Below, in pieces: positions 1 to 49,663 of a stretch of DNA of 49,663 nucleotides. Numbering within the stretch: the stretch's first letter is position 1; each line of letters starts with the position of its first letter. The notes beneath the pieces were generated by a model, which saw only the letters and a program-made list of their open reading frames with translations, was not told where the DNA came from and did no database searches. The stretch comes from Chiloscyllium plagiosum (taxonomy: Eukaryota). The stretch is taken from positions 74,940,117 through 74,989,779 of the forward strand of contig NC_057718.1 in the NCBI RefSeq assembly GCF_004010195.1, in the 5' to 3' direction. The position numbers and the translations under genes were made by a program.

Positions 1-1500
1 TTTTCGGAACGCTGATAGGGGAGGGGAGGGAAATATATCCCTGTTGGTGGGGTCCGTTTGGAGGTGGCGGAAATGACGACGGATGATACGATGTTTATGG
101 AGGTTGGTGGGGTGGTAGGTGAGGACCAGTGGGGTTCTGTCCTGGTGGCGGTTGGAGGGACGGGGCTCAAGGGCAGAGGAGAGAGAAGTGGAGGAGATGC
201 GGTGGAGGCATCGTTGATCACGTCTGGGGGGAAATTGCGGTCTTTGAAGAAGGAGGCCAGCTGGGTTGTACAGTATTGGAACTGGTCCTCCTGGGAGCAG
301 ATGTGGCGGAGACGAAGGAATTGGGAATATGGGATGGCATCTTTAGAAGGGGCAGGGTGGGAAGAGGTGTAGTCTAGGTAGCTGAGGGAGTTGGTCGGTT
401 TATAGTAAATTTCCGTGTTGATTCGGTCACAGAGAGAGAAATGGAGAGGTCTAGGAAGGGGAGGGAAGAGTCTGAGACGGTCCAGGTAAATTTGAGGTCG
501 GGGTGGAAGGTGTTGGTAAAATGGATGAACTGTTCAACCTCCTCATGGGAGCACGAGACAGCGCCGATACAGTCATCAATGTAGCGGAGGAAAAGGTGGG
601 GGGACTATGAGGTTGGAAGCGGTGGATGGGAGATCCCCTGAGGTGATGAGGTTATGGATGGTCTGGGACATGATGGTTTGGTGGTGGAAGGTGGGGTCAT
701 GGTCAAGAGGGCAGTAGGAGGAGGTGTCCGCAAGCTGGCGTTTAGCCTCAGCGGTGTAAAGGTTGGTGCGACAAACTACCACTGCGCCTCCCTTGTCTGC
801 TGGTTTGATAGTGAGGTTGGGGTTGGAACGGAGGGAGTGGAGGGCTGCATGTTCCGAGGTTGGAGTGGGTGAAAGGGGTGGAGATGTTGAGGCGGTTAAT
901 GTCGCGGCGGCAGCTGGCTATGAAGAGATCGAGGGTGGGTAAGAGGCCAGCACGGGGTGTCCAGGTGGATGGGGTGTGTTGGAGGTGGGAGAAGGGGTCG
1001 TCAGAAGTTGGGCGGGAGTCCTGGTTGAAAAAGTAGGCGTGGAGGCGAAGGCGGCGGAAGAATTGTTCAATGTCTCACCGCGTGTTGAACTCGTTAATCC
1101 GAGAGCGTAGGGGAATGAAGGTGAGGCCTCTGCCGAGGACTGATCTTTCATCCTCAGAGAGGGGTAGCTCTGGAGGGATGGTGAAAATACGGCAGGGCTG
1201 GGAGCTAGAACCTAGGACCTGGTGTGGGGCTGGAGCTGGGAGTAAGAGCGGGGTTAGGCGTGGGGGTGGGAATCGGGGCGGGGACGGAGATCGGAGCAGG
1301 GGCGGGGTTCGGCGTGCGGACGAAGATCGGTGTGGGGGCGGGGTTAAGCGTGGTGATGGAGGTCGGCATGTGGGCAGAGACGCATGCGGTGTGGTCGATA
1401 TGCAGGTGAGTGATGGCACTGGGGGCGGAAGTGGCTGCAGCGACGGCAGAAACGATGTTGTTCCCGATAGCCGTGGACTAAGGTTGCTGTCTCATTTGAG
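1..1500 (-). mobile_element. Penelope-like retroelement, reverse-transcriptase region (internally deleted, runs off the window start)
   Basis: Minus-strand translations: IFTIPPELPLSEDERSVLGRGLTFIP; KGGAVVVCRTNLYTAEAKRQLAD; catalytic HLFLRYIDDCIG...FHPDLKFTWTVSDSSLPFLDLSI (~440-600); PYSQFLRLRHICS (~290-335). All are typical PLE RT motifs. Confidence 0.9.
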
Positions 1501-1582
1501 AGAGATGATTGGTGATTGTTTAACTTGCAGATTGCCATACTTCAGGTGAAGTGAGTGATCTTTCGTGGTAAATTTACCTAAT

Positions 1583-1647
1583 GCAGGAATTGAACCTGCA
1601 TTTTTGGTATCACACTGCATTGCAATCAAGCCAACTGAGCTAACTGA
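1583..1647 (-). mobile_element. tRNA-derived SINE head fragment
   Basis: Reverse complement shows A-box TAGCTCAGTTGG and B-box GGTTCAATTCC with no intact cloverleaf. Confidence 0.55.
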
Positions 1648-1694
1648 AAGAGTATCAGGGAATCAGATGGATGTACCTAAGTACAAGTAAACTG

Positions 1695-1850
1695 TGTGGC
1701 CTGCTCCAAAATAATCATCTCTCTAAGAGTGTCACAGGTTTGCTGTATTTTTAATGCCCTTATCCACCTATCAAAATTACTTTGTTTGATCCTTTCAAAC
1801 TCAATGTAAGTTTGACCAGGTTCCCTTCTTAGACTTCTGAAATGACACAA
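1695..1850 (-). mobile_element. Gypsy (Gmr1-like) gag fragment with SCAN-like domain
   Basis: FRSLRREPGQTYIEFERIKQSNFDRWIRALKIQQTCDTLREMIILEQ resembles the SCAN/capsid C-terminal domain (FR...PG....RW...LE). Confidence 0.65.
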
Positions 1851-2149
1851 GCTCATATGCATTAAATGGCATTCATCGTCACACAACGAACCACAGCCAT
1901 CTCTTCTAGACTAAATATTTTCTTCCGTTGTAACCCTGTACCTGAAATGATGCTGATGATGACCCTCAGCCCCTGTCTTAGTACAGTGCTGTAACTCCAC
2001 AAACTCAGAAATCCTTTACAGTGTTCAAATTTATGTACTATTTCATTAAAATATTTGACTTTAACATTTACTTAGATTGTGCTTTCATTTGTGTTAGGCT
2101 AACTGCTATTTTTGTTTTGATTTTTACTGATAGTTTTGGTGGTCCACCT

Positions 2150-2362
2150 CAACTCAGATTACAGTGGGATCTTGATCAGATGGGCCAATGGGCTGAGGAG
2201 TAGCAGATGGAGTTTAATTTAGATAAATGTGAGGTGCTGCATTTTGGGAAAGCAAATTTTAGCAGGACTTTCACACTTAATGGTAAGATCTTAGGGAGTG
2301 TTGCTGAATAAAGAGACCTTGGAGTGCAGGTTCATAGCTCCTTGAAAGTAGACTCGCAGGTA
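2150..2362 (+). mobile_element. CR1 LINE ORF2 fragment, followed by a PLE family-A terminus fragment (~2366-2413)
   Basis: LRLQWDLDQMGQWAEE*QMEFNLDKCEVLHFG is a typical CR1 post-RT segment. AGCAACACATTTTCAGCTCTGATCTCC matches the PLE terminus. Confidence 0.8.
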
Positions 2363-3617
2363 GACAGCAACACATTTTCAGCTCTGATCTCCATCATTTG
2401 CAGTCCTCACTTTTTACCCTACCACAGATCCTCCATCTCACTTTCTATGCTGCATTACTCCAAGAGCTCATTTTTGCCCATCCCTAAGGTGAAACCTTGC
2501 TACACCTGCCCTTAAGCTCTGCGAGTACACTTTAATGATGTTCACCCTGTTCTTCTGTGAAGGGTTTGGGGGGTGCTCATTATCAACAATCCCCCTCCTG
2601 TTGCCTATTATGCCCTCCAATGCTGTTCCATGTTACCGTTTACATCCTGACCTCCCTCCATCACCCTCCTTGTTCCTACCTACACAAAAATCTGCTTTCC
2701 CCCAAGACTCGATTCCCTGCACCTGTTGGCAATGATCCTTACTGTCCTTGCAGGCCTTCACCCTTGCAAGCTCCTTAACAATTAACAAACGAACACCCCA
2801 CACAATTCACTCCAGACCTCTGACTGACTTCAAACAGCAGCCCTCAAACAATGACTGACCAGTTTCTGATTGTTGTCTTTTCAACTCCCCAGCTGACTTT
2901 GCTTCCCTGACTCCTGCTGCTGTTGGCTGTTATCTGTTGTCTGTGTTTTGTACACTTTAACTAATGTATGGATTAAAATTTATTTATCCAAGCACACTTG
3001 TCGGTGAGGTGGACAAACAACAGAATTCAGTTTGCGGTTCAACTTAATTTTATTAACAACACATGCCTTACTAAAAACAAAGTATAAGCATTTCCAAAAT
3101 TCCCACAGTATTTATTCTGTCTAGCTCTATCAATTTGAGAAAGGATATTACCTGCCAGGATCCACACATTTGAGCTGGGCTGTTGAAATCTCCTTCCTCT
3201 CTTTCATGAAAGTAGGGTTCTCAATCAGGATGGATCTTCTCCCGAGTCTTCTTGGGTTGTCACATAGTGTCCTGCCATGAGTCTTGCTGTGAGTGTTCCC
3301 TGTGAGATTTTGCTGAGGGGGTGACTTCTAAGTGTGTGCTTTTATTCACCCCTATGCCTCCTCCCCCCGCCACCCCCACCTTACCCTGGAACTTCCAGAA
3401 TCCTCTGTGGTCTTTGGCCAATGGGATCTTGTTCTGGGTTCAAATCATCCAATTGGGTCGGGCCAACAGCCTTCACTGTTGCCATGCCGGGACGTGTCAA
3501 ATGCACATACTCTGGCAATCAAGGTGCCAGAACGTCTGGTTGAACGTTCACGATACACAACAATCAGGTTGATTGTAACTGCTTCCCCTCAGACCTTCAG
3601 AGTCATATTGTCATCGA

Positions 3618-4175
3618 GATTAGATTAAATTCCCTACTGTGTGGAAACAGGCCCTTCGGCCCAACCAGTCCACACCGACCCTCCAAAGAATAATCCACCC
3701 TGATCCATTTCCCTCTGACTGCTGCACCTAACTTTATGGGCAATTTATCAGATTAGATTACTAATTGTGGAAACAGGCCCTTTGGCCCAACAAGTCCACA
3801 CCGCCCCGCCGAAGCGCAACCCATTCATACCATCTTTGGACTGTGGGAGGAAACCGGAGCACCCAGAGGAAACCCACGCAGACACGGGGAGAACGTGCAA
3901 ACTCCACACAGTCAGTCGCCTGAGGCGGGAATTGAACCCGGGTCTCTGGCGCTGTGAGGCAGCAGTGCTAACCATTGTGCCACCGTGCCGCCCACTAGCA
4001 TGGCCAATTCATCTAACCTGCACATCTTTGGACTGTGGGAGGAAACCGGAGCACCCAGAGGAAACCCACACAGACACAGGGAGAATGTGTAAACTCCATA
4101 CAGTCGACCGAGACTGGAATCAAACCTGGGACCCTGGTGCTGTGAGGCAGCAGTGCTAACCACTGTGCCCCCCAC
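3618..4175 (-). mobile_element. Cluster of nested HE1-like V-SINEs (tail 3618-3747; copies ~3748-3992 and ~3996-4175)
   Basis: tRNA-like head (GGTGGCACAGTGGTTAGCA...GGTTCAATTCC), V-domain (GTGGAGTTTGCACGTTCTCCCCGTG...GGTTTCCTCCCACAG), CR1-like tail with (TCTAA)n. Confidence 0.88.
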
Positions 4176-4811
4176 TGTACAGCATGGAAACAGACCCTTC
4201 AGTCCAACGCATCCATGCCGACCAGAAATCCCTACCCAATCTAGTCCCACCTGCCAGCACCCGGTCCATATCCCTCCAAACCTTTCCTATTCATCCAACC
4301 ATCCAAATGCCTTTTAAATGTTACAATTGTACCAGCCTCCACCACTTCCTCTGGCAGCTCATTCCATGCAAGTATGAAAACATTGTCCCTTAGGTCTTTT
4401 TTATACCTTTCATCTCTCACCCTAAACCTATGCCCTCTAGTTCTGGACTCCCTGACGCCAGGGAAAAGACTTTGTCTATTTATCCTTTCCATGCCCCTCA
4501 TAATTTTATAAACCTCTATAAGGTCACCCCTCAGCCTCCGACACTCCAGAGAAAACAGCCCCAGCCTACTCAGCCTCTCCCTATAGCTCAAATCCTCTAA
4601 CCCTGGCAACAACCTTGTAAATCTTTTCTGAACCCTTTCAAGTTTCACAACATCTTTCCAATAGGAAGGAGACTAGAAATGCATGCAATATTCCAACAGT
4701 GGCCTAACCAATGTCCTGTACAGCCGCAGCATGACCTCCTAACTCCTGTATTCAATACTTTGACAAATAAAGGAAAGCATACCAAACGCCTTCTTCACTA
4801 TCCTATCTACC

Positions 4812-5117
4812 TTAGATTAGATTAGATTACTTACAGTGTGGAAACAGGCCCTTCGGCCCAACAAGTCCACACCGCCGAAGCGCAACCCACCCATACCCCT
4901 ACAGTTACCCCTTCACCTAACACTACGGGCAATTTAGCATGGCCAATTCACCTGACCTGCACATCTTTGTGACTGTGGGAGGAAACCGGAGCACCCGGAG
5001 GAAACCCACGCAGACACGGGGAGAATGTGCAAACTCCACACAGTCAGTCGCCTGAGGCAGGAAATGAACCCAGGTCCCTGGCGCTGTGAGGCAGCAGTGC
5101 TAACCACTGTGCCACTG
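4812..5117 (-). mobile_element. HE1-like V-SINE inserted in CR1
   Basis: Full head, V-domain and tail with (TTAGA)n. Confidence 0.9.
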
Positions 5118-5745
5118 TACCTGCGACTCCACTTTCAAGGAGCTATGAACCTGTACTCCAAAGTCTCTTTGTTCAGCAACACTCCCTAGGATCTTACCAT
5201 TAAGTCCTGCTAAGATTTGCTTTCCCAAAATGCAGCACCTCGCATTTATCTGAATTAAACTCCATCTGCCACTTCTCAGCCATCTGAGGTAACCTTCTTC
5301 ACTGTCCACTACACCTCCAATTTTGGTGTCATCTGCAAACTTACTAACTATAAATCTTATGTTCACATCCAAATCATTTATAGAAATGTCAAAAAGTCAA
5401 GGACCCATCTCCAATCCTTGTGACAGTCCACTGGTCACAGGCCTCCAGTCGGAAAAACAACCTTCCACCACCACCATCCTCTGTCTTCTACCTTTGAGCC
5501 AGTTCTGTATCCAAATGGCTAGCTCTCCTTGTATTCTGTGAGATCTAACCTTGCTAACCAGTCTCCACAGGGAACCTTGTTGAACGCCTTGTTGAACCTT
5601 GTTGATCCGTATAGATCACATCTACCTCTCTGCCCTCATCTTTGTTACTTCTTCAAAAAACTCAATCAAGTTTGTGAGACGTGATTTCCCACACACAAAG
5701 CCATGTTGACTACCCCTAATCAGTCTTTGTCTTTCCAAATATATG

Positions 5746-5948
5746 AGGAGAAAGTGAGGTCTGCAGATGCTGGAGATCAGAGCTGGAAATGTGTTGCTGG
5801 AAAAGCGCAGCAGGTCAGGCAGCATCCAGGGAACAGGAGAATCGACGTTTCGGGCATAAGCCCTTCTTCTGCATTCCTGAAGAAGGGCTTATGCCCGAAA
5901 CGTCGATTCTCCTGTTCCTTGGATGCTGCCTGACCTGCTGCGCTTTTC
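5746..5948. mobile_element. Palindromic PLE family-A mini-element with hammerhead motif
   Basis: 71-bp inverted arms at 5799-5869 and 5879-5949. 15-bp TSD CTTTCCAAATATATG at 5731-5745 and 5949-5963. Confidence 0.88.
5873..5908 (+). ncRNA. Minimal type-I hammerhead ribozyme motif (family A)
   Basis: CTGAAGA-A-GGGC[TTAT]GCCC-GAA-ACGT-C: catalytic core, stem II, palindromic ACGT helix III. Predicted GUC cleavage after 5904. Confidence 0.75.
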
Positions 5949-6035
5949 CTTTCCAAATATATGTACATCCTGTCCCTCAGGATTCCCTCCAACAACTTGC
6001 CCACCACTACCGACGTCAGGCTCACTGGTCTATAG

Positions 6036-6146
6036 TGGAGAAAGTGAGGACTGCATTCCTGAAGAAGGGCTTATGTCCGAAACGTCGATTCTCCTGTTCC
6101 TTGGATGCTGCCTGACCTGCTGCGCTTTTCCAGCAACACATTTTCA
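6036..6146 (+). mobile_element. PLE family-A mini-element with hammerhead motif (core at 6059)
   Basis: Inverted terminal stub plus CTGAAGAAGGGCTTATGTCCGAAACGTC. TSD TCACTGGTCTAT at 6022-6033 and 6147-6158. Confidence 0.85.
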
Positions 6147-7084
6147 TCACTGGTCTATGGTGCTTGTCTTTACCGCCCTTCTTAAATGGTGGCACCACAT
6201 TAGCCAACCTTCAGTCTTCCGGCACCTCACCTGTGACTATCAATGATACAAATATCTCAGCAAGAGGCCCAGCAATCACTTCTCTCACTTCCCACAGAGT
6301 TCTAGGTCCATCTGATCAGGTCCTGGCGATTTTACCACCTTTATGCATTTCAAGAATCTTGCAGTTCCTTCTCTATAATCTGGGCATTTTGCGAGATGTC
6401 ACCATCTATTTCTCTACAGTCTATATCTTCCATATCCTTTTCTACAGTAAATACTGATGCAAAATACTTGTTTTGTATCTCTCTCATTTTCTCTGGCTCC
6501 ACACAAAGGCCACCTTGCTGATCTTTGAGGGGCCCTATTCTCTCCCTTTTGTCCTTAATATATTTGTAAGGATGCTGCCTGACCTGCTGTGCTTTTCCAG
6601 CACCACTCTGATCTAAACACTGAGACATCAGTTTAGCACCTATAGCAGCTGTTGGCTGCATGTATTTAACTAACTTACCATGTCAGAAACTAGATAGGGG
6701 GCAGCATCCGAGGAGCAAGAAAATCGATGTTTTGGGCAAAAGCCCTTCATCAGGAATAGAGGCAGGATGTCTCAGTGTGCCAAACAGCAAGATGCTGGCA
6801 CCTTGGACAGATTCCTCCTGAAAAGCATGGCAAGCAGCTTGTCTGGGTCTCTCTGAGAAAGAGCCTGCTAATACAGCTATGCTATAGTCTTTGGCTCTGT
6901 CAGAAGTGCTAATGTACTAGCTTGCATGATATGGCAGGCAAGACAAGGCATGGATGTTGAGAATATGCAGAAACTAAGTGAGCAGCCCTGAGCTGCAATC
7001 TGGCCCTTTCTGTAACTGGATGTCTATCCCTGTACACAGTGTCCTTGCAACAGGCTTTTAGTACTAGTCACTGGTGGACCTTGT

Positions 7085-7845
7085 GTGGTTCCTAGGTTTG
7101 TCTCCACATCCAACGCATCATCCATAAACAATTCTGCCAACTTCAATTAGACCCCAACACCAAGAACATCTTCCCCTCTCCATCCCTCTCTGCCAACCTT
7201 TCCCTTCGACAGACCTTGGTTTGTGCCATTCTTCCCCCTCCACACAGAGGTTCACCTGCCTCTCTTCCAACCTAGTTTACTGCATCTGGTGCTCCTGATG
7301 TGGCCTTCTCTACATCGCAGAGACCAAACTTAAACTTAGGGAATGGTTCACCGAGCATCGCAGCCGGACCTGCAGGGGCTGACCGGACCTCCCATCACCA
7401 CCCATTTTAATTCCCCTTCCCACTCCCCTTCCAACATGACCATCCTTGACCTCCTCTATTGCCTCAATGAACCTCACCACAGATTGGAGGAACAACACCA
7501 CATCTTCTGCCTGGGCAACCTCCAGCCCAGAGGACTCAACATTGAGTTCTTCAATTTCAAATAAACTCCCTTCCCATCCCCTGACTCCCTTCCCAGCTCC
7601 TCCCCCTCCCTTCCACTGCTCCCTGCCACCAACTGGATTCATTCTTCCTATTGACCCAACCAAGTCATACCCTCTACCTGTCTTCACCTATCCCCACTTC
7701 ACCACCCCGCCCCTGGCACCCCCTTTATCTGCAGCTCCCCGTACACCCATGCCCATCCTGAAGAAGGGTTACAACTGAAAAGTTGACTTATCCACCTCCT
7801 CATGCTGCCTGGCCTGCTGTGTTCTTCCAGCCTCCTGTCTGTCTA
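7085..7845 (+). mobile_element. PLE 3' end: decayed GIY-YIG endonuclease, pyrimidine-rich UTR, decayed hammerhead (7758)
   Basis: FTCLSSNLVYCIWCS*CGLLYIAETKLKLREWFTEH...HFNSPSHS...RLEEQHHIFCLGNLQPRGLNIEF. Confidence 0.85.
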
Positions 7846-8399
7846 CAGTCATTCCTAAGTGGCCTGCAAGAGAATCCAAGAGGTGCCTTGATTGTCCTGA
7901 GTAGATGATAAGTGCTGAATGTTAATGTCTATGGATGAAGGCATTGCACAACTGATAGGAATTGTGCCCTGAGATGTTGCTTGGGTGCTGAGCACATGGA
8001 ATGTTTGCACAACCAGACTCAAGCTGAAGCCACCAGATTCCCAACCTGACTCCATGTCAATAATTTTTGACGTCTGACTTGTTTGACATGTTTGGTAAAA
8101 TAGGAAATGGAATATTAATGAGGCAATGAGTGTTATTAATGAGGCACTTAACATGTAATAATCCCCCTTAATTGACAGATTGCCACTGCCTTGTGAGAAA
8201 ACCACTGCACCTCTCTGCAAATGCATAAGAGGTGGAACAAAATGCTCTTGATCTCAAGATAGACGTTCCTGGACTTGTCCAATTCTGCCCCAAATGTCAT
8301 ATAACCCAAACTGCTCCCATCCCTCTTAAATTCCACCCAAGGTGTTAGTGTTGGTATCTGCTTCTGTAAAGCCATTAAAAGAAATGTTTATTGGACACT

Positions 8400-9232
8400 G
8401 ATTTGGTTTGATTTGATTTATTATTGTCACATGTATCGAGATACAGTGAAAAGTATTATTTTGCTCGCTAACCAGACATAGCATACCTTACATAACTATA
8501 TTAGAGTAATAGAACAGAGTGCAGAATATAATGTTACAGCTATAGAAAAGGAGCGAGAAAGATCAACTCTAATATATGTGAGGTCCATTCATTACAGTGG
8601 GGAGAAGATGCCCATGAATCTGTTGGTACATATTTTCAAATATTTTTATCTTCTGCCCAATGGGAGAGGATAGTAGAGAATATAATCGGGATGGGAGGGG
8701 TCTTTGATGATGTTGGCTGCTTTCATGAGGAAGTGTAGACAGAGTCAATGAAAGGAAGGCTAGTTTGCCTGATGGACTAGGCTGCGTTCACAACTCTCTG
8801 TAATTTATTGCGGTCTTGGTCAGACCAGTTGCAATACCAAGCTGTGATGCATCCACATAGGATGCTTTCTATGGTACATCTATAAAAATTGGTAAAAGTC
8901 ATTGCGGACATACTGATTTTCCTTCGTCTTCTGAGGAAGTAGAGGTGTTTGGTGTGCTTTCCAGAATATAGCATCAATGTGGATGGGTCAGGACTGTTCA
9001 TTGGTCATATTTACTCATAGGAACTTGAAGTTCTCAATCACCTCCACCTCAGTATCATTGGTACAGACAGGGGTGTGTCCTCCATTCTGCTTCCTGAAGT
9101 TGATGATCAACTCTTTCATTTTCCTGACTTAAAGGAGATATTGTTATCTTTACACCATGCACTAAGCATGTACTCTGCCTCATCGTTGTTTGTGAGCCGA
9201 ACTACTATGGTGGTGTCATCAGCAAATATGTA
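8400..9232 (-). mobile_element. Rex1/Babar LINE 3' end
   Basis: FADDTT RT motif; LYFLRRRRKISMSAMTFTNFYRCTIESILCGCITAWYCN...KLQRVV; tail ...GTGACAATAATAAATCAAATCAAA. Confidence 0.85.
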
Positions 9233-9965
9233 AATGGACCTTATCAAAAAGAAACTCAGTGATGTGAATTATGTAGTGAGTAGTCCAGACAAGAGAAAGA
9301 ACCTGCAAGTAGTCATATTAATATATTAAGATGTTATTTTGACAGGAATAATAGTCAGGATAAAATGTGTATTTTCAACACTGAAAGAAATAGACTGTGA
9401 AATAGAAACATTTGAGAAATCAGATAATGAATAAGAAATAGCAAATTCAAAAGTTGACCTTCCAACAATCAGGTTGACAAAAAAACACTAGCTATCGTCA
9501 TGTTTTATCTTCCAAAAATTATTGAGTAACTTACAAGGGCTATTATAGACAACATGTGGGAATAGGCCATGAAAAATGTTTTTGACTGTTCATGATGTTA
9601 GTGTGGGAGATAAGTTAGCTGTAGAGCAACAACCTTAGAAAATCAATCCAGAGAGATATCCTCAAGTGATAGAAGATTAATTTCATTTTTGACAAAGACA
9701 TTATTGAACGTTGCCATAGTAGCAGGAGCTTACCTATTATAACAATGCTGAAACTGAATGGTTGACAAAGATTCTGTTTTGACTACTACAAGGCTAATGT
9801 GGTAACAAAAGCGGTTTCATATCTTATTCAGATATCGCAGGATTGCATTGAAAGGTTTACATGCGTGATTTGACAAATATCAAATTGGTAAAAGGATATT
9901 GACAGGTTGTGCTAACTGAGAACAAAAGACACATCAGCTTTTGTCACACTGGATGAATTTTATCA
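9233..9965 (+). mobile_element. Decayed Gmr1-like Gypsy pol (integrase C-terminus followed by RT N-terminus)
   Basis: NGPY..KKLSDVNYVVSSPDKRK...HINIL..YFDR (GPY/F module), then VHDVSVGDKLAVEQQP*KINP...RFCFDYYKANVVTK...KGY*QV.LT. Confidence 0.7.
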
Positions 9966-11524
9966 GTGTGAAGTCATGCTGTTTAGAATTAAAGAGGTTT
10001 CCCTTCATCAGAACCCAACAGAGTTACCAGACTCAAGATGTTAACTCTGCTCTCTTCCTATGGATGCCAGACATGCTGAGTTTCTCTAGTAATTTCTGTT
10101 TACATTTCAGATCTTCAGCAATGGCAGTTCTCATTTTTTTGTCTTAATTGTGCGTAAGGGTTCTTTTGGAAATGTCTGTACTTGACCTTTTTCAAACTTA
10201 AGGGCAATATCCATAGTTTGAAAGTACAATTTTTTTTAAAAATCCAACTTCAGGCAATTCTGCTGAGGATCTTAGAGGATAATGGATGTGCAAAGCAGTA
10301 CTCCTGACAAATGGAGAAGGTAGTAAAAATAGATTCCCTTAGAACAAGGAGTTTAGTAATGGTTCCAGACCAGAAATGGTGAATAAAACCCTGAAGAAGT
10401 TATTTGAAACTGAGAATGTTTAAATTCAAATATATCTAAGCTCCGTGAAAAGGCTATCAGATTTTCTATTATGTTAAAAACACAGTTAAATTAAATCTAT
10501 TTTGGTTAGAGAAAGGGATTCTTTTCTACTAAGGATAGTACAACAGATACATTCTGAGTTCTTTAAAGTAGTACATTTGGAATTGTTAGAATTATAATTT
10601 ACTATGCATTTCAAGGTCTATAAACTTGTCATATGTGTAAAGAATTTGAGCTTGTTCCATCTTATCCTTAATTATTTTATGAAATAAATTTCTATTTCAT
10701 TGTGGAAACCAAATCGGCAACATTTTATGCTTGCATTTCAGTGACAGAACACTTCATTAAAATAAAAATAAACAAAATATGATCTATCAAGCCAGATTTC
10801 AGTCTGGGATTTGAATTGTTCAGTAATAATATCAACTCGGATCAAAACACAAGAAAATTGAGCAGCTGGTTGCTCATTGGCAGTCATGGGAATAGTAAAG
10901 TAACATATGTAATAAATTTCAGAAGTAATTGTTCGTAAATGTAATCAGAATGTCCTATACCACACTCGGATCAGAACTGTGCAAAATATGGAATTATATT
11001 GCTGGATAATAATGATTAAAATGTTCTCTTTGAATGACAGAATTCCAGCAAATTTTTAGAATTGCATCTTTTATAATTGCTCATAATGTAAACAATGTAG
11101 TGAGATATCATTCGCTTTGGATTCCTGCTCTCAAAATGTTTCATTTCTTTTATCCTCATGTCATTTAACAAGAGTTATTGATTTCTTCACAAACTCATGT
11201 TACTACTCTACCTTTGTCTCAGGTTTTAATGTAGGGTACTCACCTGTTGACAGGGAAAGTAAAGGCAAGAATTGTTGATATAATCTACTTCTTTTATACA
11301 TACAAAAGTATATCAAGAAAACTTGCTGTTGTTACAATCAATTTAATCTGTGGAAGTTGTAGTGATAATATTTGACAGGGATGGCAATTCAACAGTCTTA
11401 ACAATAAAGACTACATCATGTAAAAAGAGAAAGAGGTGAACAAGATTTGTTGTCCAGTGTTTCCAAGCAGTTTCTTTGAAAAAACTTGCATGTTATTTAT
11501 CTGATTGATATATGTTGTTGTTAG

Positions 11525-11650
11525 AGTCAAAGAAAAACTCTAGATGCTGGAATCCAAAGTAGACAAGCAGGAGGCTGGAAGAACACAGCAAGCCAGGCAG
11601 CATCAGGAGGTGGAGAAGTCAACATTTTGAGTATAACTCTTCTTCAGGAA
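11525..11650 (-). mobile_element. PLE terminus fragment with decayed hammerhead
   Basis: Reverse complement CTGAAGAAGAGTTATACTCAAAATGTTGAC followed by the same terminal sequence seen at 7780-7845. Confidence 0.7.
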
Positions 11651-12289
11651 AGGCACTGGGACACCAACACTGGGAGAAAGGATGGCCTGAACTGCATACA
11701 CTAGCAAAACAGCCAACTCAGTAATTTTACCAGAGACAGCCTCTGAATTAACCAAACACATATCATCTGTCCAATTAAGAATGACAGGCAGAGCCTTGAT
11801 GCTCCTGAACTAAACAAAGGACTGGCAAGTTGGAAGGCTTAGGAGACTTGCTGATAGAGGTGGTCTCTGTCAAGACAGGTAACATTGAAAACTGGGCCAG
11901 GTACATTTAAAGAAAATCAATACAGTGGTCTTACAGGGGAGAGGAAAACTCTTCAAGAAGGTTTTTGGGCCATGGAAGCTGCCTTCTTGCTGGAGGTCCC
12001 CTTCTGTGGGCATTGTGCTACTGGCTCCAATGGCATCTCAGGATGCTGCTTTGAGGGGACACATCTACTTTAGTGATTATTCAAGATAAAGGGGTGGGGA
12101 GATGTGTCAACCCACTGTCGATAAAATGCTAATGCTTCTGTAATGATGCTAATTAGCTGTACACTTTCTTGAAATTCCATATCAGTGTCACCACTAGTAA
12201 AATGCACAACAACAGGATCGTGTTGAGGAATCATCCCAATATGACGCCATACAATTTTACTGCTCACCTCCTCTTCCAGAAATGTATGC

Positions 12290-14976
12290 AAATTTTCCAA
12301 GAAGTGTAAAATTAATAAGGCAGTGATAGTAAGGAATTTCAACTTCCCTAACATTAAATGGAGTAGTCGTAGTGTGAAAGATTAAAAGGGAGTGGAATTC
12401 TTAAATGCTTTCAGAAGAGTTTTCTGAATGAAGCTGGATGATGAAGCTGGGCAAATGTTTGAAGTATTAATGGGGGAGCATTTTGCAGACAACAATCATA
12501 ACTCCATTACATTCAAAACCTTTCTGTGAAAGAACAAGAAATCAATATCTAAACTGGGGGAAGGCCAATTTTAATAAGATCAGGTATGATTTAGCCAGAG
12601 AGTACTGGAAGCACATTCAAGAATGAAAAAATGGAGAGGACTTGGCCAAAATGTTCCAATAAAGACAAAGAGTGGGACAAACTAATTCTGTGACTCGCAG
12701 ACATGAAGCGACATATAGCATTGGATAAAGAGAAAGAAAGAAAGCTTATGGCAGCTATCAAGGATTCATAACAACAGAAGACATACAAAAATGAAGAATG
12801 TTAATGGGAAACTTAAAAAGGAAATTAAGATAACAAAAGGGGGCATAAAAGGATCACGGTAGGTGAAATAAAGAAAATATAAAGTTATTTTACAAGGACA
12901 TTAAAGATTAAGCAATTTTATTGTCACATGTACTCAAATGAGTACAGTGAAAAGTTTATAAATCGCCATTTATAGCACCATCTTAGGTACAAGGTACCTA
13001 GGGACAGCTTCTTCAGTTACAACAATAGTTACAGTGTAACAATCTCACCAACACACAGCACCAGCTTAGGTACAGAGTACCTAGGTACAATCCTTAGTTA
13101 CAGAATAGAGAAATGTAGAAAAAAAAAAGGTTACATTAGAGCTATACATAATATATCCATAGGTCAGAAAAACAAGAAGGAGAAAGTGAGGACTGCAGAT
13201 GCTGGAGATCAGAGCTGAAAATGTGTTGCTGGAAAAGCGCAGCAGGTCAGGTAGCATCCAAGGAGCAGGAGAATCGACATTTTGGGCATGAGCCCGAAGA
13301 AGGGCTCATGCCCAAAACGTAGATTCTCCTGCTCCTTGGATGCTGCCTGACCTGCTGCGCTTTTCCAGCAACACATTTTCACCTCAGAAAAACAAGAAGC
13401 AAAGTTAACAAGACAAACATCGCAGCCTCTCTCCAAGTGCTCTCTGCAGCAGACCAGCACAGTACGCCTCCACATGATCTGACTGCTCACAGCTATCACA
13501 CTCTGCCCCGACCGCTGCTGCCACAGTACGCACTGCACCGTTGCCATCATGCTCTGCATGGCATTATCCCCATTTCGCACTGGGCCACTGGTTGCTGGTG
13601 TCCCAGTTTGGGCCACCAACCCCGCTTTGGTGGCTGGGGCTGGGTGTCTGATGGGTAGCAAGTTAAAAGAACAGGCAGAACATAAATAAAAGCAAAGTAG
13701 AACAAAAAAATTAAGGAGGGAAAAGTTATAGTACAATAGAAAGTTAGCCAAAAATAGAAAAAGAGCAAATAAACATTTCTTCAGATAAATAAACAAGAAC
13801 AGAGTTAACAAAGTAAATGTTTGCCCTATAGAAAAATTAGGAAATTAGTAATGGAGGTTAAAGAAATGGCAGATGAATTGAACAGATATCTTATGTTGGT
13901 CTTTACTAGAGAGGAGACCCATAGCATCCTGGAATTAGCCATAAATCAGGGATTGAAAGGGAAGAAGGAGCTCAAGAAAATTCCGATTACCAGGGAAGTA
14001 TTACTGAATAAATTGTTAGAGCTATGAGTTGACAAGTCCCCAGGTCATGACAGATGTCATCCTTGTACCTTTAAAGAAGTAGCTCATGAGAAAGCTGATG
14101 AATTGTTTTTAATTTTCCAGAACTCATTAGTCTTGGAGAACGATTCCTTTAGATTGAAAAATAGCTCATGTAACTCTTTCATTCAAAAAAGGGAGGGAAG
14201 AAGAAAGCAAGAATCTACAGACTAGTTAGTTTAACGTCTGTAATAGGGAACATTTTCAAAGTTATTATTAAAGTTGTTATAAAAGCACTTTGATAAATTC
14301 AAGGTAATCATGCAGTGCCTGATTATCTTTTGTCAAAGATAAATCATGTTTAACTAATATATTGGAGTTCTTTTAATAAATAACTTGTGCTGTAGATAAA
14401 GGGGAACCAGTTAATGTATTGAATTCAGATTTCGAGAAATTATTTAATAAGATGCACATCAAAGATTATTGTGGAAAATAAAAGCTTGTGTTGTAGGTCA
14501 TAACATTTTGAATGACAGAAGATGGCTGGCTAACAGGAAGCAGACAGTAAGAATAGATTAGTCTTTTTCAGGTTGGCAGGATGTCATAAATAGGAACTGG
14601 TGCTGAGCCTGATTTTTTTGCAATTTATATAAATGATTTTGGTGCAGGATCAAAGCAACATTTCCTGGTGTCACAAAAATAGGTAGGAAAGTGAATTGTG
14701 AAGGTGATATAAGTGACCTACAAAGGGATACAGGTGTGAATGGGAAAGATCAGGCAAATGGAATGCAACGTTGGAAAGTGTGAAATTGTCCATTTTGGCA
14801 GAGCAAATTCTTTAAAATTATCTAAATGGTGAGAGGTTATAGAGCATGGAGATGCAGTCAGATCTGGACATGCTTGTGTATGAATTGCAGAGGTTACAGG
14901 CATAATATATAATCAGGAAACTAATATAATGTTATATTTCATTGCAAGGGGAATTGAATGCAAGAATAGGGAGGTT
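12290..14976 (+). mobile_element. Old CR1 LINE ORF2 remnants (APE endonuclease to RT), interrupted by insertions
   Basis: IVRNFNFPNI, EHFADNNHNSITF, KEMADELNRYL, NVTLSFKK, KSCLTNILEFF, WQMECNVGKCEIVHFG-like segments. Confidence 0.75.
13180..13383. mobile_element. Palindromic PLE family-A mini-element
   Basis: ~79-bp inverted arms (~13217-13295 and ~13302-13380). 16-bp TSD TCAGAAAAACAAGAAG at 13164-13179 and 13384-13399. Confidence 0.88.
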
Positions 14977-15750
14977 ATAGAACATAGAAAATTACAGCAC
15001 AGTACAGGCCCTTCAGCCCTTGATGTTGCACCAACCTGTGAAAACAACTGAAGCCTATCTATCCTACACTATTCCAGTATCATCCATATGTTTATCCAAT
15101 GACTATTTAAACGGCCTCAAAGTTGGCAAGTCTACTACTGTTGCAGACAGGGCATTCCACGCCCTTACTACTCCCTGAGTAAAGAACCTACCTCTGACAT
15201 CTGTCCTATCTCTATCAACCCTCAATTTAAAGCTATGTAACCTCATGCTAGCCTTCACCATCTGAGGAAAAAGGCTGTCACAGTCCACCCTATCTAAGCC
15301 TCTGATCATCTTGTATGTCTCTATTAAGTCACCTCTCAACCTTCTTCCCTCTAATGAAAACAGCCTCATGTCCCTCAGCCTTCCCTCATAAGACCTACTC
15401 TCCATTACAAGCAACATCCTGGTAAATCTCCAGTGACCTCTTTCCAAAGCTTCCACATCCTTCCTGTAATGCAGTGACCAGAATCGTACGCAGTACTCCA
15501 AGTGCAGCCGCACCAGAGTTTTGTACAGCTGCATGACCTCATGGCTCTAAAACTCAATCCCTCTACCAATAAAACCTAAACACCGAATGCCTTCTTAACC
15601 TTATCAACCTGGGTGGCAACTTTCAGGAATCTATGTACATAGATACTGAGATCTCTCTGTTCATCCACACTACCAAGAATTTTACCATTAGCCCAGTCTG
15701 CTGAATTCCTGTCATTCCTTCCAAAGTGAATCACCTCACACTTTTCTGCA
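14977..15750 (-). mobile_element. CR1 LINE 3' end inserted into an older CR1
   Basis: QLYKTLVRLHLEYCVRFWS...RRLRGDLIETYKMIRGLDRV; (TTCTATG)n tail at ~14977. Confidence 0.9.
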
Positions 15751-16215
15751 TCATGCTTCAGTTATACAAGCACTTGTGAGATCACATTTGGAATACTGTG
15801 TACTGTACAGGTCACTGGTCGCACAAAAGAATTCTAATCCATTGGAAGCAGTCAGAGAAGGTTTAAACACTTATACCTGGAGTCACTAGATTGCTAGGTC
15901 TGTATCTTCTGGAGCTTAGAAGAGTAAGAGGTGGCCTAATTGAAATATAAAAGATCCTGAGGGACTTGACTGGGTAGATGGAGATAGGATGTTTCCTCTG
16001 ATGGAACAATCTAGAACTAGGGGTTATAGCAGCTGTGGTGGAGTAGACAGCATCCAAAGTCAGTCCAGGGTTCACCCTTTCTGTCCCCTTCTCTTTGTTT
16101 TTCCTTTTCTCATTCTCCTTTTTTAAAAGGTTTCTTTTTTTTTTAACTTACTTTGTGGAGAGAGCAGCAGTGATGGCATTGGTGTTGCAGCAACTGAGGG
16201 CCCAGAGTAGGATGG

Positions 16216-16713
16216 TGTGGGAAAAAGATCTGTCACATAAAAAACACAGAGGCTGGCCTGTAAAACACAGAAATCAAGACTGCCAACACATACAGAAACG
16301 ACCCAGAGTGTCCCAGTCTTGGCTAAACAGGCCTACGCAAAAAGAATCCTCTAGAAACCATTCTCACCCACTCACAGGGATGGTTGGAATCTCCTGTGTC
16401 AATTAGAAATGAATTACTATTGCCAAATGCTTGATTAATTTCGACTCATTTATTCTGTTTAATCTCTTTACTATTTTCACCATTGTACTGTAACTGCTTT
16501 ACAATTATCACCTCCTTTGTGTTGTACCCTTATAAACATGCCTGTACTTTCAGTTCTGGGAAGTGCATTCTAGCCATCTGTGCAGAGAATCAGTTTTTTG
16601 TCAGCCTGGTTAATTTCTCTTCCATGGCATCGCTTTGTTTAGTTAAACCACTTGTCAAGTTCACTACGATCCTTGTTTGTGGTCTCTGATCAATTGGCCT
16701 CAATTCTACGACA
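16216..16713. mobile_element. Solo LTR (~498 bp)
   Basis: TG...CA termini with short imperfect inverted ends (TGTGGGAA / TTCTACGACA). 5-bp TSD GATGG at 16211-16215 and 16714-16718. Confidence 0.65.
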
Positions 16714-16837
16714 GATGGTCAGCGGGTGCAGAGCACAGCAGAGGGCCAGCAGTTGGCAATCCAGGAGTGGGATGGCCAGCGGTCAGTGGGCCAGAGTGGA
16801 GCAGACAGCCAGTGGTTGGTGGGCCAAGGCAGAGCAG

Positions 16838-17151
16838 GATTAGATTAGATTACATTACAGTGTGGAAACAGGCCCTTCGGCCCAACAAGTCCACACCGAC
16901 CCACCGAAGCGCAACCCACCCATACCCCTACATTTACCCCTTACCTAACACTACGGGCAATTTAGCATGGCCAATTCACCTGACCTGCACATCTTTGGGC
17001 TGTGGGAGGAAACCGGAGCACCCGGAGGAAACCACGCAGACACGGGGAGAACGTGCAAACTCCACACAGTCAGTCGCCTGAGGCGGGAATTGAACCCAGG
17101 TCTCTGGCGCTGTGAGGCAGCAGTGCTAACCACTGTGCCACCGTGCCGCCC
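16838..17151 (-). mobile_element. Full-length young HE1-like V-SINE
   Basis: GGGCGGCACGGTGGCACAGTGGTTAGCA head, B-box, V-domain and tail. CpGs retained. Confidence 0.92.
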
Positions 17152-19684
17152 ACAACCAGTGATCAGTGGGCTGGAGCAGAGGGGGATGGCTAGTGGTCAG
17201 TGGGCCCAGAGCAGGGTGTTTGGTGGTCAGTGGACTGGGTTTGCTGTGTTCAGCTTGTCACAGATGATGGTCAGTGGCTTGTGAGCCCAGTTGGGGTCAG
17301 TCCAGTGAGGGAAAGAACGAGATCATTTAAGTGACTACAAGCTATAGAAGGACTGTAATGTCTATAATTTAACCTTATTAATTTATTTTCCTAATTTATA
17401 TTATGAAGAACTATGATATAGAACTTTACCTTTTTGCTTTGTTTCTCTGTTTTTGCACCTGATCTACTTTAGTACCTCAGATTTGTAACTAGGTACTTTG
17501 TACAAAGATGGTGCCATGTGTGGTGATATAATATACTTGTATACTTGAGTATAAGTGACAATAAAATCCAATTTTCAATAAACCTAATTCTCAATTAGTT
17601 TAAAAGGAAGAGATGGACTATTTAAGATGGATGAGGATATGTTTGTCTTTGAGAGGGTTCTGAGTTTGTGGAAATCCCTTCCTTAAAAGGGCTGCAGAAT
17701 CTTTAAATATTTTTAAGGCGGAGTCGGTCGGTTCTTGGTTTCTCTATCGATGGAGACAGTTTTAAGTTACTCCCCCACGCCCCTATTGTCTTTGAATTCC
17801 TACACTGCTTGGGATGTTTTTAATGTCTTTTTTCAGACGTTTTCCAAACTCCCTGCTGTTTGTCTCAGGCTCATTCGTTACGAATTAACGCTCCCTTTAG
17901 CTACTCCTTTCAAAAAAAATACATTTCAACGTGTTTCTCGTTAGTTTACCGTCACACTGTAATGTCTCCCTTAATTATTTATTTGATTACTTCTTTATTT
18001 TTCCTGTCAATCTTCCAGTCTACCAATAATCTCAATTTTGCAAAATTCAGCGAAGGTTTGTAGGGCTGGAAGTGGTTAACGGGATAAGGAGGTGAGGAAT
18101 GGAAGAATTTGAACAGAAGGAAGAACGCTTTGAATCGGAGATATTGAGGAACTGGGAACTATGGTTGACCAGCTAGCCCAGGGACATGCTGCCAGTTGAG
18201 ATCGGTGAAGAGTTTAGGATGAATCACTGGATAATAGCGATATTTTGCGTGCTGCCCCGAAATCTTAGGCGGGTCTTAAAACGAAACAAGCCCCAGCTAC
18301 TCCCTTTTTCCTTTCCCCCACATTAAGCCCAGCGGATTAAAAATAAATTTAAAGTTTGAATCCCATTTCAATCAGAAAATACCCATTATATTTTCGTCCA
18401 GAACAACACTGTTGTTTCATTTATCAGTTAAGTGCTGGATAGGTGCTTGCTGGTGTGCAGTGTATGAACTCGGTAGTGACTACCTCGATGCAATATTGTT
18501 GCCTGAACAGGTTAACACCGATCTCTGATTCTGAGAACCTCAGTAATTCCTTCTGACCTGTACGCTGTGGCCAAAGGATGACAGGCACGCAGCTTATCAG
18601 ATAAATATTGTGTTTCAGTTATAATAATAATGTTCTGGTCTCAAGTAGTTGTCGGGAATCCCTAATTAAACGTCGTAAATATTTAACCGGGCCAAAGGAG
18701 ATATATTCCTAAAATCGAACTTCCGAAATAACATGCTAAAAGGCATCAAAATGTTAGCGAGTGAAGTTCGTTATAATTCCTGAGTTTCTTACAAAGATTC
18801 TGCCAATAATACTCGTGAATAGAAATCACGGATTATTTATACCTTTACTTGGGAGAAACGCAGACTTTGGGCGGAATTTTCTGTTAACTGCCATTTTTGC
18901 AGCAAAAAGCTGTGAGTCTTGATGAACGTCTGACAACATTTAGGTAACTGTAACGGGCAGGTGGACATCAAGAGGTTGAGATCTAAGGCACCAGTCGACG
19001 TGCAGACTGGTGAAGACAGACAGGTCTTTCCTGGGCATGTAATGCGCCCAGTAACGAGTCCATTCCACGGCTGGTCTCGTTTCACATTCGGGGGCAAACT
19101 GGAAATAGCCAAGAAAAGGAAACATAAAAAAAGACAAAGTAGCGAGACACAGAATAAAGTGCCGATACGATCATATGAAATATAAATTGCAGCGGGTCTT
19201 ATTACAGGAAAGATTTGGATCTATTTGCTCTTCACTCTGTCCTGGAGCCTTCATTTTCGTGACTCCCGAATATTCTTCACTAGGATTTGTGAATGGTATT
19301 TCCCTCCTGGTGTACTGACATCTCTCAGGGAAATATCAGACACAAGGTGTCTTCCCGCTGACGTGGTGTCGCAGTTTGGCTGAACTGTAAACTCGAAAAG
19401 TGTTCACAACCACTTCGGGTAAGTGCGGAGTGCTGTCGCAGAGAATGTGACTAGCAGAGAAGGACGCAGCAGTCTGTGAACAGTTTAACCATCCACACGT
19501 CGAAAATATGCACCAGCAGCAACCCCCCGCCCCACCTTCAAAGGATTAATGTGTGAATGTTGGTGCTTTGAAAACCTCAGATAAATCTCTCAAGGCGCGG
19601 GGGACTTGGGAAAACAGCGGCATTTGATTCGTGTCTGTCAGCATTTCTGCTTTCGGGATAGAAAGGAACCATTGGGTAGTGGGT

Positions 19685-19967
19685 CTGATTGGACGGTGTG
19701 GATGGTGAAACGTGATTGTCAACTGATGAGAAAACGAAATCGTTTCACCCGAATCGTCTCGACAATCTGTGTACATCAGCCTGCGTGATAGCCATTGAGC
19801 GAAAGAAACTGGTCGGGAGAGAGAGAGAGAGAGAGAGAGCAAGCTGTGGGAATGCCAAGGAGCACTATGACCCAGAGGAGGCGTTTGGTTCTGCGTTAAA
19901 ACTCGAAGCTGAAGGACTGGTTCAGTTTGGTTAGACTCCGTCTTCCTGTGGGAGGGATGTTATAAAA
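19685..19967 (+). promoter_or_regulatory. Candidate htr1b proximal promoter: inverted CCAAT box (CTGATTGG 19685-19692), (GA)n tract (~19817-19839), ETS-like CTTCCTG (~19942-19948), TATA box TATAAAA (19961-19967)
   Basis: Motifs read directly, ~570-850 bp upstream of the ATG in a CpG-rich region. The TSS is not determined. Confidence 0.45.
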
Positions 19968-20535
19968 CAATGTGAAGATGCGGACCGGACACATTCTCTC
20001 CAAGCCGCGCTCCCTCCTTATGCCTTCCCAGCCCTGCACCTGAGCTGAGCTCGGGGGAACCACTCCGAAAAACCAGAGAAAACATCGCCAAACGCCAAGA
20101 AACCTGAGCTTAATGGAGCCTGGGCTTCGTCAGCATCTGAGATGAACATTTCAGATGAAGTCTATTTATCCTGAGGTGGCAAAATATTCTTTATCTCGGT
20201 AACCTAAGTAAAACAGAACAGCCCAGACTGAAGAGTTAAGAGGTAACAAGTTAGTGGCAGCAACTGTTCTGAATGAAGGAGTCAGCAATGATGAATTTGA
20301 ACATGAAGAAGTTTAAATCCTAACACAGGTTCCTGGGCTATCCTGCAGCCGCAAAGTCTCATTCAGAAAGACGAGGAGCTGCACACACTAGCGGTTGCAA
20401 ACAGACTTATTCCCGGCCGGTTGGCTGGGAGTGGGCAGGCAGCATTCCCAGCGAAGCGGGACTGACCGCTGGGAGCTGCCCGAGTAATGCACGTGTGGGC
20501 CGAGCGGCCGCTGGTTTGCCTTCCGGGGGAAGAGA

Positions 20536-21666
20536 ATGAACGAGTCCGCCGAGTGCCTGCCGCCAAACAGCGTGCAGCTGCAAGCCAACTCCAAGCATGT
20601 CAACTGCAGCGCCAAAGTGAGTGCTCCCGGAGGGACTGGCATCACAGCCTGGGGGGTGTCGGCCTCGGTTTTCCTGTGCCTCATCACCCTGGCCACGGTG
20701 CTCTCCAATGGGTTTGTCATCGCCACCATTTACCAAGCCCGCAAGCTGCACACTCCCGCCAATATCCTGATCGCCTCGCTGGCTGTGACCGACCTGCTGG
20801 TCTCTATCCTGGTCATGCCCCTCAGTATTGTCTACACTGTCAGCGGCACCTGGAGCCTCGGCCAGGTTGTGTGTGACATCTGGCTGTCCTCCGACATTAC
20901 CTGCTGCACCGCCTCCATCCTCCATCTGTGCGTGATCGCTTTGGACCGATACTGGGCGATCACCGACGCGGTGGGGTACTCGATGAAGCGAACGCCTGAA
21001 AGAGCCGCTGTGATGATAGTCACTGTCTGGATCATCTCCATCTGCATCTCCATCCCGCCTCTGTTCTGGAGGCAAGCCAAAGCCGGAGAGCTCATGCACT
21101 GCGCTGTCAACACGGACCAGCTCTTCTACACCATCTACTCAACTTTCGGCGCCTTCTACATCCCCACGCTGCTGCTGATCGCCCTATACGGGCGGATCTA
21201 CGTGGAGGCCAGGTCCCGGATCCTAAAGCAGGCGCCGAAGCAGAGCGGCAAGCGCCTGACCAAGGCTCAGCTGGTCACCCACTCGCCAGGATCTTCTTCC
21301 CTGTCCTCCGTCAACTCCCGGGTGACCGAGTTACCCAGCGAGACCGCCTCCCCGGTTAACCCCAACCACGTCAAAGTCAAGGTTTCCGACATGTTGCTGG
21401 AAAAGAAGCGGATCTCGGCGGCCCGAGAGAGGAAAGCCACCAAAACCTTAGGGATCATCCTCGGCGCCTTCATCGTGTGTTGGCTTCCGTTCTTTATCAT
21501 CACCCTGGTCTTACCCATCTGCAAGGAGGCGTGCTGGTTCCACCAGGCCATCTTCGACTTCTTTAACTGGCTGGGCTATCTCAATTCCCTCGTCAACCCC
21601 ATCATCTACACCATGTCCAATGAAGACTTTAAGCAGGCTTTCCAGAAACTCATCCGCTGTCGGTGA
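20536..21666 (+). CDS. htr1b: 5-hydroxytryptamine (serotonin) receptor 1B, intronless class A GPCR, 376 aa
   Basis: Seven hydrophobic TM segments with aminergic motifs (LAVTD, D3.32 in SSDITCC, DRY, CWLPFF, NPIIY). ICL3 ([13 protein letters not shown]...GKRLTKAQL...SPGS...[24 protein letters not shown]) and the C-terminus ([16 protein letters not shown]) match 5-HT1B rather than 5-HT1D. N-terminal sequons NES and NCS. Confidence 0.96.
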
Positions 21667-22586
21667 CTGTGCACCCTGAGCATCTCCTTGGACAACTCCA
21701 CCATTCCCCCCCCCCCCAGTCCCCACCCCACGCCGTGTTGCCCCAACGCTACCAAGAGGGATGTGTGCCAGCTCTTCGGGCATCTCTCGGCACCTGCAAA
21801 CGGGCACCCGCAGCGTTGCATATGGCACTTTATCGAAAAAACAAAAGCGAAGATGCGTCAATCGGACCAGCGCGTCGCAGCTTTTCTTGATCTCAGTCAG
21901 ATCAGTCGCGATCAAAAGTTAAAGACAGAAACCCTTCCCGCCGCACTCACCATGAGAGGATACTGTAGTTATTTTCGAGAGGGATTTGATGCTGTCTCTC
22001 ACTTCAGTGAGGTGGATAGCTGCGACAGTCTAGACCTGAAACTTGGGGTATCTTGGACTAAGCTGAAGGCAGTTTCTGGGTCTGGCTGTGGAGAGACATC
22101 GCCAGTTCCCCGCAGCCCCCAAAACTGCTACATTTGGAATAGCTTTGGCCGTGTTAGAGATTGCGCCTCTTCAAAGCTTCGCCTTCTATTTATAACGGAA
22201 GTTTTAGTTGTTTGAACAGAAAGAATTGAAGGCTAACAAAGGATGTTGCAGCTTAGAAATACTATTCTAATCATTCATTTTTTTCCCGTTTATATTGCTT
22301 TGATCGCACATGCCAACTGAGCCGGTTTTTTCCCCCAATATTTTGCAATTAAAATGCACATCATTGAATGCCAGTGTATGACAAATTCTCGATCCTAAAC
22401 AAGCTTCATAAAGCCGCCTGTATTCTCAACGTGTTGTTGCTACTTGGTTACCTGTAGTTTCAAATCATGGAAAAAACGAAACCGAATTCAACCACAGTAA
22501 TTTTTCCCCTGTCAGCACTGTGTTTTGATGTGTTATCTTCCATATTTAGATGAATGATGTTATTTGCAGGTTAAACTGACGATCCA

Positions 22587-22592
22587 AATAAA
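22587..22592 (+). terminator. Candidate htr1b polyadenylation signal AATAAA (alternative ATTAAA at 22348-22353)
   Basis: First canonical AATAAA noticed after the stop, ~920 nt downstream, followed by T-rich sequence and just before the first downstream TE. Confidence 0.5.
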
Positions 22593-22759
22593 GGAATGTT
22601 TATTTTAAGACAAACGAAGCCGGTTAACGCTGCGTTTTTGATAACACTCGGTTTATATTTCTGATAAGCCAGTATTGGTAAGCAATGTTAAAACGAGAAA
22701 GACAGCTCCACAGAAGTTTTCGAAATTGCGAACAAAATCACAGACAATCTCTTCACCAA

Positions 22760-23772
22760 GTTAAAAATCACACAACACCAGGTTATAGTCCAACAGGTTT
22801 ATTTGGAAGCACTAGCTTTGAGAGCTCCGCACCTTCATCAAGATCACTTCAGCGGTCCGGGACATTCGGCCTCTGACCTTTGGCTGACCATCCTCCAGGG
22901 CGGACTTCTGGACAAGCAACACCGCAGAGTGGCCGAGCTGAGAGCAAAGCTCGGTATCCGTGGAATGGCCTCAACCGGAACCCTGGGTTCATGTCACACT
23001 ACAGGTGACCCCACTGTACCATACACACTCTCACACACACATCCACACTCCTACATAGACACACCCAGGCAGACCCTTTGTTATACCCAAGTTCTCTCTC
23101 ATATGCACACACATATACACCATCCCTCCCCCCCCCCCACCCCACTGCACTCACACCCATACACGCACTCTCTCATATGCACATATCCAGTCACACAGAG
23201 ACACACGCAAACACTTAACCAAGCTTACACACGCACACACACATTTACTGTACACACAGTCTATCAGGTGCACTCACACCCGCAGGCACACACTCACATG
23301 CACACTCGCTCTGCCATTCCGTCAGGCACACACATATAGGTTTATGGGGTGAATTTGTTTTTGCAGAATTACATTTTATGTTTCAAAAACTGCATGAAGC
23401 CATGTAAAACATCTGTAAAACTGTGCAGAGGGTTTGTCAGTTTGACTAAACATTGGGACACAGGCAGACTTCACACCTATTGTTAGAAAAGCTGAGCTGT
23501 CTTGAGAATGTAATTCGAAAGAAGTTCTAGGTTTTACATATCAAAGAACAAAAATCAACATATCCCATTCTAAAGGATGAAAGATTTAATGTAAAATTGT
23601 TTACTGTATCACAACTCCATCACACTGGACTCCTTTGGCTATAAATTCTGTGATCATGATCTTATTCACCCCAGCCACCTGATGAAGGAGCGGTACTCTG
23701 AAAGCTAGTGCTTCTAAATAAACCTGTTGGACTATAACCTGGTGTTTAACTTTGTCCAGCCCAGTCCAACAC
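22760..23772 (+). mobile_element. PLE family-B 3' end: inverted terminal copy (22760-22841), GIY-YIG C-terminus, (CA)-rich UTR, hammerhead (23679), terminus
   Basis: HFSGPGHSASDLWLTILQGGLLDKQHRRVAE...GLNR..GFMSHY across frameshifts. CACCTGATGAAGGAGCGGTACTCTGAAAGCTAGTG. Confidence 0.8.
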
Positions 23773-24642
23773 TTAAGTCATCTTTACCAAGTGGCAGATT
23801 TCATTTTCTCTCCAATTCTCTCCAATTAACCCAATCAAATTCAATATGTTTTGCATCCAGAGGCAAATCAATCCTTGAGATAAAATATACCTTGAAGGAT
23901 TACAGAACAAACCAGTGGAAAATATACATATTGAAAAGGTGACACATTATACATTTTATTATAAAGTTATTGCTCCAGCCCTATGGTAAAGTTTTAAAAA
24001 AACTGGCTTATGCGCAATATCCAGAAAATATAAATTCACTCTAAAGTTGTCAGTCAAACATTATCTTTGTACACACTATGTAACAAACTCAAAACTGCAA
24101 AGTTCTGCATGTACACAAGGAACAGGAGCTACTCAATAAATGCTGAGAAAGCAGACTTTAATTGGATTTTTTACTGATCACCATTCATGAACTAAAAGGA
24201 TCAGTTTACAGGTGACAAGTAAATAACAACTAACTGTAACAGTATAGACCAGACATTGAAATTCTTGTTATTATCTCATACGGCCAAACTCTTTCAGTAT
24301 AAATTACAATTAGATGGGGATAAATTGGATAGTTTCTGAAAACAGATGTAGGGATCAGGATGTGTCATTAGTCTGTATCCTTTCAATACAATGTGGCAGT
24401 ACAAACTTCATCCGGCCTGCTCATCTTTACTGTATGCAGCCATCAGAGACTATACCTTTCATTGGATGAATATATCAGCTGGGGTCCCAATATTGCTTTC
24501 TAGTACTCCTTAAATTTAGCCTTCACTGCTTAAAGCAGGTCTGCATGATTCAAATAGAAAGGACATTGTTGCTGCTGGATGTACTGACATCATTTACAGC
24601 TGTTGCTGTGCAAATAATCAATGGCTGTCCATGGGAGTACGT

Positions 24643-24773
24643 AGTTAAAAATCACACAACACCAGGTTATAGTCCAACAGGTTTAATTGGAAGCACACTA
24701 GCTTTCGGAGTGCCGCTCCTTCTTTGATTTTTAACTTTATATATCCCAGTCCAACACCGGCATTTCCAAATCA
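24643..24773. mobile_element. PLE family-B mini-element (truncated fold-back)
   Basis: AGTTAAAAATCACACAAC... and ...TGATTTTTAACTTT inverted ends. TSD TGTCCATGGGAG at 24626-24637 and 24774-24785. Confidence 0.82.
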
Positions 24774-26649
24774 TGTCCATGGGAGAACATGCACACCAAG
24801 GCTTCTTGATGGAATGGATGAAAAGGAGGAACTATGATCTCCATCTGCACAGGGAATAGGGCGCCCTCCTGGTACACACTGAGAAACAATGGGAGCAGAA
24901 AGCCTTGGAAGTCAATGTCAGGGGCTTTGGCCTCCAAAACCTGGAAGCAGTGCTGATCTTACAGAAATTGCCAAGGTCAATGAATACACCTTCGAATACC
25001 ATATATAATCAATTGCACAGTTAGTCCCAGTGCTTGTTTAAATCATGAACATTATTGACCGACCAAGAATGCACATCAATCCAGACTTACAGCTAACATT
25101 TATGTACCTCCTCTCACACTTGTCACACACTCTGTATTATGGCAATCTACCAAATACATAATTCTCAGATGTCAGCTTGTCAATTATAGCAGCCACACTT
25201 AGAGTGCATAACACTGATTGAAACATTACCTTCTCCTTTGCTGGAAAAGATGGTACACAACTAAAAGCAACTACTTACTGGGTAAATGAGCGCCTTTGTA
25301 TTCTGACCCCGATAGAAGATATGATGCTAGCCATTTTGGAATAGCTATTGTTCAGTTCATGGTCAATGTCTGTGTAGAATCCATAAACAATGTTTTCTGA
25401 AAATTCTCCTTATCACATTCTGACAACTACAAGTGATGTAAGAATGAACTCTTATACTTTCACCTCCCCTCAGCATAATCGTACCCTTGCGCCTTTTTCC
25501 TTTCAGATACCCAAGAAATGCCAGCAAGCCAAACAGGAACAGCAAGAAAATAATGGTGATGAGGACACATTTTCAATTGATTCAACATTTACAGTCACCA
25601 GCACTGTGACTAATTTCGAGGATAGTGTAGAGATGGTATGTGGACCTGGTGAGACAATGGACATGGGAGTTTGGTAGGTAATGTTATAATGTGAAGGTCG
25701 AAGCCCTCTGTTAATTAAAACCAAACACCCAGAAAAGCTTGCCTCACCTTGTAATCTGTTAAAATATGATTGAGTGACAGAGAATTCCTAATTTCCACTA
25801 TTTAGAGAAAATAACAATTCATTTTCCTAACTCTAATAGTGAACACTAAACAAAACTATTCACAAATCTAAGATACCCTTTTCTTAAATACTTACTATCA
25901 TGACTCCAACTCTATAAAAATGCTGTTCCAATACAACAATTACTAAACATTACAATAACTTAATCTCAAGACCACTCAGTTTCTGTTTTCTTCAGTGTAT
26001 TCAGCCTTCCATCTGATCTCCCTGGGTCATCATCTTTCTTTTACTGTGAGTGTATTTTACATGAAAAAGATACATTTTGATAAAGAGTTTTCTCTAATTT
26101 CTTTGAGAACAAGATGTTAGATGGGCAGTTAGCTCTCCAGCTCTACGGCAGTTGCTCTGCTGTTCGATGGCAGTTGCTCACCCATTTATTTTCAAAATAC
26201 CGGGTTTATATATCCACTATGACACATTACATTCTTACAATGTTGTTGGTTTTCAAGTGTCAAAACAATAAAATTCAAATTCCATTGGCTTCTGGTATCC
26301 TAGGTATAATTTAAACTAACTGGTTTTAAAATCAAAATGTTGTCAGAACCAAAACCAAAACTCAACTTTTATGTTTCTTTGTGGTTAAGTCATGATGGTC
26401 AAAGTAGTCAGTTAAGGCACATGGAAATATTAGTGAACGCATAATTTAATTCAGGCTATTTGTATCACATTGAAGTAATTCTTCTCAAGCAGTAAAGGGC
26501 TATGCCATACCCTTTTACTATTCATGGCTTCCATACCCTTGTCTCCTTCCTCGGTTCCTCATATTCTTGCTCCTCAGTGTCCTGGCTGTTTAGTGATGAC
26601 AAGAAATGTCTCCCCACCTTGCCTTCAATCACTAGGAAGTTTGATACCT

Positions 26650-26832
26650 TCTCAGCAATGTGATAATCATTAAGTAATTGGTTTTACTGATTTTGGTTAA
26701 AATTAAGTATAAATATTGTACTGGAGTGTGGAAGTATCTCTGCTAGTCTTCTTTGAGTCTTAACATGGAATCTTTTATGTCCACTGAAAGGGCAGACAAG
26801 ACCTCACCTTAACAGTACATGTGAAGGATGAT
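26650..26832 (-). mobile_element. Deu-SINE (SacSINE1-like) fragment
   Basis: CAGCAATGTGATAAT...CATGGAATCTTTTATGTCCAC...GGGCAGAC is the reverse complement of the Deu-domain region. Confidence 0.6.
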
Positions 26833-26884
26833 GCAATCATCCCTTAAAACATCATCTGCTTCATCAGAATTTGTATGCAGTGTG

Positions 26885-27222
26885 AGTAGCACGGTGACTC
26901 AGTGGTTAGCATTACTCAGTGGTTAGCAGGATCCTGGGTTCAACTCTGGTTTCGGGTAACTGACTGTGTGGTAACTGACTTTCCACATTCTCCCTGTATC
27001 TGCATGAGTTTCATCCGGGTGATCCAGTTTCCTCCCACACTCCAAAGATGTGCAGGTTGGATGGATTGGCTGTGCTCAACTGCCCATAGTACCCAATGGT
27101 CTGCATGCTAGGTGGATTAGCCATTGGAATTGCAAAGTTATAGGGTAGGGAAGTTGAGTCTGGGTGGGAAACTGTTCAGATGGGCCAAATGGCCAGCTTC
27201 CACACTGTAGGGATTTTATGAC
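26885..27222 (+). mobile_element. Diverged HE1-like V-SINE
   Basis: GCACGGTGACTCAGTGGTTAGCA head, V-domain, ...CCACACTGTAGGGATT tail. Confidence 0.8.
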
Positions 27223-27845
27223 TCTCATTCCATACAATAGTATGTGCATTGGAATCATGAGCTGTGTGGTCAGAAAATATTCTTTAATAGCTACCTTTTG
27301 GTTTGCTGTGATACTGAAAAATAGTTGGACCAACACTGCTGCAGGATGAAGGCACAATGATCACTACTAACTGGACCTTAATCTGTAGGTTGCACTATCT
27401 ATTATAATGCATTTGCTGGGTGTGGAGGAGTGGTATCCCTTTCAGAACTGATACATGGAAAAGTTGACAACTAATACTCTCAAACAAATGTGCATACAGG
27501 TGGCACCATCCTGCACCATGGTCTGCCTGTCATTAAAGCAGGCGCTCAGATTTGCTCTGCCTACTGTCTCAAGGAAGAAAGAATATTTGGGTTCTCTTTG
27601 AATAGAGTGTATTAGTGAACTCCTTATACAACAGTGCACTGCAATCTGGAAGATATTGCTAATATTCTCGGATCAAATCTGGGAGGAGCAAGAATAATTG
27701 TTTATCACAATCAATAACAATAGAGTCTTTGCTGATGTCTGATGTCACAGTGATGGTACAACTAGCGTCAGAACTTACTGATGACCTCTGTATTGATGAG
27801 CAACCATCTCACACTTTGTTCTTTCTATAGTTTCAGGTGGAAAAC

Positions 27846-29080
27846 CATAAGATATAAGAGCAGAATTTGGCCATTTGACCCATCAAGTCTGCTCCACATA
27901 TTTTTCAACCCCCAATCTCTTGCCTTCTTCCCATAATCCTTGATTCCTTAACTAATCAGAATCTATCTGTCTCTGTCTTAAATATACTCAATTATTTGGC
28001 CTCCACAATTCTTTATAGCAATGTGTTCCACAGATTAACAACCCTCTGGCTGAAGAAATTCCTGCCAAAATCAGTTCTATAGGATCTTCCTTTCACTCTG
28101 AGGCCATGTTCACCATATCCAGGCCTTTTGGCATTCTGTAAAGTTCAAGCACAATCCCTTCATCCATCTAAGCTCCATCGAGTACAGCCCAAAATCTTCA
28201 ACTGTTCCTCATATGACAAGACCTTACTCCCTGGGATCATTCTTATAAACATCCTCTGGACCCCCCTCCAACACCAGAACATCCTTTCTTAGACATGAGG
28301 GCCAAAACTGCTCACAAGATTCCAATTGCGGTCTGATCAGAGCCTTATATAGCGTCAGCAGTACATCTGAGCTCTTGTATTCTATTCCCCTTGAAATGAA
28401 TGCTAACATTGCATTTGCCTTCTGAACAGTAATTGAATCTGCATGTTAATCTTAAGAGAACCATGAACTAAGACTCCCAAGTCCCTTTATGGTTCAGATT
28501 TCCGCAGCCTTTCCCATTTAAAAATAGTTTATGCCTCAACTTTTCTTACCAAAATGCAAAACCTCGCACTTTCGCACACTGTATTCCAACTGTTACGTCT
28601 TTACCCACTATCCTATTCTGTTCAAGTTCTTTTGCTGCCTCCCTCCTTCCTCAACACTGCCTGGCTCTCCACTTATCTTTGTGTCATCGGCAAACTTAGT
28701 AACAATGACCCCAGTTCCTTCATCCAGATCATTGATGTATAACATGAATATGGACCCTTACAGAATTCCACTAGTCAATGGCTGCCATCCTGCAAAAGAC
28801 TCTTTATTCCTTCTCTCTACTCTCTGCTAGTCAAAAGGTAAAAACAATGACTGCAGATGCTGGAAACCAGATTCTGGATTTGTGATGCTGGAAAAGTACA
28901 GCAGTTCAGGAATACTGATGAAGGGCTTTTGCCCGAAATGTCAATTTTACTGCTCCTCGGATGCTGCCTGAACTGCTATGCTTTTCCAGTACCATGAATC
29001 CAGTCTCTGATAGTCAGCCAATTCTCTGTCTATGCCGCTACCTTATCCCTAATGCCTTGGGCTCATTTCTTATTTGGAAA
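27846..29080 (-). mobile_element. CR1 LINE 3' portion
   Basis: KFADDTK; MLAFISRGIEYKSSDVLLTLYKALIRPQLE. Confidence 0.85.
28834..29003 (+). mobile_element. PLE family-A-related fold-back mini-element with hammerhead motif (28915)
   Basis: CTGATGAAGGGCTTTTGCCCGAAATGTC. Inverted arms GCTGGAAAAGTACAGCAGTTCAGG / CCTGAACTGCTATGCTTTTCCAG. TSD TCTCTG[C/A]TAGTCA at 28821-28833 and 29004-29016. Confidence 0.8.
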
Positions 29081-29859
29081 GCTCCTTGTTTCCTGAATAC
29101 CTTGGGTGAATGTGTCCTCCAGCTCTGAGCCCTTCTCCAACCTTCCACTCCCCTCCTCTGTCTCCCTTAAGTTTCCTGACCATTCAGAGCCCTCATGTCC
29201 TGCTTAATGCACTTTCCTCATTCTCTAAATCATGATCTATTCTAAGAGGAGGACCTATCAGTCTGCCTATATCTCAGACGAATTAGTTTGTACAAATGCT
29301 TATAGATTTTTGAAACCCAGAACAACTAATAAAGCACAAATGTGTGTAGAATAGCAACAACCAGAAGGAATCAACCAACAACTAAACAGTAAGTAATTGA
29401 CGATCCATTTAAAAAGCAGTAGATGAAGAGGGATGTTCCTTCCTTCTGTTCACCTCTGTGAGTTTACAACAGGGTGTCATCTAGACTGTTAAGGTGAAAA
29501 ATGGTAGTTTTGGCATCAGATTGACATTGGTGTTTGATGTTGTAAACTATCTGCTCTGCAGTTATTTATTGCACTTTTCCGACACCAGTATCAAGAAAAT
29601 ATCCAGCATGTTTCCTGGCACAGATGTGATTTTGGTACGCCAAAGACATTCAAGGCACCTGAGAAAGCTATGCCACGGAGCCTCAGTTTCTTGCCCTCAG
29701 TCCTTTCATAGCATTAAACATTAGTAAGGGAGAACAATTAGTGACAAAAACATTTTGGGAGTCCTTAGATTATAGTTAAATGATCTGGGAGGTATTCAAA
29801 TGAAAATGATCAAGCCCAGTTGCATTCTACTATTTTTGGTGATACCGAACTTGTTTTGT

Positions 29860-30240
29860 TTTCACTTGCACATCAGAGATGGGGGCATCCTGATAGAAGT
29901 TTACAAAATTGTGAGAGGCATAGAGAAAAAAGTTGGAGTTTTATTCCCAGGGTAGAAATGTCATTCACTAGGGGATTTAGGGTTAAAGTAAAAGGGGAAA
30001 GTTTAAAAGAGATGTGAGAAGCAGGTTTTTTTTACAAAGATTGTGTAAGTGCCTGGAATATGCTGCCAGTGGAGGTACTAGAAGCAGATACAATGGCAAT
30101 GTTTAAGAGGCATCTTGACAGATACATGAATAGGAAGGTAATAGAGTGATATGGACTACGTCAAGGCAAATGGATTTTAATTTAGAAAGAAGTCATACAT
30201 TGGCTCAAGCTTGGTGGGCTAAAGGGCCTGTTGCTGTTCT
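29860..30240 (+). mobile_element. CR1 LINE 3' end fragment
   Basis: LIEVYKIVRGI...AWNMLPVEVLEADTMAMFKRHLDRYM, then the GGGCTAAAGGGCCTGTT tail. Confidence 0.8.
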
Positions 30241-30683
30241 TTGATAGAGGTGTACATGTAATCTTCTGCCATGAGGATAAATTAATCAAAGCATCATGTG
30301 AGGTAATCAGCAATGGAGAGTGTGATTGTGACTAATATAGGTGGAATATTTTTGTCAAGTGATTACAATGTTAGTACTTCTAAAGTAAAAATAATGTGAG
30401 GAACTGGAGGGAAGTCCATAAAGGAGCACGATTTATGGTAAGATGACTTTGCACAGATAAAAATCCCATGGGCGCATTAAAGTCAGCAGATATACAACAA
30501 AAGAAGGATTTGAATTTGAAAAATGGGGATATGCTAATGGAACAATTTTTAAAATGCAAGAATAATTAGTTTCTGGAATAATTAATTGTTGAAATAAAAG
30601 AATAAAACCAACATGAGAAAGATATTTGGAAAAAAGGTAAAGTTTTGGGATCTTCAGAAACTCAAGTAATGAACCCCACACAG

Positions 30684-30884
30684 TTAAAAATCACACAACA
30701 CCAGGTTGGACTATAGTCAACAGGTTTAATTGGAAGCACACTAGCCCTCCACTATTACCTGATGAAGGAGTGTCGCTCCGAAAGCTAGTGTGCTTCCAAT
30801 TAAACCTGTTGGACTATAGTCCAACCTGGTGTTGTGTGATTTTTAACTTTGTACACCCCAGTCCAACACCAGCATCTCCAAATC
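30684..30884. mobile_element. Palindromic PLE family-B mini-element
   Basis: Inverted arms of ~60 bp. 15-bp TSD ATGAACCCCACACAG at 30669-30683 and 30885-30899. Confidence 0.88.
30756..30790 (+). ncRNA. Minimal type-I hammerhead ribozyme motif (family B)
   Basis: TAC-CTGATGA-A-GGAG[TGTCG]CTCC-GAA-AGCT-A-GTG: 3-bp stem I, stem II, palindromic AGCT helix III. Predicted cleavage after 30787. Confidence 0.75.
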
Positions 30885-31599
30885 ATGAACCCCACACAGG
30901 TATCCATAAAGATAATCTGAAGTTTTCAAAAAATGCTGAAAACTACAAAGAGCAATTATGAAGAAAACAAAGCAGAAAATATCAAGACTGCAAAGCCCAG
31001 TAATGCTTTTCATTGGAGACTAACAGACTAAAGAAAGAAATTGCACTATTAAAAATTTTGGTGGAGAAGCATTGTGGAAGCAAAGAGTTTGCTTCAGCCA
31101 GAATTGTTAAATGCTGGAGCTTTATGTCAGAAATAGTATTTGGAAGAGAGAAAGAGAGCTTATACTTAAAATATTTAGGGCTCATGCAGAATTGCTACTT
31201 TCCTAATTGTAAAAGAGTAGATATTAATTACATGAGGTGGATAAAATTCTGTCAAACAGTCTTTTCTCTATTCTTCAACATACTTGTATAACTTATGTCA
31301 TATTTCTGGAGCTCAGGTGTTGCATGTCTAGAAATTCGAAATGCAATGTCTACTTTTGAAATTGAGTTCTAAGACAAGACATCCCAATTTCAAGTTGCAA
31401 GTCTTGATCTTTTGTCATAAAACTATTTGAAACAACATTGCAGGTTGAACCAATATATGGCATAAATGATAGAAAGACAGTTCCTTTTAGAATGGGGTTT
31501 TGTTTGACAAACTTAATGGACTTTTTTGATGAACATATTGACCTGAGAAAGAAACAGTCAGTGGAGAGAGAAATAAAGTTACTGTTTTGAGGCAAGTAT

Positions 31600-32280
31600 G
31601 AGCCTTCCTTAGCAGCGAGTTGGCTCTGTAATTAAAGGATGAAATTAGTATGGTAGTGAGAAATGACTTTAGTTCCGAAGATCAAGATGTGAGTGGAGGT
31701 AAGAAAAAGCAAAGGAAATAAGTCACTTGTGGGAGTAAGTTCTAGGCTTCCTAGTAATAGCTACACTGTAGGACAGAGTATACCGGAAGAAACAAAGAGT
31801 ACTTAAGGAAATAATCACCAATGTTTTCAATCTTAATGTAGACAAATGAATTTGGCAAAGGAAGCCTGGAAGATGATTTCATAGACTGCATTTGGGAGAA
31901 TTTCCAGGAGTAATACATTCTGGAACCATGCAGGGAGCAGGCTGTTTTAGACCTGGCGATGTGTAATAAGACAAGTTTAGTTAATTATCTCATAGTAAAG
32001 GAACAGTAATTATCACATGATAGGATTTCACATTCATTTTGAGACTGAGAAACATGTGTCAAGGGGGAGTGAGTTAAGCTCAAATAAGAGCAATTATGAG
32101 GATATGAAGACAAGAGTTGGCTAAAGTGGATTAGAAAGATAAGTTAAAATAAGCGACGGTAGGGTAGCAGTAAGTGACATTTAAAGAAAAATTCCCTAAC
32201 TCCAAACAAAGATAGATTTCATTTAAAAAAAGATGAGAAGGATGCACATACATTCATAACTATGGAAGTGAAGGTTGGTA
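31600..32280 (+). mobile_element. Old CR1 endonuclease-region remnant
   Basis: LALVIKDEIS-like, ILEPCREQAVLDLAMCN and NYEDM segments, highly decayed. Confidence 0.55.
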
Positions 32281-32744
32281 CCAAGGTTCATGGTGTACCA
32301 CTTTTATTGCATGCAACACCTTCCTCATTTTATCTCACCCACTCCAACTCCCAGACTACTAATCCAGCTGCCATCCGCACTGCTTATTCACTAACTTGGG
32401 GCATTTCATTCCCTTTCCATCTTATCATCCACCTGTACCAACTCTGACAGCTTTGCCAAACACTTTCATTTCACTCAGTCCCTCCCCTTGACTTATTGCA
32501 GGAGAAAATGGCCCACAAAATGGGGAAGACACCCAATGACTTGAGGTGGGGTCCCTGATACTTGGCTCCTCAACTACACTGCGTTCCCTCCCTTGCCCCC
32601 ACCCATGAGGACAGGATCCTAGCCCTGGTCAATGAGGACTAAGCCCACTCAGGCATACATTCCAAACTACCTATGTTCTGGCAACCAAGTAAGAAGGATT
32701 GTCAATGCTGTTCTCTTCTTCCATTATCACCACCGTGTCAAGGT

Positions 32745-32860
32745 GCTGGCGTTGGACTGGGGTGCACAAAGACTTCACCTGATGAAGGAGCAACACTCTG
32801 AAAGCTTTTGATTTCGAACAAACCTGTTGGACTATATCCTGGTGTCATGTGACTTCTGAC
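32745..32860 (+). mobile_element. PLE family-B-related mini-element with hammerhead motif (32779)
   Basis: Inverted stub GTGCTGGCGTTGGACTGGGGTG plus CACCTGATGAAGGAGCAACACTCTGAAAGCTT...AAACCTGTTGGACTAT. Confidence 0.7.
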
Positions 32861-33936
32861 ATTATTATTACTGTGAACTGTGGTCTCTTAATAAGCCTGA
32901 ACTTCTACTCATTCTTCTCAACACATTCTCTTTTTTTTTTGTCTCCAGCAGGAACAAGTGGCATTTGCACGGTCTGAGTAGCCAAGAAAACACCAAGTTT
33001 CCTTCTCCTTATCTGAGCAAAAAGTCACAGTTCCTTCAGAGGAAGCCCCAGCATGCCTACCTCCTGCAATCTTTACTAGCTCAGATAGATACCTCAGTGT
33101 GAGCACTAACATGATTACAGACCTGCTGGTGAGCATGAGACTGCCACATCTCTGTAAACAAACAAGGAAGGAGTGTCCCAGGTCACTGGCACACGGAGAA
33201 TGGCTGGAGACCCAGAACCTACCTCAATCCAGACAGGTGACGTTCCCATCGTGTTGGCAATTAAGAACTTCATAAAAATGCACAAGAAGACACAGGAGCA
33301 GGTGGCAGATTTGTTGGGTGGGTTGTGCAAACTGACACAAAGGTTGCAGGACCATATCTTCACTACTTGGACCTCACTGCCTCTGGCATGCAAGCACTGA
33401 CTGCCTCTACAGACAGATTTGGAGCTGCTATGTAGAGCCAGATCGGGCAGTCTCAGTGTCTGTTGGATATATGCAGATTCACACTTCATTGCTCTAGCCA
33501 TTGCAATACGGGACAAGGGATCTTGTCCTCACTCCAGGTGCTTTTTCATCAAAAGGAGACAGGGTGATGTCTGTAGCCTGTTCAGGAGAATCAAATACTA
33601 TCATTCCCTCTACAGAGGTTTCCTCTTGCAGCATTCAAGTGTTGGCTGGATCTTCCACCTCACCTTGCCTGCCACCCTCACTTCTGTGGAAGTTCAAGCC
33701 AAGGAGGATGCACCTGTCTCTCATGTCTTTGCTGTTTAGCCATGAGATGATCTAACTAAATCTTCAAGGTCAATGGGCTCCACTGTAGGACAGGCTCCCT
33801 TTACCCAGCTGTGGGCCCTTGGGACTGCATCAAGATCTGTTGGCAGTGAAAGGAAGAAGAAGACATGAGGGCATGTCTGAGGACCCATAAGTGGTACAAG
33901 GGCAACTTCATTGTGAATATCAATTTAGAGGCGTCA

Positions 33937-34278
33937 GTGTACAAAGTTAAAAATCACACAACACCAGGTTATAGTGCAACTGGTTTATTTGGAAGCACTA
34001 GCTTTCAGAGGGCTGCTCCTTCATCAGGTGGTTGTGGAGTAGGACCATAAGACACAGAACTTATAGCAAAAGATTACAGTGTCATGCAAGTAAAATGATA
34101 TATTTAACAAACCTCCGTTGTATATCATTTCAGTTGCATGACATTGTAATCTTTTGCTATAGGTTCTCTGTCTCACGGTCCTACTCCACAACCACCTGCA
34201 GAAGGAGCAGCGCTTTGAAAGCGAATGCTTCCAAGTAAACCTGTTGGACTATCACCTGGTGTTGTGTGATTTTTAACT
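33937..34278. mobile_element. ~340-bp palindromic PLE family-B element with hammerhead motifs on both strands
   Basis: Arms ~33945-34102 and ~34121-34278 are reverse complements. Minus-strand core intact (33996-34030); plus-strand copy decayed (~34193-34237). Confidence 0.88.
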
Positions 34279-36922
34279 CTTCTCACATAGGTTCACATCT
34301 CATCAGTTCATCAGACATTCTGAGTGAATATCTGTCAATCTGTGACTATGAGATTGAAAGCGCAGAGCCTAGTCATGCTTAGTGTCATATAATTTTTTTT
34401 GGTCTCATATGTGAACTGAACAGCTCCTGAACAAGGTGCAGACTATTGAATCTTGGAAGGTAGTTGTTACTTTGGCAACTAAATGAATCTTTGCTTGCGT
34501 ATCACAGCCATGAGTGGGATTGATTCCTAATGCTGCACAAGGTGATCCAGAATACTTGCATTCCATGGATTTGCATTCCATGCCCTAGGTTAATGCCTAA
34601 TGTCATACTAGGTTTCTTTCATCTGTATAGTATGGGAGCCCATGAAATGCTGTTGTCCTTTGAAGGATCTCACATTGCTTGAAAATGAAGACTTTTCCCT
34701 TACAGAACAAAACAGTTGTCTGGCCAGTCTGGGTATGGTGGCAGCATTTTCAGCTCCATTGCGCAGTAGTTATTTGCATTATGGTGGATGGAAACCACAA
34801 TCACACTTCATATAGTGAGTCTCAAGTTCAACCTCTCAGCCTTGGTGAACCCCCAAATGTGCAAACTCCCTTCTTCGTAGTCAATCGCATCAGCTTTGAA
34901 CTTCTCCACATTCCTACTCAACCAATCTATTTAACTCACCTCCCCACTTTACTCCCCTCTGATCCAGGCATATCATGTCAACATGCCAGATAACTTTCTT
35001 CAGACTCGAAACATTAACTCTGCTTTTCTCTCTACAGGTACTACCAGACTTGCTGAGTTTCTCCAGCATTTTCTGTTTTTGTTTCAGATTTCCAGCATCT
35101 GCAGTTCCTTCTTTTTATGATAGATATAATTTTGGACTGTACTCCCAAATAAAGCCAGACTGCCGACTGTCAATAACTTCCTTATTCTGGCATTACCCTT
35201 TCCTTTCCATTATTTATTGGCTTGCCCCTTATATATTAAGCTGCCTTCCTTCACAGTTATTATACTTTTCCATCCCATCAAGCTGCTTTTAATCCCCACA
35301 ATTGAGATCCTGGCTTCTCTCACATAGCAGTAGCTCCTGATTATTTCCTACTTGATTTTTATCTCACCAAAGACTGATCATGGCTCACCTTGACTTGGAT
35401 GGACAGACTTGTTTGATAATTGACCGGACTCCTGACTGACCTCAGGGAGATGCACAGAGTGAATTCCCATGACTCCCTGGACTGGCTGCACAAGGCCATT
35501 CATTGCCATCTTCTGGACTTTAAAGGTACAAATCCCCTGACCCTGACCACCCCATTGACTGTGCCCAAGCCCTGGACTGATATCAGACACTACTCTTGAA
35601 TTATTGTGCCAGGACACCCTGACTGAAGGATGTCTACATTGACTTGACTGAATACTGCTTATTAGACAAAGATAAGTAGAAAAGGAAATGTGAAGAGGTG
35701 GAATCGTCCTTGTCCAGTGTGTTGTGAGCAACAGCAAGAAAGATGAGGAAATCCAGCAAGAATGAGAAAATCAGAATCTCAATGTTAAGGATTTTTTTTG
35801 TACAATTTTCCTTTTCAGAAATAAATGGTGACTTCATAAGCTTGCTATTTAATAGAACAGCAGCAAACTTGTTTTTACCAGCACCTTATGAATAAAAACT
35901 CTTGATAAAGGGAGTCAGTTATTGCAGTAAGGGGTGATCATATCTTGGAAGGGTCATTAAATGAGACTTTGTCGGTAGAACTTAGGAATAAAAAGGGACA
36001 ATCACATGGTGAGGAGTGCATTATGGCCTTCAAACAGTCAGTAGGAAATTGAGGAACAGATGTGGAGTCAATTCACTAAGGAATGTAGAAATAATAATAT
36101 GGTAATTATATTAGGGATAATTAATTGAGATAATTGGAACAGGAAGGCTTTAGAGATGACAGGATTCTTGAAGTGCAGATGCATTAATAAGCAATTTTGT
36201 ACTCTAGGATTTCTTAGAGAAAATGAAGGAAGGCATGTAAACTTTTGAACATTATGAAAAGGTTCAGCAACTTGGAAATATGTAGGCTAGGTGAACTAGC
36301 CATGGCAAATGTGGGGTTATGGGGATAAGGTGGGTGACTGGGTTTGGGTGGGATGTTCTTTGGAGGGTCGATATGGATTCAATAGGCCAATTGGCCTCTT
36401 TCTGCAATTCTGGGATTCTAGAGTCTCCATTGTTCTGCTCCCTTTGCACCTGTTATTTGTTTCTCTTTTTTTTTTATCTAATCCTGAATATCCCTTCACA
36501 CCTAAGGTTTTCTGGGCTTGTTACTCCTACTTTTCACCCTAAAGGAAACATATTGGGCCAATATCCCCAGTACCCTTTTGAATGATAGAATTTACCTGCA
36601 AGTAAAATTTCCAAGTCCATTTTGGCCAGGTGCTGCCTATTTTAATAAAATCTGCCTTACCCAATTCAAAATCCTTTTTGCAGGCCATATCATTTTCCTT
36701 TTTTCCATAAAGCAAAAATGTATGGTGTTGCAGTCATTATCACTAAAATGCTTCCCCTCTGTCTCCTTGCATACCCACCAGCATCATTTCTCAGAATGAC
36801 GTCTGGCTTTGCACCATCTCTTGTAGAACCATCTACTGCATGTGATATTTTCAAAGTTCTCCTGCATGCATTTCAGGAAATCTGTCCTGCAAGTTGGACA
36901 CAATAAGGCAATCTAAACCATA

Positions 36923-37312
36923 GCTGAAAAAGTGTTGCTGGAAAAGCGCAGCAGGTCAGGCAGCATCCAGGGAACAGGAGAATCGACGTTTCGGGCATAA
37001 GCCCTTCTTCAGGAATGAGGAAAGTTTGTCCAGCAGGCTAAGATAAAAGGTAGGGAGGAGGGACTTGGGGGAGGGGCGTTGGAAATGTGATAGGTGGAAA
37101 GAGGTCAAGGTGAGGGTGATAGGTCAGACGGGGGTGGGGGCGGAGAGGTCGGGAAGAAGATTGCAGGTTAGGAAGGCAGTGCTGAGTTCGATGGATTTGA
37201 CTGAGACAAGGTGGGGGAAGGGGAAATGAGGAAACTGGTGAAATCCGAGTTCATCCCTTGTGGTTGGACGGTTCCTAGGTGGAAGATAAGGCGCTCTTCC
37301 TCCAACCGTCGT
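36923..37312 (-). mobile_element. Young PLE family-A 3' end (GIY-YIG C-terminus, UTR, intact hammerhead at ~36981-37016), truncated by the gap
   Basis: RRLEEERLIFHLGTVQPQGMNSDF. Reverse complement ATTCCTGAAGAAGGGCTTATGCCCGAAACGTCGATT. Confidence 0.88.
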
Positions 37313-38283
37313 NNNNNNNNNNNNNNNNNNNNNNNNNNNNNNNNNNNNNNNNNNNNNNNNNNNNNNNNNNNNNNNNNNNNNNNNNNNNNNNNNNNNNNNN
37401 NNNNNNNNNNNNNNNNNNNNNNNNNNNNNNNNNNNNNNNNNNNNNNNNNNNNNNNNNNNNNNNNNNNNNNNNNNNNNNNNNNNNNNNNNNNNNNNNNNNN
37501 NNNNNNNNNNNNNNNNNNNNNNNNNNNNNNNNNNNNNNNNNNNNNNNNNNNNNNNNNNNNNNNNNNNNNNNNNNNNNNNNNNNNNNNNNNNNNNNNNNNN
37601 NNNNNNNNNNNNNNNNNNNNNNNNNNNNNNNNNNNNNNNNNNNNNNNNNNNNNNNNNNNNNNNNNNNNNNNNNNNNNNNNNNNNNNNNNNNNNNNNNNNN
37701 NNNNNNNNNNNNNNNNNNNNNNNNNNNNNNNNNNNNNNNNNNNNNNNNNNNNNNNNNNNNNNNNNNNNNNNNNNNNNNNNNNNNNNNNNNNNNNNNNNNN
37801 NNNNNNNNNNNNNNNNNNNNNNNNNNNNNNNNNNNNNNNNNNNNNNNNNNNNNNNNNNNNNNNNNNNNNNNNNNNNNNNNNNNNNNNNNNNNNNNNNNNN
37901 NNNNNNNNNNNNNNNNNNNNNNNNNNNNNNNNNNNNNNNNNNNNNNNNNNNNNNNNNNNNNNNNNNNNNNNNNNNNNNNNNNNNNNNNNNNNNNNNNNNN
38001 NNNNNNNNNNNNNNNNNNNNNNNNNNNNNNNNNNNNNNNNNNNNNNNNNNNNNNNNNNNNNNNNNNNNNNNNNNNNNNNNNNNNNNNNNNNNNNNNNNNN
38101 NNNNNNNNNNNNNNNNNNNNNNNNNNNNNNNNNNNNNNNNNNNNNNNNNNNNNNNNNNNNNNNNNNNNNNNNNNNNNNNNNNNNNNNNNNNNNNNNNNNN
38201 NNNNNNNNNNNNNNNNNNNNNNNNNNNNNNNNNNNNNNNNNNNNNNNNNNNNNNNNNNNNNNNNNNNNNNNNNNNNNNNNNNN
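37313..38283. other. Assembly gap (N run), followed by a (GT)n microsatellite to ~38350
   Basis: Run of n characters. Confidence 0.99.
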
Positions 38284-38519
38284 NGTGTGTGTGTGTGTAT
38301 ACGTGTGTGTGTGAAACAGAAAGAGAGTGGGTGTGTGTGTATGTGTTGTGTGGGGAGGGGATAATTTATTCAACACTCAGAGACCTTTATCTGATCATTG
38401 ACGCACATGGAAGACAGTACCGTTCAGCACTGATGCACTCTGAATTAGCGTGACTCACTACTTGAACCCTGAACGCTGATTTACAATATTGTGGGCAAAA
38501 TGCCTCTTTAGAAAGTTCT

Positions 38520-39145
38520 AATCTGGGTTGATACCCCAGTGTAGTCCTGAGCAGGGGTGTGCAGTCAGAGGCGAATTGTTAAGAAAAAAGGTCGCATCTA
38601 TCTGGCATGGTAGCTCAGTGGTTAGCACTGCTGTCTCACAGCACCAGGGTATTGCATTTGATTCTACCGTTGGGCGACAGTACATTCTCCCCATGTCTGT
38701 GTGGGTTTCCTCTGGGTGCTCAGGTTTCCTCCCACAATCCAAAGACATGCAGGGTACGTGAACTGGTCATGCTAAATTGTCATAATGTTCAGGTTAGGTG
38801 CATTAGTCACGGGTAAGTATAGGATAATAGGATAGGGGAATGGATCTTCAGAAGATTGGTGTGGATTTGTTGAGCTGAAGGGCCTGTTTCCACACTGTAG
38901 GGATTCTATGATTCTATCCTCTCAAGTGGAGGGAGAAGATACCATAGCACAATTTTAAAGAATAGTAAGGGAGTTAACCCTGGAGTCCTGACCAATCAAC
39001 ATTGCAAAAGCAGGTCACTTGGCAACTATCATATTGCTGTTTGTGGGAGCTTATTGTGCCCTGTTTCATTGGCTGAGTAAAAAAAATTTCATTGACCGTA
39101 ATGAGCCTTGCTGAGGTTCATACAAATGTGACTTTCTTTCTTTAT
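38520..39145 (+). mobile_element. Deu-SINE (SacSINE1-like) interrupted by an HE1-like V-SINE (~38603-38915)
   Basis: Deu-domain-like GGGAGTTAACCCTGGAGTCCTGACCAAT...TATCATATTGCTGTTTGTGGGAGCTT...TTCATTGGCTG. The nested V-SINE has head, V-domain and tail. Confidence 0.7.
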
Positions 39146-39449
39146 GTATTCTATTTATTCATTAACAACTTCACTGAGGGGTGGCACTACAAACAATCCA
39201 TCTCTACCTTAATGATATTGTTGCATTACCTTGTAAGATTGACACCCAAATCTTCCCATCGCAGATATAAAGGTCTTTCTTGAAAACATCAAACCAGAGA
39301 CGGCTGGCTTCAGTCTCAGTGCAGGGTGGGTGGCTTCCAATTGTCACCTTCATGTCTGTTTCTGATTTCAACACAAGAGGAGATCAACAACGTTCGTATT
39401 TACCAGAGACGAGTCATTGAGTTAGACACTGTGTGGCTTCACTATGGCT

Positions 39450-39838
39450 AGGAGAAAGTGAGGTCTGCAGATGCTGGAGATCAGAGCTGAAAATTTCATT
39501 TCCCCTCCTCCCACCTTGTCTCAGTCAAATCCATCGAACTCAGCACCGCCTTCCTAACCTGCAATCTTCTTCCCCACCTCTCCCCCCGCACCCCAGTCTC
39601 GCCTATCACCCTCACCTTGACCTCTTTCCACCTATCACATTTCCGACGCCCCTCCCCCAAGTCCCTCCTCCCTACCTTTTATCTTAGCCTGCTGGACAAT
39701 CTTTCCTCATTCCTGAAGAAGGGCTTATGCCCAAAACGTCGATTCTCCTGTTCCCTGGATGCTGCCTGACCTGCTGCGCTTTTCCAGCAACACATTTTCA
39801 GCTTTGATCTCCAGCATCTGCAGACCTCACTTTCTCCT
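39450..39838 (+). mobile_element. PLE family-A 3' end with inverted 5' stub; hammerhead at 39713 with a G12>A substitution
   Basis: AGGAGAAAGTGAGGTCTGCAGATG... is inverted to ...CAGACCTCACTTTCTCCT. CTGAAGAAGGGCTTATGCCCAAAACGTC. Confidence 0.88.
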
Positions 39839-39854
39839 CAATTTAAACCATAAC

Positions 39855-40032
39855 CAATCCAGCTAATCTGCACATGTTTGGATTGTGGGAGGAAACCGGA
39901 ACATCCAGAAGAAAGCCGTGCAGACACAGGGAGAATGTGCAAACTCCACATAGTCACCACTCAAGGCTGGAATCAAATCCATGTCTGGCACTGTGAGGCA
40001 GCAATGTTAAAGATAGTGCCACCATACTGCCG
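39855..40032 (-). mobile_element. Diverged V-SINE
   Basis: V-domain and tRNA-like head on the minus strand. Confidence 0.8.
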
Positions 40033-42233
40033 TACAATGGGCAACATGAATTACATTGATAACAAACTCATTAATAATCATTGATTCAGCACCTATTCAC
40101 CCACTGTATTGAAGACACTGTGTTAGGAATGGGCAGGAAGGCAACAGGCTTGCCAACACTAACATTTCACACACTTCCAATCATCCCTCACCAATAACAT
40201 TTAAACCAGGGGAACATGAATATTGGTAGAAAAATCAATAGCAAAACCAAAAACACAGCAGTCATGTCATTGAACTAAACAATTAAGGTTACACAACAGG
40301 GGTGAAGGAAGAGATTTTTAAAATTGCGTTGAGACTTCATGTGATCATATTTGAAATATTTGGCAGAATTCCCAGGGCAGGTTGAGATGCAGATAGAGGG
40401 GCTTGTGTGTTCATGCGAAAGGCGATGGGGTGGAGATCTCGCTAGTGTCCTATCTTCACTGAATTAAGTCTGATGTGGGAGGTCCTGTGAATACCCTTTC
40501 GACGTGGAGTTTATTGAGTCCATATAAGGACCTCATCTGGCCACCACTGATATTCAACTCATCATTGCTGGCAGTACTGCAAATCCACTGATCTCTGAAT
40601 GGCTTGGAGCTCATGGGGGCAGGGTTTTTAACCTACTGAGGGATGAGAGACATAATGTTGCTTGTCTGATGGAAGTGGAGATGGATCCTGATTTGAATTA
40701 AATAGTATTGGCCCTTTTGGAGATTAGCAATAGAGGCTTCTCAATGGTTTTTTGACTGGTGGGTGAGATTGTTATTTCCCATATTAAATACGAACCATTT
40801 TGTCATGTTAGAGTACATTTACCTCACCAGCGGTATTATATATCAAAGAGTTTGTTAAGATACGATATATATTTCATCATGCTTTTGGGTAATGCTTTGG
40901 GACATTGCCCACATTAATGGAACTATATAAATGAAAATTGATTTAAACTTTAATATTAATGAATGCTCAGATGCATTAAAAAGCAATTCTGTGCTCTGGG
41001 ATTTCTTAGAGAAAATGAAAGAAGGCATGTGGAACCTTTGAAGGTTATGAAAATATTCAGCAAGTTGGAAGCATATACATTTTCTAACTATTGGTGCTGA
41101 CTCCAAATATATATGTCACATGTTGCATCATGTAAATTTGGCTACAAAGTGTATCATTTGTGAAAGATTGACCAACTAGCTTTCTTGTTCCTTGCTTTCG
41201 TAACATTAATTCTATTAGGAGTGGAAATTGAACATTTACAATAAATGACAATGATTAATTTACTACTTCAACTGGAGCATTAACAAATTTGTGAGTTGTC
41301 AGATAAAGGAACCTGGTGGTTGTGACAGAACTGCTGTAATGCCATTGTAAATAAATTCAAAAATTATAGACTTGAATTACAAGAGTAATTCCTCCCTCAC
41401 AATATGATGTGAAAATGTGAATTGTTGGCCACCGAAATTTCAATGACCCAGCTCCAATGACAGAACAGGGGAGGCAGGGGCCTGCGCAAGTGAAGTGTAT
41501 TCTTGCCTAGAGAATCTGACCCTATCCCCAAATGCCTAAACAGGAAGGACTGCCAGCAGAGATCATTGCTAAGGAATAATACTGTATAATTTACAATTAT
41601 TTTGTATTCTAAGTCACTGCATATGTCTACACCTATCTACAATTTACTGATATCAATCTACAGTAAACACTGACCCATGGTATGTTGCTTTAAATCTATT
41701 GTGGACAAAAACCTGGCATCTATTGCTATAAATGTTTGGTAGACATTCACTTCTTATATGTTGACATAAATTGATGATGAACACCAACCTAGCATAGGCT
41801 GGTATAAATTTAAAGAACCCACTGCTCTGACATGTACTGACATAAATCTGTGGTGGACACCTATCTAACTGATATTCCCATTCTTAAGAGAAGTAGGCAA
41901 TGATCAGTGTCACAGTAAGAAAACTACAGGCTCAAAAATAATAGAACAAGTATGAAATTGCTTAAATTTTTCTTTATAAAATGGTGCAGAAGGAAACACA
42001 ATGATTTATTCATTTCATCTAATCACTAGTAAGGTCAGGGAAGTGTGCTGTTTGATGTATAAATATTGTATTGTATCTGTGTCCCAGTGTAATGCTCATG
42101 GGTCATGAATTCAAATCCTACCACCTCAGCTGGTGGAACTTAAAGTTAATTAATAATTCTGGAATTGAAAGCTAGGGCAGAATTTTTCCAGCCCCTGAAC
42201 AACGTGGTCAATGACAAGTCAGTGGGAAAATAC

Positions 42234-42439
42234 GCTGAAAATGTGTTGCTGGAAAAGCGCAGCAGGTCAGGCAGCATCCAAGGAGCAGGAGAATCGATGT
42301 TTCGGGCATGAGTGTGAAGAAGGGCTCATGCCCGAAACGTCGATTGTCCTGCTCCTTGGATGCTGCCTGACCTGCTGCGCTTTTCCAGCAACACATTTTC
42401 AGCTCTGATCTCCAGCATTTGCAGTCCTCACTTTCTCCT
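42234..42439. mobile_element. Palindromic PLE family-A mini-element
   Basis: ~79-bp inverted arms. 13-bp TSD AGTGGGAAAATAC at 42221-42233 and 42440-42452. Confidence 0.88.
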
Positions 42440-42724
42440 AGTGGGAAAATACAGCAAGAATGGAAAAATTAAATCTTCGATAAATAATTCCCACTCTGTG
42501 TGTAAGATTTTAATGGCAAGATTAGAAACTTGCTTGTGAGCAGTAAAAAGCCTATGTGCATACATTAACATCCCAATACTTAATCTTGCCTCATTTATAT
42601 GTAGTTTGCTATTTCCCAGACAGTAAAGAGAAACTAAATGGCACCAGTTCTCGTCATGAAAATCTGAGTGAGTAGCTGATGGCTGCAATTTACTAGTGTC
42701 TTCTCTGGGCATCCAGAGAATGAA

Positions 42725-43050
42725 CATAGAATCGCTAAAGTGTGGAGACAGATCATTTGGCCCAACAAGTCCACATCGACCCTCTGAAGAGTAATCCATC
42801 TGGACCCGTTCCCCTACTACTTTACATTTACCCCTGACTAATGCACTCAACTCACACGTCGCTGAACACTATGGGTAATTTTGCATGGCCAATTCACCTA
42901 ACCTGCACATCTTTGGACTGTGAGAGGAAACCAGAGCATCCAGAGGAAACCCATAGGGAGAATGTGCAAACTCCACACAGACAATCACCCAAGGCTGGAA
43001 TTGAACCTGGCGCTGTAAGGCAGCAGTGCTAACCACTGAGCCACCATGCC
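42725..43050 (-). mobile_element. HE1-like V-SINE
   Basis: Head, V-domain and tail. Confidence 0.85.
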
Positions 43051-43074
43051 ATCCATCTTGGACAGCAGTGCCCA

Positions 43075-43358
43075 ACATAGAACATAGAAGAATACAGCGC
43101 AGTACAGGCCCTTCGGCCCTCGATGTTGCGCCGATCCAAGCCCACCTAATCTACACTAGCCCACTATCCTCCATATGCCTATCCAATGCCCGCTTAAATG
43201 CCCATAATGAGGGAGAGTCCACCACTGCTACTGGCAGGGCATTCCATGAACTCACGACTCGCTGAGTAAAGAACCTACCCCTAACATCTGTCCTATACCT
43301 ACCCCCCCTTAATTTAAAGCTATGCCCCCTTGTAATAGCTGACTCCATTCGTGGAAAC
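43075..43358 (-). mobile_element. 5'-truncated CR1 3' end
   Basis: TRGHSFKLRGGRYRTDVRGRFFTQRVVSSWNALP; (TTCTATG)n tail. Confidence 0.88.
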
Positions 43359-43979
43359 ATTTCAGGGCATGTTTCATAGAAGGGTCCACATGCATCCATT
43401 CCTTAGCCGTGTGTACAGGGGTAATGTGAGGACCCTTGATAAGGTTGACAGGGAGGAAAAAAGCAGAACCAAATGCAAGGTTAGCAGGAAAGAGGGGCTG
43501 GGGTGCGTGGCTGGATGTGGTGCACTCACATAGATTGAAAAACTGAGCCCATAGATCAGTCTGTGAAGGATTACCCTGTCATCATCTTCCCTCATCCAAA
43601 TCACAAATGCACAATGGAAATGAAAAATAGTTCCCATCGTATGCAGACTTTGAGAAGTACATTTTGTATCTTGAGAGGGGTAGGTTCTACCTGTGAATGA
43701 AGCGAGGATCTTCACAGGACAATTGCATTAATTAGATACCAATCAGTACAGATTGAAGACATCTGTATCACAGAATTCTGGAGGTCAAATTTGTGCAATG
43801 ACCAACCATGTCAACTAAAACCCTGGCACAAGCAATCTTGACCATATAATTGAACATTACAAGTAATGGCTATAAAGTAGAAGAAATGTCAGGTGAGTTG
43901 TAAAGTTTCAGTCAAAATTCCACAATTCATAAACACATTCCAAGGTCTTGTTATAGCCTGCACAAGGTCCAAGAGCTGT

Positions 43980-45015
43980 TCAGCTGGCTCCTATTTCAAG
44001 GATCACAATTTCCCCTCCCACATGGTCAACAATGCCCTCCAGCACATCTCCTCCACTTCCCACACCTCCATCCTTGGACCCCACCCCTCCAACCACGACA
44101 AGGGTAGTACCTCCTGGTCCTCATCTTCCACCACACTAACCTCCAGATACAATGCATTACTCTTCACCATTTCCACCACCTACAATCAGACCCCATCACC
44201 AGAGATATATTTCCCTCCCCACCCCATCAACATTCTGCAGAGACCATTCTCTCCACGACTCCCTCGTTAGGTCCACACCACCCACCAACCCACCCTCCAC
44301 TCCTGGCCCTTCTCTTTGCCACCACAAGAGGTGTAAAACTTGTGCCCATACTATCCCCCTCACCTCCATCCAAGGCCCCAAAGGATCCCTCCATATCCAT
44401 CAGAGATTTTCCTTCACATCCAAACACCTCATCTACTGTGTCTGTTGCTCTGAATGTGATCCCCTCTAAACTGGGGAGACTGGACACCAACCTACGGAAC
44501 GTTTCAGGGAACATCGCTGGGACACATGCACCAAACAATCCCACCGCTCTGTGGTCGACCATTTCAATTCCCCCTCTCAGTCCGCCAAGGACACATAAGT
44601 CCTGGGCCTCCTCCACCGCCAAATCCTAGCCTCCCAATGCCTGGAGGAAGAACGCCTCATCTTTTGCCTTGGGACCCTCCAAACACTGTAGTCAGAGCAC
44701 AAACAAAAAACATTTATACAGCATCATCCAAATGGTGGATCATGGACGCCTCCAACAAGGCAGACAATTGGGTGCCTCATGATGAAACGTTTATATTGTA
44801 GCCTGATTCAAAGTCAATTTAGCCTCATTCCCACCCTCTTATTTATCTCTCGGCCCCCTTCCCGCACCCCCACCATCGCCACATGCCTGATGAAGGGTTT
44901 ATGCACATAACATCAGTTTTTCTGCTGCTTAGATGCTGCCAGACCTGCTGTTCTTTTCCAGCACCACACCATTCGACTCTGATTCTTCAGCACCTGCAGT
45001 CCTCACTCTCTCCTA
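43980..45015 (+). mobile_element. Neptune-type PLE 3' portion: RT thumb, Cys-rich linker, GIY-YIG, decayed hammerhead (44887), terminus
   Basis: FKDHNFPSHMVNNAL; RDHSLHDSLVRS; CHHKRCKTC; HLIYCVCCSEC..L*TGET...RFREH...HFNS...LEEERLIFCLG. Confidence 0.85.
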
Positions 45016-45564
45016 CAAAATATCCACACCATTATTTTATATGTAATAGTGTCTTTCTTTGGTAAGTGGGTGTTGGGTTGGGGGTGGGGTGGGGAAAATA
45101 ATCACGTTCTTCCTACAACACTTACAATCTCTTATGATAAGTTTGCTCCATGATTTGTGTAGCACACATCAGAATCAGGCTACAATATAAATGTTTCATC
45201 AGGAGGCACCCAATTGTCTGCCTTGTTGGAGGCGTCCATGATCCACCATTTGGAAGATGCTGTATAAATGTTTTTTGTTTGTGCTCTGACTGCAGAGTAA
45301 TCACTTTACTGAAGAGCTACTCTGTTTCTGACGTTGTCCACATAGGCTCTTTGGAAACATCTGCAATGGATCTAGGCGCAGAACTTATTGCTGTCTCTGT
45401 GTCTGTTCCACTAAAATTGATGGAAAACATATGCTTTTGAAAGCCCAAAAGTCTCAACAACCTTTGAAAGATGCACAGAACTTTCCAGCAAAAGGTGCTG
45501 TCATGATTCAGAAAAACTGCAGGAAGTTCACAGTTGCTCATCTTCCATAAAATGCTGCAGATAT

Positions 45565-45606
45565 GAGAGAGAGAGAGAGAGCAAGCGAGAGAGAGAGAGA
45601 GAGAGA
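45565..45606 (+). repeat. (GA)n microsatellite
   Basis: Direct reading. Confidence 0.9.
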
Positions 45607-45929
45607 CAGTGATACCAGGTTCTGTACATAACATTTAAGAAGTACTTAGATGTGCACTTGTTAGGGGCCAACTGTTGGAAAATGGGACAAGAATATTTGG
45701 GTGTTTATTCTTGACTGGTGTAGACATGATGGGCCAAATGACTTTTTCTCTGCCGTTGATCTCCATGACTCTACAACAACACTATTGGCTGCAGCAAGCC
45801 AGGCAGAACTTCTAAGGCAACCACTTTCAATGAAACCAAACTGGGAGAAGTCATCATTTACTGATTGTAGATATGTTGATCTTGCTAAGGGCAATATGCC
45901 CTCTTTAATCTCAACTTCAAATGCAGCTT

Positions 45930-48900
45930 CCCCCGTTTGCCAGCTTTTGGCCCATATCTGTCTAAACCCTTCCTTCTCATGTACCCATCCAGATGCCTTT
46001 CAAAAGATGTCATTAAACCTGTGTCCAGCACTTCCGCTGGCAGCTCATTACACACACACACACACACACACCATGAAAACACCATAAACAAGCCCACCCC
46101 CAGGGAAACGACCTTGACTATTTACCGTTTCCGTGCCTTTTATGATTTTGTAAACCTCTGTAAGGTCACCCCTCGGCCTCCAACGCTTCAGGAAAAAAAG
46201 CTCCAGCCTATTCTGCTTCTCCCTATAGCTCAAATCCTCCAACCCTGGCAACATTCTTGTAAGTCTTTTCTGAGCCCTTTCACATTCAGCAATATCATTC
46301 CTACAACAGGGAGACCAGAATTGAATGCAGTTTTTAAAAAGTGGCCTCATCAATATCCTACATAGCCACAACATGACATTCAACGACTATACTCAGTGCA
46401 CTGATCACAGAAGGCAAGCATGTCAAACATTTTCTTCACCACCCTGTCAACTTGTAACTCCACTTTCAAAGAACAATGCACCGCACCCCTAGGTCTCTTT
46501 TTTCAGCAACACTCCCCAGGGCCCTACGATTGACTGTGTGAATTTTGCCCTGATTTGCATTACCAAAGTGCAGCACCTCACATTTATCTAAATTCAACTT
46601 TATCTGCCACTCCCCAACCCAACCGCCCATCTGATCAAGGTCACTTTGTACTCTGAGATAATGATCTTTGCTGACCACTACACCATCAATTTTGCTGTCA
46701 CCTTCAAATTTACTGACCAGACCTCGTATATTCACACCCAAACCATTTATATAAATTATGAAAAGCAGTGGACCCAGCATCGATCCTTGCAGGACACCAT
46801 TGGTCGCAGAGCTCCAATCCAAAAACAAATCCTCCACCACCACCCTCTGTCTCCTAGCTTCAAGACAAATTTGTATCTGATTGACTAGCTCCACCTGGAT
46901 TTCGTGTGATCTAACCTCATTAACAGGTTACCATGCAGAATCGTGTTGAACGCCTTGCTAAAGTTCATATAGACAATATCTACCAGTCTACCTACATCAA
47001 TCATTTTTGTCACCTCTTCAAAAATCTCAATCACATTAGGGAGACATAATTTCCCACACAATGTCATGTTGACTATCCCTAATGGATATGGGCGGCATGG
47101 TGGCACAGTGGTTAGAAGGGCTAATGCCCGAAACGTCGATTCTTCTGTTCCCTAGATGCTGCCTGACCTGCTGCGCTTCTCCAGCAACACATTTCCATCT
47201 CTGATCTCCAGCATCTGCAACAGTCCAAAGATGTGCAGGTCAGGTGAATTGGCCATGCTAAATTGCCCGTAGTGTTAGGTAAGGGGTAAATGTATGGGTG
47301 GGTTGCAGGTCGGTGTGGACTTGTTGGGCCAAAGGGCCTGTTTCCACACTGTAATGTAATGAAATCAGTTCTTGCCTTTCCAAATGCATGTAAATCCTGT
47401 CCCTCAGGATTCCCTCTAACAACTTACTCCCCACTGACATAAGGCTCATCTGTCTATAGTTCCCTGGTTTTTCCTTACCATCTTTCTTAACTAATGGCAC
47501 CACACTGGGCAACCTCCAATCTTCCAGCAACCCACCAGTGACTATTGATGTGGATCCAACAGCCCCTTCCCTAGTTTTCCACAAAATTCTGGGATAGACC
47601 TGATTTACTGGGGATTTACCGATCTTTATGTTTTTTTAAACATCCAGCCTCCTCTTCTGTAATATGGAGACTTTTCAAGGTATCATTATTTATTTCCACA
47701 AATTATCTATCTTCCATGTCCTTCTCAACAGTACCTACTGATGTGAAATGTCCTTTTAGTATATCACCCAACTCCTGCGGTTCCACAATAGATGGCCTTA
47801 TTGATTTTTAAGGGGCCCTATTCGGTCTTAGTTACTGTTTTGCCCTTAACGTATTTGTGTAATATTCTCAACCTTATTTGCTAAAGCTATCTCATGTCCT
47901 CTTTTTGCCCTCTTGATTTCCTGCTTAAATATACTCCTACTGCCCTTGTACACTTCTAGGGATTTTTTTTCTCAATTCATTCAGGGGATGATGGCATCGC
48001 TGGCTAGGATAGTGCTTATTGCCCCATCCCTAATTGCTCAGAGGGCAATGAAGAGTCAACCACATTGCTGCGGATCTGTAAGCAAGACCAGGTAAGGACC
48101 AGTTTCCTTCCCTAAAGAGTTCCCAGATGGGTTTTTCCAACAAGTGGAAAGAGATTGATGGTCATCATTACATTCTTAATTCCAGATTTTTAAAAAAATG
48201 AAATCAAATTCCACCAGCTGCCATGGTGAGGTTTTGTACCTGGGTCTCTAGTTTAATTGTCCAGTGATAATACTACAAGACCACTTGATTTCAGCTGTCT
48301 ATATCTTCTTATTCTTGACTCAAGCCTCAATTTCTCTGGCCATCCAGCATTCCACACAACTACTACCCTTGCCTTTCACATTAAAAGGAATGTACTGTAT
48401 TTAAACTCTCATTATCTCATTTTTGAAGGCCTCCCACTTTCCAACTATCCCTTTACCTGTGCATCAATGTTTGAAAGTTTCTGCCTAACATCGTCAAAAT
48501 TGGCCTTATTCCAGCTTAGAACTTTAATTTTTAGATCAGGTCTATCCTTTTCCATCACTATTTTAAAACTAGTAGAATTATGATCACTGGCCCCAAAGTG
48601 CTCTCCCTCTGCAACCTCAATCACTTGCCCTGCCTTATTTCCCAAGAGAAAGTCAAGTTTTGCACCTTCTGTACATCCACATATCGAATCAGAAAATATT
48701 CTTGTACATACTTCTCCTCTATCTCAGCCCTTAACACTGTGACAGTCCCAGTCTATGTTTAGAAAGTTAAAATTCCTACCACAATAATCTTCTTATCCTT
48801 ACATATATCTGAGATCTCTTTTCATATTTGCTTCTCAATTTCCTGATGATGACTTATTGGTAATAAAATACCAATAAGATGATCATTCATTTCTTATTTC

Positions 48901-48935
48901 GCAGTTCTGCCCATATAACTTCACTGGATGATCTT
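45930..48935 (-). mobile_element. Long decayed CR1 LINE ORF2 (EN to 3' end) with nested SINEs
   Basis: EHFGASDHNSTSF, WRLPSVVPLVKK..KEKPGNYR, VDIVYMNFSKAFN, GVLQGSMLGPLLFIIYIN, RGDLTEVYKII. Confidence 0.88.
47965..48285 (-). mobile_element. tRNA-derived SINE of a second family (partial plus-strand copy at ~42080-42172)
   Basis: Head-like segment ...CCATGGCAGCTGGTGGAATTT..., and tail ...GGATGGGCAATAAG...TGAATGAA + A-run. Confidence 0.55.
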
Positions 48936-48994
48936 ACTTCCCATCATGGGAGGGTTCAGGTCCAGAGTACATTATCTCAGAATAAGGGCTCACA

Positions 48995-49663
48995 CATAGA
49001 ACATAGAACATAGAAAATTACAGTGCAGTACAGGCCCTTCAGCCCTTGATGTTACGCCGACCTGTCATACTAATCTGAAGCCCATCTAACATACACTATT
49101 CCATGTACGTCCATATGATTGTCCAATGACGACTTAAATGTACTTAAAGTTGGCAAATCTACTACCGTTGCAGGCAAAGCATTCCATATCCTTACTACTT
49201 TCTGAGTAAAGAAACTACCTCTGACATTTGTCCTATAGCTATCACCCCTCAATTTAAAGCTATGCCCCTTCGTGCTTGCCGTCCCCGTACTTGGAAAAAG
49301 GCTCTCCCTGTCCACTCTATCTAACCCTCTGATTGTCCTATATTTCTCTATTAAGTCACCTCTCAACCTTCTTCTCTCTAACGAAAACAGCCTCAAGTCC
49401 CTCAGCCTTTCCTCGTAAGACCTTCCCTCCATACCAGGCAACATCCTAGTAAATCTCCTCTGCACCCTTTCCAAAGCTTCCACATCCTTCTTATAATGCG
49501 GTGACCAGAACTGTACACAATACTCCAAGTGCAGCCTCACTAGAGTTTTGTACAGCTGTAGCATAACCTCATGGTTCTGGAACTCGATCCCTCTATTAAT
49601 AAAAGCTAAAACACTATATGCCTTCTTAACAACCCTGTCAACCTGGGTGGAAACTTTCAAGGA
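48995..49663 (-). mobile_element. Relatively young CR1 3' end (open 196-aa C-terminal ORF2 segment; runs off the window end)
   Basis: VKKAYSVLAFINRGIEF...LYKTLVRLHLEYCVQFWSPHYKKDVEALERVQRRFTRMLPG; (TTCTATG)n tail. Confidence 0.92.

Follow-up and report, generated by a model that had tools for sequence, protein, structure and literature searches.

Penelope-like elements that encode an endonuclease insert with a head-to-head inverted copy of their terminus, a tail at one end and a target duplication, and in the available passages of PMC3846280 and PMC8557442 the insertions also carry a palindrome at the junction and combine a reverse transcriptase (RT) with a C-terminal GIY-YIG domain. The shark inserts described here have all of these features. 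How such elements come by their inverted repeats and tails is treated as an open question in PMC8557442 and PMC11167929. The latter, as far as its accessible part goes, describes in vitro work on the anole element Poseidon: priming on both target strands, two internal start sites bracketing the tail, and no need for ribozyme cleavage; 5' junctions, cap copying and inverted-pair formation are not treated in that part. The extension off both target strands and the bracketing start sites are shared with the shark inserts. The Poseidon sites lie 111-118 bases past where stem II begins, and the tail ends in the shark lie at 118 (family A) and 113 (family B). Unlike Poseidon, the shark elements carry a CxxC linker typical of the Neptune group.

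A promoter internal to the Penelope-like repeat has been described (PMC2377424). The minimal hammerhead ribozymes of metazoan Penelope-like elements (PMC4209133) match the shark motif in core, bulge, G-C closing pair and the palindromic positions 15.2-16.2; a point of difference is helix II, which is 4-5 bp in the shark. Most of the published motifs are scattered singles, tied in that study to truncated elements without a mechanism, and pairs 100-700 bp apart on opposite strands are mentioned for Schistosoma. Non-LTR retrozymes (PMC7229834; bioRxiv 10.64898/2026.07.22.740005) are likewise short, non-coding, hammerhead-bearing and related to Penelope-like repeats, but they are head-to-tail tandem repeats processed to circles, whereas the shark inserts are single or head-to-head.

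The window analysed here is a stretch of 49,663 nucleotides from the shark Chiloscyllium plagiosum. An earlier note on this DNA had listed eight inserts, all of which are present and composed of two repeat ends (pairs are given without strand; arm positions are numbered from hammerhead C3 = 0):

5746-5948, family A head-to-head pair; antisense arm with tail at 5746-5869 (+125 to +2), filler TG, then sense arm at 5872-5948 (-5 to +72); 15-bp target duplication (5731-5745 / 5949-5963) in a CR1-like copy
6036-6146, family A inversion whose arms do not overlap; an inverted tail of about 19 bp and a sense arm (-5 to +87), joined by a 2-base overlap; 12-bp duplication (6022-6033 / 6147-6158) in the same CR1-like copy as 5746-5948
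13180-13383, family A pair with a broken core; one arm from +125 to +8, the other from about 0 to +90; duplication of 16 bp
24643-24773, family B pair lacking a complete core; one arm from about +88 to +5, the other from about +73 to +120; duplication of 12 bp, with 5 filler bases in addition
28834-29003, pair of an older A subfamily; one arm from +127 to +52, the other from 0 to +94, with a core at 28915; duplication of 13 bp with one mismatch; inserted in an old CR1-like copy
30684-30884, family B pair with a core at 30759; one arm from +88 to +25, the other from -16 to +120; duplication of 15 bp
33937-34278, long, older family B pair; arms +92 to -83 and -73 to +84, both tailless; no adjacent duplication
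42234-42439, family A pair with a broken core; one arm from +89 to +11, the other from +1 to +125; duplication of 13 bp

The 12-16 bp duplications claimed for seven of the eight were recovered, and re-examination of 33937-34278 again found none adjacent. Unrelated flank pairs gave a comparable direct repeat in 38 of 4000 trials, the null for the duplication finder, which was relaxed for old copies with a fresh null. Some descriptions need adjusting: 28834-29003, listed under family A, belongs to an older A subfamily, and "palindromic" holds for the inverted ends in general but not for 6036-6146. That several inserts split a CR1 frame stands as a CR1-like insertion for three of the eight, two of them in one decayed copy; uninterrupted homologues gave 28, 22 and 2 collinear matches (the empty-site query for 6036-6146 was offset by 5 bases, which does not affect the CR1 match). 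The palindromes are not an assembly artefact: complementarity between the arms is 77-99%, one 28-bp stretch of 100% aside, and joints between opposite strands recur at this boundary in raw reads.

"At least eight" was apt, since the window also contains unlisted members, among them:

39450-39838, no strand assigned, family A; 45-bp inverted tail piece and long sense arm (-216 to +125); reference copy
36919-37290, minus strand, young family A copy; end of a GIY-YIG frame, 3' untranslated region, hammerhead and tailless end; extends into an N gap
43950-45015 (start approximate), plus strand, decayed A-type Penelope-like copy; CxxC linker, GIY-YIG region, hammerhead remnant and tail; broken by an interruption at 44683-44809
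22755-23074, no strand assigned, family B; a short antisense arm (+88 to +1) is fused with an internal stretch (-732 to -495)
47114-47219, plus strand, lone family A arm (+4 to +109)

The proposed Penelope-like origin is supported by A and B ends that adjoin coding frames elsewhere in the genome. At locus L191 an 893-codon open frame with an RVT_1 match and a GIY-YIG match of 21.2 bits, slightly below the 22.6 cut-off, is followed by an A-type end, so that this end is contiguous with an RT and C-terminal GIY-YIG frame. For family B only the endonuclease region was seen, as a GIY-YIG-type frame on a B arm (L110), and Pfam did not recognise two short endonuclease pieces. Both loci have a CxxxxCxxC ahead of GIY-YIG, which by the criterion of PMC8557442 points to Neptune.

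Genome-wide, extrapolation gives about 150,000 short pairs. In 583 kb of random sequence 29 of 29 inverted pairs are head-to-head, as are 26 of 28 neighbouring A motifs at most 250 bp apart (the family B motif yielded three pairs in this count and was left out). The outer ends are fixed and bimodal, at about +90 and +125 in A and about +85 and +120 in B, and among 30 young A pairs 27 have one tail, two have both and one has neither (p = 4e-6 against independent choice). The arm that was noted to run further than the other carries the published 30-40 bp tail, here of 35 bp. Of 30 young pairs 26 have a target duplication, as do 16 of 25 short pairs taken at random, and the duplications are 12-17 bp long; loci L002-L030 and L092-L120, picked by likeness to the window copies, were excluded from frequency estimates. 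MITEs end in symmetric terminal inverted repeats, and their duplication is short and of fixed length. The shark inserts were rejected as DDE-mobilised MITEs, as their ends differ by the tail and their duplications show no fixed short length, which supports the earlier view that they are target-primed. They differ from the insertions of PMC3846280 and PMC8557442 in that most young ones are an end piece of 95-130 bases only, at very high copy number, and in a sharp inner boundary with an extra G that is not reported in the available passages.

The inserts had been described as hammerhead-centred. A complete catalytic core is present in four of the eight, at 5877, 6059 (with a stem mismatch), 28915 and 30759; part of the core is missing in three, and in 33937-34278 a core bearing a stem mismatch lies on one of the arms, about 80 bp off centre. 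The core at 5877 has features as in PMC4209133:

5877-5904, plus strand, putative minimal type I hammerhead core; predicted cut 3' of 5904; bulged A, 4-bp helix II and palindromic ACGU replacing helix III

A minimal-hammerhead descriptor gave 35 matches in the 583 kb of random sequence and 0-1 per shuffle (20 shuffles). Among 43 descriptor matches the bulge is A in 42, the closing pair is G-C or G-T in 41, and 15.2-16.2 is CG or GC in 30. The first two pairs of helix I differ between families A and B and are still paired in most copies. Judged by sequence, the motif is a minimal hammerhead, with the conserved core, a bulge following A9, G10.1-C11.1, a palindrome at 15.2-16.2 and a helix I that is short. 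Rfam returned no hammerhead family on the inserts, only weak miRNA-hairpin matches, and unconstrained folding did not yield the full ribozyme fold. The inserts retain uncut sequence on either side of the predicted cut; the motif is likely a passenger in the stubs, and the copied RNA was likely uncut.

Out of 96 inner ends of arms, 74 fall at -10 to +16, none at -30 to -11, and a single one at +24 to +32, around the predicted cleavage site (+27/28). On this mapping, breakpoints at the predicted cut or near ribozyme stem II were rejected. The ends halt at a cliff upstream of the core, on an initiator-like CA; the B site matches an initiator only in part. At -5 in family A the base is non-native at 5,724 loci; by-eye counts on the first 100 listed loci per search gave 65 G, 20 A and 15 T (26% G expected), with 13 G per 100 at -4 and equal numbers of G and A (19 each) at -6 as controls. 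Within A pairs, G is the last base in 16 of 24 filler junctions, and 47 of 94 junctions have a G or GA overlap. Among 45 listed family B junctions at -8 the preceding base is G in 26, the native C in 19 and A or T in none, so that G makes up 26 of 26 non-native bases among the matches listed. The target site as sole source of the G was rejected, because junctions inside pairs, where the target cannot supply it, show it too. A spliced template was also rejected: there is no AG acceptor and no common upstream exon. In single stubs such as L141, L167 and L179 the G often also lies within the target duplication. The extra G suggests that the inserts are probably pairs of copies that cover only the initial 95-130 bases of the element's capped RNA.

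The junctions point to recurrent de novo formation, as the earlier note had it: the tail occurs on either arm, subfamilies vary and junction strings mostly differ. For the commonest junction, the G-bearing arm is the tailed one at 667 loci and the opposite arm at 737, and this junction is found on several subfamily backgrounds; 26 of 30 sampled junction strings are different. At subfamily-diagnostic sites the arms of a pair agree in 87 of 92 cases, a count that takes in L002-L030, against 60% in shuffles; one of the five disagreements is in 5746-5948. Gene conversion, or subfamilies active at different times, could also give such agreement. Non-overlapping arms occur in 3 of 30 pairs and in 6036-6146, and meet near +90 to +100, as expected of two enzymes on one RNA.

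In L1 twin priming the second target strand primes a second cDNA and the ends are joined by short overlaps; the two arms do not overlap and start at the poly(A). In the shark, unlike in L1, both arms usually cover the same bases and begin at two fixed internal sites. Full-length 5' ends of L1 and SVA also carry an untemplated G, cap-derived according to the accessible part of PMC3287187.

We consider it reasonably probable that the inserts are head-to-head ends of two RT/GIY-YIG Penelope-like families, made anew at each insertion, with arms that are likely short run-off cDNAs from the 5' start of a capped RNA. "Extreme 5' truncation" and "fold-back" are then probably the wrong terms, the ends resembling run-off at an RNA 5' end. 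Transcription would begin within the terminal repeat, at the initiator-like CA 4 (A) or 8 (B) bases upstream of the core. As is known in vitro for an anole element, the protein would nick both target strands and prime reverse transcription at two internal RNA sites about 35 bases apart; priming in the repeat nearest the RNA start would bring both enzymes to the end after 95-130 bases, where they would often copy the cap and add the G. The two cDNA ends would then join through the 1-4 base overlaps, trimming or filler seen at the junctions. One cDNA kept would leave a single stub, and priming further downstream would give longer arms. The stubs are probably dead ends. More tentatively, and at somewhat less than an even chance, the stubs could be a genomic counterpart of retroviral strong-stop DNA: a dimeric enzyme would prime twice within the 5' repeat of a single capped RNA, and the resulting abortive pair would be closed head-to-head.

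The one informative RNA run, from single cells, showed no pile-up of molecule starts; 93% of its aligned reads continue into unlike sequence and thus mostly reflect read-through of genomic copies. A genome protein search found no repeat followed by a reading-frame start in 12 long copies, all truncated or gapped, and behind 121 tail ends there was no common element sequence, only unrelated or duplicated flanks. The assembly is gapped in long young copies. As no full-length source copy was found, a source transcript is assumed.

That missing 5' end would also suit an unlikely alternative with the same chemistry, in which the template is a short capped read-through RNA from the 3' repeat or from stubs, and single stubs are SINE-like parents. 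All stubs reaching -4 hold the proposed start and both priming sites, and stubs greatly outnumber long copies (the sense arm extends into the untranslated region in 11 of 66). However, the anole element requires RNA to +172 of the reading frame, beyond its start sites at 111-118 (PMC11167929), and the inserts have no such downstream sequence; the same subfamily variants are present in long copies and stubs; and a fading 3-4 base preference past the tail looks as if the template ran on.

Rather improbable is that one cDNA folds back and self-primes to about +90 before the other target strand captures it, as PMC3846280 interprets head-to-head palindromes and as was proposed for rotifer elements. 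The variants common to both arms and the small duplicated stem II pieces at some junctions would fit. Self-priming is nevertheless disfavoured because the loops are too small, at 1 base in the most frequent A junction class (38 of 94) and 0 in the next (20 of 94), and perfect zero-spacer palindromes occur in B. The near-equal occurrence of the tail on the G-bearing arm and the other arm also speaks against it, and non-overlapping pairs require a second priming event.

We give slightly less credence still to arms that are ordinary 5' truncations from the 3' repeat, stalled at the folded ribozyme or ended by a non-canonical RNA cut, with a non-templated G. The A cliff at -4 is also the first base of helix I, and a ribozyme-related cause may be involved; long arms show that priming in the 3' repeat happens. 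Yet an enzyme moving 3' to 5' would encounter the ribozyme at about +31, G enrichment is confined to one position, and the offsets differ between families (-4, -8) while both fall on CA; with no AG before either site, a splice acceptor is no explanation.

Least credible, and largely refuted, is the earlier idea of a retrozyme-like or MITE-like family of non-autonomous hairpin RNAs re-transposing from a few master palindromes: certain junctions do recur at hundreds of loci, but the same asymmetric junction has its tail on either side and occurs in several subfamilies, B pair spacing is a continuum (matches 60-99 bp apart in 12 and 176-3,667 bp apart in 9 of the 21 B pairs listed), the window has no head-to-tail hammerhead array, and the duplications are not of fixed short length.

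The inserts are thus mostly of a known kind, Penelope-like end pairs as published, and the new clue is the G at their inner ends. A literature search, with subscription journals mostly outside it, found no report of cap-derived G or strong-stop products in Penelope-like elements, nor one on these shark families. In annotation, such pairs may be mistaken for MITEs or miRNA hairpins. Each of the extrapolated short pairs is a record of one reaction, and together they give sharp predictions that the existing in vitro system can test: that the capped RNA starts at a named base, that each pair has a single tail, and that two cDNAs are joined. If the strong-stop reading is true, this one reaction would account for the tail, the inverted repeats and the solo hammerheads that abound in animal genomes, and genome sequence alone would suffice to read off any Penelope-like element's start site. 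A jump of the short cDNA to a downstream part of the RNA could rebuild the terminal repeats.

All eight inserts described in the earlier note are present in the window at the positions claimed. Mapped on real reference copies, each begins with an antisense arm and continues into a sense arm, both derived from one of two repeat ends; these ends belong to the Penelope-like (RT/GIY-YIG) families A and B. We refer to such head-to-head inserts as pairs and to single-arm inserts as stubs, and give arm positions relative to C3 (= 0), the base with which the hammerhead core opens. The description as palindromes holds except at 6036-6146, where there is none, and the hammerhead said to centre every insert has a complete core in four of the eight and an incomplete one in the remainder. 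Direct repeats of 12–16 bp flank seven, as had been reported, with none adjacent to 33937-34278; unrelated flanks gave such a repeat in 38 of 4000 trials. Splitting of CR1 could be shown for three of the eight, which lie inside CR1-like repeats with uninterrupted homologues. That the palindromes might be assembly artefacts is ruled out by opposite-strand joints at window position 39709 in raw reads of a public RNA run (4 and 3 reads). Contigs from two further runs contain joints at this position as well, so assembly does not account for the structure.

Outside the window, a long copy (L191) contains an open frame of 893 codons in which RVT_1 is matched and GIY-YIG scores slightly under the cut-off, followed by an untranslated region, a hammerhead and an A-type end lacking the tail (an extra ~35 bp on one outer end). 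Its 5′ junction (oriented 1186-1703) comprises about four tandem 120-bp repeats through which the frame stays open. A second locus (L110) carries a related endonuclease frame (31% identity to that of L191 over 142 residues) on a family B arm. Both contain the CxxC linker, which PMC8557442 lists as characteristic of the Neptune and Nematis clades. The ribozyme motif fits the minimal hammerhead described in PMC4209133, with predicted cuts at +27/+28 in A and +28/+29 in B. The nearest named RT relatives are from carpet sharks, and close RT relatives of a further locus (L087 7833-8177) are labelled bamboo, whale and zebra sharks, plus rays and skates; the family is therefore widespread in cartilaginous fishes.

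The 3.56-Gb genome holds 27,723 exact motif matches for young A (recent A copies) and 10,248 for B. The 39 largest contigs were sampled by 60 evenly chosen stretches of 10 kb, 583,297 called bases in all; every one of the 29 inverted pairs in them was head-to-head, and 25 of those with readable flanks measured 350 bp or less. The density of short pairs is about 43 per Mb (interval 26–61 per Mb, computed for 24), or roughly 150,000 by extrapolation. The first 73 of 100 listed young A matches gave 66 insertions, comprising 30 pairs and 36 single arms. Their outer ends cluster around two positions, about +90 and +125, and exactly one tail is present in 27 of the 30 pairs (p = 4e-6). The published inverted repeat plus tail of Penelope-like elements (PMC3846280, PMC8557442) has the same layout. 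Longer B versions also occur: in 9 of 21 pairs among those listed, counted by eye, matches lie 176–3,667 bp apart, and two loci (L110 ~1500-3137 and L120) hold head-to-head B pairs with arms of 500–1,100 bp, repeating the stub layout on a larger scale.

Arm ends at the junction (inner ends, n = 96) fall at −10 to +16 in 74 cases and at −30 to −11 in none, while 6 lie past +31 and 15 farther upstream than −30, 2 of the latter being alignment overrun on inspection. The distribution thus has a cliff just upstream of the hammerhead core, which in family A coincides with the first base of helix I. Both stops (−4 in A, −8 in B) are the A of a CA, and the sequence around the family A stop matches the vertebrate initiator consensus. 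Breakpoints do not map to the predicted ribozyme cut, with 1 of the 96 inner ends at +24 to +32; the copied RNA was therefore uncut, in agreement with PMC11167929.

At −5 in family A, a non-native base is found at 5,724 loci, and the first 100 listed have 65 G, 20 A and 15 T (26% G expected). The control at −4 gave 13 G per 100 listed, and that at −6 gave 19 G, 19 A and 62 C among matches listed. Since the G of single stubs is often also part of the target duplication, it was looked for inside pairs. Among 94 distinct family A loci within the first 100 of 1,746 matches, there were 38 + 7 GA overlaps, 2 G overlaps, 20 AT overlaps (a class over-sampled by both-strand matching) and 3 blunt joins; the 24 with filler, extra bases at the junction, end it in G (16), A (4) or T (4). 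In family B (first 100 of 2,076 matches), 45 extend to −8; the base before it is G in 26 of them (within filler in 8) and the native C in 19, never A or T. All G and junction counts were made by eye. PMC3287187 ascribes the untemplated G found at the ends of full-length L1 and SVA copies to copying of the cap, and Drosophila Penelope has an internal promoter from which transcription begins inside its own repeat (PMC2377424).

We favour a model in which two cDNAs run off a capped 5′ RNA start. Two priming events would likely take place on the repeat closest to where the RNA starts, both cDNAs would probably run off at the cap after 95–130 bases, and the two ends would then likely be joined. For an anole element, PMC11167929 describes nicking and extension on both target strands and two internal start sites, one on either side of its tail, and predicts a dimer. 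The arms of a pair agree at 87 of 92 diagnostic sites and disagree at 5 (shuffle mean 60%, maximum 72%), counted in 49 pairs that include loci picked by likeness, and 3 of 30 pairs are non-overlapping. One tail per pair, arm agreement and the non-overlapping pairs point to one RNA read twice. In one RNA run, with signal mostly read-through, neither a capped start nor a pile-up of molecule starts was seen.

Across all loci, base preference just behind the tail weakens over some four positions, in A as C 0.97, T 0.76, C 0.55, A 0.47 and in B as A 0.92, T 0.68, G 0.60, A 0.52, a pattern that points to a short pairing of primer with template or to a preference in the target; the bases of B possibly spell a start codon. 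At one locus (L158 ~700-1100) endonuclease-coding sequence runs straight into position −1 of the hammerhead, with the last part of the frame and the untranslated region left out, possibly through a jump of a short cDNA onto the RNA interior or a later deletion.

The template may instead have been a short transcript from the 3′ repeat, because no full-length source copy was found by protein search of the genome, in 12 long loci or in the sequence behind 121 tail ends. A retrozyme-like hairpin RNA that re-transposes, as the earlier note had considered, fails: copies of one master would all have the tail on one side, yet at the commonest junction, which is asymmetric, 667 loci have it on the G-bearing arm and 737 on the opposite one, and several subfamily backgrounds are represented. 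Recurrent de novo formation, the other reading offered there, is supported by this variable tail side and by the junction strings, of which 26 of 30 sampled are different. Retrozymes are tandem arrays (PMC7229834), whereas the window has no head-to-tail or tandem array of A or B units. Self-priming of one cDNA would also give an inverted pair, but would demand loops of 1 and 0 bases in the two commonest junction classes.

Other features of the window are as follows.
856-1206 (−): another internal piece of the family A reading frame.
20488-21666 (+): a rhodopsin-family receptor frame (Pfam 7tm_1) that runs uninterrupted for 392 codons and resembles the serotonin 5-HT1B type.
38285-39540: at least 1,256 bases 100% identical to 8745-10000 of a locus on another contig (L059), adjoining the N gap of the window; either the stretch was duplicated recently or the assembly misplaced it.
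44683-44809 and 45172-45298: an inverted repeat of 127 bp whose arms are 96% complementary, the first splitting an old Penelope-like copy and the other lying past that copy's tail.

The pair architecture is already known. The literature searched offers no report of cap-derived G or strong-stop products in Penelope-like elements. The new element is the position-specific G signature in two families, which makes the abundant stubs evidence on an open mechanism.

Follow-up and report, generated by a model that had tools for sequence, protein, structure and literature searches.

Minimal hammerhead sequences in a probable Neptune-type Penelope-like element of Chiloscyllium plagiosum, with insertions that point to uncut RNA templates

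The stretch of Chiloscyllium plagiosum DNA analyzed here (the window; 49,663 nucleotides of contig NC_057718.1) carries minimal type I hammerhead sequences from the end repeat of a probable Neptune-type Penelope-like element (PLE). They are predicted to cut after GUC only as dimers. The window holds short or inverted insertions, for which uncut RNA was the likely template of reverse transcription and which are likely inert. We give this reading as a whole a probability of about three in four. The motif itself is already known, and shark-like families are added here to the described class.

Identity and conservation of the motifs

The window motifs are confirmed as genuine minimal PLE hammerhead sequences, for which self-cleavage is predicted. 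Copies are cited by the position of C3 of the hammerhead core. All of the hammerhead sites listed in an earlier note on this DNA exist. A minimal-hammerhead (min-HHR) descriptor matched the window eight times (four family-A and four family-B copies), whereas 100 Markov controls averaged 0.17 matches and never exceeded 2. The same note's assignment to the minimal PLE hammerheads also holds, as the motif fits the consensus of Cervera and De la Pena (2014; PMC4209133) down to the additional nucleotide that follows A9 and the palindromic ACGU. An 800 kb sample of the genome gave 59 descriptor matches versus 1–4 in five controls, and a 1.6 Mb sample gave 109, a density of ~68 per Mb that would amount to ~2x10^5 if extrapolated. 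An extra base lies between A9 and G10.1 in 106 of these 109 matches; most genome copies have G at 10.1 and C at 11.1, the expected pair. Helix III is only a palindrome without loop 3 (ACGU in families A and E, AGCU in B), and therefore a dimer is needed, as the earlier note had argued; the spacing from A15.1 to U16.1 is exactly 2 nt in 104/109 matches, where the descriptor permitted 0–6. The complete catalytic core (C3 U4 G5 A6 N7 G8 A9, G12 A13 A14, U16.1 H17) is present at 5877, 6059, and 37012, and in 86 of the 136 genome copies that span the ribozyme. An Rfam scan of the window found no hammerhead family among 14 matches at E<=10, the best being miRNA models placed on inverted repeats under their gathering scores. 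The motifs thus lack the canonical type I features, namely an Rfam match and a 6-bp helix I with loop-loop contact; their helix I has 2–4 bp.

The majority sequences of helix I are AUUC/GAUU in family A (GAAU in one subfamily), CAC/GUG in B, GUU/AAC in D, and UCA/UGA or CCA/UGG in E, the family-A helix being weak, with U-U at the third pair in 41/65, which counts against the ribozyme reading, as do folding predictions that give no hammerhead for monomers. Watson-Crick pairs occupy 13 of the 16 family-majority positions, which is matched by 192 of 331,776 column permutations, a figure that is not a strict probability because the families are related. Since helices I–III covary in four families, the source elements have been under selection. 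The core and its pairings are preserved across families, not across copies, and individual copies decay neutrally. For unbiased decay counts, 127 copies were selected without reference to the core columns. The earlier note had taken excess conservation of the core over its flanks as a mark of function; this is borne out between families and fails at the level of copies, where mismatches amount to 72/1270 in the core (ten columns, G12 aside) versus 174/4401 in the tail, and among young copies to 10/470 versus 42/1821 (p=1.0). An apparently better conservation of the core among copies proved to be an alignment-edge bias, which the unbiased selection removed or reversed. Loss of G12 at its CpG, proposed earlier as the default route of inactivation, is indeed seen in several copies, CpG decay having struck G12 in 13%, but it is not the default, because G12>A (14/127) is no more frequent than changes at the adjacent CpG guanines (22 and 21). 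The opposite effect, a deficit of G12>A relative to other CpG guanines (10/75 vs 61/216, p=0.012), was dropped since it shrank in the unbiased set, where older copies (n=80) show 11 G12>A changes and 18, 21, and 16 at the other CpG guanines. In the 136 spanning copies, G12 is changed in 20, another core position in 34, and the helix III palindrome is broken in 57. Most copies are solitary or inverted, and had no dimer partner from the outset.

Copies in the window and their transcripts

Only three copies, all of family A, combine an intact core, the palindrome, and the closing pair of helix I (5877, 6059, and 37012). The first lies in a single insertion of two head-to-head arms (5747..5949) flanked by a 15-bp target-site duplication (TSD): the minus-strand arm (5747-5869) consists of tail and ribozyme, starting 2 nt inside the core, and the plus-strand arm (5872-5949) of the intact ribozyme and a partial tail, with C3 at 5877 and the predicted scissile C17 at 5904. 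The second is a short plus-strand copy (6036..6147; C3 at 6059) whose helix II contains one G-U wobble; a short inverted piece of tail precedes it, and a direct repeat of ~12 bp flanks it. The third is the 3′ end of a young minus-strand element (36919..37312; C3 at 37012, C17 at 36985), in which the last codons of the endonuclease are followed by a pyrimidine-rich 3′ UTR, the hammerhead, and a short tail; the element is truncated by an N gap (37313-38284). In another young copy (39451..39838, plus strand; C3 at 39713), composed of an inverted tail piece (39451-39494), 3′ UTR, hammerhead, and long tail, G12A is the sole damage. Two further insertions are head-to-head: one (13179..13388, ~16 bp duplication on its flanks) has G12A in both arms, that at 13179-13295 on the minus strand and the plus-strand copy at 13294, which also carries U4C; the other (42234..42438, 13-bp TSD) has an inverted arm at 42234-42312 on the minus strand and a plus-strand arm (42314) that begins at U4. 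The remaining family-A copies are an older one on the minus strand (6700..6765; C3 at 6753) with G12A and a palindrome broken to ACAU; an older inverted insertion (28838..29009) with its tail at 28838-28914 on the minus strand and its ribozyme at 28915 on the plus strand, where the palindrome reads AUGU and helix I is broken; and a short plus-strand copy (47114..47219, listed as 47110) that begins ~4 nt into the core. A decayed, 5′-truncated PLE (43900..45011, plus strand) keeps, in this order, the RT-thumb, a linker with CX4CxxC, an endonuclease remnant, the 3′ UTR, a heavily decayed hammerhead (C3 at 44887), and a long tail.

Family B (CUGAUGA-A-GGAGC-N3-GCUCC-GAAA-GC-U-A, AGCU palindrome) has seven ribozyme-bearing copies at 22.7–34.3 kb. 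These are a decayed copy with the AGCU palindrome (22755..22840, minus strand); a plus-strand copy (23618..23803; C3 at 23679) with CAC/GUG in helix I; an inverted insertion (24642..24774) with its ribozyme arm on the minus strand, beginning 5 nt into the core; another (30678..30886) with the ribozyme on the plus strand (C3 at 30759); an insertion with an inverted tail piece (32736..32863; C3 at 32779, plus strand); and a head-to-head pair (33945..34278; C3 at 34027 on the minus and ~34196 on the plus strand), the 158-nt arms of which are 89% complementary. The two variants reported earlier at 7758 and near 11.6 kb do exist, and they form a separate family C: the one is a decayed plus-strand hammerhead behind a decayed PLE endonuclease remnant and 3′ UTR (7100..7882; C3 at 7758), the other a minus-strand copy (11559..11660; C3 ~11648) with G12A and a GAGT/ACTC stem. 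As helix II of family C is usually GGGT/ACCC in the genome sample, this stem is a double transition in a single copy and not a derivative of GGGC/GCCC. Family D is represented in the window by two remnants. The earlier note contains neither these remnants nor family B with its AGCU palindrome, and it does not describe the inverted, TSD-flanked structure.

Because of that inverted structure, the segment 5860-5930, once proposed as a cleavage construct, is unsuitable, since it takes in a portion of the inverted arm, for which pairing with the CUGAAGA core is predicted. In read-through RNA, the arm 5747-5869 is predicted to zip one ribozyme into a long duplex (-230.6 kcal/mol). This prediction counts against the idea that some copies in the window work on host transcripts, as active ribozymes or as co-opted ones. 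The idea could draw on the three intact copies, on the position of 5877 and 6059 on one strand and 182 nt apart (albeit as separate TSD-flanked insertions), and on the occurrence of the family in RNA reads. The reads look like those of passengers, however, with 92% of placed reads extending into unlike sequence and both strands represented, and copies conserve the core no better than the tail; such activity is thus highly improbable. Run X19, possibly from a species other than that of the window, showed no pile-up of starts or ends in 2,069 placed reads (~2% sampled), a check of low power because passenger reads dominate, and run X20 gave 0 placed reads; no record deposited as RNA figured among the listed sequence matches.

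Host element and ends of the insertions

The motif sits in the pLTR of an abundant, probably Neptune-type PLE, judging from the arrangement and protein motifs of its genomic copies. The protein is tied to the hammerhead by a broken ORF of the same PLE family at 3..1480 on the minus strand, which comprises the N-terminal part, RT with YIDD, and thumb. Among 20 genome loci chosen by the RT protein, 17 have a hammerhead or tail downstream on the same strand, and nine an inverted copy upstream. The element runs from 3′ UTR through hammerhead and tail (~90 or 125 nt) to the ORF start, and hammerhead and tail recur after the RT-EN ORF. The tail continues into the ORF in L245, L252, L254, L256, and L257, and a hammerhead lies upstream of the ORF in L245, L252, L256, and L257; the first AUG lies ~160 nt past C3, outside the tail. 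Pfam finds RVT_1 (E 5.8e-9) in the family ORFs and a weak GIY-YIG (E 2e-4 and 3.6e-4), just below the cut-off. A Cys-rich linker with CX4CxxC is present (CNRRRCNTC in P0001), a linker also found in Nematis.

The 5′ ends of 239 family-A arms cluster at the 5′ edge of the ribozyme (137/239; 90 at -12..-1 and 47 at 0..+9), with none at -40..-21 and 44 at or beyond -41, and only four begin at the predicted cut site (+28). Since most stubs begin at the first letters of the motif and not at the cut site, uncut RNA was their likely source, and the pile-up likely marks the transcription start as well as uncut templates. Copies that extend into the ORF agree: among 40 loci chosen solely by the ORF-start region, less two limited by N, 19 of 38 start at -4..+10, four further upstream, 14 in the tail, one at +26, and none at +28. 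TSDs of at least 7 bp flank 22/73 short copies versus 0 in controls. The base before ATTCC, examined for an extra-G cap signature, is G in 12 cases versus A in six, several of them at inverted junctions. At the other end, young copies stop near +85-96 and +124-126; two further apparent 3′ clusters, at +75-81 and +110, were discounted as places where older subfamilies diverge.

Several other causes of this 5′ wall were considered. First, stalling of RT at a folded ribozyme was rejected because it should stop near +30, not -4. Second, splicing to an acceptor at helix I, the situation in D. virilis, was discarded, there being no AG before -4 and the upstream flanks being unique or inverted. Third, the wall might be made on DNA, with the GIY-YIG endonuclease or integration cutting or joining at the ATT before the core and the transcript starting elsewhere. 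The family-A peak at -4/-3 does fall on ATT, and PAc cuts 5′-ATT-3′ near its ORF-pLTR junction (PMC11167929), but in family B, where 28/71 arms begin at -12..-1, the peak at -3/-2 lies at CAC without ATT, other ATT and T-rich sites of the tail have no such wall, and the wall recurs in the ORF-extending copies, so that an origin on DNA seems unlikely.

The few starts at +28 matter for a different proposal, put forward in PMC4209133, in which cleavage defines the template and has as its main role to supply a fraction of insertions, through either ligated circles or the 3′ product of the cut. Four starts exceed the 0.97 per base found nearby (nominal P 0.017), and 2/38 ORF-extending copies, plus L245, continue into the 3′ UTR, the outcome expected of a circle or tandem. 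Yet only one of the four is a clean junction, the others being an internal duplication and two inverted junctions, ORF-extending copies never start there, and a circle, having no 5′ end, cannot produce a wall at -4. While a small share of insertions may come from cleaved templates, we regard this as a quite improbable main role.

Judging by the DNA ends, transcripts likely begin with the opening base of helix I (the A of TCATTC), and RT likely primes within the tail, a mode demonstrated for PAc of the anole. Stubs of 80–135 nt that run off the RNA end would result when priming takes place in the 5′ tail, and head-to-head pairs when both strands of the target serve for priming. In nature, the dimer would form between the two ribozymes, 5′ and 3′, of a single full-length transcript, probably aided by the element protein; with both sites cut, the unit RNA would be freed, could circularize, and might occasionally regenerate a tandem pLTR as a minority route. 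A fuller version, which we offer tentatively, would place +1 at the first base of helix I and make the hammerhead the first structure of the capped RNA. Dimerization of the 5′ and 3′ ribozymes would then let cleavage act as a switch between uncut capped RNA, the source of nearly all insertions, and decapped unit RNA that rarely circularizes to rebuild the tandem promoter. The scarcity of cleaved templates also fits a rival account in which the motif has no template role, being retained because a protein binds it or because it serves as a promoter element, or cleaving only to limit expression by removing a capped 32-nt leader before the AUG. Insertion of PAc in vitro is unaffected by HHR mutants (PMC11167929), and Naiad PLEs thrive without HHRs. 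The catalytic positions and helix I–III pairings kept in four families are nevertheless a better fit to catalysis, and a pure brake would be costly to a selfish element unless some payoff exists, which makes this account rather doubtful.

Were the switch reading true, several hundred thousand genomic stubs would be a countable fossil record of the partition between cut and uncut RNA. The huge copy number constrains the role of PLE hammerheads in vivo, in that templates were nearly always uncut and began at the ribozyme edge. The uncut-template reading agrees with the in vitro result for PAc, and it supplies a candidate position for the transcription start as well as a natural partner for dimerization. 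A caution also follows for “ribozyme” counts in such genomes, which would mostly tally inert stubs.

Comparison with known systems

The window motifs resemble the min-HHRs of Cervera and De la Pena (PMC4209133) in their core (CUGANGA-H, G10.1-C11.1, GAAA, palindromic 15.2-16.2), short helix I, pLTR location, and mostly solitary truncated copies with some opposite-strand pairs. The fugu, lamprey, and Xenopus rows of that alignment have the same core with ACGU, and no cartilaginous fish appears among the rows of the part consulted. Helix II has 4 bp in family A, versus typically 7–8 bp in S. mansoni and 3–8 bp across the alignment. The extrapolated ~2x10^5 motifs far exceed the ~4,000 in coelacanth and ~9,000 in Xenopus by that study's own descriptor, and published cleavage by min-HHRs is low even as dimers (PMC4209133).

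The Poseidon element PAc of Anolis (Frangieh et al., 2024; PMC11167929), in which RT is primed internally, both strands are extended, and insertion proceeds without HHR cleavage, is similar in the position of its HHR, where pLTR and ORF meet, in drawing mainly on uncut RNA as template, and in having two 3′ end points ~35–40 nt apart (the tail). It differs in that its first AUG lies in stem II, whereas that of the present element lies past the tail, and in that the present protein has the Cys-rich linker of Neptune and Nematis. In D. virilis, transcription starts 46 bp before a 75-bp intron ending at helix I, so that the start is not at the ribozyme, which counts against the start proposed here. 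Neptune-clade EN+ PLEs, in the portions consulted (Arkhipova et al., 2013, PMC3846280; Craig et al., 2021, PMC8557442), share the order of RT and C-terminal GIY-YIG, the CX2-5CxxC linker, heavy 5′ truncation, inverted 5′ copies, an optional 30–40 bp tail, and TSDs; those portions contain no description of a sharp 5′-end pile-up at helix I. Non-LTR retrozymes (Li et al., 2026; bioRxiv 10.64898/2026.07.22.740005), which occur in one chondrichthyan genome, likewise consist of type I HHR repeats from PLE pLTRs, but they are tandem arrays of head-to-tail units each with an HHR, whereas the window copies are solitary or head-to-head and form no tandem array.

Hammerhead families and their divergence

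Pattern scans of the window recovered every hammerhead site listed in the earlier note; three family-A copies are intact, at 5877(+), 6059(+) and 37012(-), and the remaining copies are mutated or truncated. A descriptor that demands the core and helix II and requires neither the palindrome nor helix I found the motif enriched: the window has eight matches, where 100 Markov controls average 0.17, and 800 kb of the genome has 59, where five controls have 1-4. Among Rfam matches to the window at E ≤ 10, hammerhead was absent. Four of the eight window matches belong to family B, which has the palindrome AGCU and had been overlooked, and decayed remnants of family D lie at 10020-10101(+) and 35004-35099(+). 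The original observation is correct; the motif is of a known kind, and the set of families, A to E, carried in the pLTR of a putatively Neptune-type Penelope-like element (PLE), is new.

The core is constant across the families and the helices differ in compensating fashion. Helix I is AUUC/GAUU or GAAU in family A, CAC/GUG in B, GUU/AAC in D, and UCA/UGA or CCA/UGG in E; helix II is GGGC/GCCC in A, GGAGC/GCUCC in B, GGGUC/GACCU in D, and a stem of 6-8 bp in E, where the extra base is U, not A (L135, L145, L168, L182, L216 and L233, loci sampled elsewhere in the genome); helix III is ACGU or AGCU. With the consensus of D taken from five descriptor matches and that of E from seven, Watson-Crick pairing holds in 13 of the 16 family-majority pairs, a result attained by 192 of 331,776 permutations, the families being related. 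The columns that mark subfamilies of family A are N7, loop 2, position 1.3 and the tail, the pLTR stretch after the hammerhead; none is catalytic. In older family-A copies C3 is mismatched in 15% and G5 in 20%, both inflated by truncation. Across individual copies, core decay equals or exceeds that of the tail (mismatches 72/1270 vs 174/4401). The source elements were under selection and the inserted copies were not.

Loss of G12 at a CpG had been proposed as the default route of inactivation, which is overstated: G12>A is not above the change at other CpG guanines, and other lesions are commoner. C11.1-G12 is a CpG wherever a hammerhead has G10.1-C11.1, and family A carries two further CpGs within nine bases. 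The older subfamily shows more G12>A (10/75) than non-CpG G>A (38/809, p=0.005), and no more than change at other CpG guanines (61/216). G12 is changed in 20 of 136 spanning copies (16 of these without other core change) and another core position in 34; the palindrome is broken in 57 and the helix I closing pair in 33, and 40 copies are intact throughout. Deamination is genuine and strongest at helix III, and is one inactivation route of several, on copies mostly without a dimer partner. At the CpG C17-G1.1, decay in older family-A copies is strand-asymmetric despite the palindromic local context TCGA (C>T 8 vs G>A 23 of 76; in another count, 10 vs 21 of 80), an asymmetry that may come from inherited source variants.

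The carrier element and its insertions

Broken pieces of a Penelope-like ORF occur at 3-1480(-), about 7100-7550(+), 37200-37312(-) and 43900-44700(+); downstream of each of the last three, on its strand, come a pyrimidine-rich 3′ UTR, hammerhead and tail. Natural ORF pieces have an RVT_1 match (E 5.8e-9) and a CX4CxxC linker, a type assigned to Neptune/Nematis PLEs in the accessible text of PMC8557442 and PMC3846280; a GIY-YIG match is weak, just under the cut-off, in two of four proteins, and one of the four is without any match. A first pass over the genome gave 36,826 RT-thumb candidates. Among 20 loci chosen by RT-thumb protein, a hammerhead or tail follows in the same orientation in 17, and nine have an inverted copy upstream; the tail is continuous with the ORF start in 5 of 30 loci chosen by the N-terminal region, the first AUG lying ~160 nt past C3. 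Since the tail runs into the ORF start and a hammerhead or tail follows the ORF, the hammerhead flanks the ORF at both ends. The long tail stops directly ahead of an AG preceded by CTCAC and a pyrimidine tract (L245:690-705 and equivalents); this AG, ~35 nt ahead of the first AUG, resembles a 3′ splice site, such as a putative 5′ UTR intron would have.

Abundance was estimated from 160 evenly spaced 10-kb tiles on contigs C1-C8 (1,536,574 non-N bases), which are not a random sample. They hold 251 family-A arms (an arm is one ribozyme/tail copy on one strand), 78 of D, 72 of B, 24 of E and 14 of C; densities per Mb, 163 for family-A arms and 68 for descriptor matches, extrapolate, from non-random tiles, to ~5x10^5 and ~2x10^5 in the 3.56-Gb genome. 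Unlike A and B, most copies of E do not end at the ribozyme and run on upstream of it. An inverted partner piece lies upstream of 96 of the 251 family-A arms. In the window, one 13-16 bp duplication flanks each head-to-head unit (5747-5949, 13179-13388, 42234-42438), so that each is a single insertion. Target site duplications of at least 7 bp surround 22/73 short non-inverted family-A copies vs 0 in controls, and 1/19 of family B vs 2 in controls. If transcribed, the three head-to-head units and that at 33945-34278 would form near-perfect hairpins of 80-160 bp; they match miRNA models weakly, and may supply double-stranded RNA or endo-siRNA in quantity.

The sole clear host gene in the window is an intronless 392-codon open frame at 20488-21666(+) for a rhodopsin-family GPCR (7tm_1, E 2.4e-74), a candidate 5-HT1-type serotonin receptor; its closest hammerhead neighbours are 1-2 kb downstream. 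Other abundant repeats, candidate families of tRNA-type SINEs and CR1-like LINE 3′ ends, occupy 3635-5130, 4241-4735, 15048-15546, 16856-17154, 46100-46960 and 49003-49663, with an RVT_1 match (E 4.7e-6) at 46469-46927. Judging by its SINE and LINE repeats, the genome is likely that of a shark. Two mutually inverted copies of a 1,230-bp stretch, 98.7% identical, lie at about 1140-2370(-) and at L242(+), ~3 kb left of the window; the stretch includes non-element flank and faces an N gap, and either the assembly has duplicated it or an inverted duplication took place recently.

The 5′ ends of copies

With C3 as 0, the predicted 3′ cleavage product begins at +28. In 239 family-A arms, 10 at tile edges or N and two unplaced being left out, the starts pile up in a wall at -12..-1 (90 arms, peak -4/-3); 47 lie at 0..+9, 19 at +10..+26, four at +28 and 29 deeper in the tail, with four at -20..-13, none at -40..-21, 44 at or past -41 and two outside these bins. 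Family B has 28/71 starts at -12..-1 (peak -3/-2). The wall sits on pyrimidine-CA in both families, and TCATTC at the family-A wall agrees with the initiator consensus. A single short master copy as the origin of the wall is ruled out by the long and short forms found in each of the five commonest subfamilies, which point to a recurring process. Set against 0.97 starts per base in the vicinity, the four arms at +28 are an excess (nominal P 0.017), but L166 alone among them has a clean junction.

Among 40 independent loci chosen solely by the first 105-200 bases past the tail (two N-limited), 19 start at -4..+10 (of these, one carries an internal deletion and was positioned by eye), one at -8, one at -16 and one, at an inverted junction, at +26; two extend into the 3′ UTR, 14 start in the tail and none at +28. 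On this sequence evidence, the copies starting at the wall appear to have been primed past the tail, to have crossed the scissile bond and to have halted on the base that opens helix I.

Motif identity, context, covariation, neutral decay and end positions are established here. In the mechanism we propose, transcription would start at helix I and reverse transcription would be primed inside the tail, as in PAc, the Poseidon element of Anolis, where it starts internally at two sites and extends both strands (PMC11167929). Stubs would result from priming in the 5′ tail, head-to-head pairs from double priming, and 5′-truncated ORF copies from priming in the 3′ tail; the dimer would likely consist of both ribozymes of one full-length RNA. 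Double cleavage and ligation, proposed in PMC4209133, could be the source of the few copies extending into the 3′ UTR; the circle route is at most minor, because a circle cannot produce the wall. In folding predictions, an inverted arm sequesters a ribozyme in read-through RNA of the window and, within the 5860-5930 construct suggested earlier for cleavage assays, pairs with the ribozyme core.

Comparison with known elements

A literature search, with most subscription journals outside its range, found nothing on shark PLE hammerheads or a helix I start site; comparison also drew on the accessible parts of PMC8557442, PMC2377424, PMC3846280, PMC6765202 and PMC6155905. PAc inserts normally with a dead ribozyme, whose cleavage needs the protein (PMC11167929), and tandem retrozymes are described in one chondrichthyan, with cleavage in 1/9 Xenopus dimers (bioRxiv 10.64898/2026.07.22.740005). 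The motif itself is defined in PMC4209133, the accessible min-HHR alignment of which has no shark row; the useful addition beyond this known motif is the position of the copies' 5′ ends.

Follow-up and report, generated by a model that had tools for sequence, protein, structure and literature searches.

Family B insertions in the window

The window, that is, the whole stretch of Chiloscyllium plagiosum DNA that was analysed (49,663 nucleotides), contains two families of minimal hammerhead motifs, referred to as family A and family B. All family B motifs listed in an earlier note were found where it had placed them. They had been listed there as seven copies, but they are instead parts of five insertions of one Penelope-like element (PLE) family. 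Each is a 5'-truncated 3' end, and the parts recognised are inverted arms, tails and target-site duplications of 12-15 bp (Table 1). Four of the seven copies (22840-, 24722-, 32779+ and 34195+) lie within inverted arms, and the list lacked one further arm, the eighth and a partial one, at 30684-30745(-). The inverted arm was found in all five insertions, the one-sided tail in four and a clear target-site duplication in three. The copies end at varied 5' points, as expected from 5' truncation. This anatomy agrees with the PLE descriptions in PMC3846280 and PMC8557442, where inverted arm, one-sided tail and duplications are likewise reported.

Table 1. Features of the five family B insertions (window coordinates).
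Feature	Position	Strand	Remarks
Insertion 1, left target-site duplication	22750-22761	+	12 bp, 1 mismatch to 23781-23792
Insertion 1, inverted pLTR arm	22757-22841	-	Dead hammerhead (C3, G12 changed); AATAAA on - strand at 22803
Insertion 1, PLE GIY-YIG endonuclease C-terminal remnant	22842-23007	+	Frameshifted; 74% identity over 34 aa to Chiloscyllium protein P0125
Insertion 1, 3' UTR of family B element	23008-23675	+	CA-rich tract ~23030-23340; 23618-23746 matches both arms at 33960-34263
Insertion 1, minimal type I hammerhead	23676-23710	+	Intact core with G10.1-U11.1 wobble; cut predicted after 23707
Insertion 1, AATAAA poly(A) signal	23717-23722	+	9 nt downstream of predicted cut
Family-wide poly(A) addition site	23734-23737	+	A-run loose ends of run X17, among those listed: 674 RNA reads behind 23734, 878 behind 23737; from many copies, not tied to insertion 1 itself
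Insertion 1, GU-rich downstream stretch and shortened tail	23738-23772	+	GU-rich stretch partly deleted
Insertion 2, arm and forward tail	24638-24785	.	Arm ~24643-24723 (-), hammerhead cut off inside 5' core; ATTAAA variant
Insertion 2, duplication	24626-24637 and 24774-24785		12 bp
Insertion 3, inverted arm	30684-30745	-	Terminates in helix III palindrome
Insertion 3, hammerhead	30756-30790	+	Sole fully canonical family B copy of the window; predicted cut after 30787
Insertion 3, ATTAAA poly(A) signal variant	30799-30804	+	11 nt downstream of predicted cut
Insertion 3, tail	30850-30887	+	One end only; 15-bp duplication 30669-30683 and 30885-30899
Insertion 4	32740-32863	.	Tail (-) 32740-32771; inverted arm (+), variant hammerhead 32776-32810, 2.1-1.1 broken, hexamer AACAAA
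Insertion 5, first arm	33939-34108	-	Hammerhead 33996-34030, core intact, G10.1-U11.1; AATAAA
Insertion 5, second arm	34109-34280	+	Head-to-head, 86% identical; dead hammerhead ~34193-34227; hexamer AGTAAA

State and conservation of the hammerhead motif

A descriptor of the minimal hammerhead (CUGANGA, helix II of at least 4 bp, GAAA, palindromic helix III, UH and helix I of at least 2 bp) produced six matches in the window, at 23679+, 30759+ and 34027- in family B and at 5877+, 6059+ and 37012- in family A. Dinucleotide shuffles of the window (300) gave a mean of 0.003 matches and a maximum of 1. The observed matches lie far above this level, which argues that the family B motifs represent a genuine PLE 3' module. 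The full descriptor was passed by three of the seven family B copies, with the core CUGANGA and GAAA..UH in type I order, and the copy at 32779 kept the core with the 2.1-1.1 pair broken. All four core-intact copies carry an extra A between positions 9 and 10.1. Damage was seen in six of the seven copies, 30759 being the only fully intact one, and the family B copies of the window, truncated and mostly decayed, are likely inert.

The stem II GGAG/CTCC that had been ascribed to the family is canonical in 30759, the only copy in the window with a G10.1-C11.1 pair, but three decayed copies (23679, 32779 and 34027) have a T at C11.1 and hence G10.1-U11.1, presumably a product of CpG decay. The pair is G-C also in L001, one of two metagenome contigs described below, and in the DNA-contig consensus. 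Judging from the loose-end consensus and from L001, helix II of the family majority probably has 5 bp and a 3-nt loop. The palindrome 15.1-16.1 reads AGCU in family B and L001 and ACGU in family A, and the monomer has no helix III. For this reason we do not regard an Rfam scan (E<=1), which returned no hammerhead family and only miRNA-hairpin matches on the family A palindromes, as counter-evidence. Pattern scans of viral contig and genome contig collections gave 0 matches.

The two metagenome contigs, L001 and L002, carry the same motif behind a related endonuclease that is 52% identical to a Mustelus protein; the agreement of 31-32 of 35 nt is partly built in, since 26 of the 32 pattern positions were preset in the search, and both contigs represent one family. 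Helix I has 5 bp in these motifs. Their flanks do not align with those of family B (26/70 and 19/55); these comparisons, like those among the copies, are ungapped counts, with rows 34195 and 22838 left out. The combination of a near-identical 35-nt motif with unalignable flanks favours selection on the RNA. As for the compensatory changes proposed between the two families, four base pairs (10.3-11.3, 10.4-11.4, 15.2-16.2 and 2.2-1.2) do differ on both sides, but two lineages amount to one comparison per pair, without a statistic. The family consensus, to which the earlier note had looked for signs of core loss, speaks for a hammerhead, the majority in the DNA contigs retaining CUGAUGA and helix II. 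The motif is likely conserved through selection on the active element and not on the window copies, six of seven of which are damaged. The earlier argument that two lineages in one window point to a selected RNA function was overstated inasmuch as several covarying families per genome have been known since 2014 (PMC4209133); what stands is a likely selection on the active element.

Endonuclease and lineage

In insertion 1 the endonuclease remnant, the 3' UTR and the motif are contiguous, and L002 has the same order independently. None of the DNA contigs contained the stretch from endonuclease to pLTR in one piece. The frameshifted window peptide gave no direct homolog when used as query, and the connection was made via L002; searches for related loci yielded three weak matches, confined to the GIY-YIG stretch, or none. 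The relatives P0004, P0002 and P0010 have a C-x4-C-x2-C linker before GIY-YIG, and the family B remnant of the window begins downstream of this linker. P0004 scored 21.7 bits against Pfam GIY-YIG (cut-off 22.6), and P0010 (881 aa), which shares 66% identity with P0004 across linker and endonuclease, has RVT_1 above the cut-off. No family B RT was found within the window; L001 contains an inverted RT piece with a score just under the cut-off.

An endonuclease tree was built from 51 hand-picked proteins and two window pieces, without a reference PLE set. The family B remnant grouped with Chiloscyllium proteins (100/97) within a shark clade (99/89), and the family A endonuclease fell in a different clade (100/95). 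The tree supports the assignment of family B to a PLE lineage separate from family A, and thereby bears out what the earlier note had proposed for its hammerhead. A turtle PLE, expected from shared traits to be the sister of family B, showed no resolved grouping.

Poly(A) signal and RNA reads

The RNA evidence comes from one shark-type single-cell run, X17, whose organism may differ from the window species (7 of 2,984 placed reads were at least 99% identical); run X18 contributed 0 reads. At least 1,552 of the 2,984 placed X17 reads contained poly(A), positioned 27-30 nt downstream of the predicted cut, and read depth was 2,166 in the sense versus 310 in the antisense orientation. The DNA contigs continue past 23734-23737 without an A tract and into GU-rich sequence. 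In this one sample the canonical layout of a poly(A) site (AAUAAA or AUUAAA 10-30 nt ahead of the A tail) is present, with the hexamer at 23717-23722, untemplated A runs and a GU-rich stretch downstream. Internal oligo-dT priming was rejected as the source of the reads, the DNA downstream of 23734 not being A-rich, and a splice site close to the motif, considered by eye, was dropped as well. Since the insertions end ~70 nt beyond the poly(A) site, it is likely that a read-through RNA serves as template for transposition.

Predicted folding and cleavage

The hammerhead fold was the minimum-energy fold in none of the five family B copies of the window that were folded, and in the four core-intact copies the double-hammerhead dimer was 13-18 kcal/mol above the cofold minimum. 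By prediction, the motif adopts the hammerhead fold only in a dimer or when assisted by a protein. The cut that had been expected after 30787 is correctly numbered. The predicted fold of the 30759 copy in place is a long hairpin with the inverted arm in which the cut site is sequestered, and the segment 30745-30800, earlier suggested for a cleavage assay, would on its own omit this arm.

The X17 read ends did not pile up at the predicted cut site, and the depth was 1,767 just upstream of it versus 2,166 downstream, indicating that the observed RNAs with a poly(A) tail are for the most part uncut. Cut products, at 30 nt, would probably escape placement among the X17 reads.

A probable 3'-end module and competing explanations

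We consider it probable that family B represents the 3'-terminal module of a PLE, consisting of a minimal type I hammerhead, a poly(A) signal that was used in one RNA run, and a tail. A transcript crossing this module would have two fates: polyadenylation just behind the hammerhead, which would form the mRNA end, or read-through ~70 nt further into the tail, which would provide the transposition template, with reverse transcription likely starting in the tail. The hammerhead would likely cut slowly and only when two copies pair via AGCU or the protein of the element binds; for other PLEs, weak cleavage confined to dimers (PMC4209133) and cleavage assisted by protein (PMC11167929) are reported. 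A cut at the predicted site would leave the mRNA form without its poly(A) signal and tail. As a PLE feature the hammerhead is nothing unusual, and the value of the finding lies in its position directly ahead of a used poly(A) site, well before the insertion ends. A further-reaching version, which we regard as distinctly doubtful, is that hammerhead and poly(A) signal form a single conserved 3'-end switch: the protein of the element or a second transcript would trigger the cut 27-30 nt before the tail, de-tailing the element mRNA and sorting RNA between translation and read-through template, and the very many dispersed copies would give shark host transcripts the same cleavable cassette. If true, this would be a concrete answer to what PLE hammerheads are for, a role stated as unclear in PMC8557442.

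The poly(A) reads might instead stem from a small number of host genes whose 3' ends happen to lie in family B copies, the hexamer being an incidental A-rich stretch without a role in the element. Their frequency in X17, ~120 per million records, could be supplied by a handful of genes, and the upstream loose ends, among those listed, are of three consensus types (agreement 0.64-0.84). Poly(A) sites donated by TEs are also known (PMC2553571). The hexamer itself speaks on both sides: one window copy has AACAAA and none of the seven family A copies has a hexamer, but five of the seven family B copies carry AATAAA or ATTAAA, both canonical in elephant shark (PMC3466250), two lacking them, and L001 retains AATAAA 18 nt behind the cut in an otherwise unalignable flank, at a background rate of 3.6% per 35 nt. 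As the sense reads moreover extend over the 3' UTR of the element, up to 350 nt upstream, we hold this origin to be unlikely, though it keeps an appreciable chance. Extremely unlikely, in our view, is that a + strand copy was co-opted, in the manner of Clec2, to give an HTR1B-like gene upstream a 3' end that can be cleaved. The ORF of this gene does end at 21666 (+), in sense orientation and 2 kb short of the motif at 23679 with its AATAAA, but canonical hexamers at 22348 and 22587 precede the motif, the copy at 23679 carries damage at C11.1 and is preceded by a complementary arm, and just the 7 reads mentioned above are 99% alike.

It is also conceivable, if improbable, that the motif persists chiefly because the RT/endonuclease of the element uses it as a signal for protein binding or folding, and that it cuts rarely or never in cells. 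Helix II, although free to covary, is identical in the shark copies and L001; X17 lacks read ends at the cut site; and PMC4209133 leaves room for functions besides cleavage. For the Anolis PLE, PMC11167929 reports that hammerhead cleavage is dispensable for insertion in vitro, catalytic mutants inserting normally, and that RNA-seq shows no read ends at the cut site, but the same motif does cut once protein is added. Moreover, families A and B and L001 all retain every letter of the catalytic core and a self-complementary helix III, with stems that differ on both sides. That family B is a retrozyme or SINE-like element in its own right, similar to PLE ends in appearance only, is very unlikely. 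Four of the five insertions have no coding sequence, the motif is covered hundreds of times more deeply than most of the upstream region (summed contig depths are not copy numbers), and non-autonomous pLTR derivatives have been described (bioRxiv 10.64898/2026.07.22.740005). The copies are, however, dispersed or head-to-head and form no tandem array, their 5' stops differ as 5' truncation predicts, and insertion 1 runs continuously from endonuclease through 3' UTR to motif, an order found independently in L002.

Comparison with known systems

Min-HHRs occur in the pLTRs of metazoan PLEs (Cervera and De la Pena 2014, PMC4209133). As far as the available text of that paper describes them, they share with family B the type I topology, the CUGANGA and GAAA core, an extra base between 9 and 10.1, G10.1-C11.1, a palindromic 15.2-16.2, a short helix I, the occurrence of several covarying families per genome, and the arrangement as mostly solo motifs or opposite-strand pairs. 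In its Fig. S3, counted by eye, five of the 56 rows show the AGCU form (a turtle, two rotifers and two Schistosoma), and one, from Marsupenaeus, combines the CUA triplet with a CAC/GUG helix I; PMC8557442 classes this PLE as Neptune-like. The AGCU helix III and the CUA triplet are therefore not new. The turtle PLE in this figure has AGCU followed by AAUAAA, as does family B. In contrast, the 56 rows include no shark and no combination of AGCU with H17 = A, and the 3' flank is marked 'AU rich', with no mention of a poly(A) signal in the available text, whereas family B has a hexamer there. We did not find a coupling of hammerhead and poly(A) signal in print.

Neptune/Nematis-type EN+ PLEs have a Zn-finger-like CX2-5CxxC linker between RT and GIY-YIG (PMC8557442); the C-x4-C-x2-C of the family B relatives precedes GIY-YIG likewise, and the insertions share arm, tail and duplications. 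The Anolis Poseidon PLE PAc (Frangieh et al. 2024, PMC11167929) resembles family B in its pLTR hammerhead, one-sided tail and lack of RNA reads ending at the cut, but belongs to a different clade. The accessible text of that paper describes protein-assisted cleavage and the tail as RT start, explains the one-sided tail by two internal RT start sites, and has no passage on polyadenylation. The mammalian Clec2 3' UTR hammerhead cuts upstream of a poly(A) signal, which cleavage removes (PMC6765202), the same position as predicted in family B. The Clec2 ribozyme is, however, discontinuous and self-sufficient, belongs to a host gene and demonstrably affects expression, whereas family B is a mobile motif of the dimer type whose cut is predicted only. 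Non-LTR retrozymes, reported in the one chondrichthyan sampled in bioRxiv 10.64898/2026.07.22.740005, have a type I hammerhead related to that of PLE pLTRs, but are tandem arrays of two or more consecutive intact motifs, unlike the dispersed or head-to-head copies of family B. For the host, the findings suggest that a very abundant shark repeat may supply poly(A) sites to transcripts.

Family B hammerheads and insertions

All family B motifs listed in the earlier note were found in the window, where a minimal-hammerhead (min-HHR) descriptor gave six matches, three of family B (23679+, 30759+ and 34027-, named by position and strand) and three of family A, against an average of 0.003 across 300 dinucleotide-shuffled versions of the window. 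An Rfam scan of the window returned no hammerhead. Family B has all the min-HHR sequence features, and among its window copies only 30759 is fully canonical: C11.1 is T in 23679, 32779 and 34027, presumably through CpG decay, pair 2.1-1.1 is lost in 32779, the core is altered in 22840 and 34195, and 24722 breaks off inside it. With regard to the compensatory changes proposed between the families, four pairs are indeed changed on both sides (A to B: 10.3-11.3, G-C to A-U; 10.4-11.4, C-G to G-C; 15.2-16.2, C-G to G-C; 2.2-1.2, U-A to A-U), but each provides a single comparison and no covariation statistic. The same structure is likewise seen in two PLE lineages, as claimed, although several covarying min-HHR families per genome were described before, as were opposite-strand pairs (PMC4209133).

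The family B hammerhead was correctly recognised and is of an already known type. As judged by eye in Fig. S3 of PMC4209133, 5 of 56 rows show the AGCU form, and one (Marsupenaeus) combines the CUA triplet with a CAC/GUG helix I; no shark is among these rows.

Five insertions, together comprising 1,837 bases (3.8% of the window's called bases), account for the seven motifs. All five have an inverted arm, with a common start point in four. In four, just one end bears a tail, roughly 35 nt long; target-site duplications (12, 12 and 15 bp) are clear in three, and in four the inversion junction lies within the hammerhead or at most 15 nt from it. This anatomy matches the PLE insertion pattern described in PMC3846280 and PMC8557442. 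Insertion 1 retains an endonuclease C-terminus and the 3' UTR. The B copies of the window are most likely inert. A contig from organism C (X15, record 9) runs across the insertion 1 inversion junction (5 differences, 1 gap), so that organism has either this insertion or another copy sharing its junction.

Features of the window and of two metagenome contigs
Feature	Position	Strand	Remark
HTR1B-like serotonin receptor ORF, intact	20488-21666	+	best match 5-HT1B, E 1e-175
GIY-YIG endonuclease C-terminus, frameshifted	22842-23007		insertion 1
Junction-spanning X15 contig	22815-23009
AATAAA	23717-23722	+	9 nt behind predicted cut, 12-15 nt ahead of tail addition
ATG ending both full tails	24766-24775, 30878-30887	+	2-3 nt overlap with target-site duplication; may be ORF start codon or priming microhomology
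Family A coding remnants	44317-44682 (+), 576-1491 (-), 7100-7520, 37168-37300		RT and C-x4-C-x2-C-linker endonuclease
Family A head-to-head palindromes	5800-5950, 13200-13390, 42240-42410		miRNA-like hairpins in Rfam, below gathering scores
Assembly gap, about 1 kb N	~37310-38290		adjoins family A copy and CA/GT tract
L001 (non-window PLE family)	1-394	-	in L001/L002: same hammerhead, inverted RT piece, open endonuclease frame
L002 (same family)	48-581	+

A used poly(A) site behind the predicted cut

The poly(A) evidence comes from one sample, the public single-cell poly(A) RNA run X17, in which 2,984 reads (2,049 first mates) matched among 12,955,460 records read; a second run, X18, gave 0 matching reads. 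Loose ends consisting of A runs lie behind 23734 in 674 reads and behind 23737 in 878, with 1,240 further loose-end rows beyond those shown, and this places poly(A) addition 27-30 nt behind the predicted cut, the one lead we consider worth following. Their median loose length of 68-69 fits oligo-dT plus barcode. First-mate depth in the poly(A)-site bin was 2,166 on the minus and 310 on the plus strand, so that RNA and hammerhead have the same sense. An A tract at this position is missing from all seven window B copies, and the DNA contigs continue into GU-rich sequence behind it. The X17 organism is only same-labelled as the best DNA matches (7 of 2,984 reads at least 99% alike), and the roughly 120 poly(A) reads per million records could stem from a few host genes. 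The upstream loose ends form three consensus types, one matching the upstream sequence of 30759, which suggests several subfamilies or few host loci.

Five of the seven window B copies carry AATAAA or ATTAAA, which are the pair of signals canonical in elephant shark (PMC3466250), the remaining two having AACAAA and AGTAAA; L001 has AATAAA 18 nt behind its cut. No hexamer was found within 35 nt in the seven family A copies, the background rate being 3.6%. Counted by eye, 9 of the 56 rows of Fig. S3 in PMC4209133 have AAUAAA within about 15 nt behind the cut and 2 more have AUUAAA, an excess over a rough expectation of about 3 (A-rich flanks) that is suggestive only. No report of a poly(A) signal next to PLE hammerheads turned up in the mainly open-access literature covered; poly(A) sites donated by transposable elements are known in general (PMC2553571).

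Conservation and lineage of family B

Two contig sets and the two raw RNA runs were aligned to 22815-23800 at 82% likeness. The contigs covered all 30 bins, most highly over the motif. The expectation that a genome-wide consensus would keep the CUGAUGA core was not refuted: the loose-end consensus of the DNA contigs retains it together with a 5-bp helix II, and no core position appears among the 40 variant rows listed, out of 180. One contig connects the endonuclease end with the 3' UTR over the CA tract; none in the two sets covers the whole stretch.

A pattern scan of metagenome contigs yielded two loci of one further family, L001 and L002, which by blastn have only the 35-nt motif in common with the window (32/35 to the 23679 copy). 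Against the 34027 copy, ungapped identity fell from 31/35 within the motif to 26/70 upstream of it and 19/55 downstream, the motif likeness being partly by construction since 26 of the pattern's 32 positions were fixed. Upstream of its motif L002 encodes a linker-bearing (C-x4-C-x2-C) PLE endonuclease, 52-53% identical to the Mustelus protein P0004. Conservation of the motif far exceeds that of flanks and protein, which speaks for selection acting on the RNA.

Besides 51 proteins hand-picked from about 190, the endonuclease tree (53 rows, 142 columns) included two pieces from the window. With only 24% of the columns filled, the B remnant grouped with Chiloscyllium proteins (100/97), within a shark clade (99/89) that L002 joined weakly (84/83), and the family A endonuclease fell in a separate clade (100/95). 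Family B is hence a PLE lineage apart from family A, as the earlier note had held. The linker, common to Neptune and Nematis, is present in the family A endonuclease and in relatives of the B remnant; each family may belong to either clade. The closest named relatives of the window's retroelement proteins are from Chiloscyllium, Rhincodon and Mustelus, which together with the HTR1B-like ORF gives the window the look of shark DNA. Three annotated shark or turtle host-gene isoforms (P0007, XRCC5; P0047, FAM210B; P0025, TANGO2) have PLE endonuclease sequence at their end or match such sequence, and are either exonised repeats or annotation artefacts.

Predicted cleavage and a possible role for the poly(A) site

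Read depth in X17 was 1,767 just upstream of the predicted cut, close to the 2,166 downstream, and no pile of read ends was seen at the cut, which means that the majority of the polyadenylated RNAs seen had not been cut; the RNA library would probably miss a cut product of 30 nt. The hammerhead was the minimum-energy fold in none of the five window B copies folded, and in the four core-intact copies the double-hammerhead dimer lay 13-18 kcal/mol above the cofold minimum. In place, the 30759 motif is predicted to be held in a roughly 60-bp hairpin with the inverted arm of its insertion (-112 kcal/mol, z -19), which takes in the cut site together with helix III and the hexamer. L001 approached the active monomer fold most closely, and the motif of its family, with helix I lengthened to 5 pairs, is on these predictions a good assay candidate. 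The CUA triplet is weaker than GUC. Reads and modelled folds fit weak, assisted activity. Min-HHR cleavage is described as weak and confined to multimers (PMC4209133), and an Anolis PLE motif cleaves only with protein and is dispensable for insertion in vitro (PMC11167929).

From the anatomy, lineage and poly(A) use observed here, we infer a template step and a cut step. The B insertions extend some 70 nt past the poly(A) site and stop at the tail (in insertion 3 at 30887, against 30816-30819 for the site), and in the Anolis element this tail is a sign of internal RT starts (PMC11167929), so polyadenylated RNA would lack the RT start and the transposition template would have to be read-through RNA extending past the poly(A) site into the tail. 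The hammerhead cut would strip the poly(A) signal and tail off the mRNA form, as cleavage by the Clec2 ribozyme likewise does (PMC6765202). That hammerhead and poly(A) site act as a switch in family B seems improbable to us.

Other features of the window

The HTR1B-like ORF ends 1.1 kb ahead of insertion 1, and canonical hexamers at 22348 and 22587, behind the ORF, could end its mRNA. The family A palindromes are possible sources of dsRNA.
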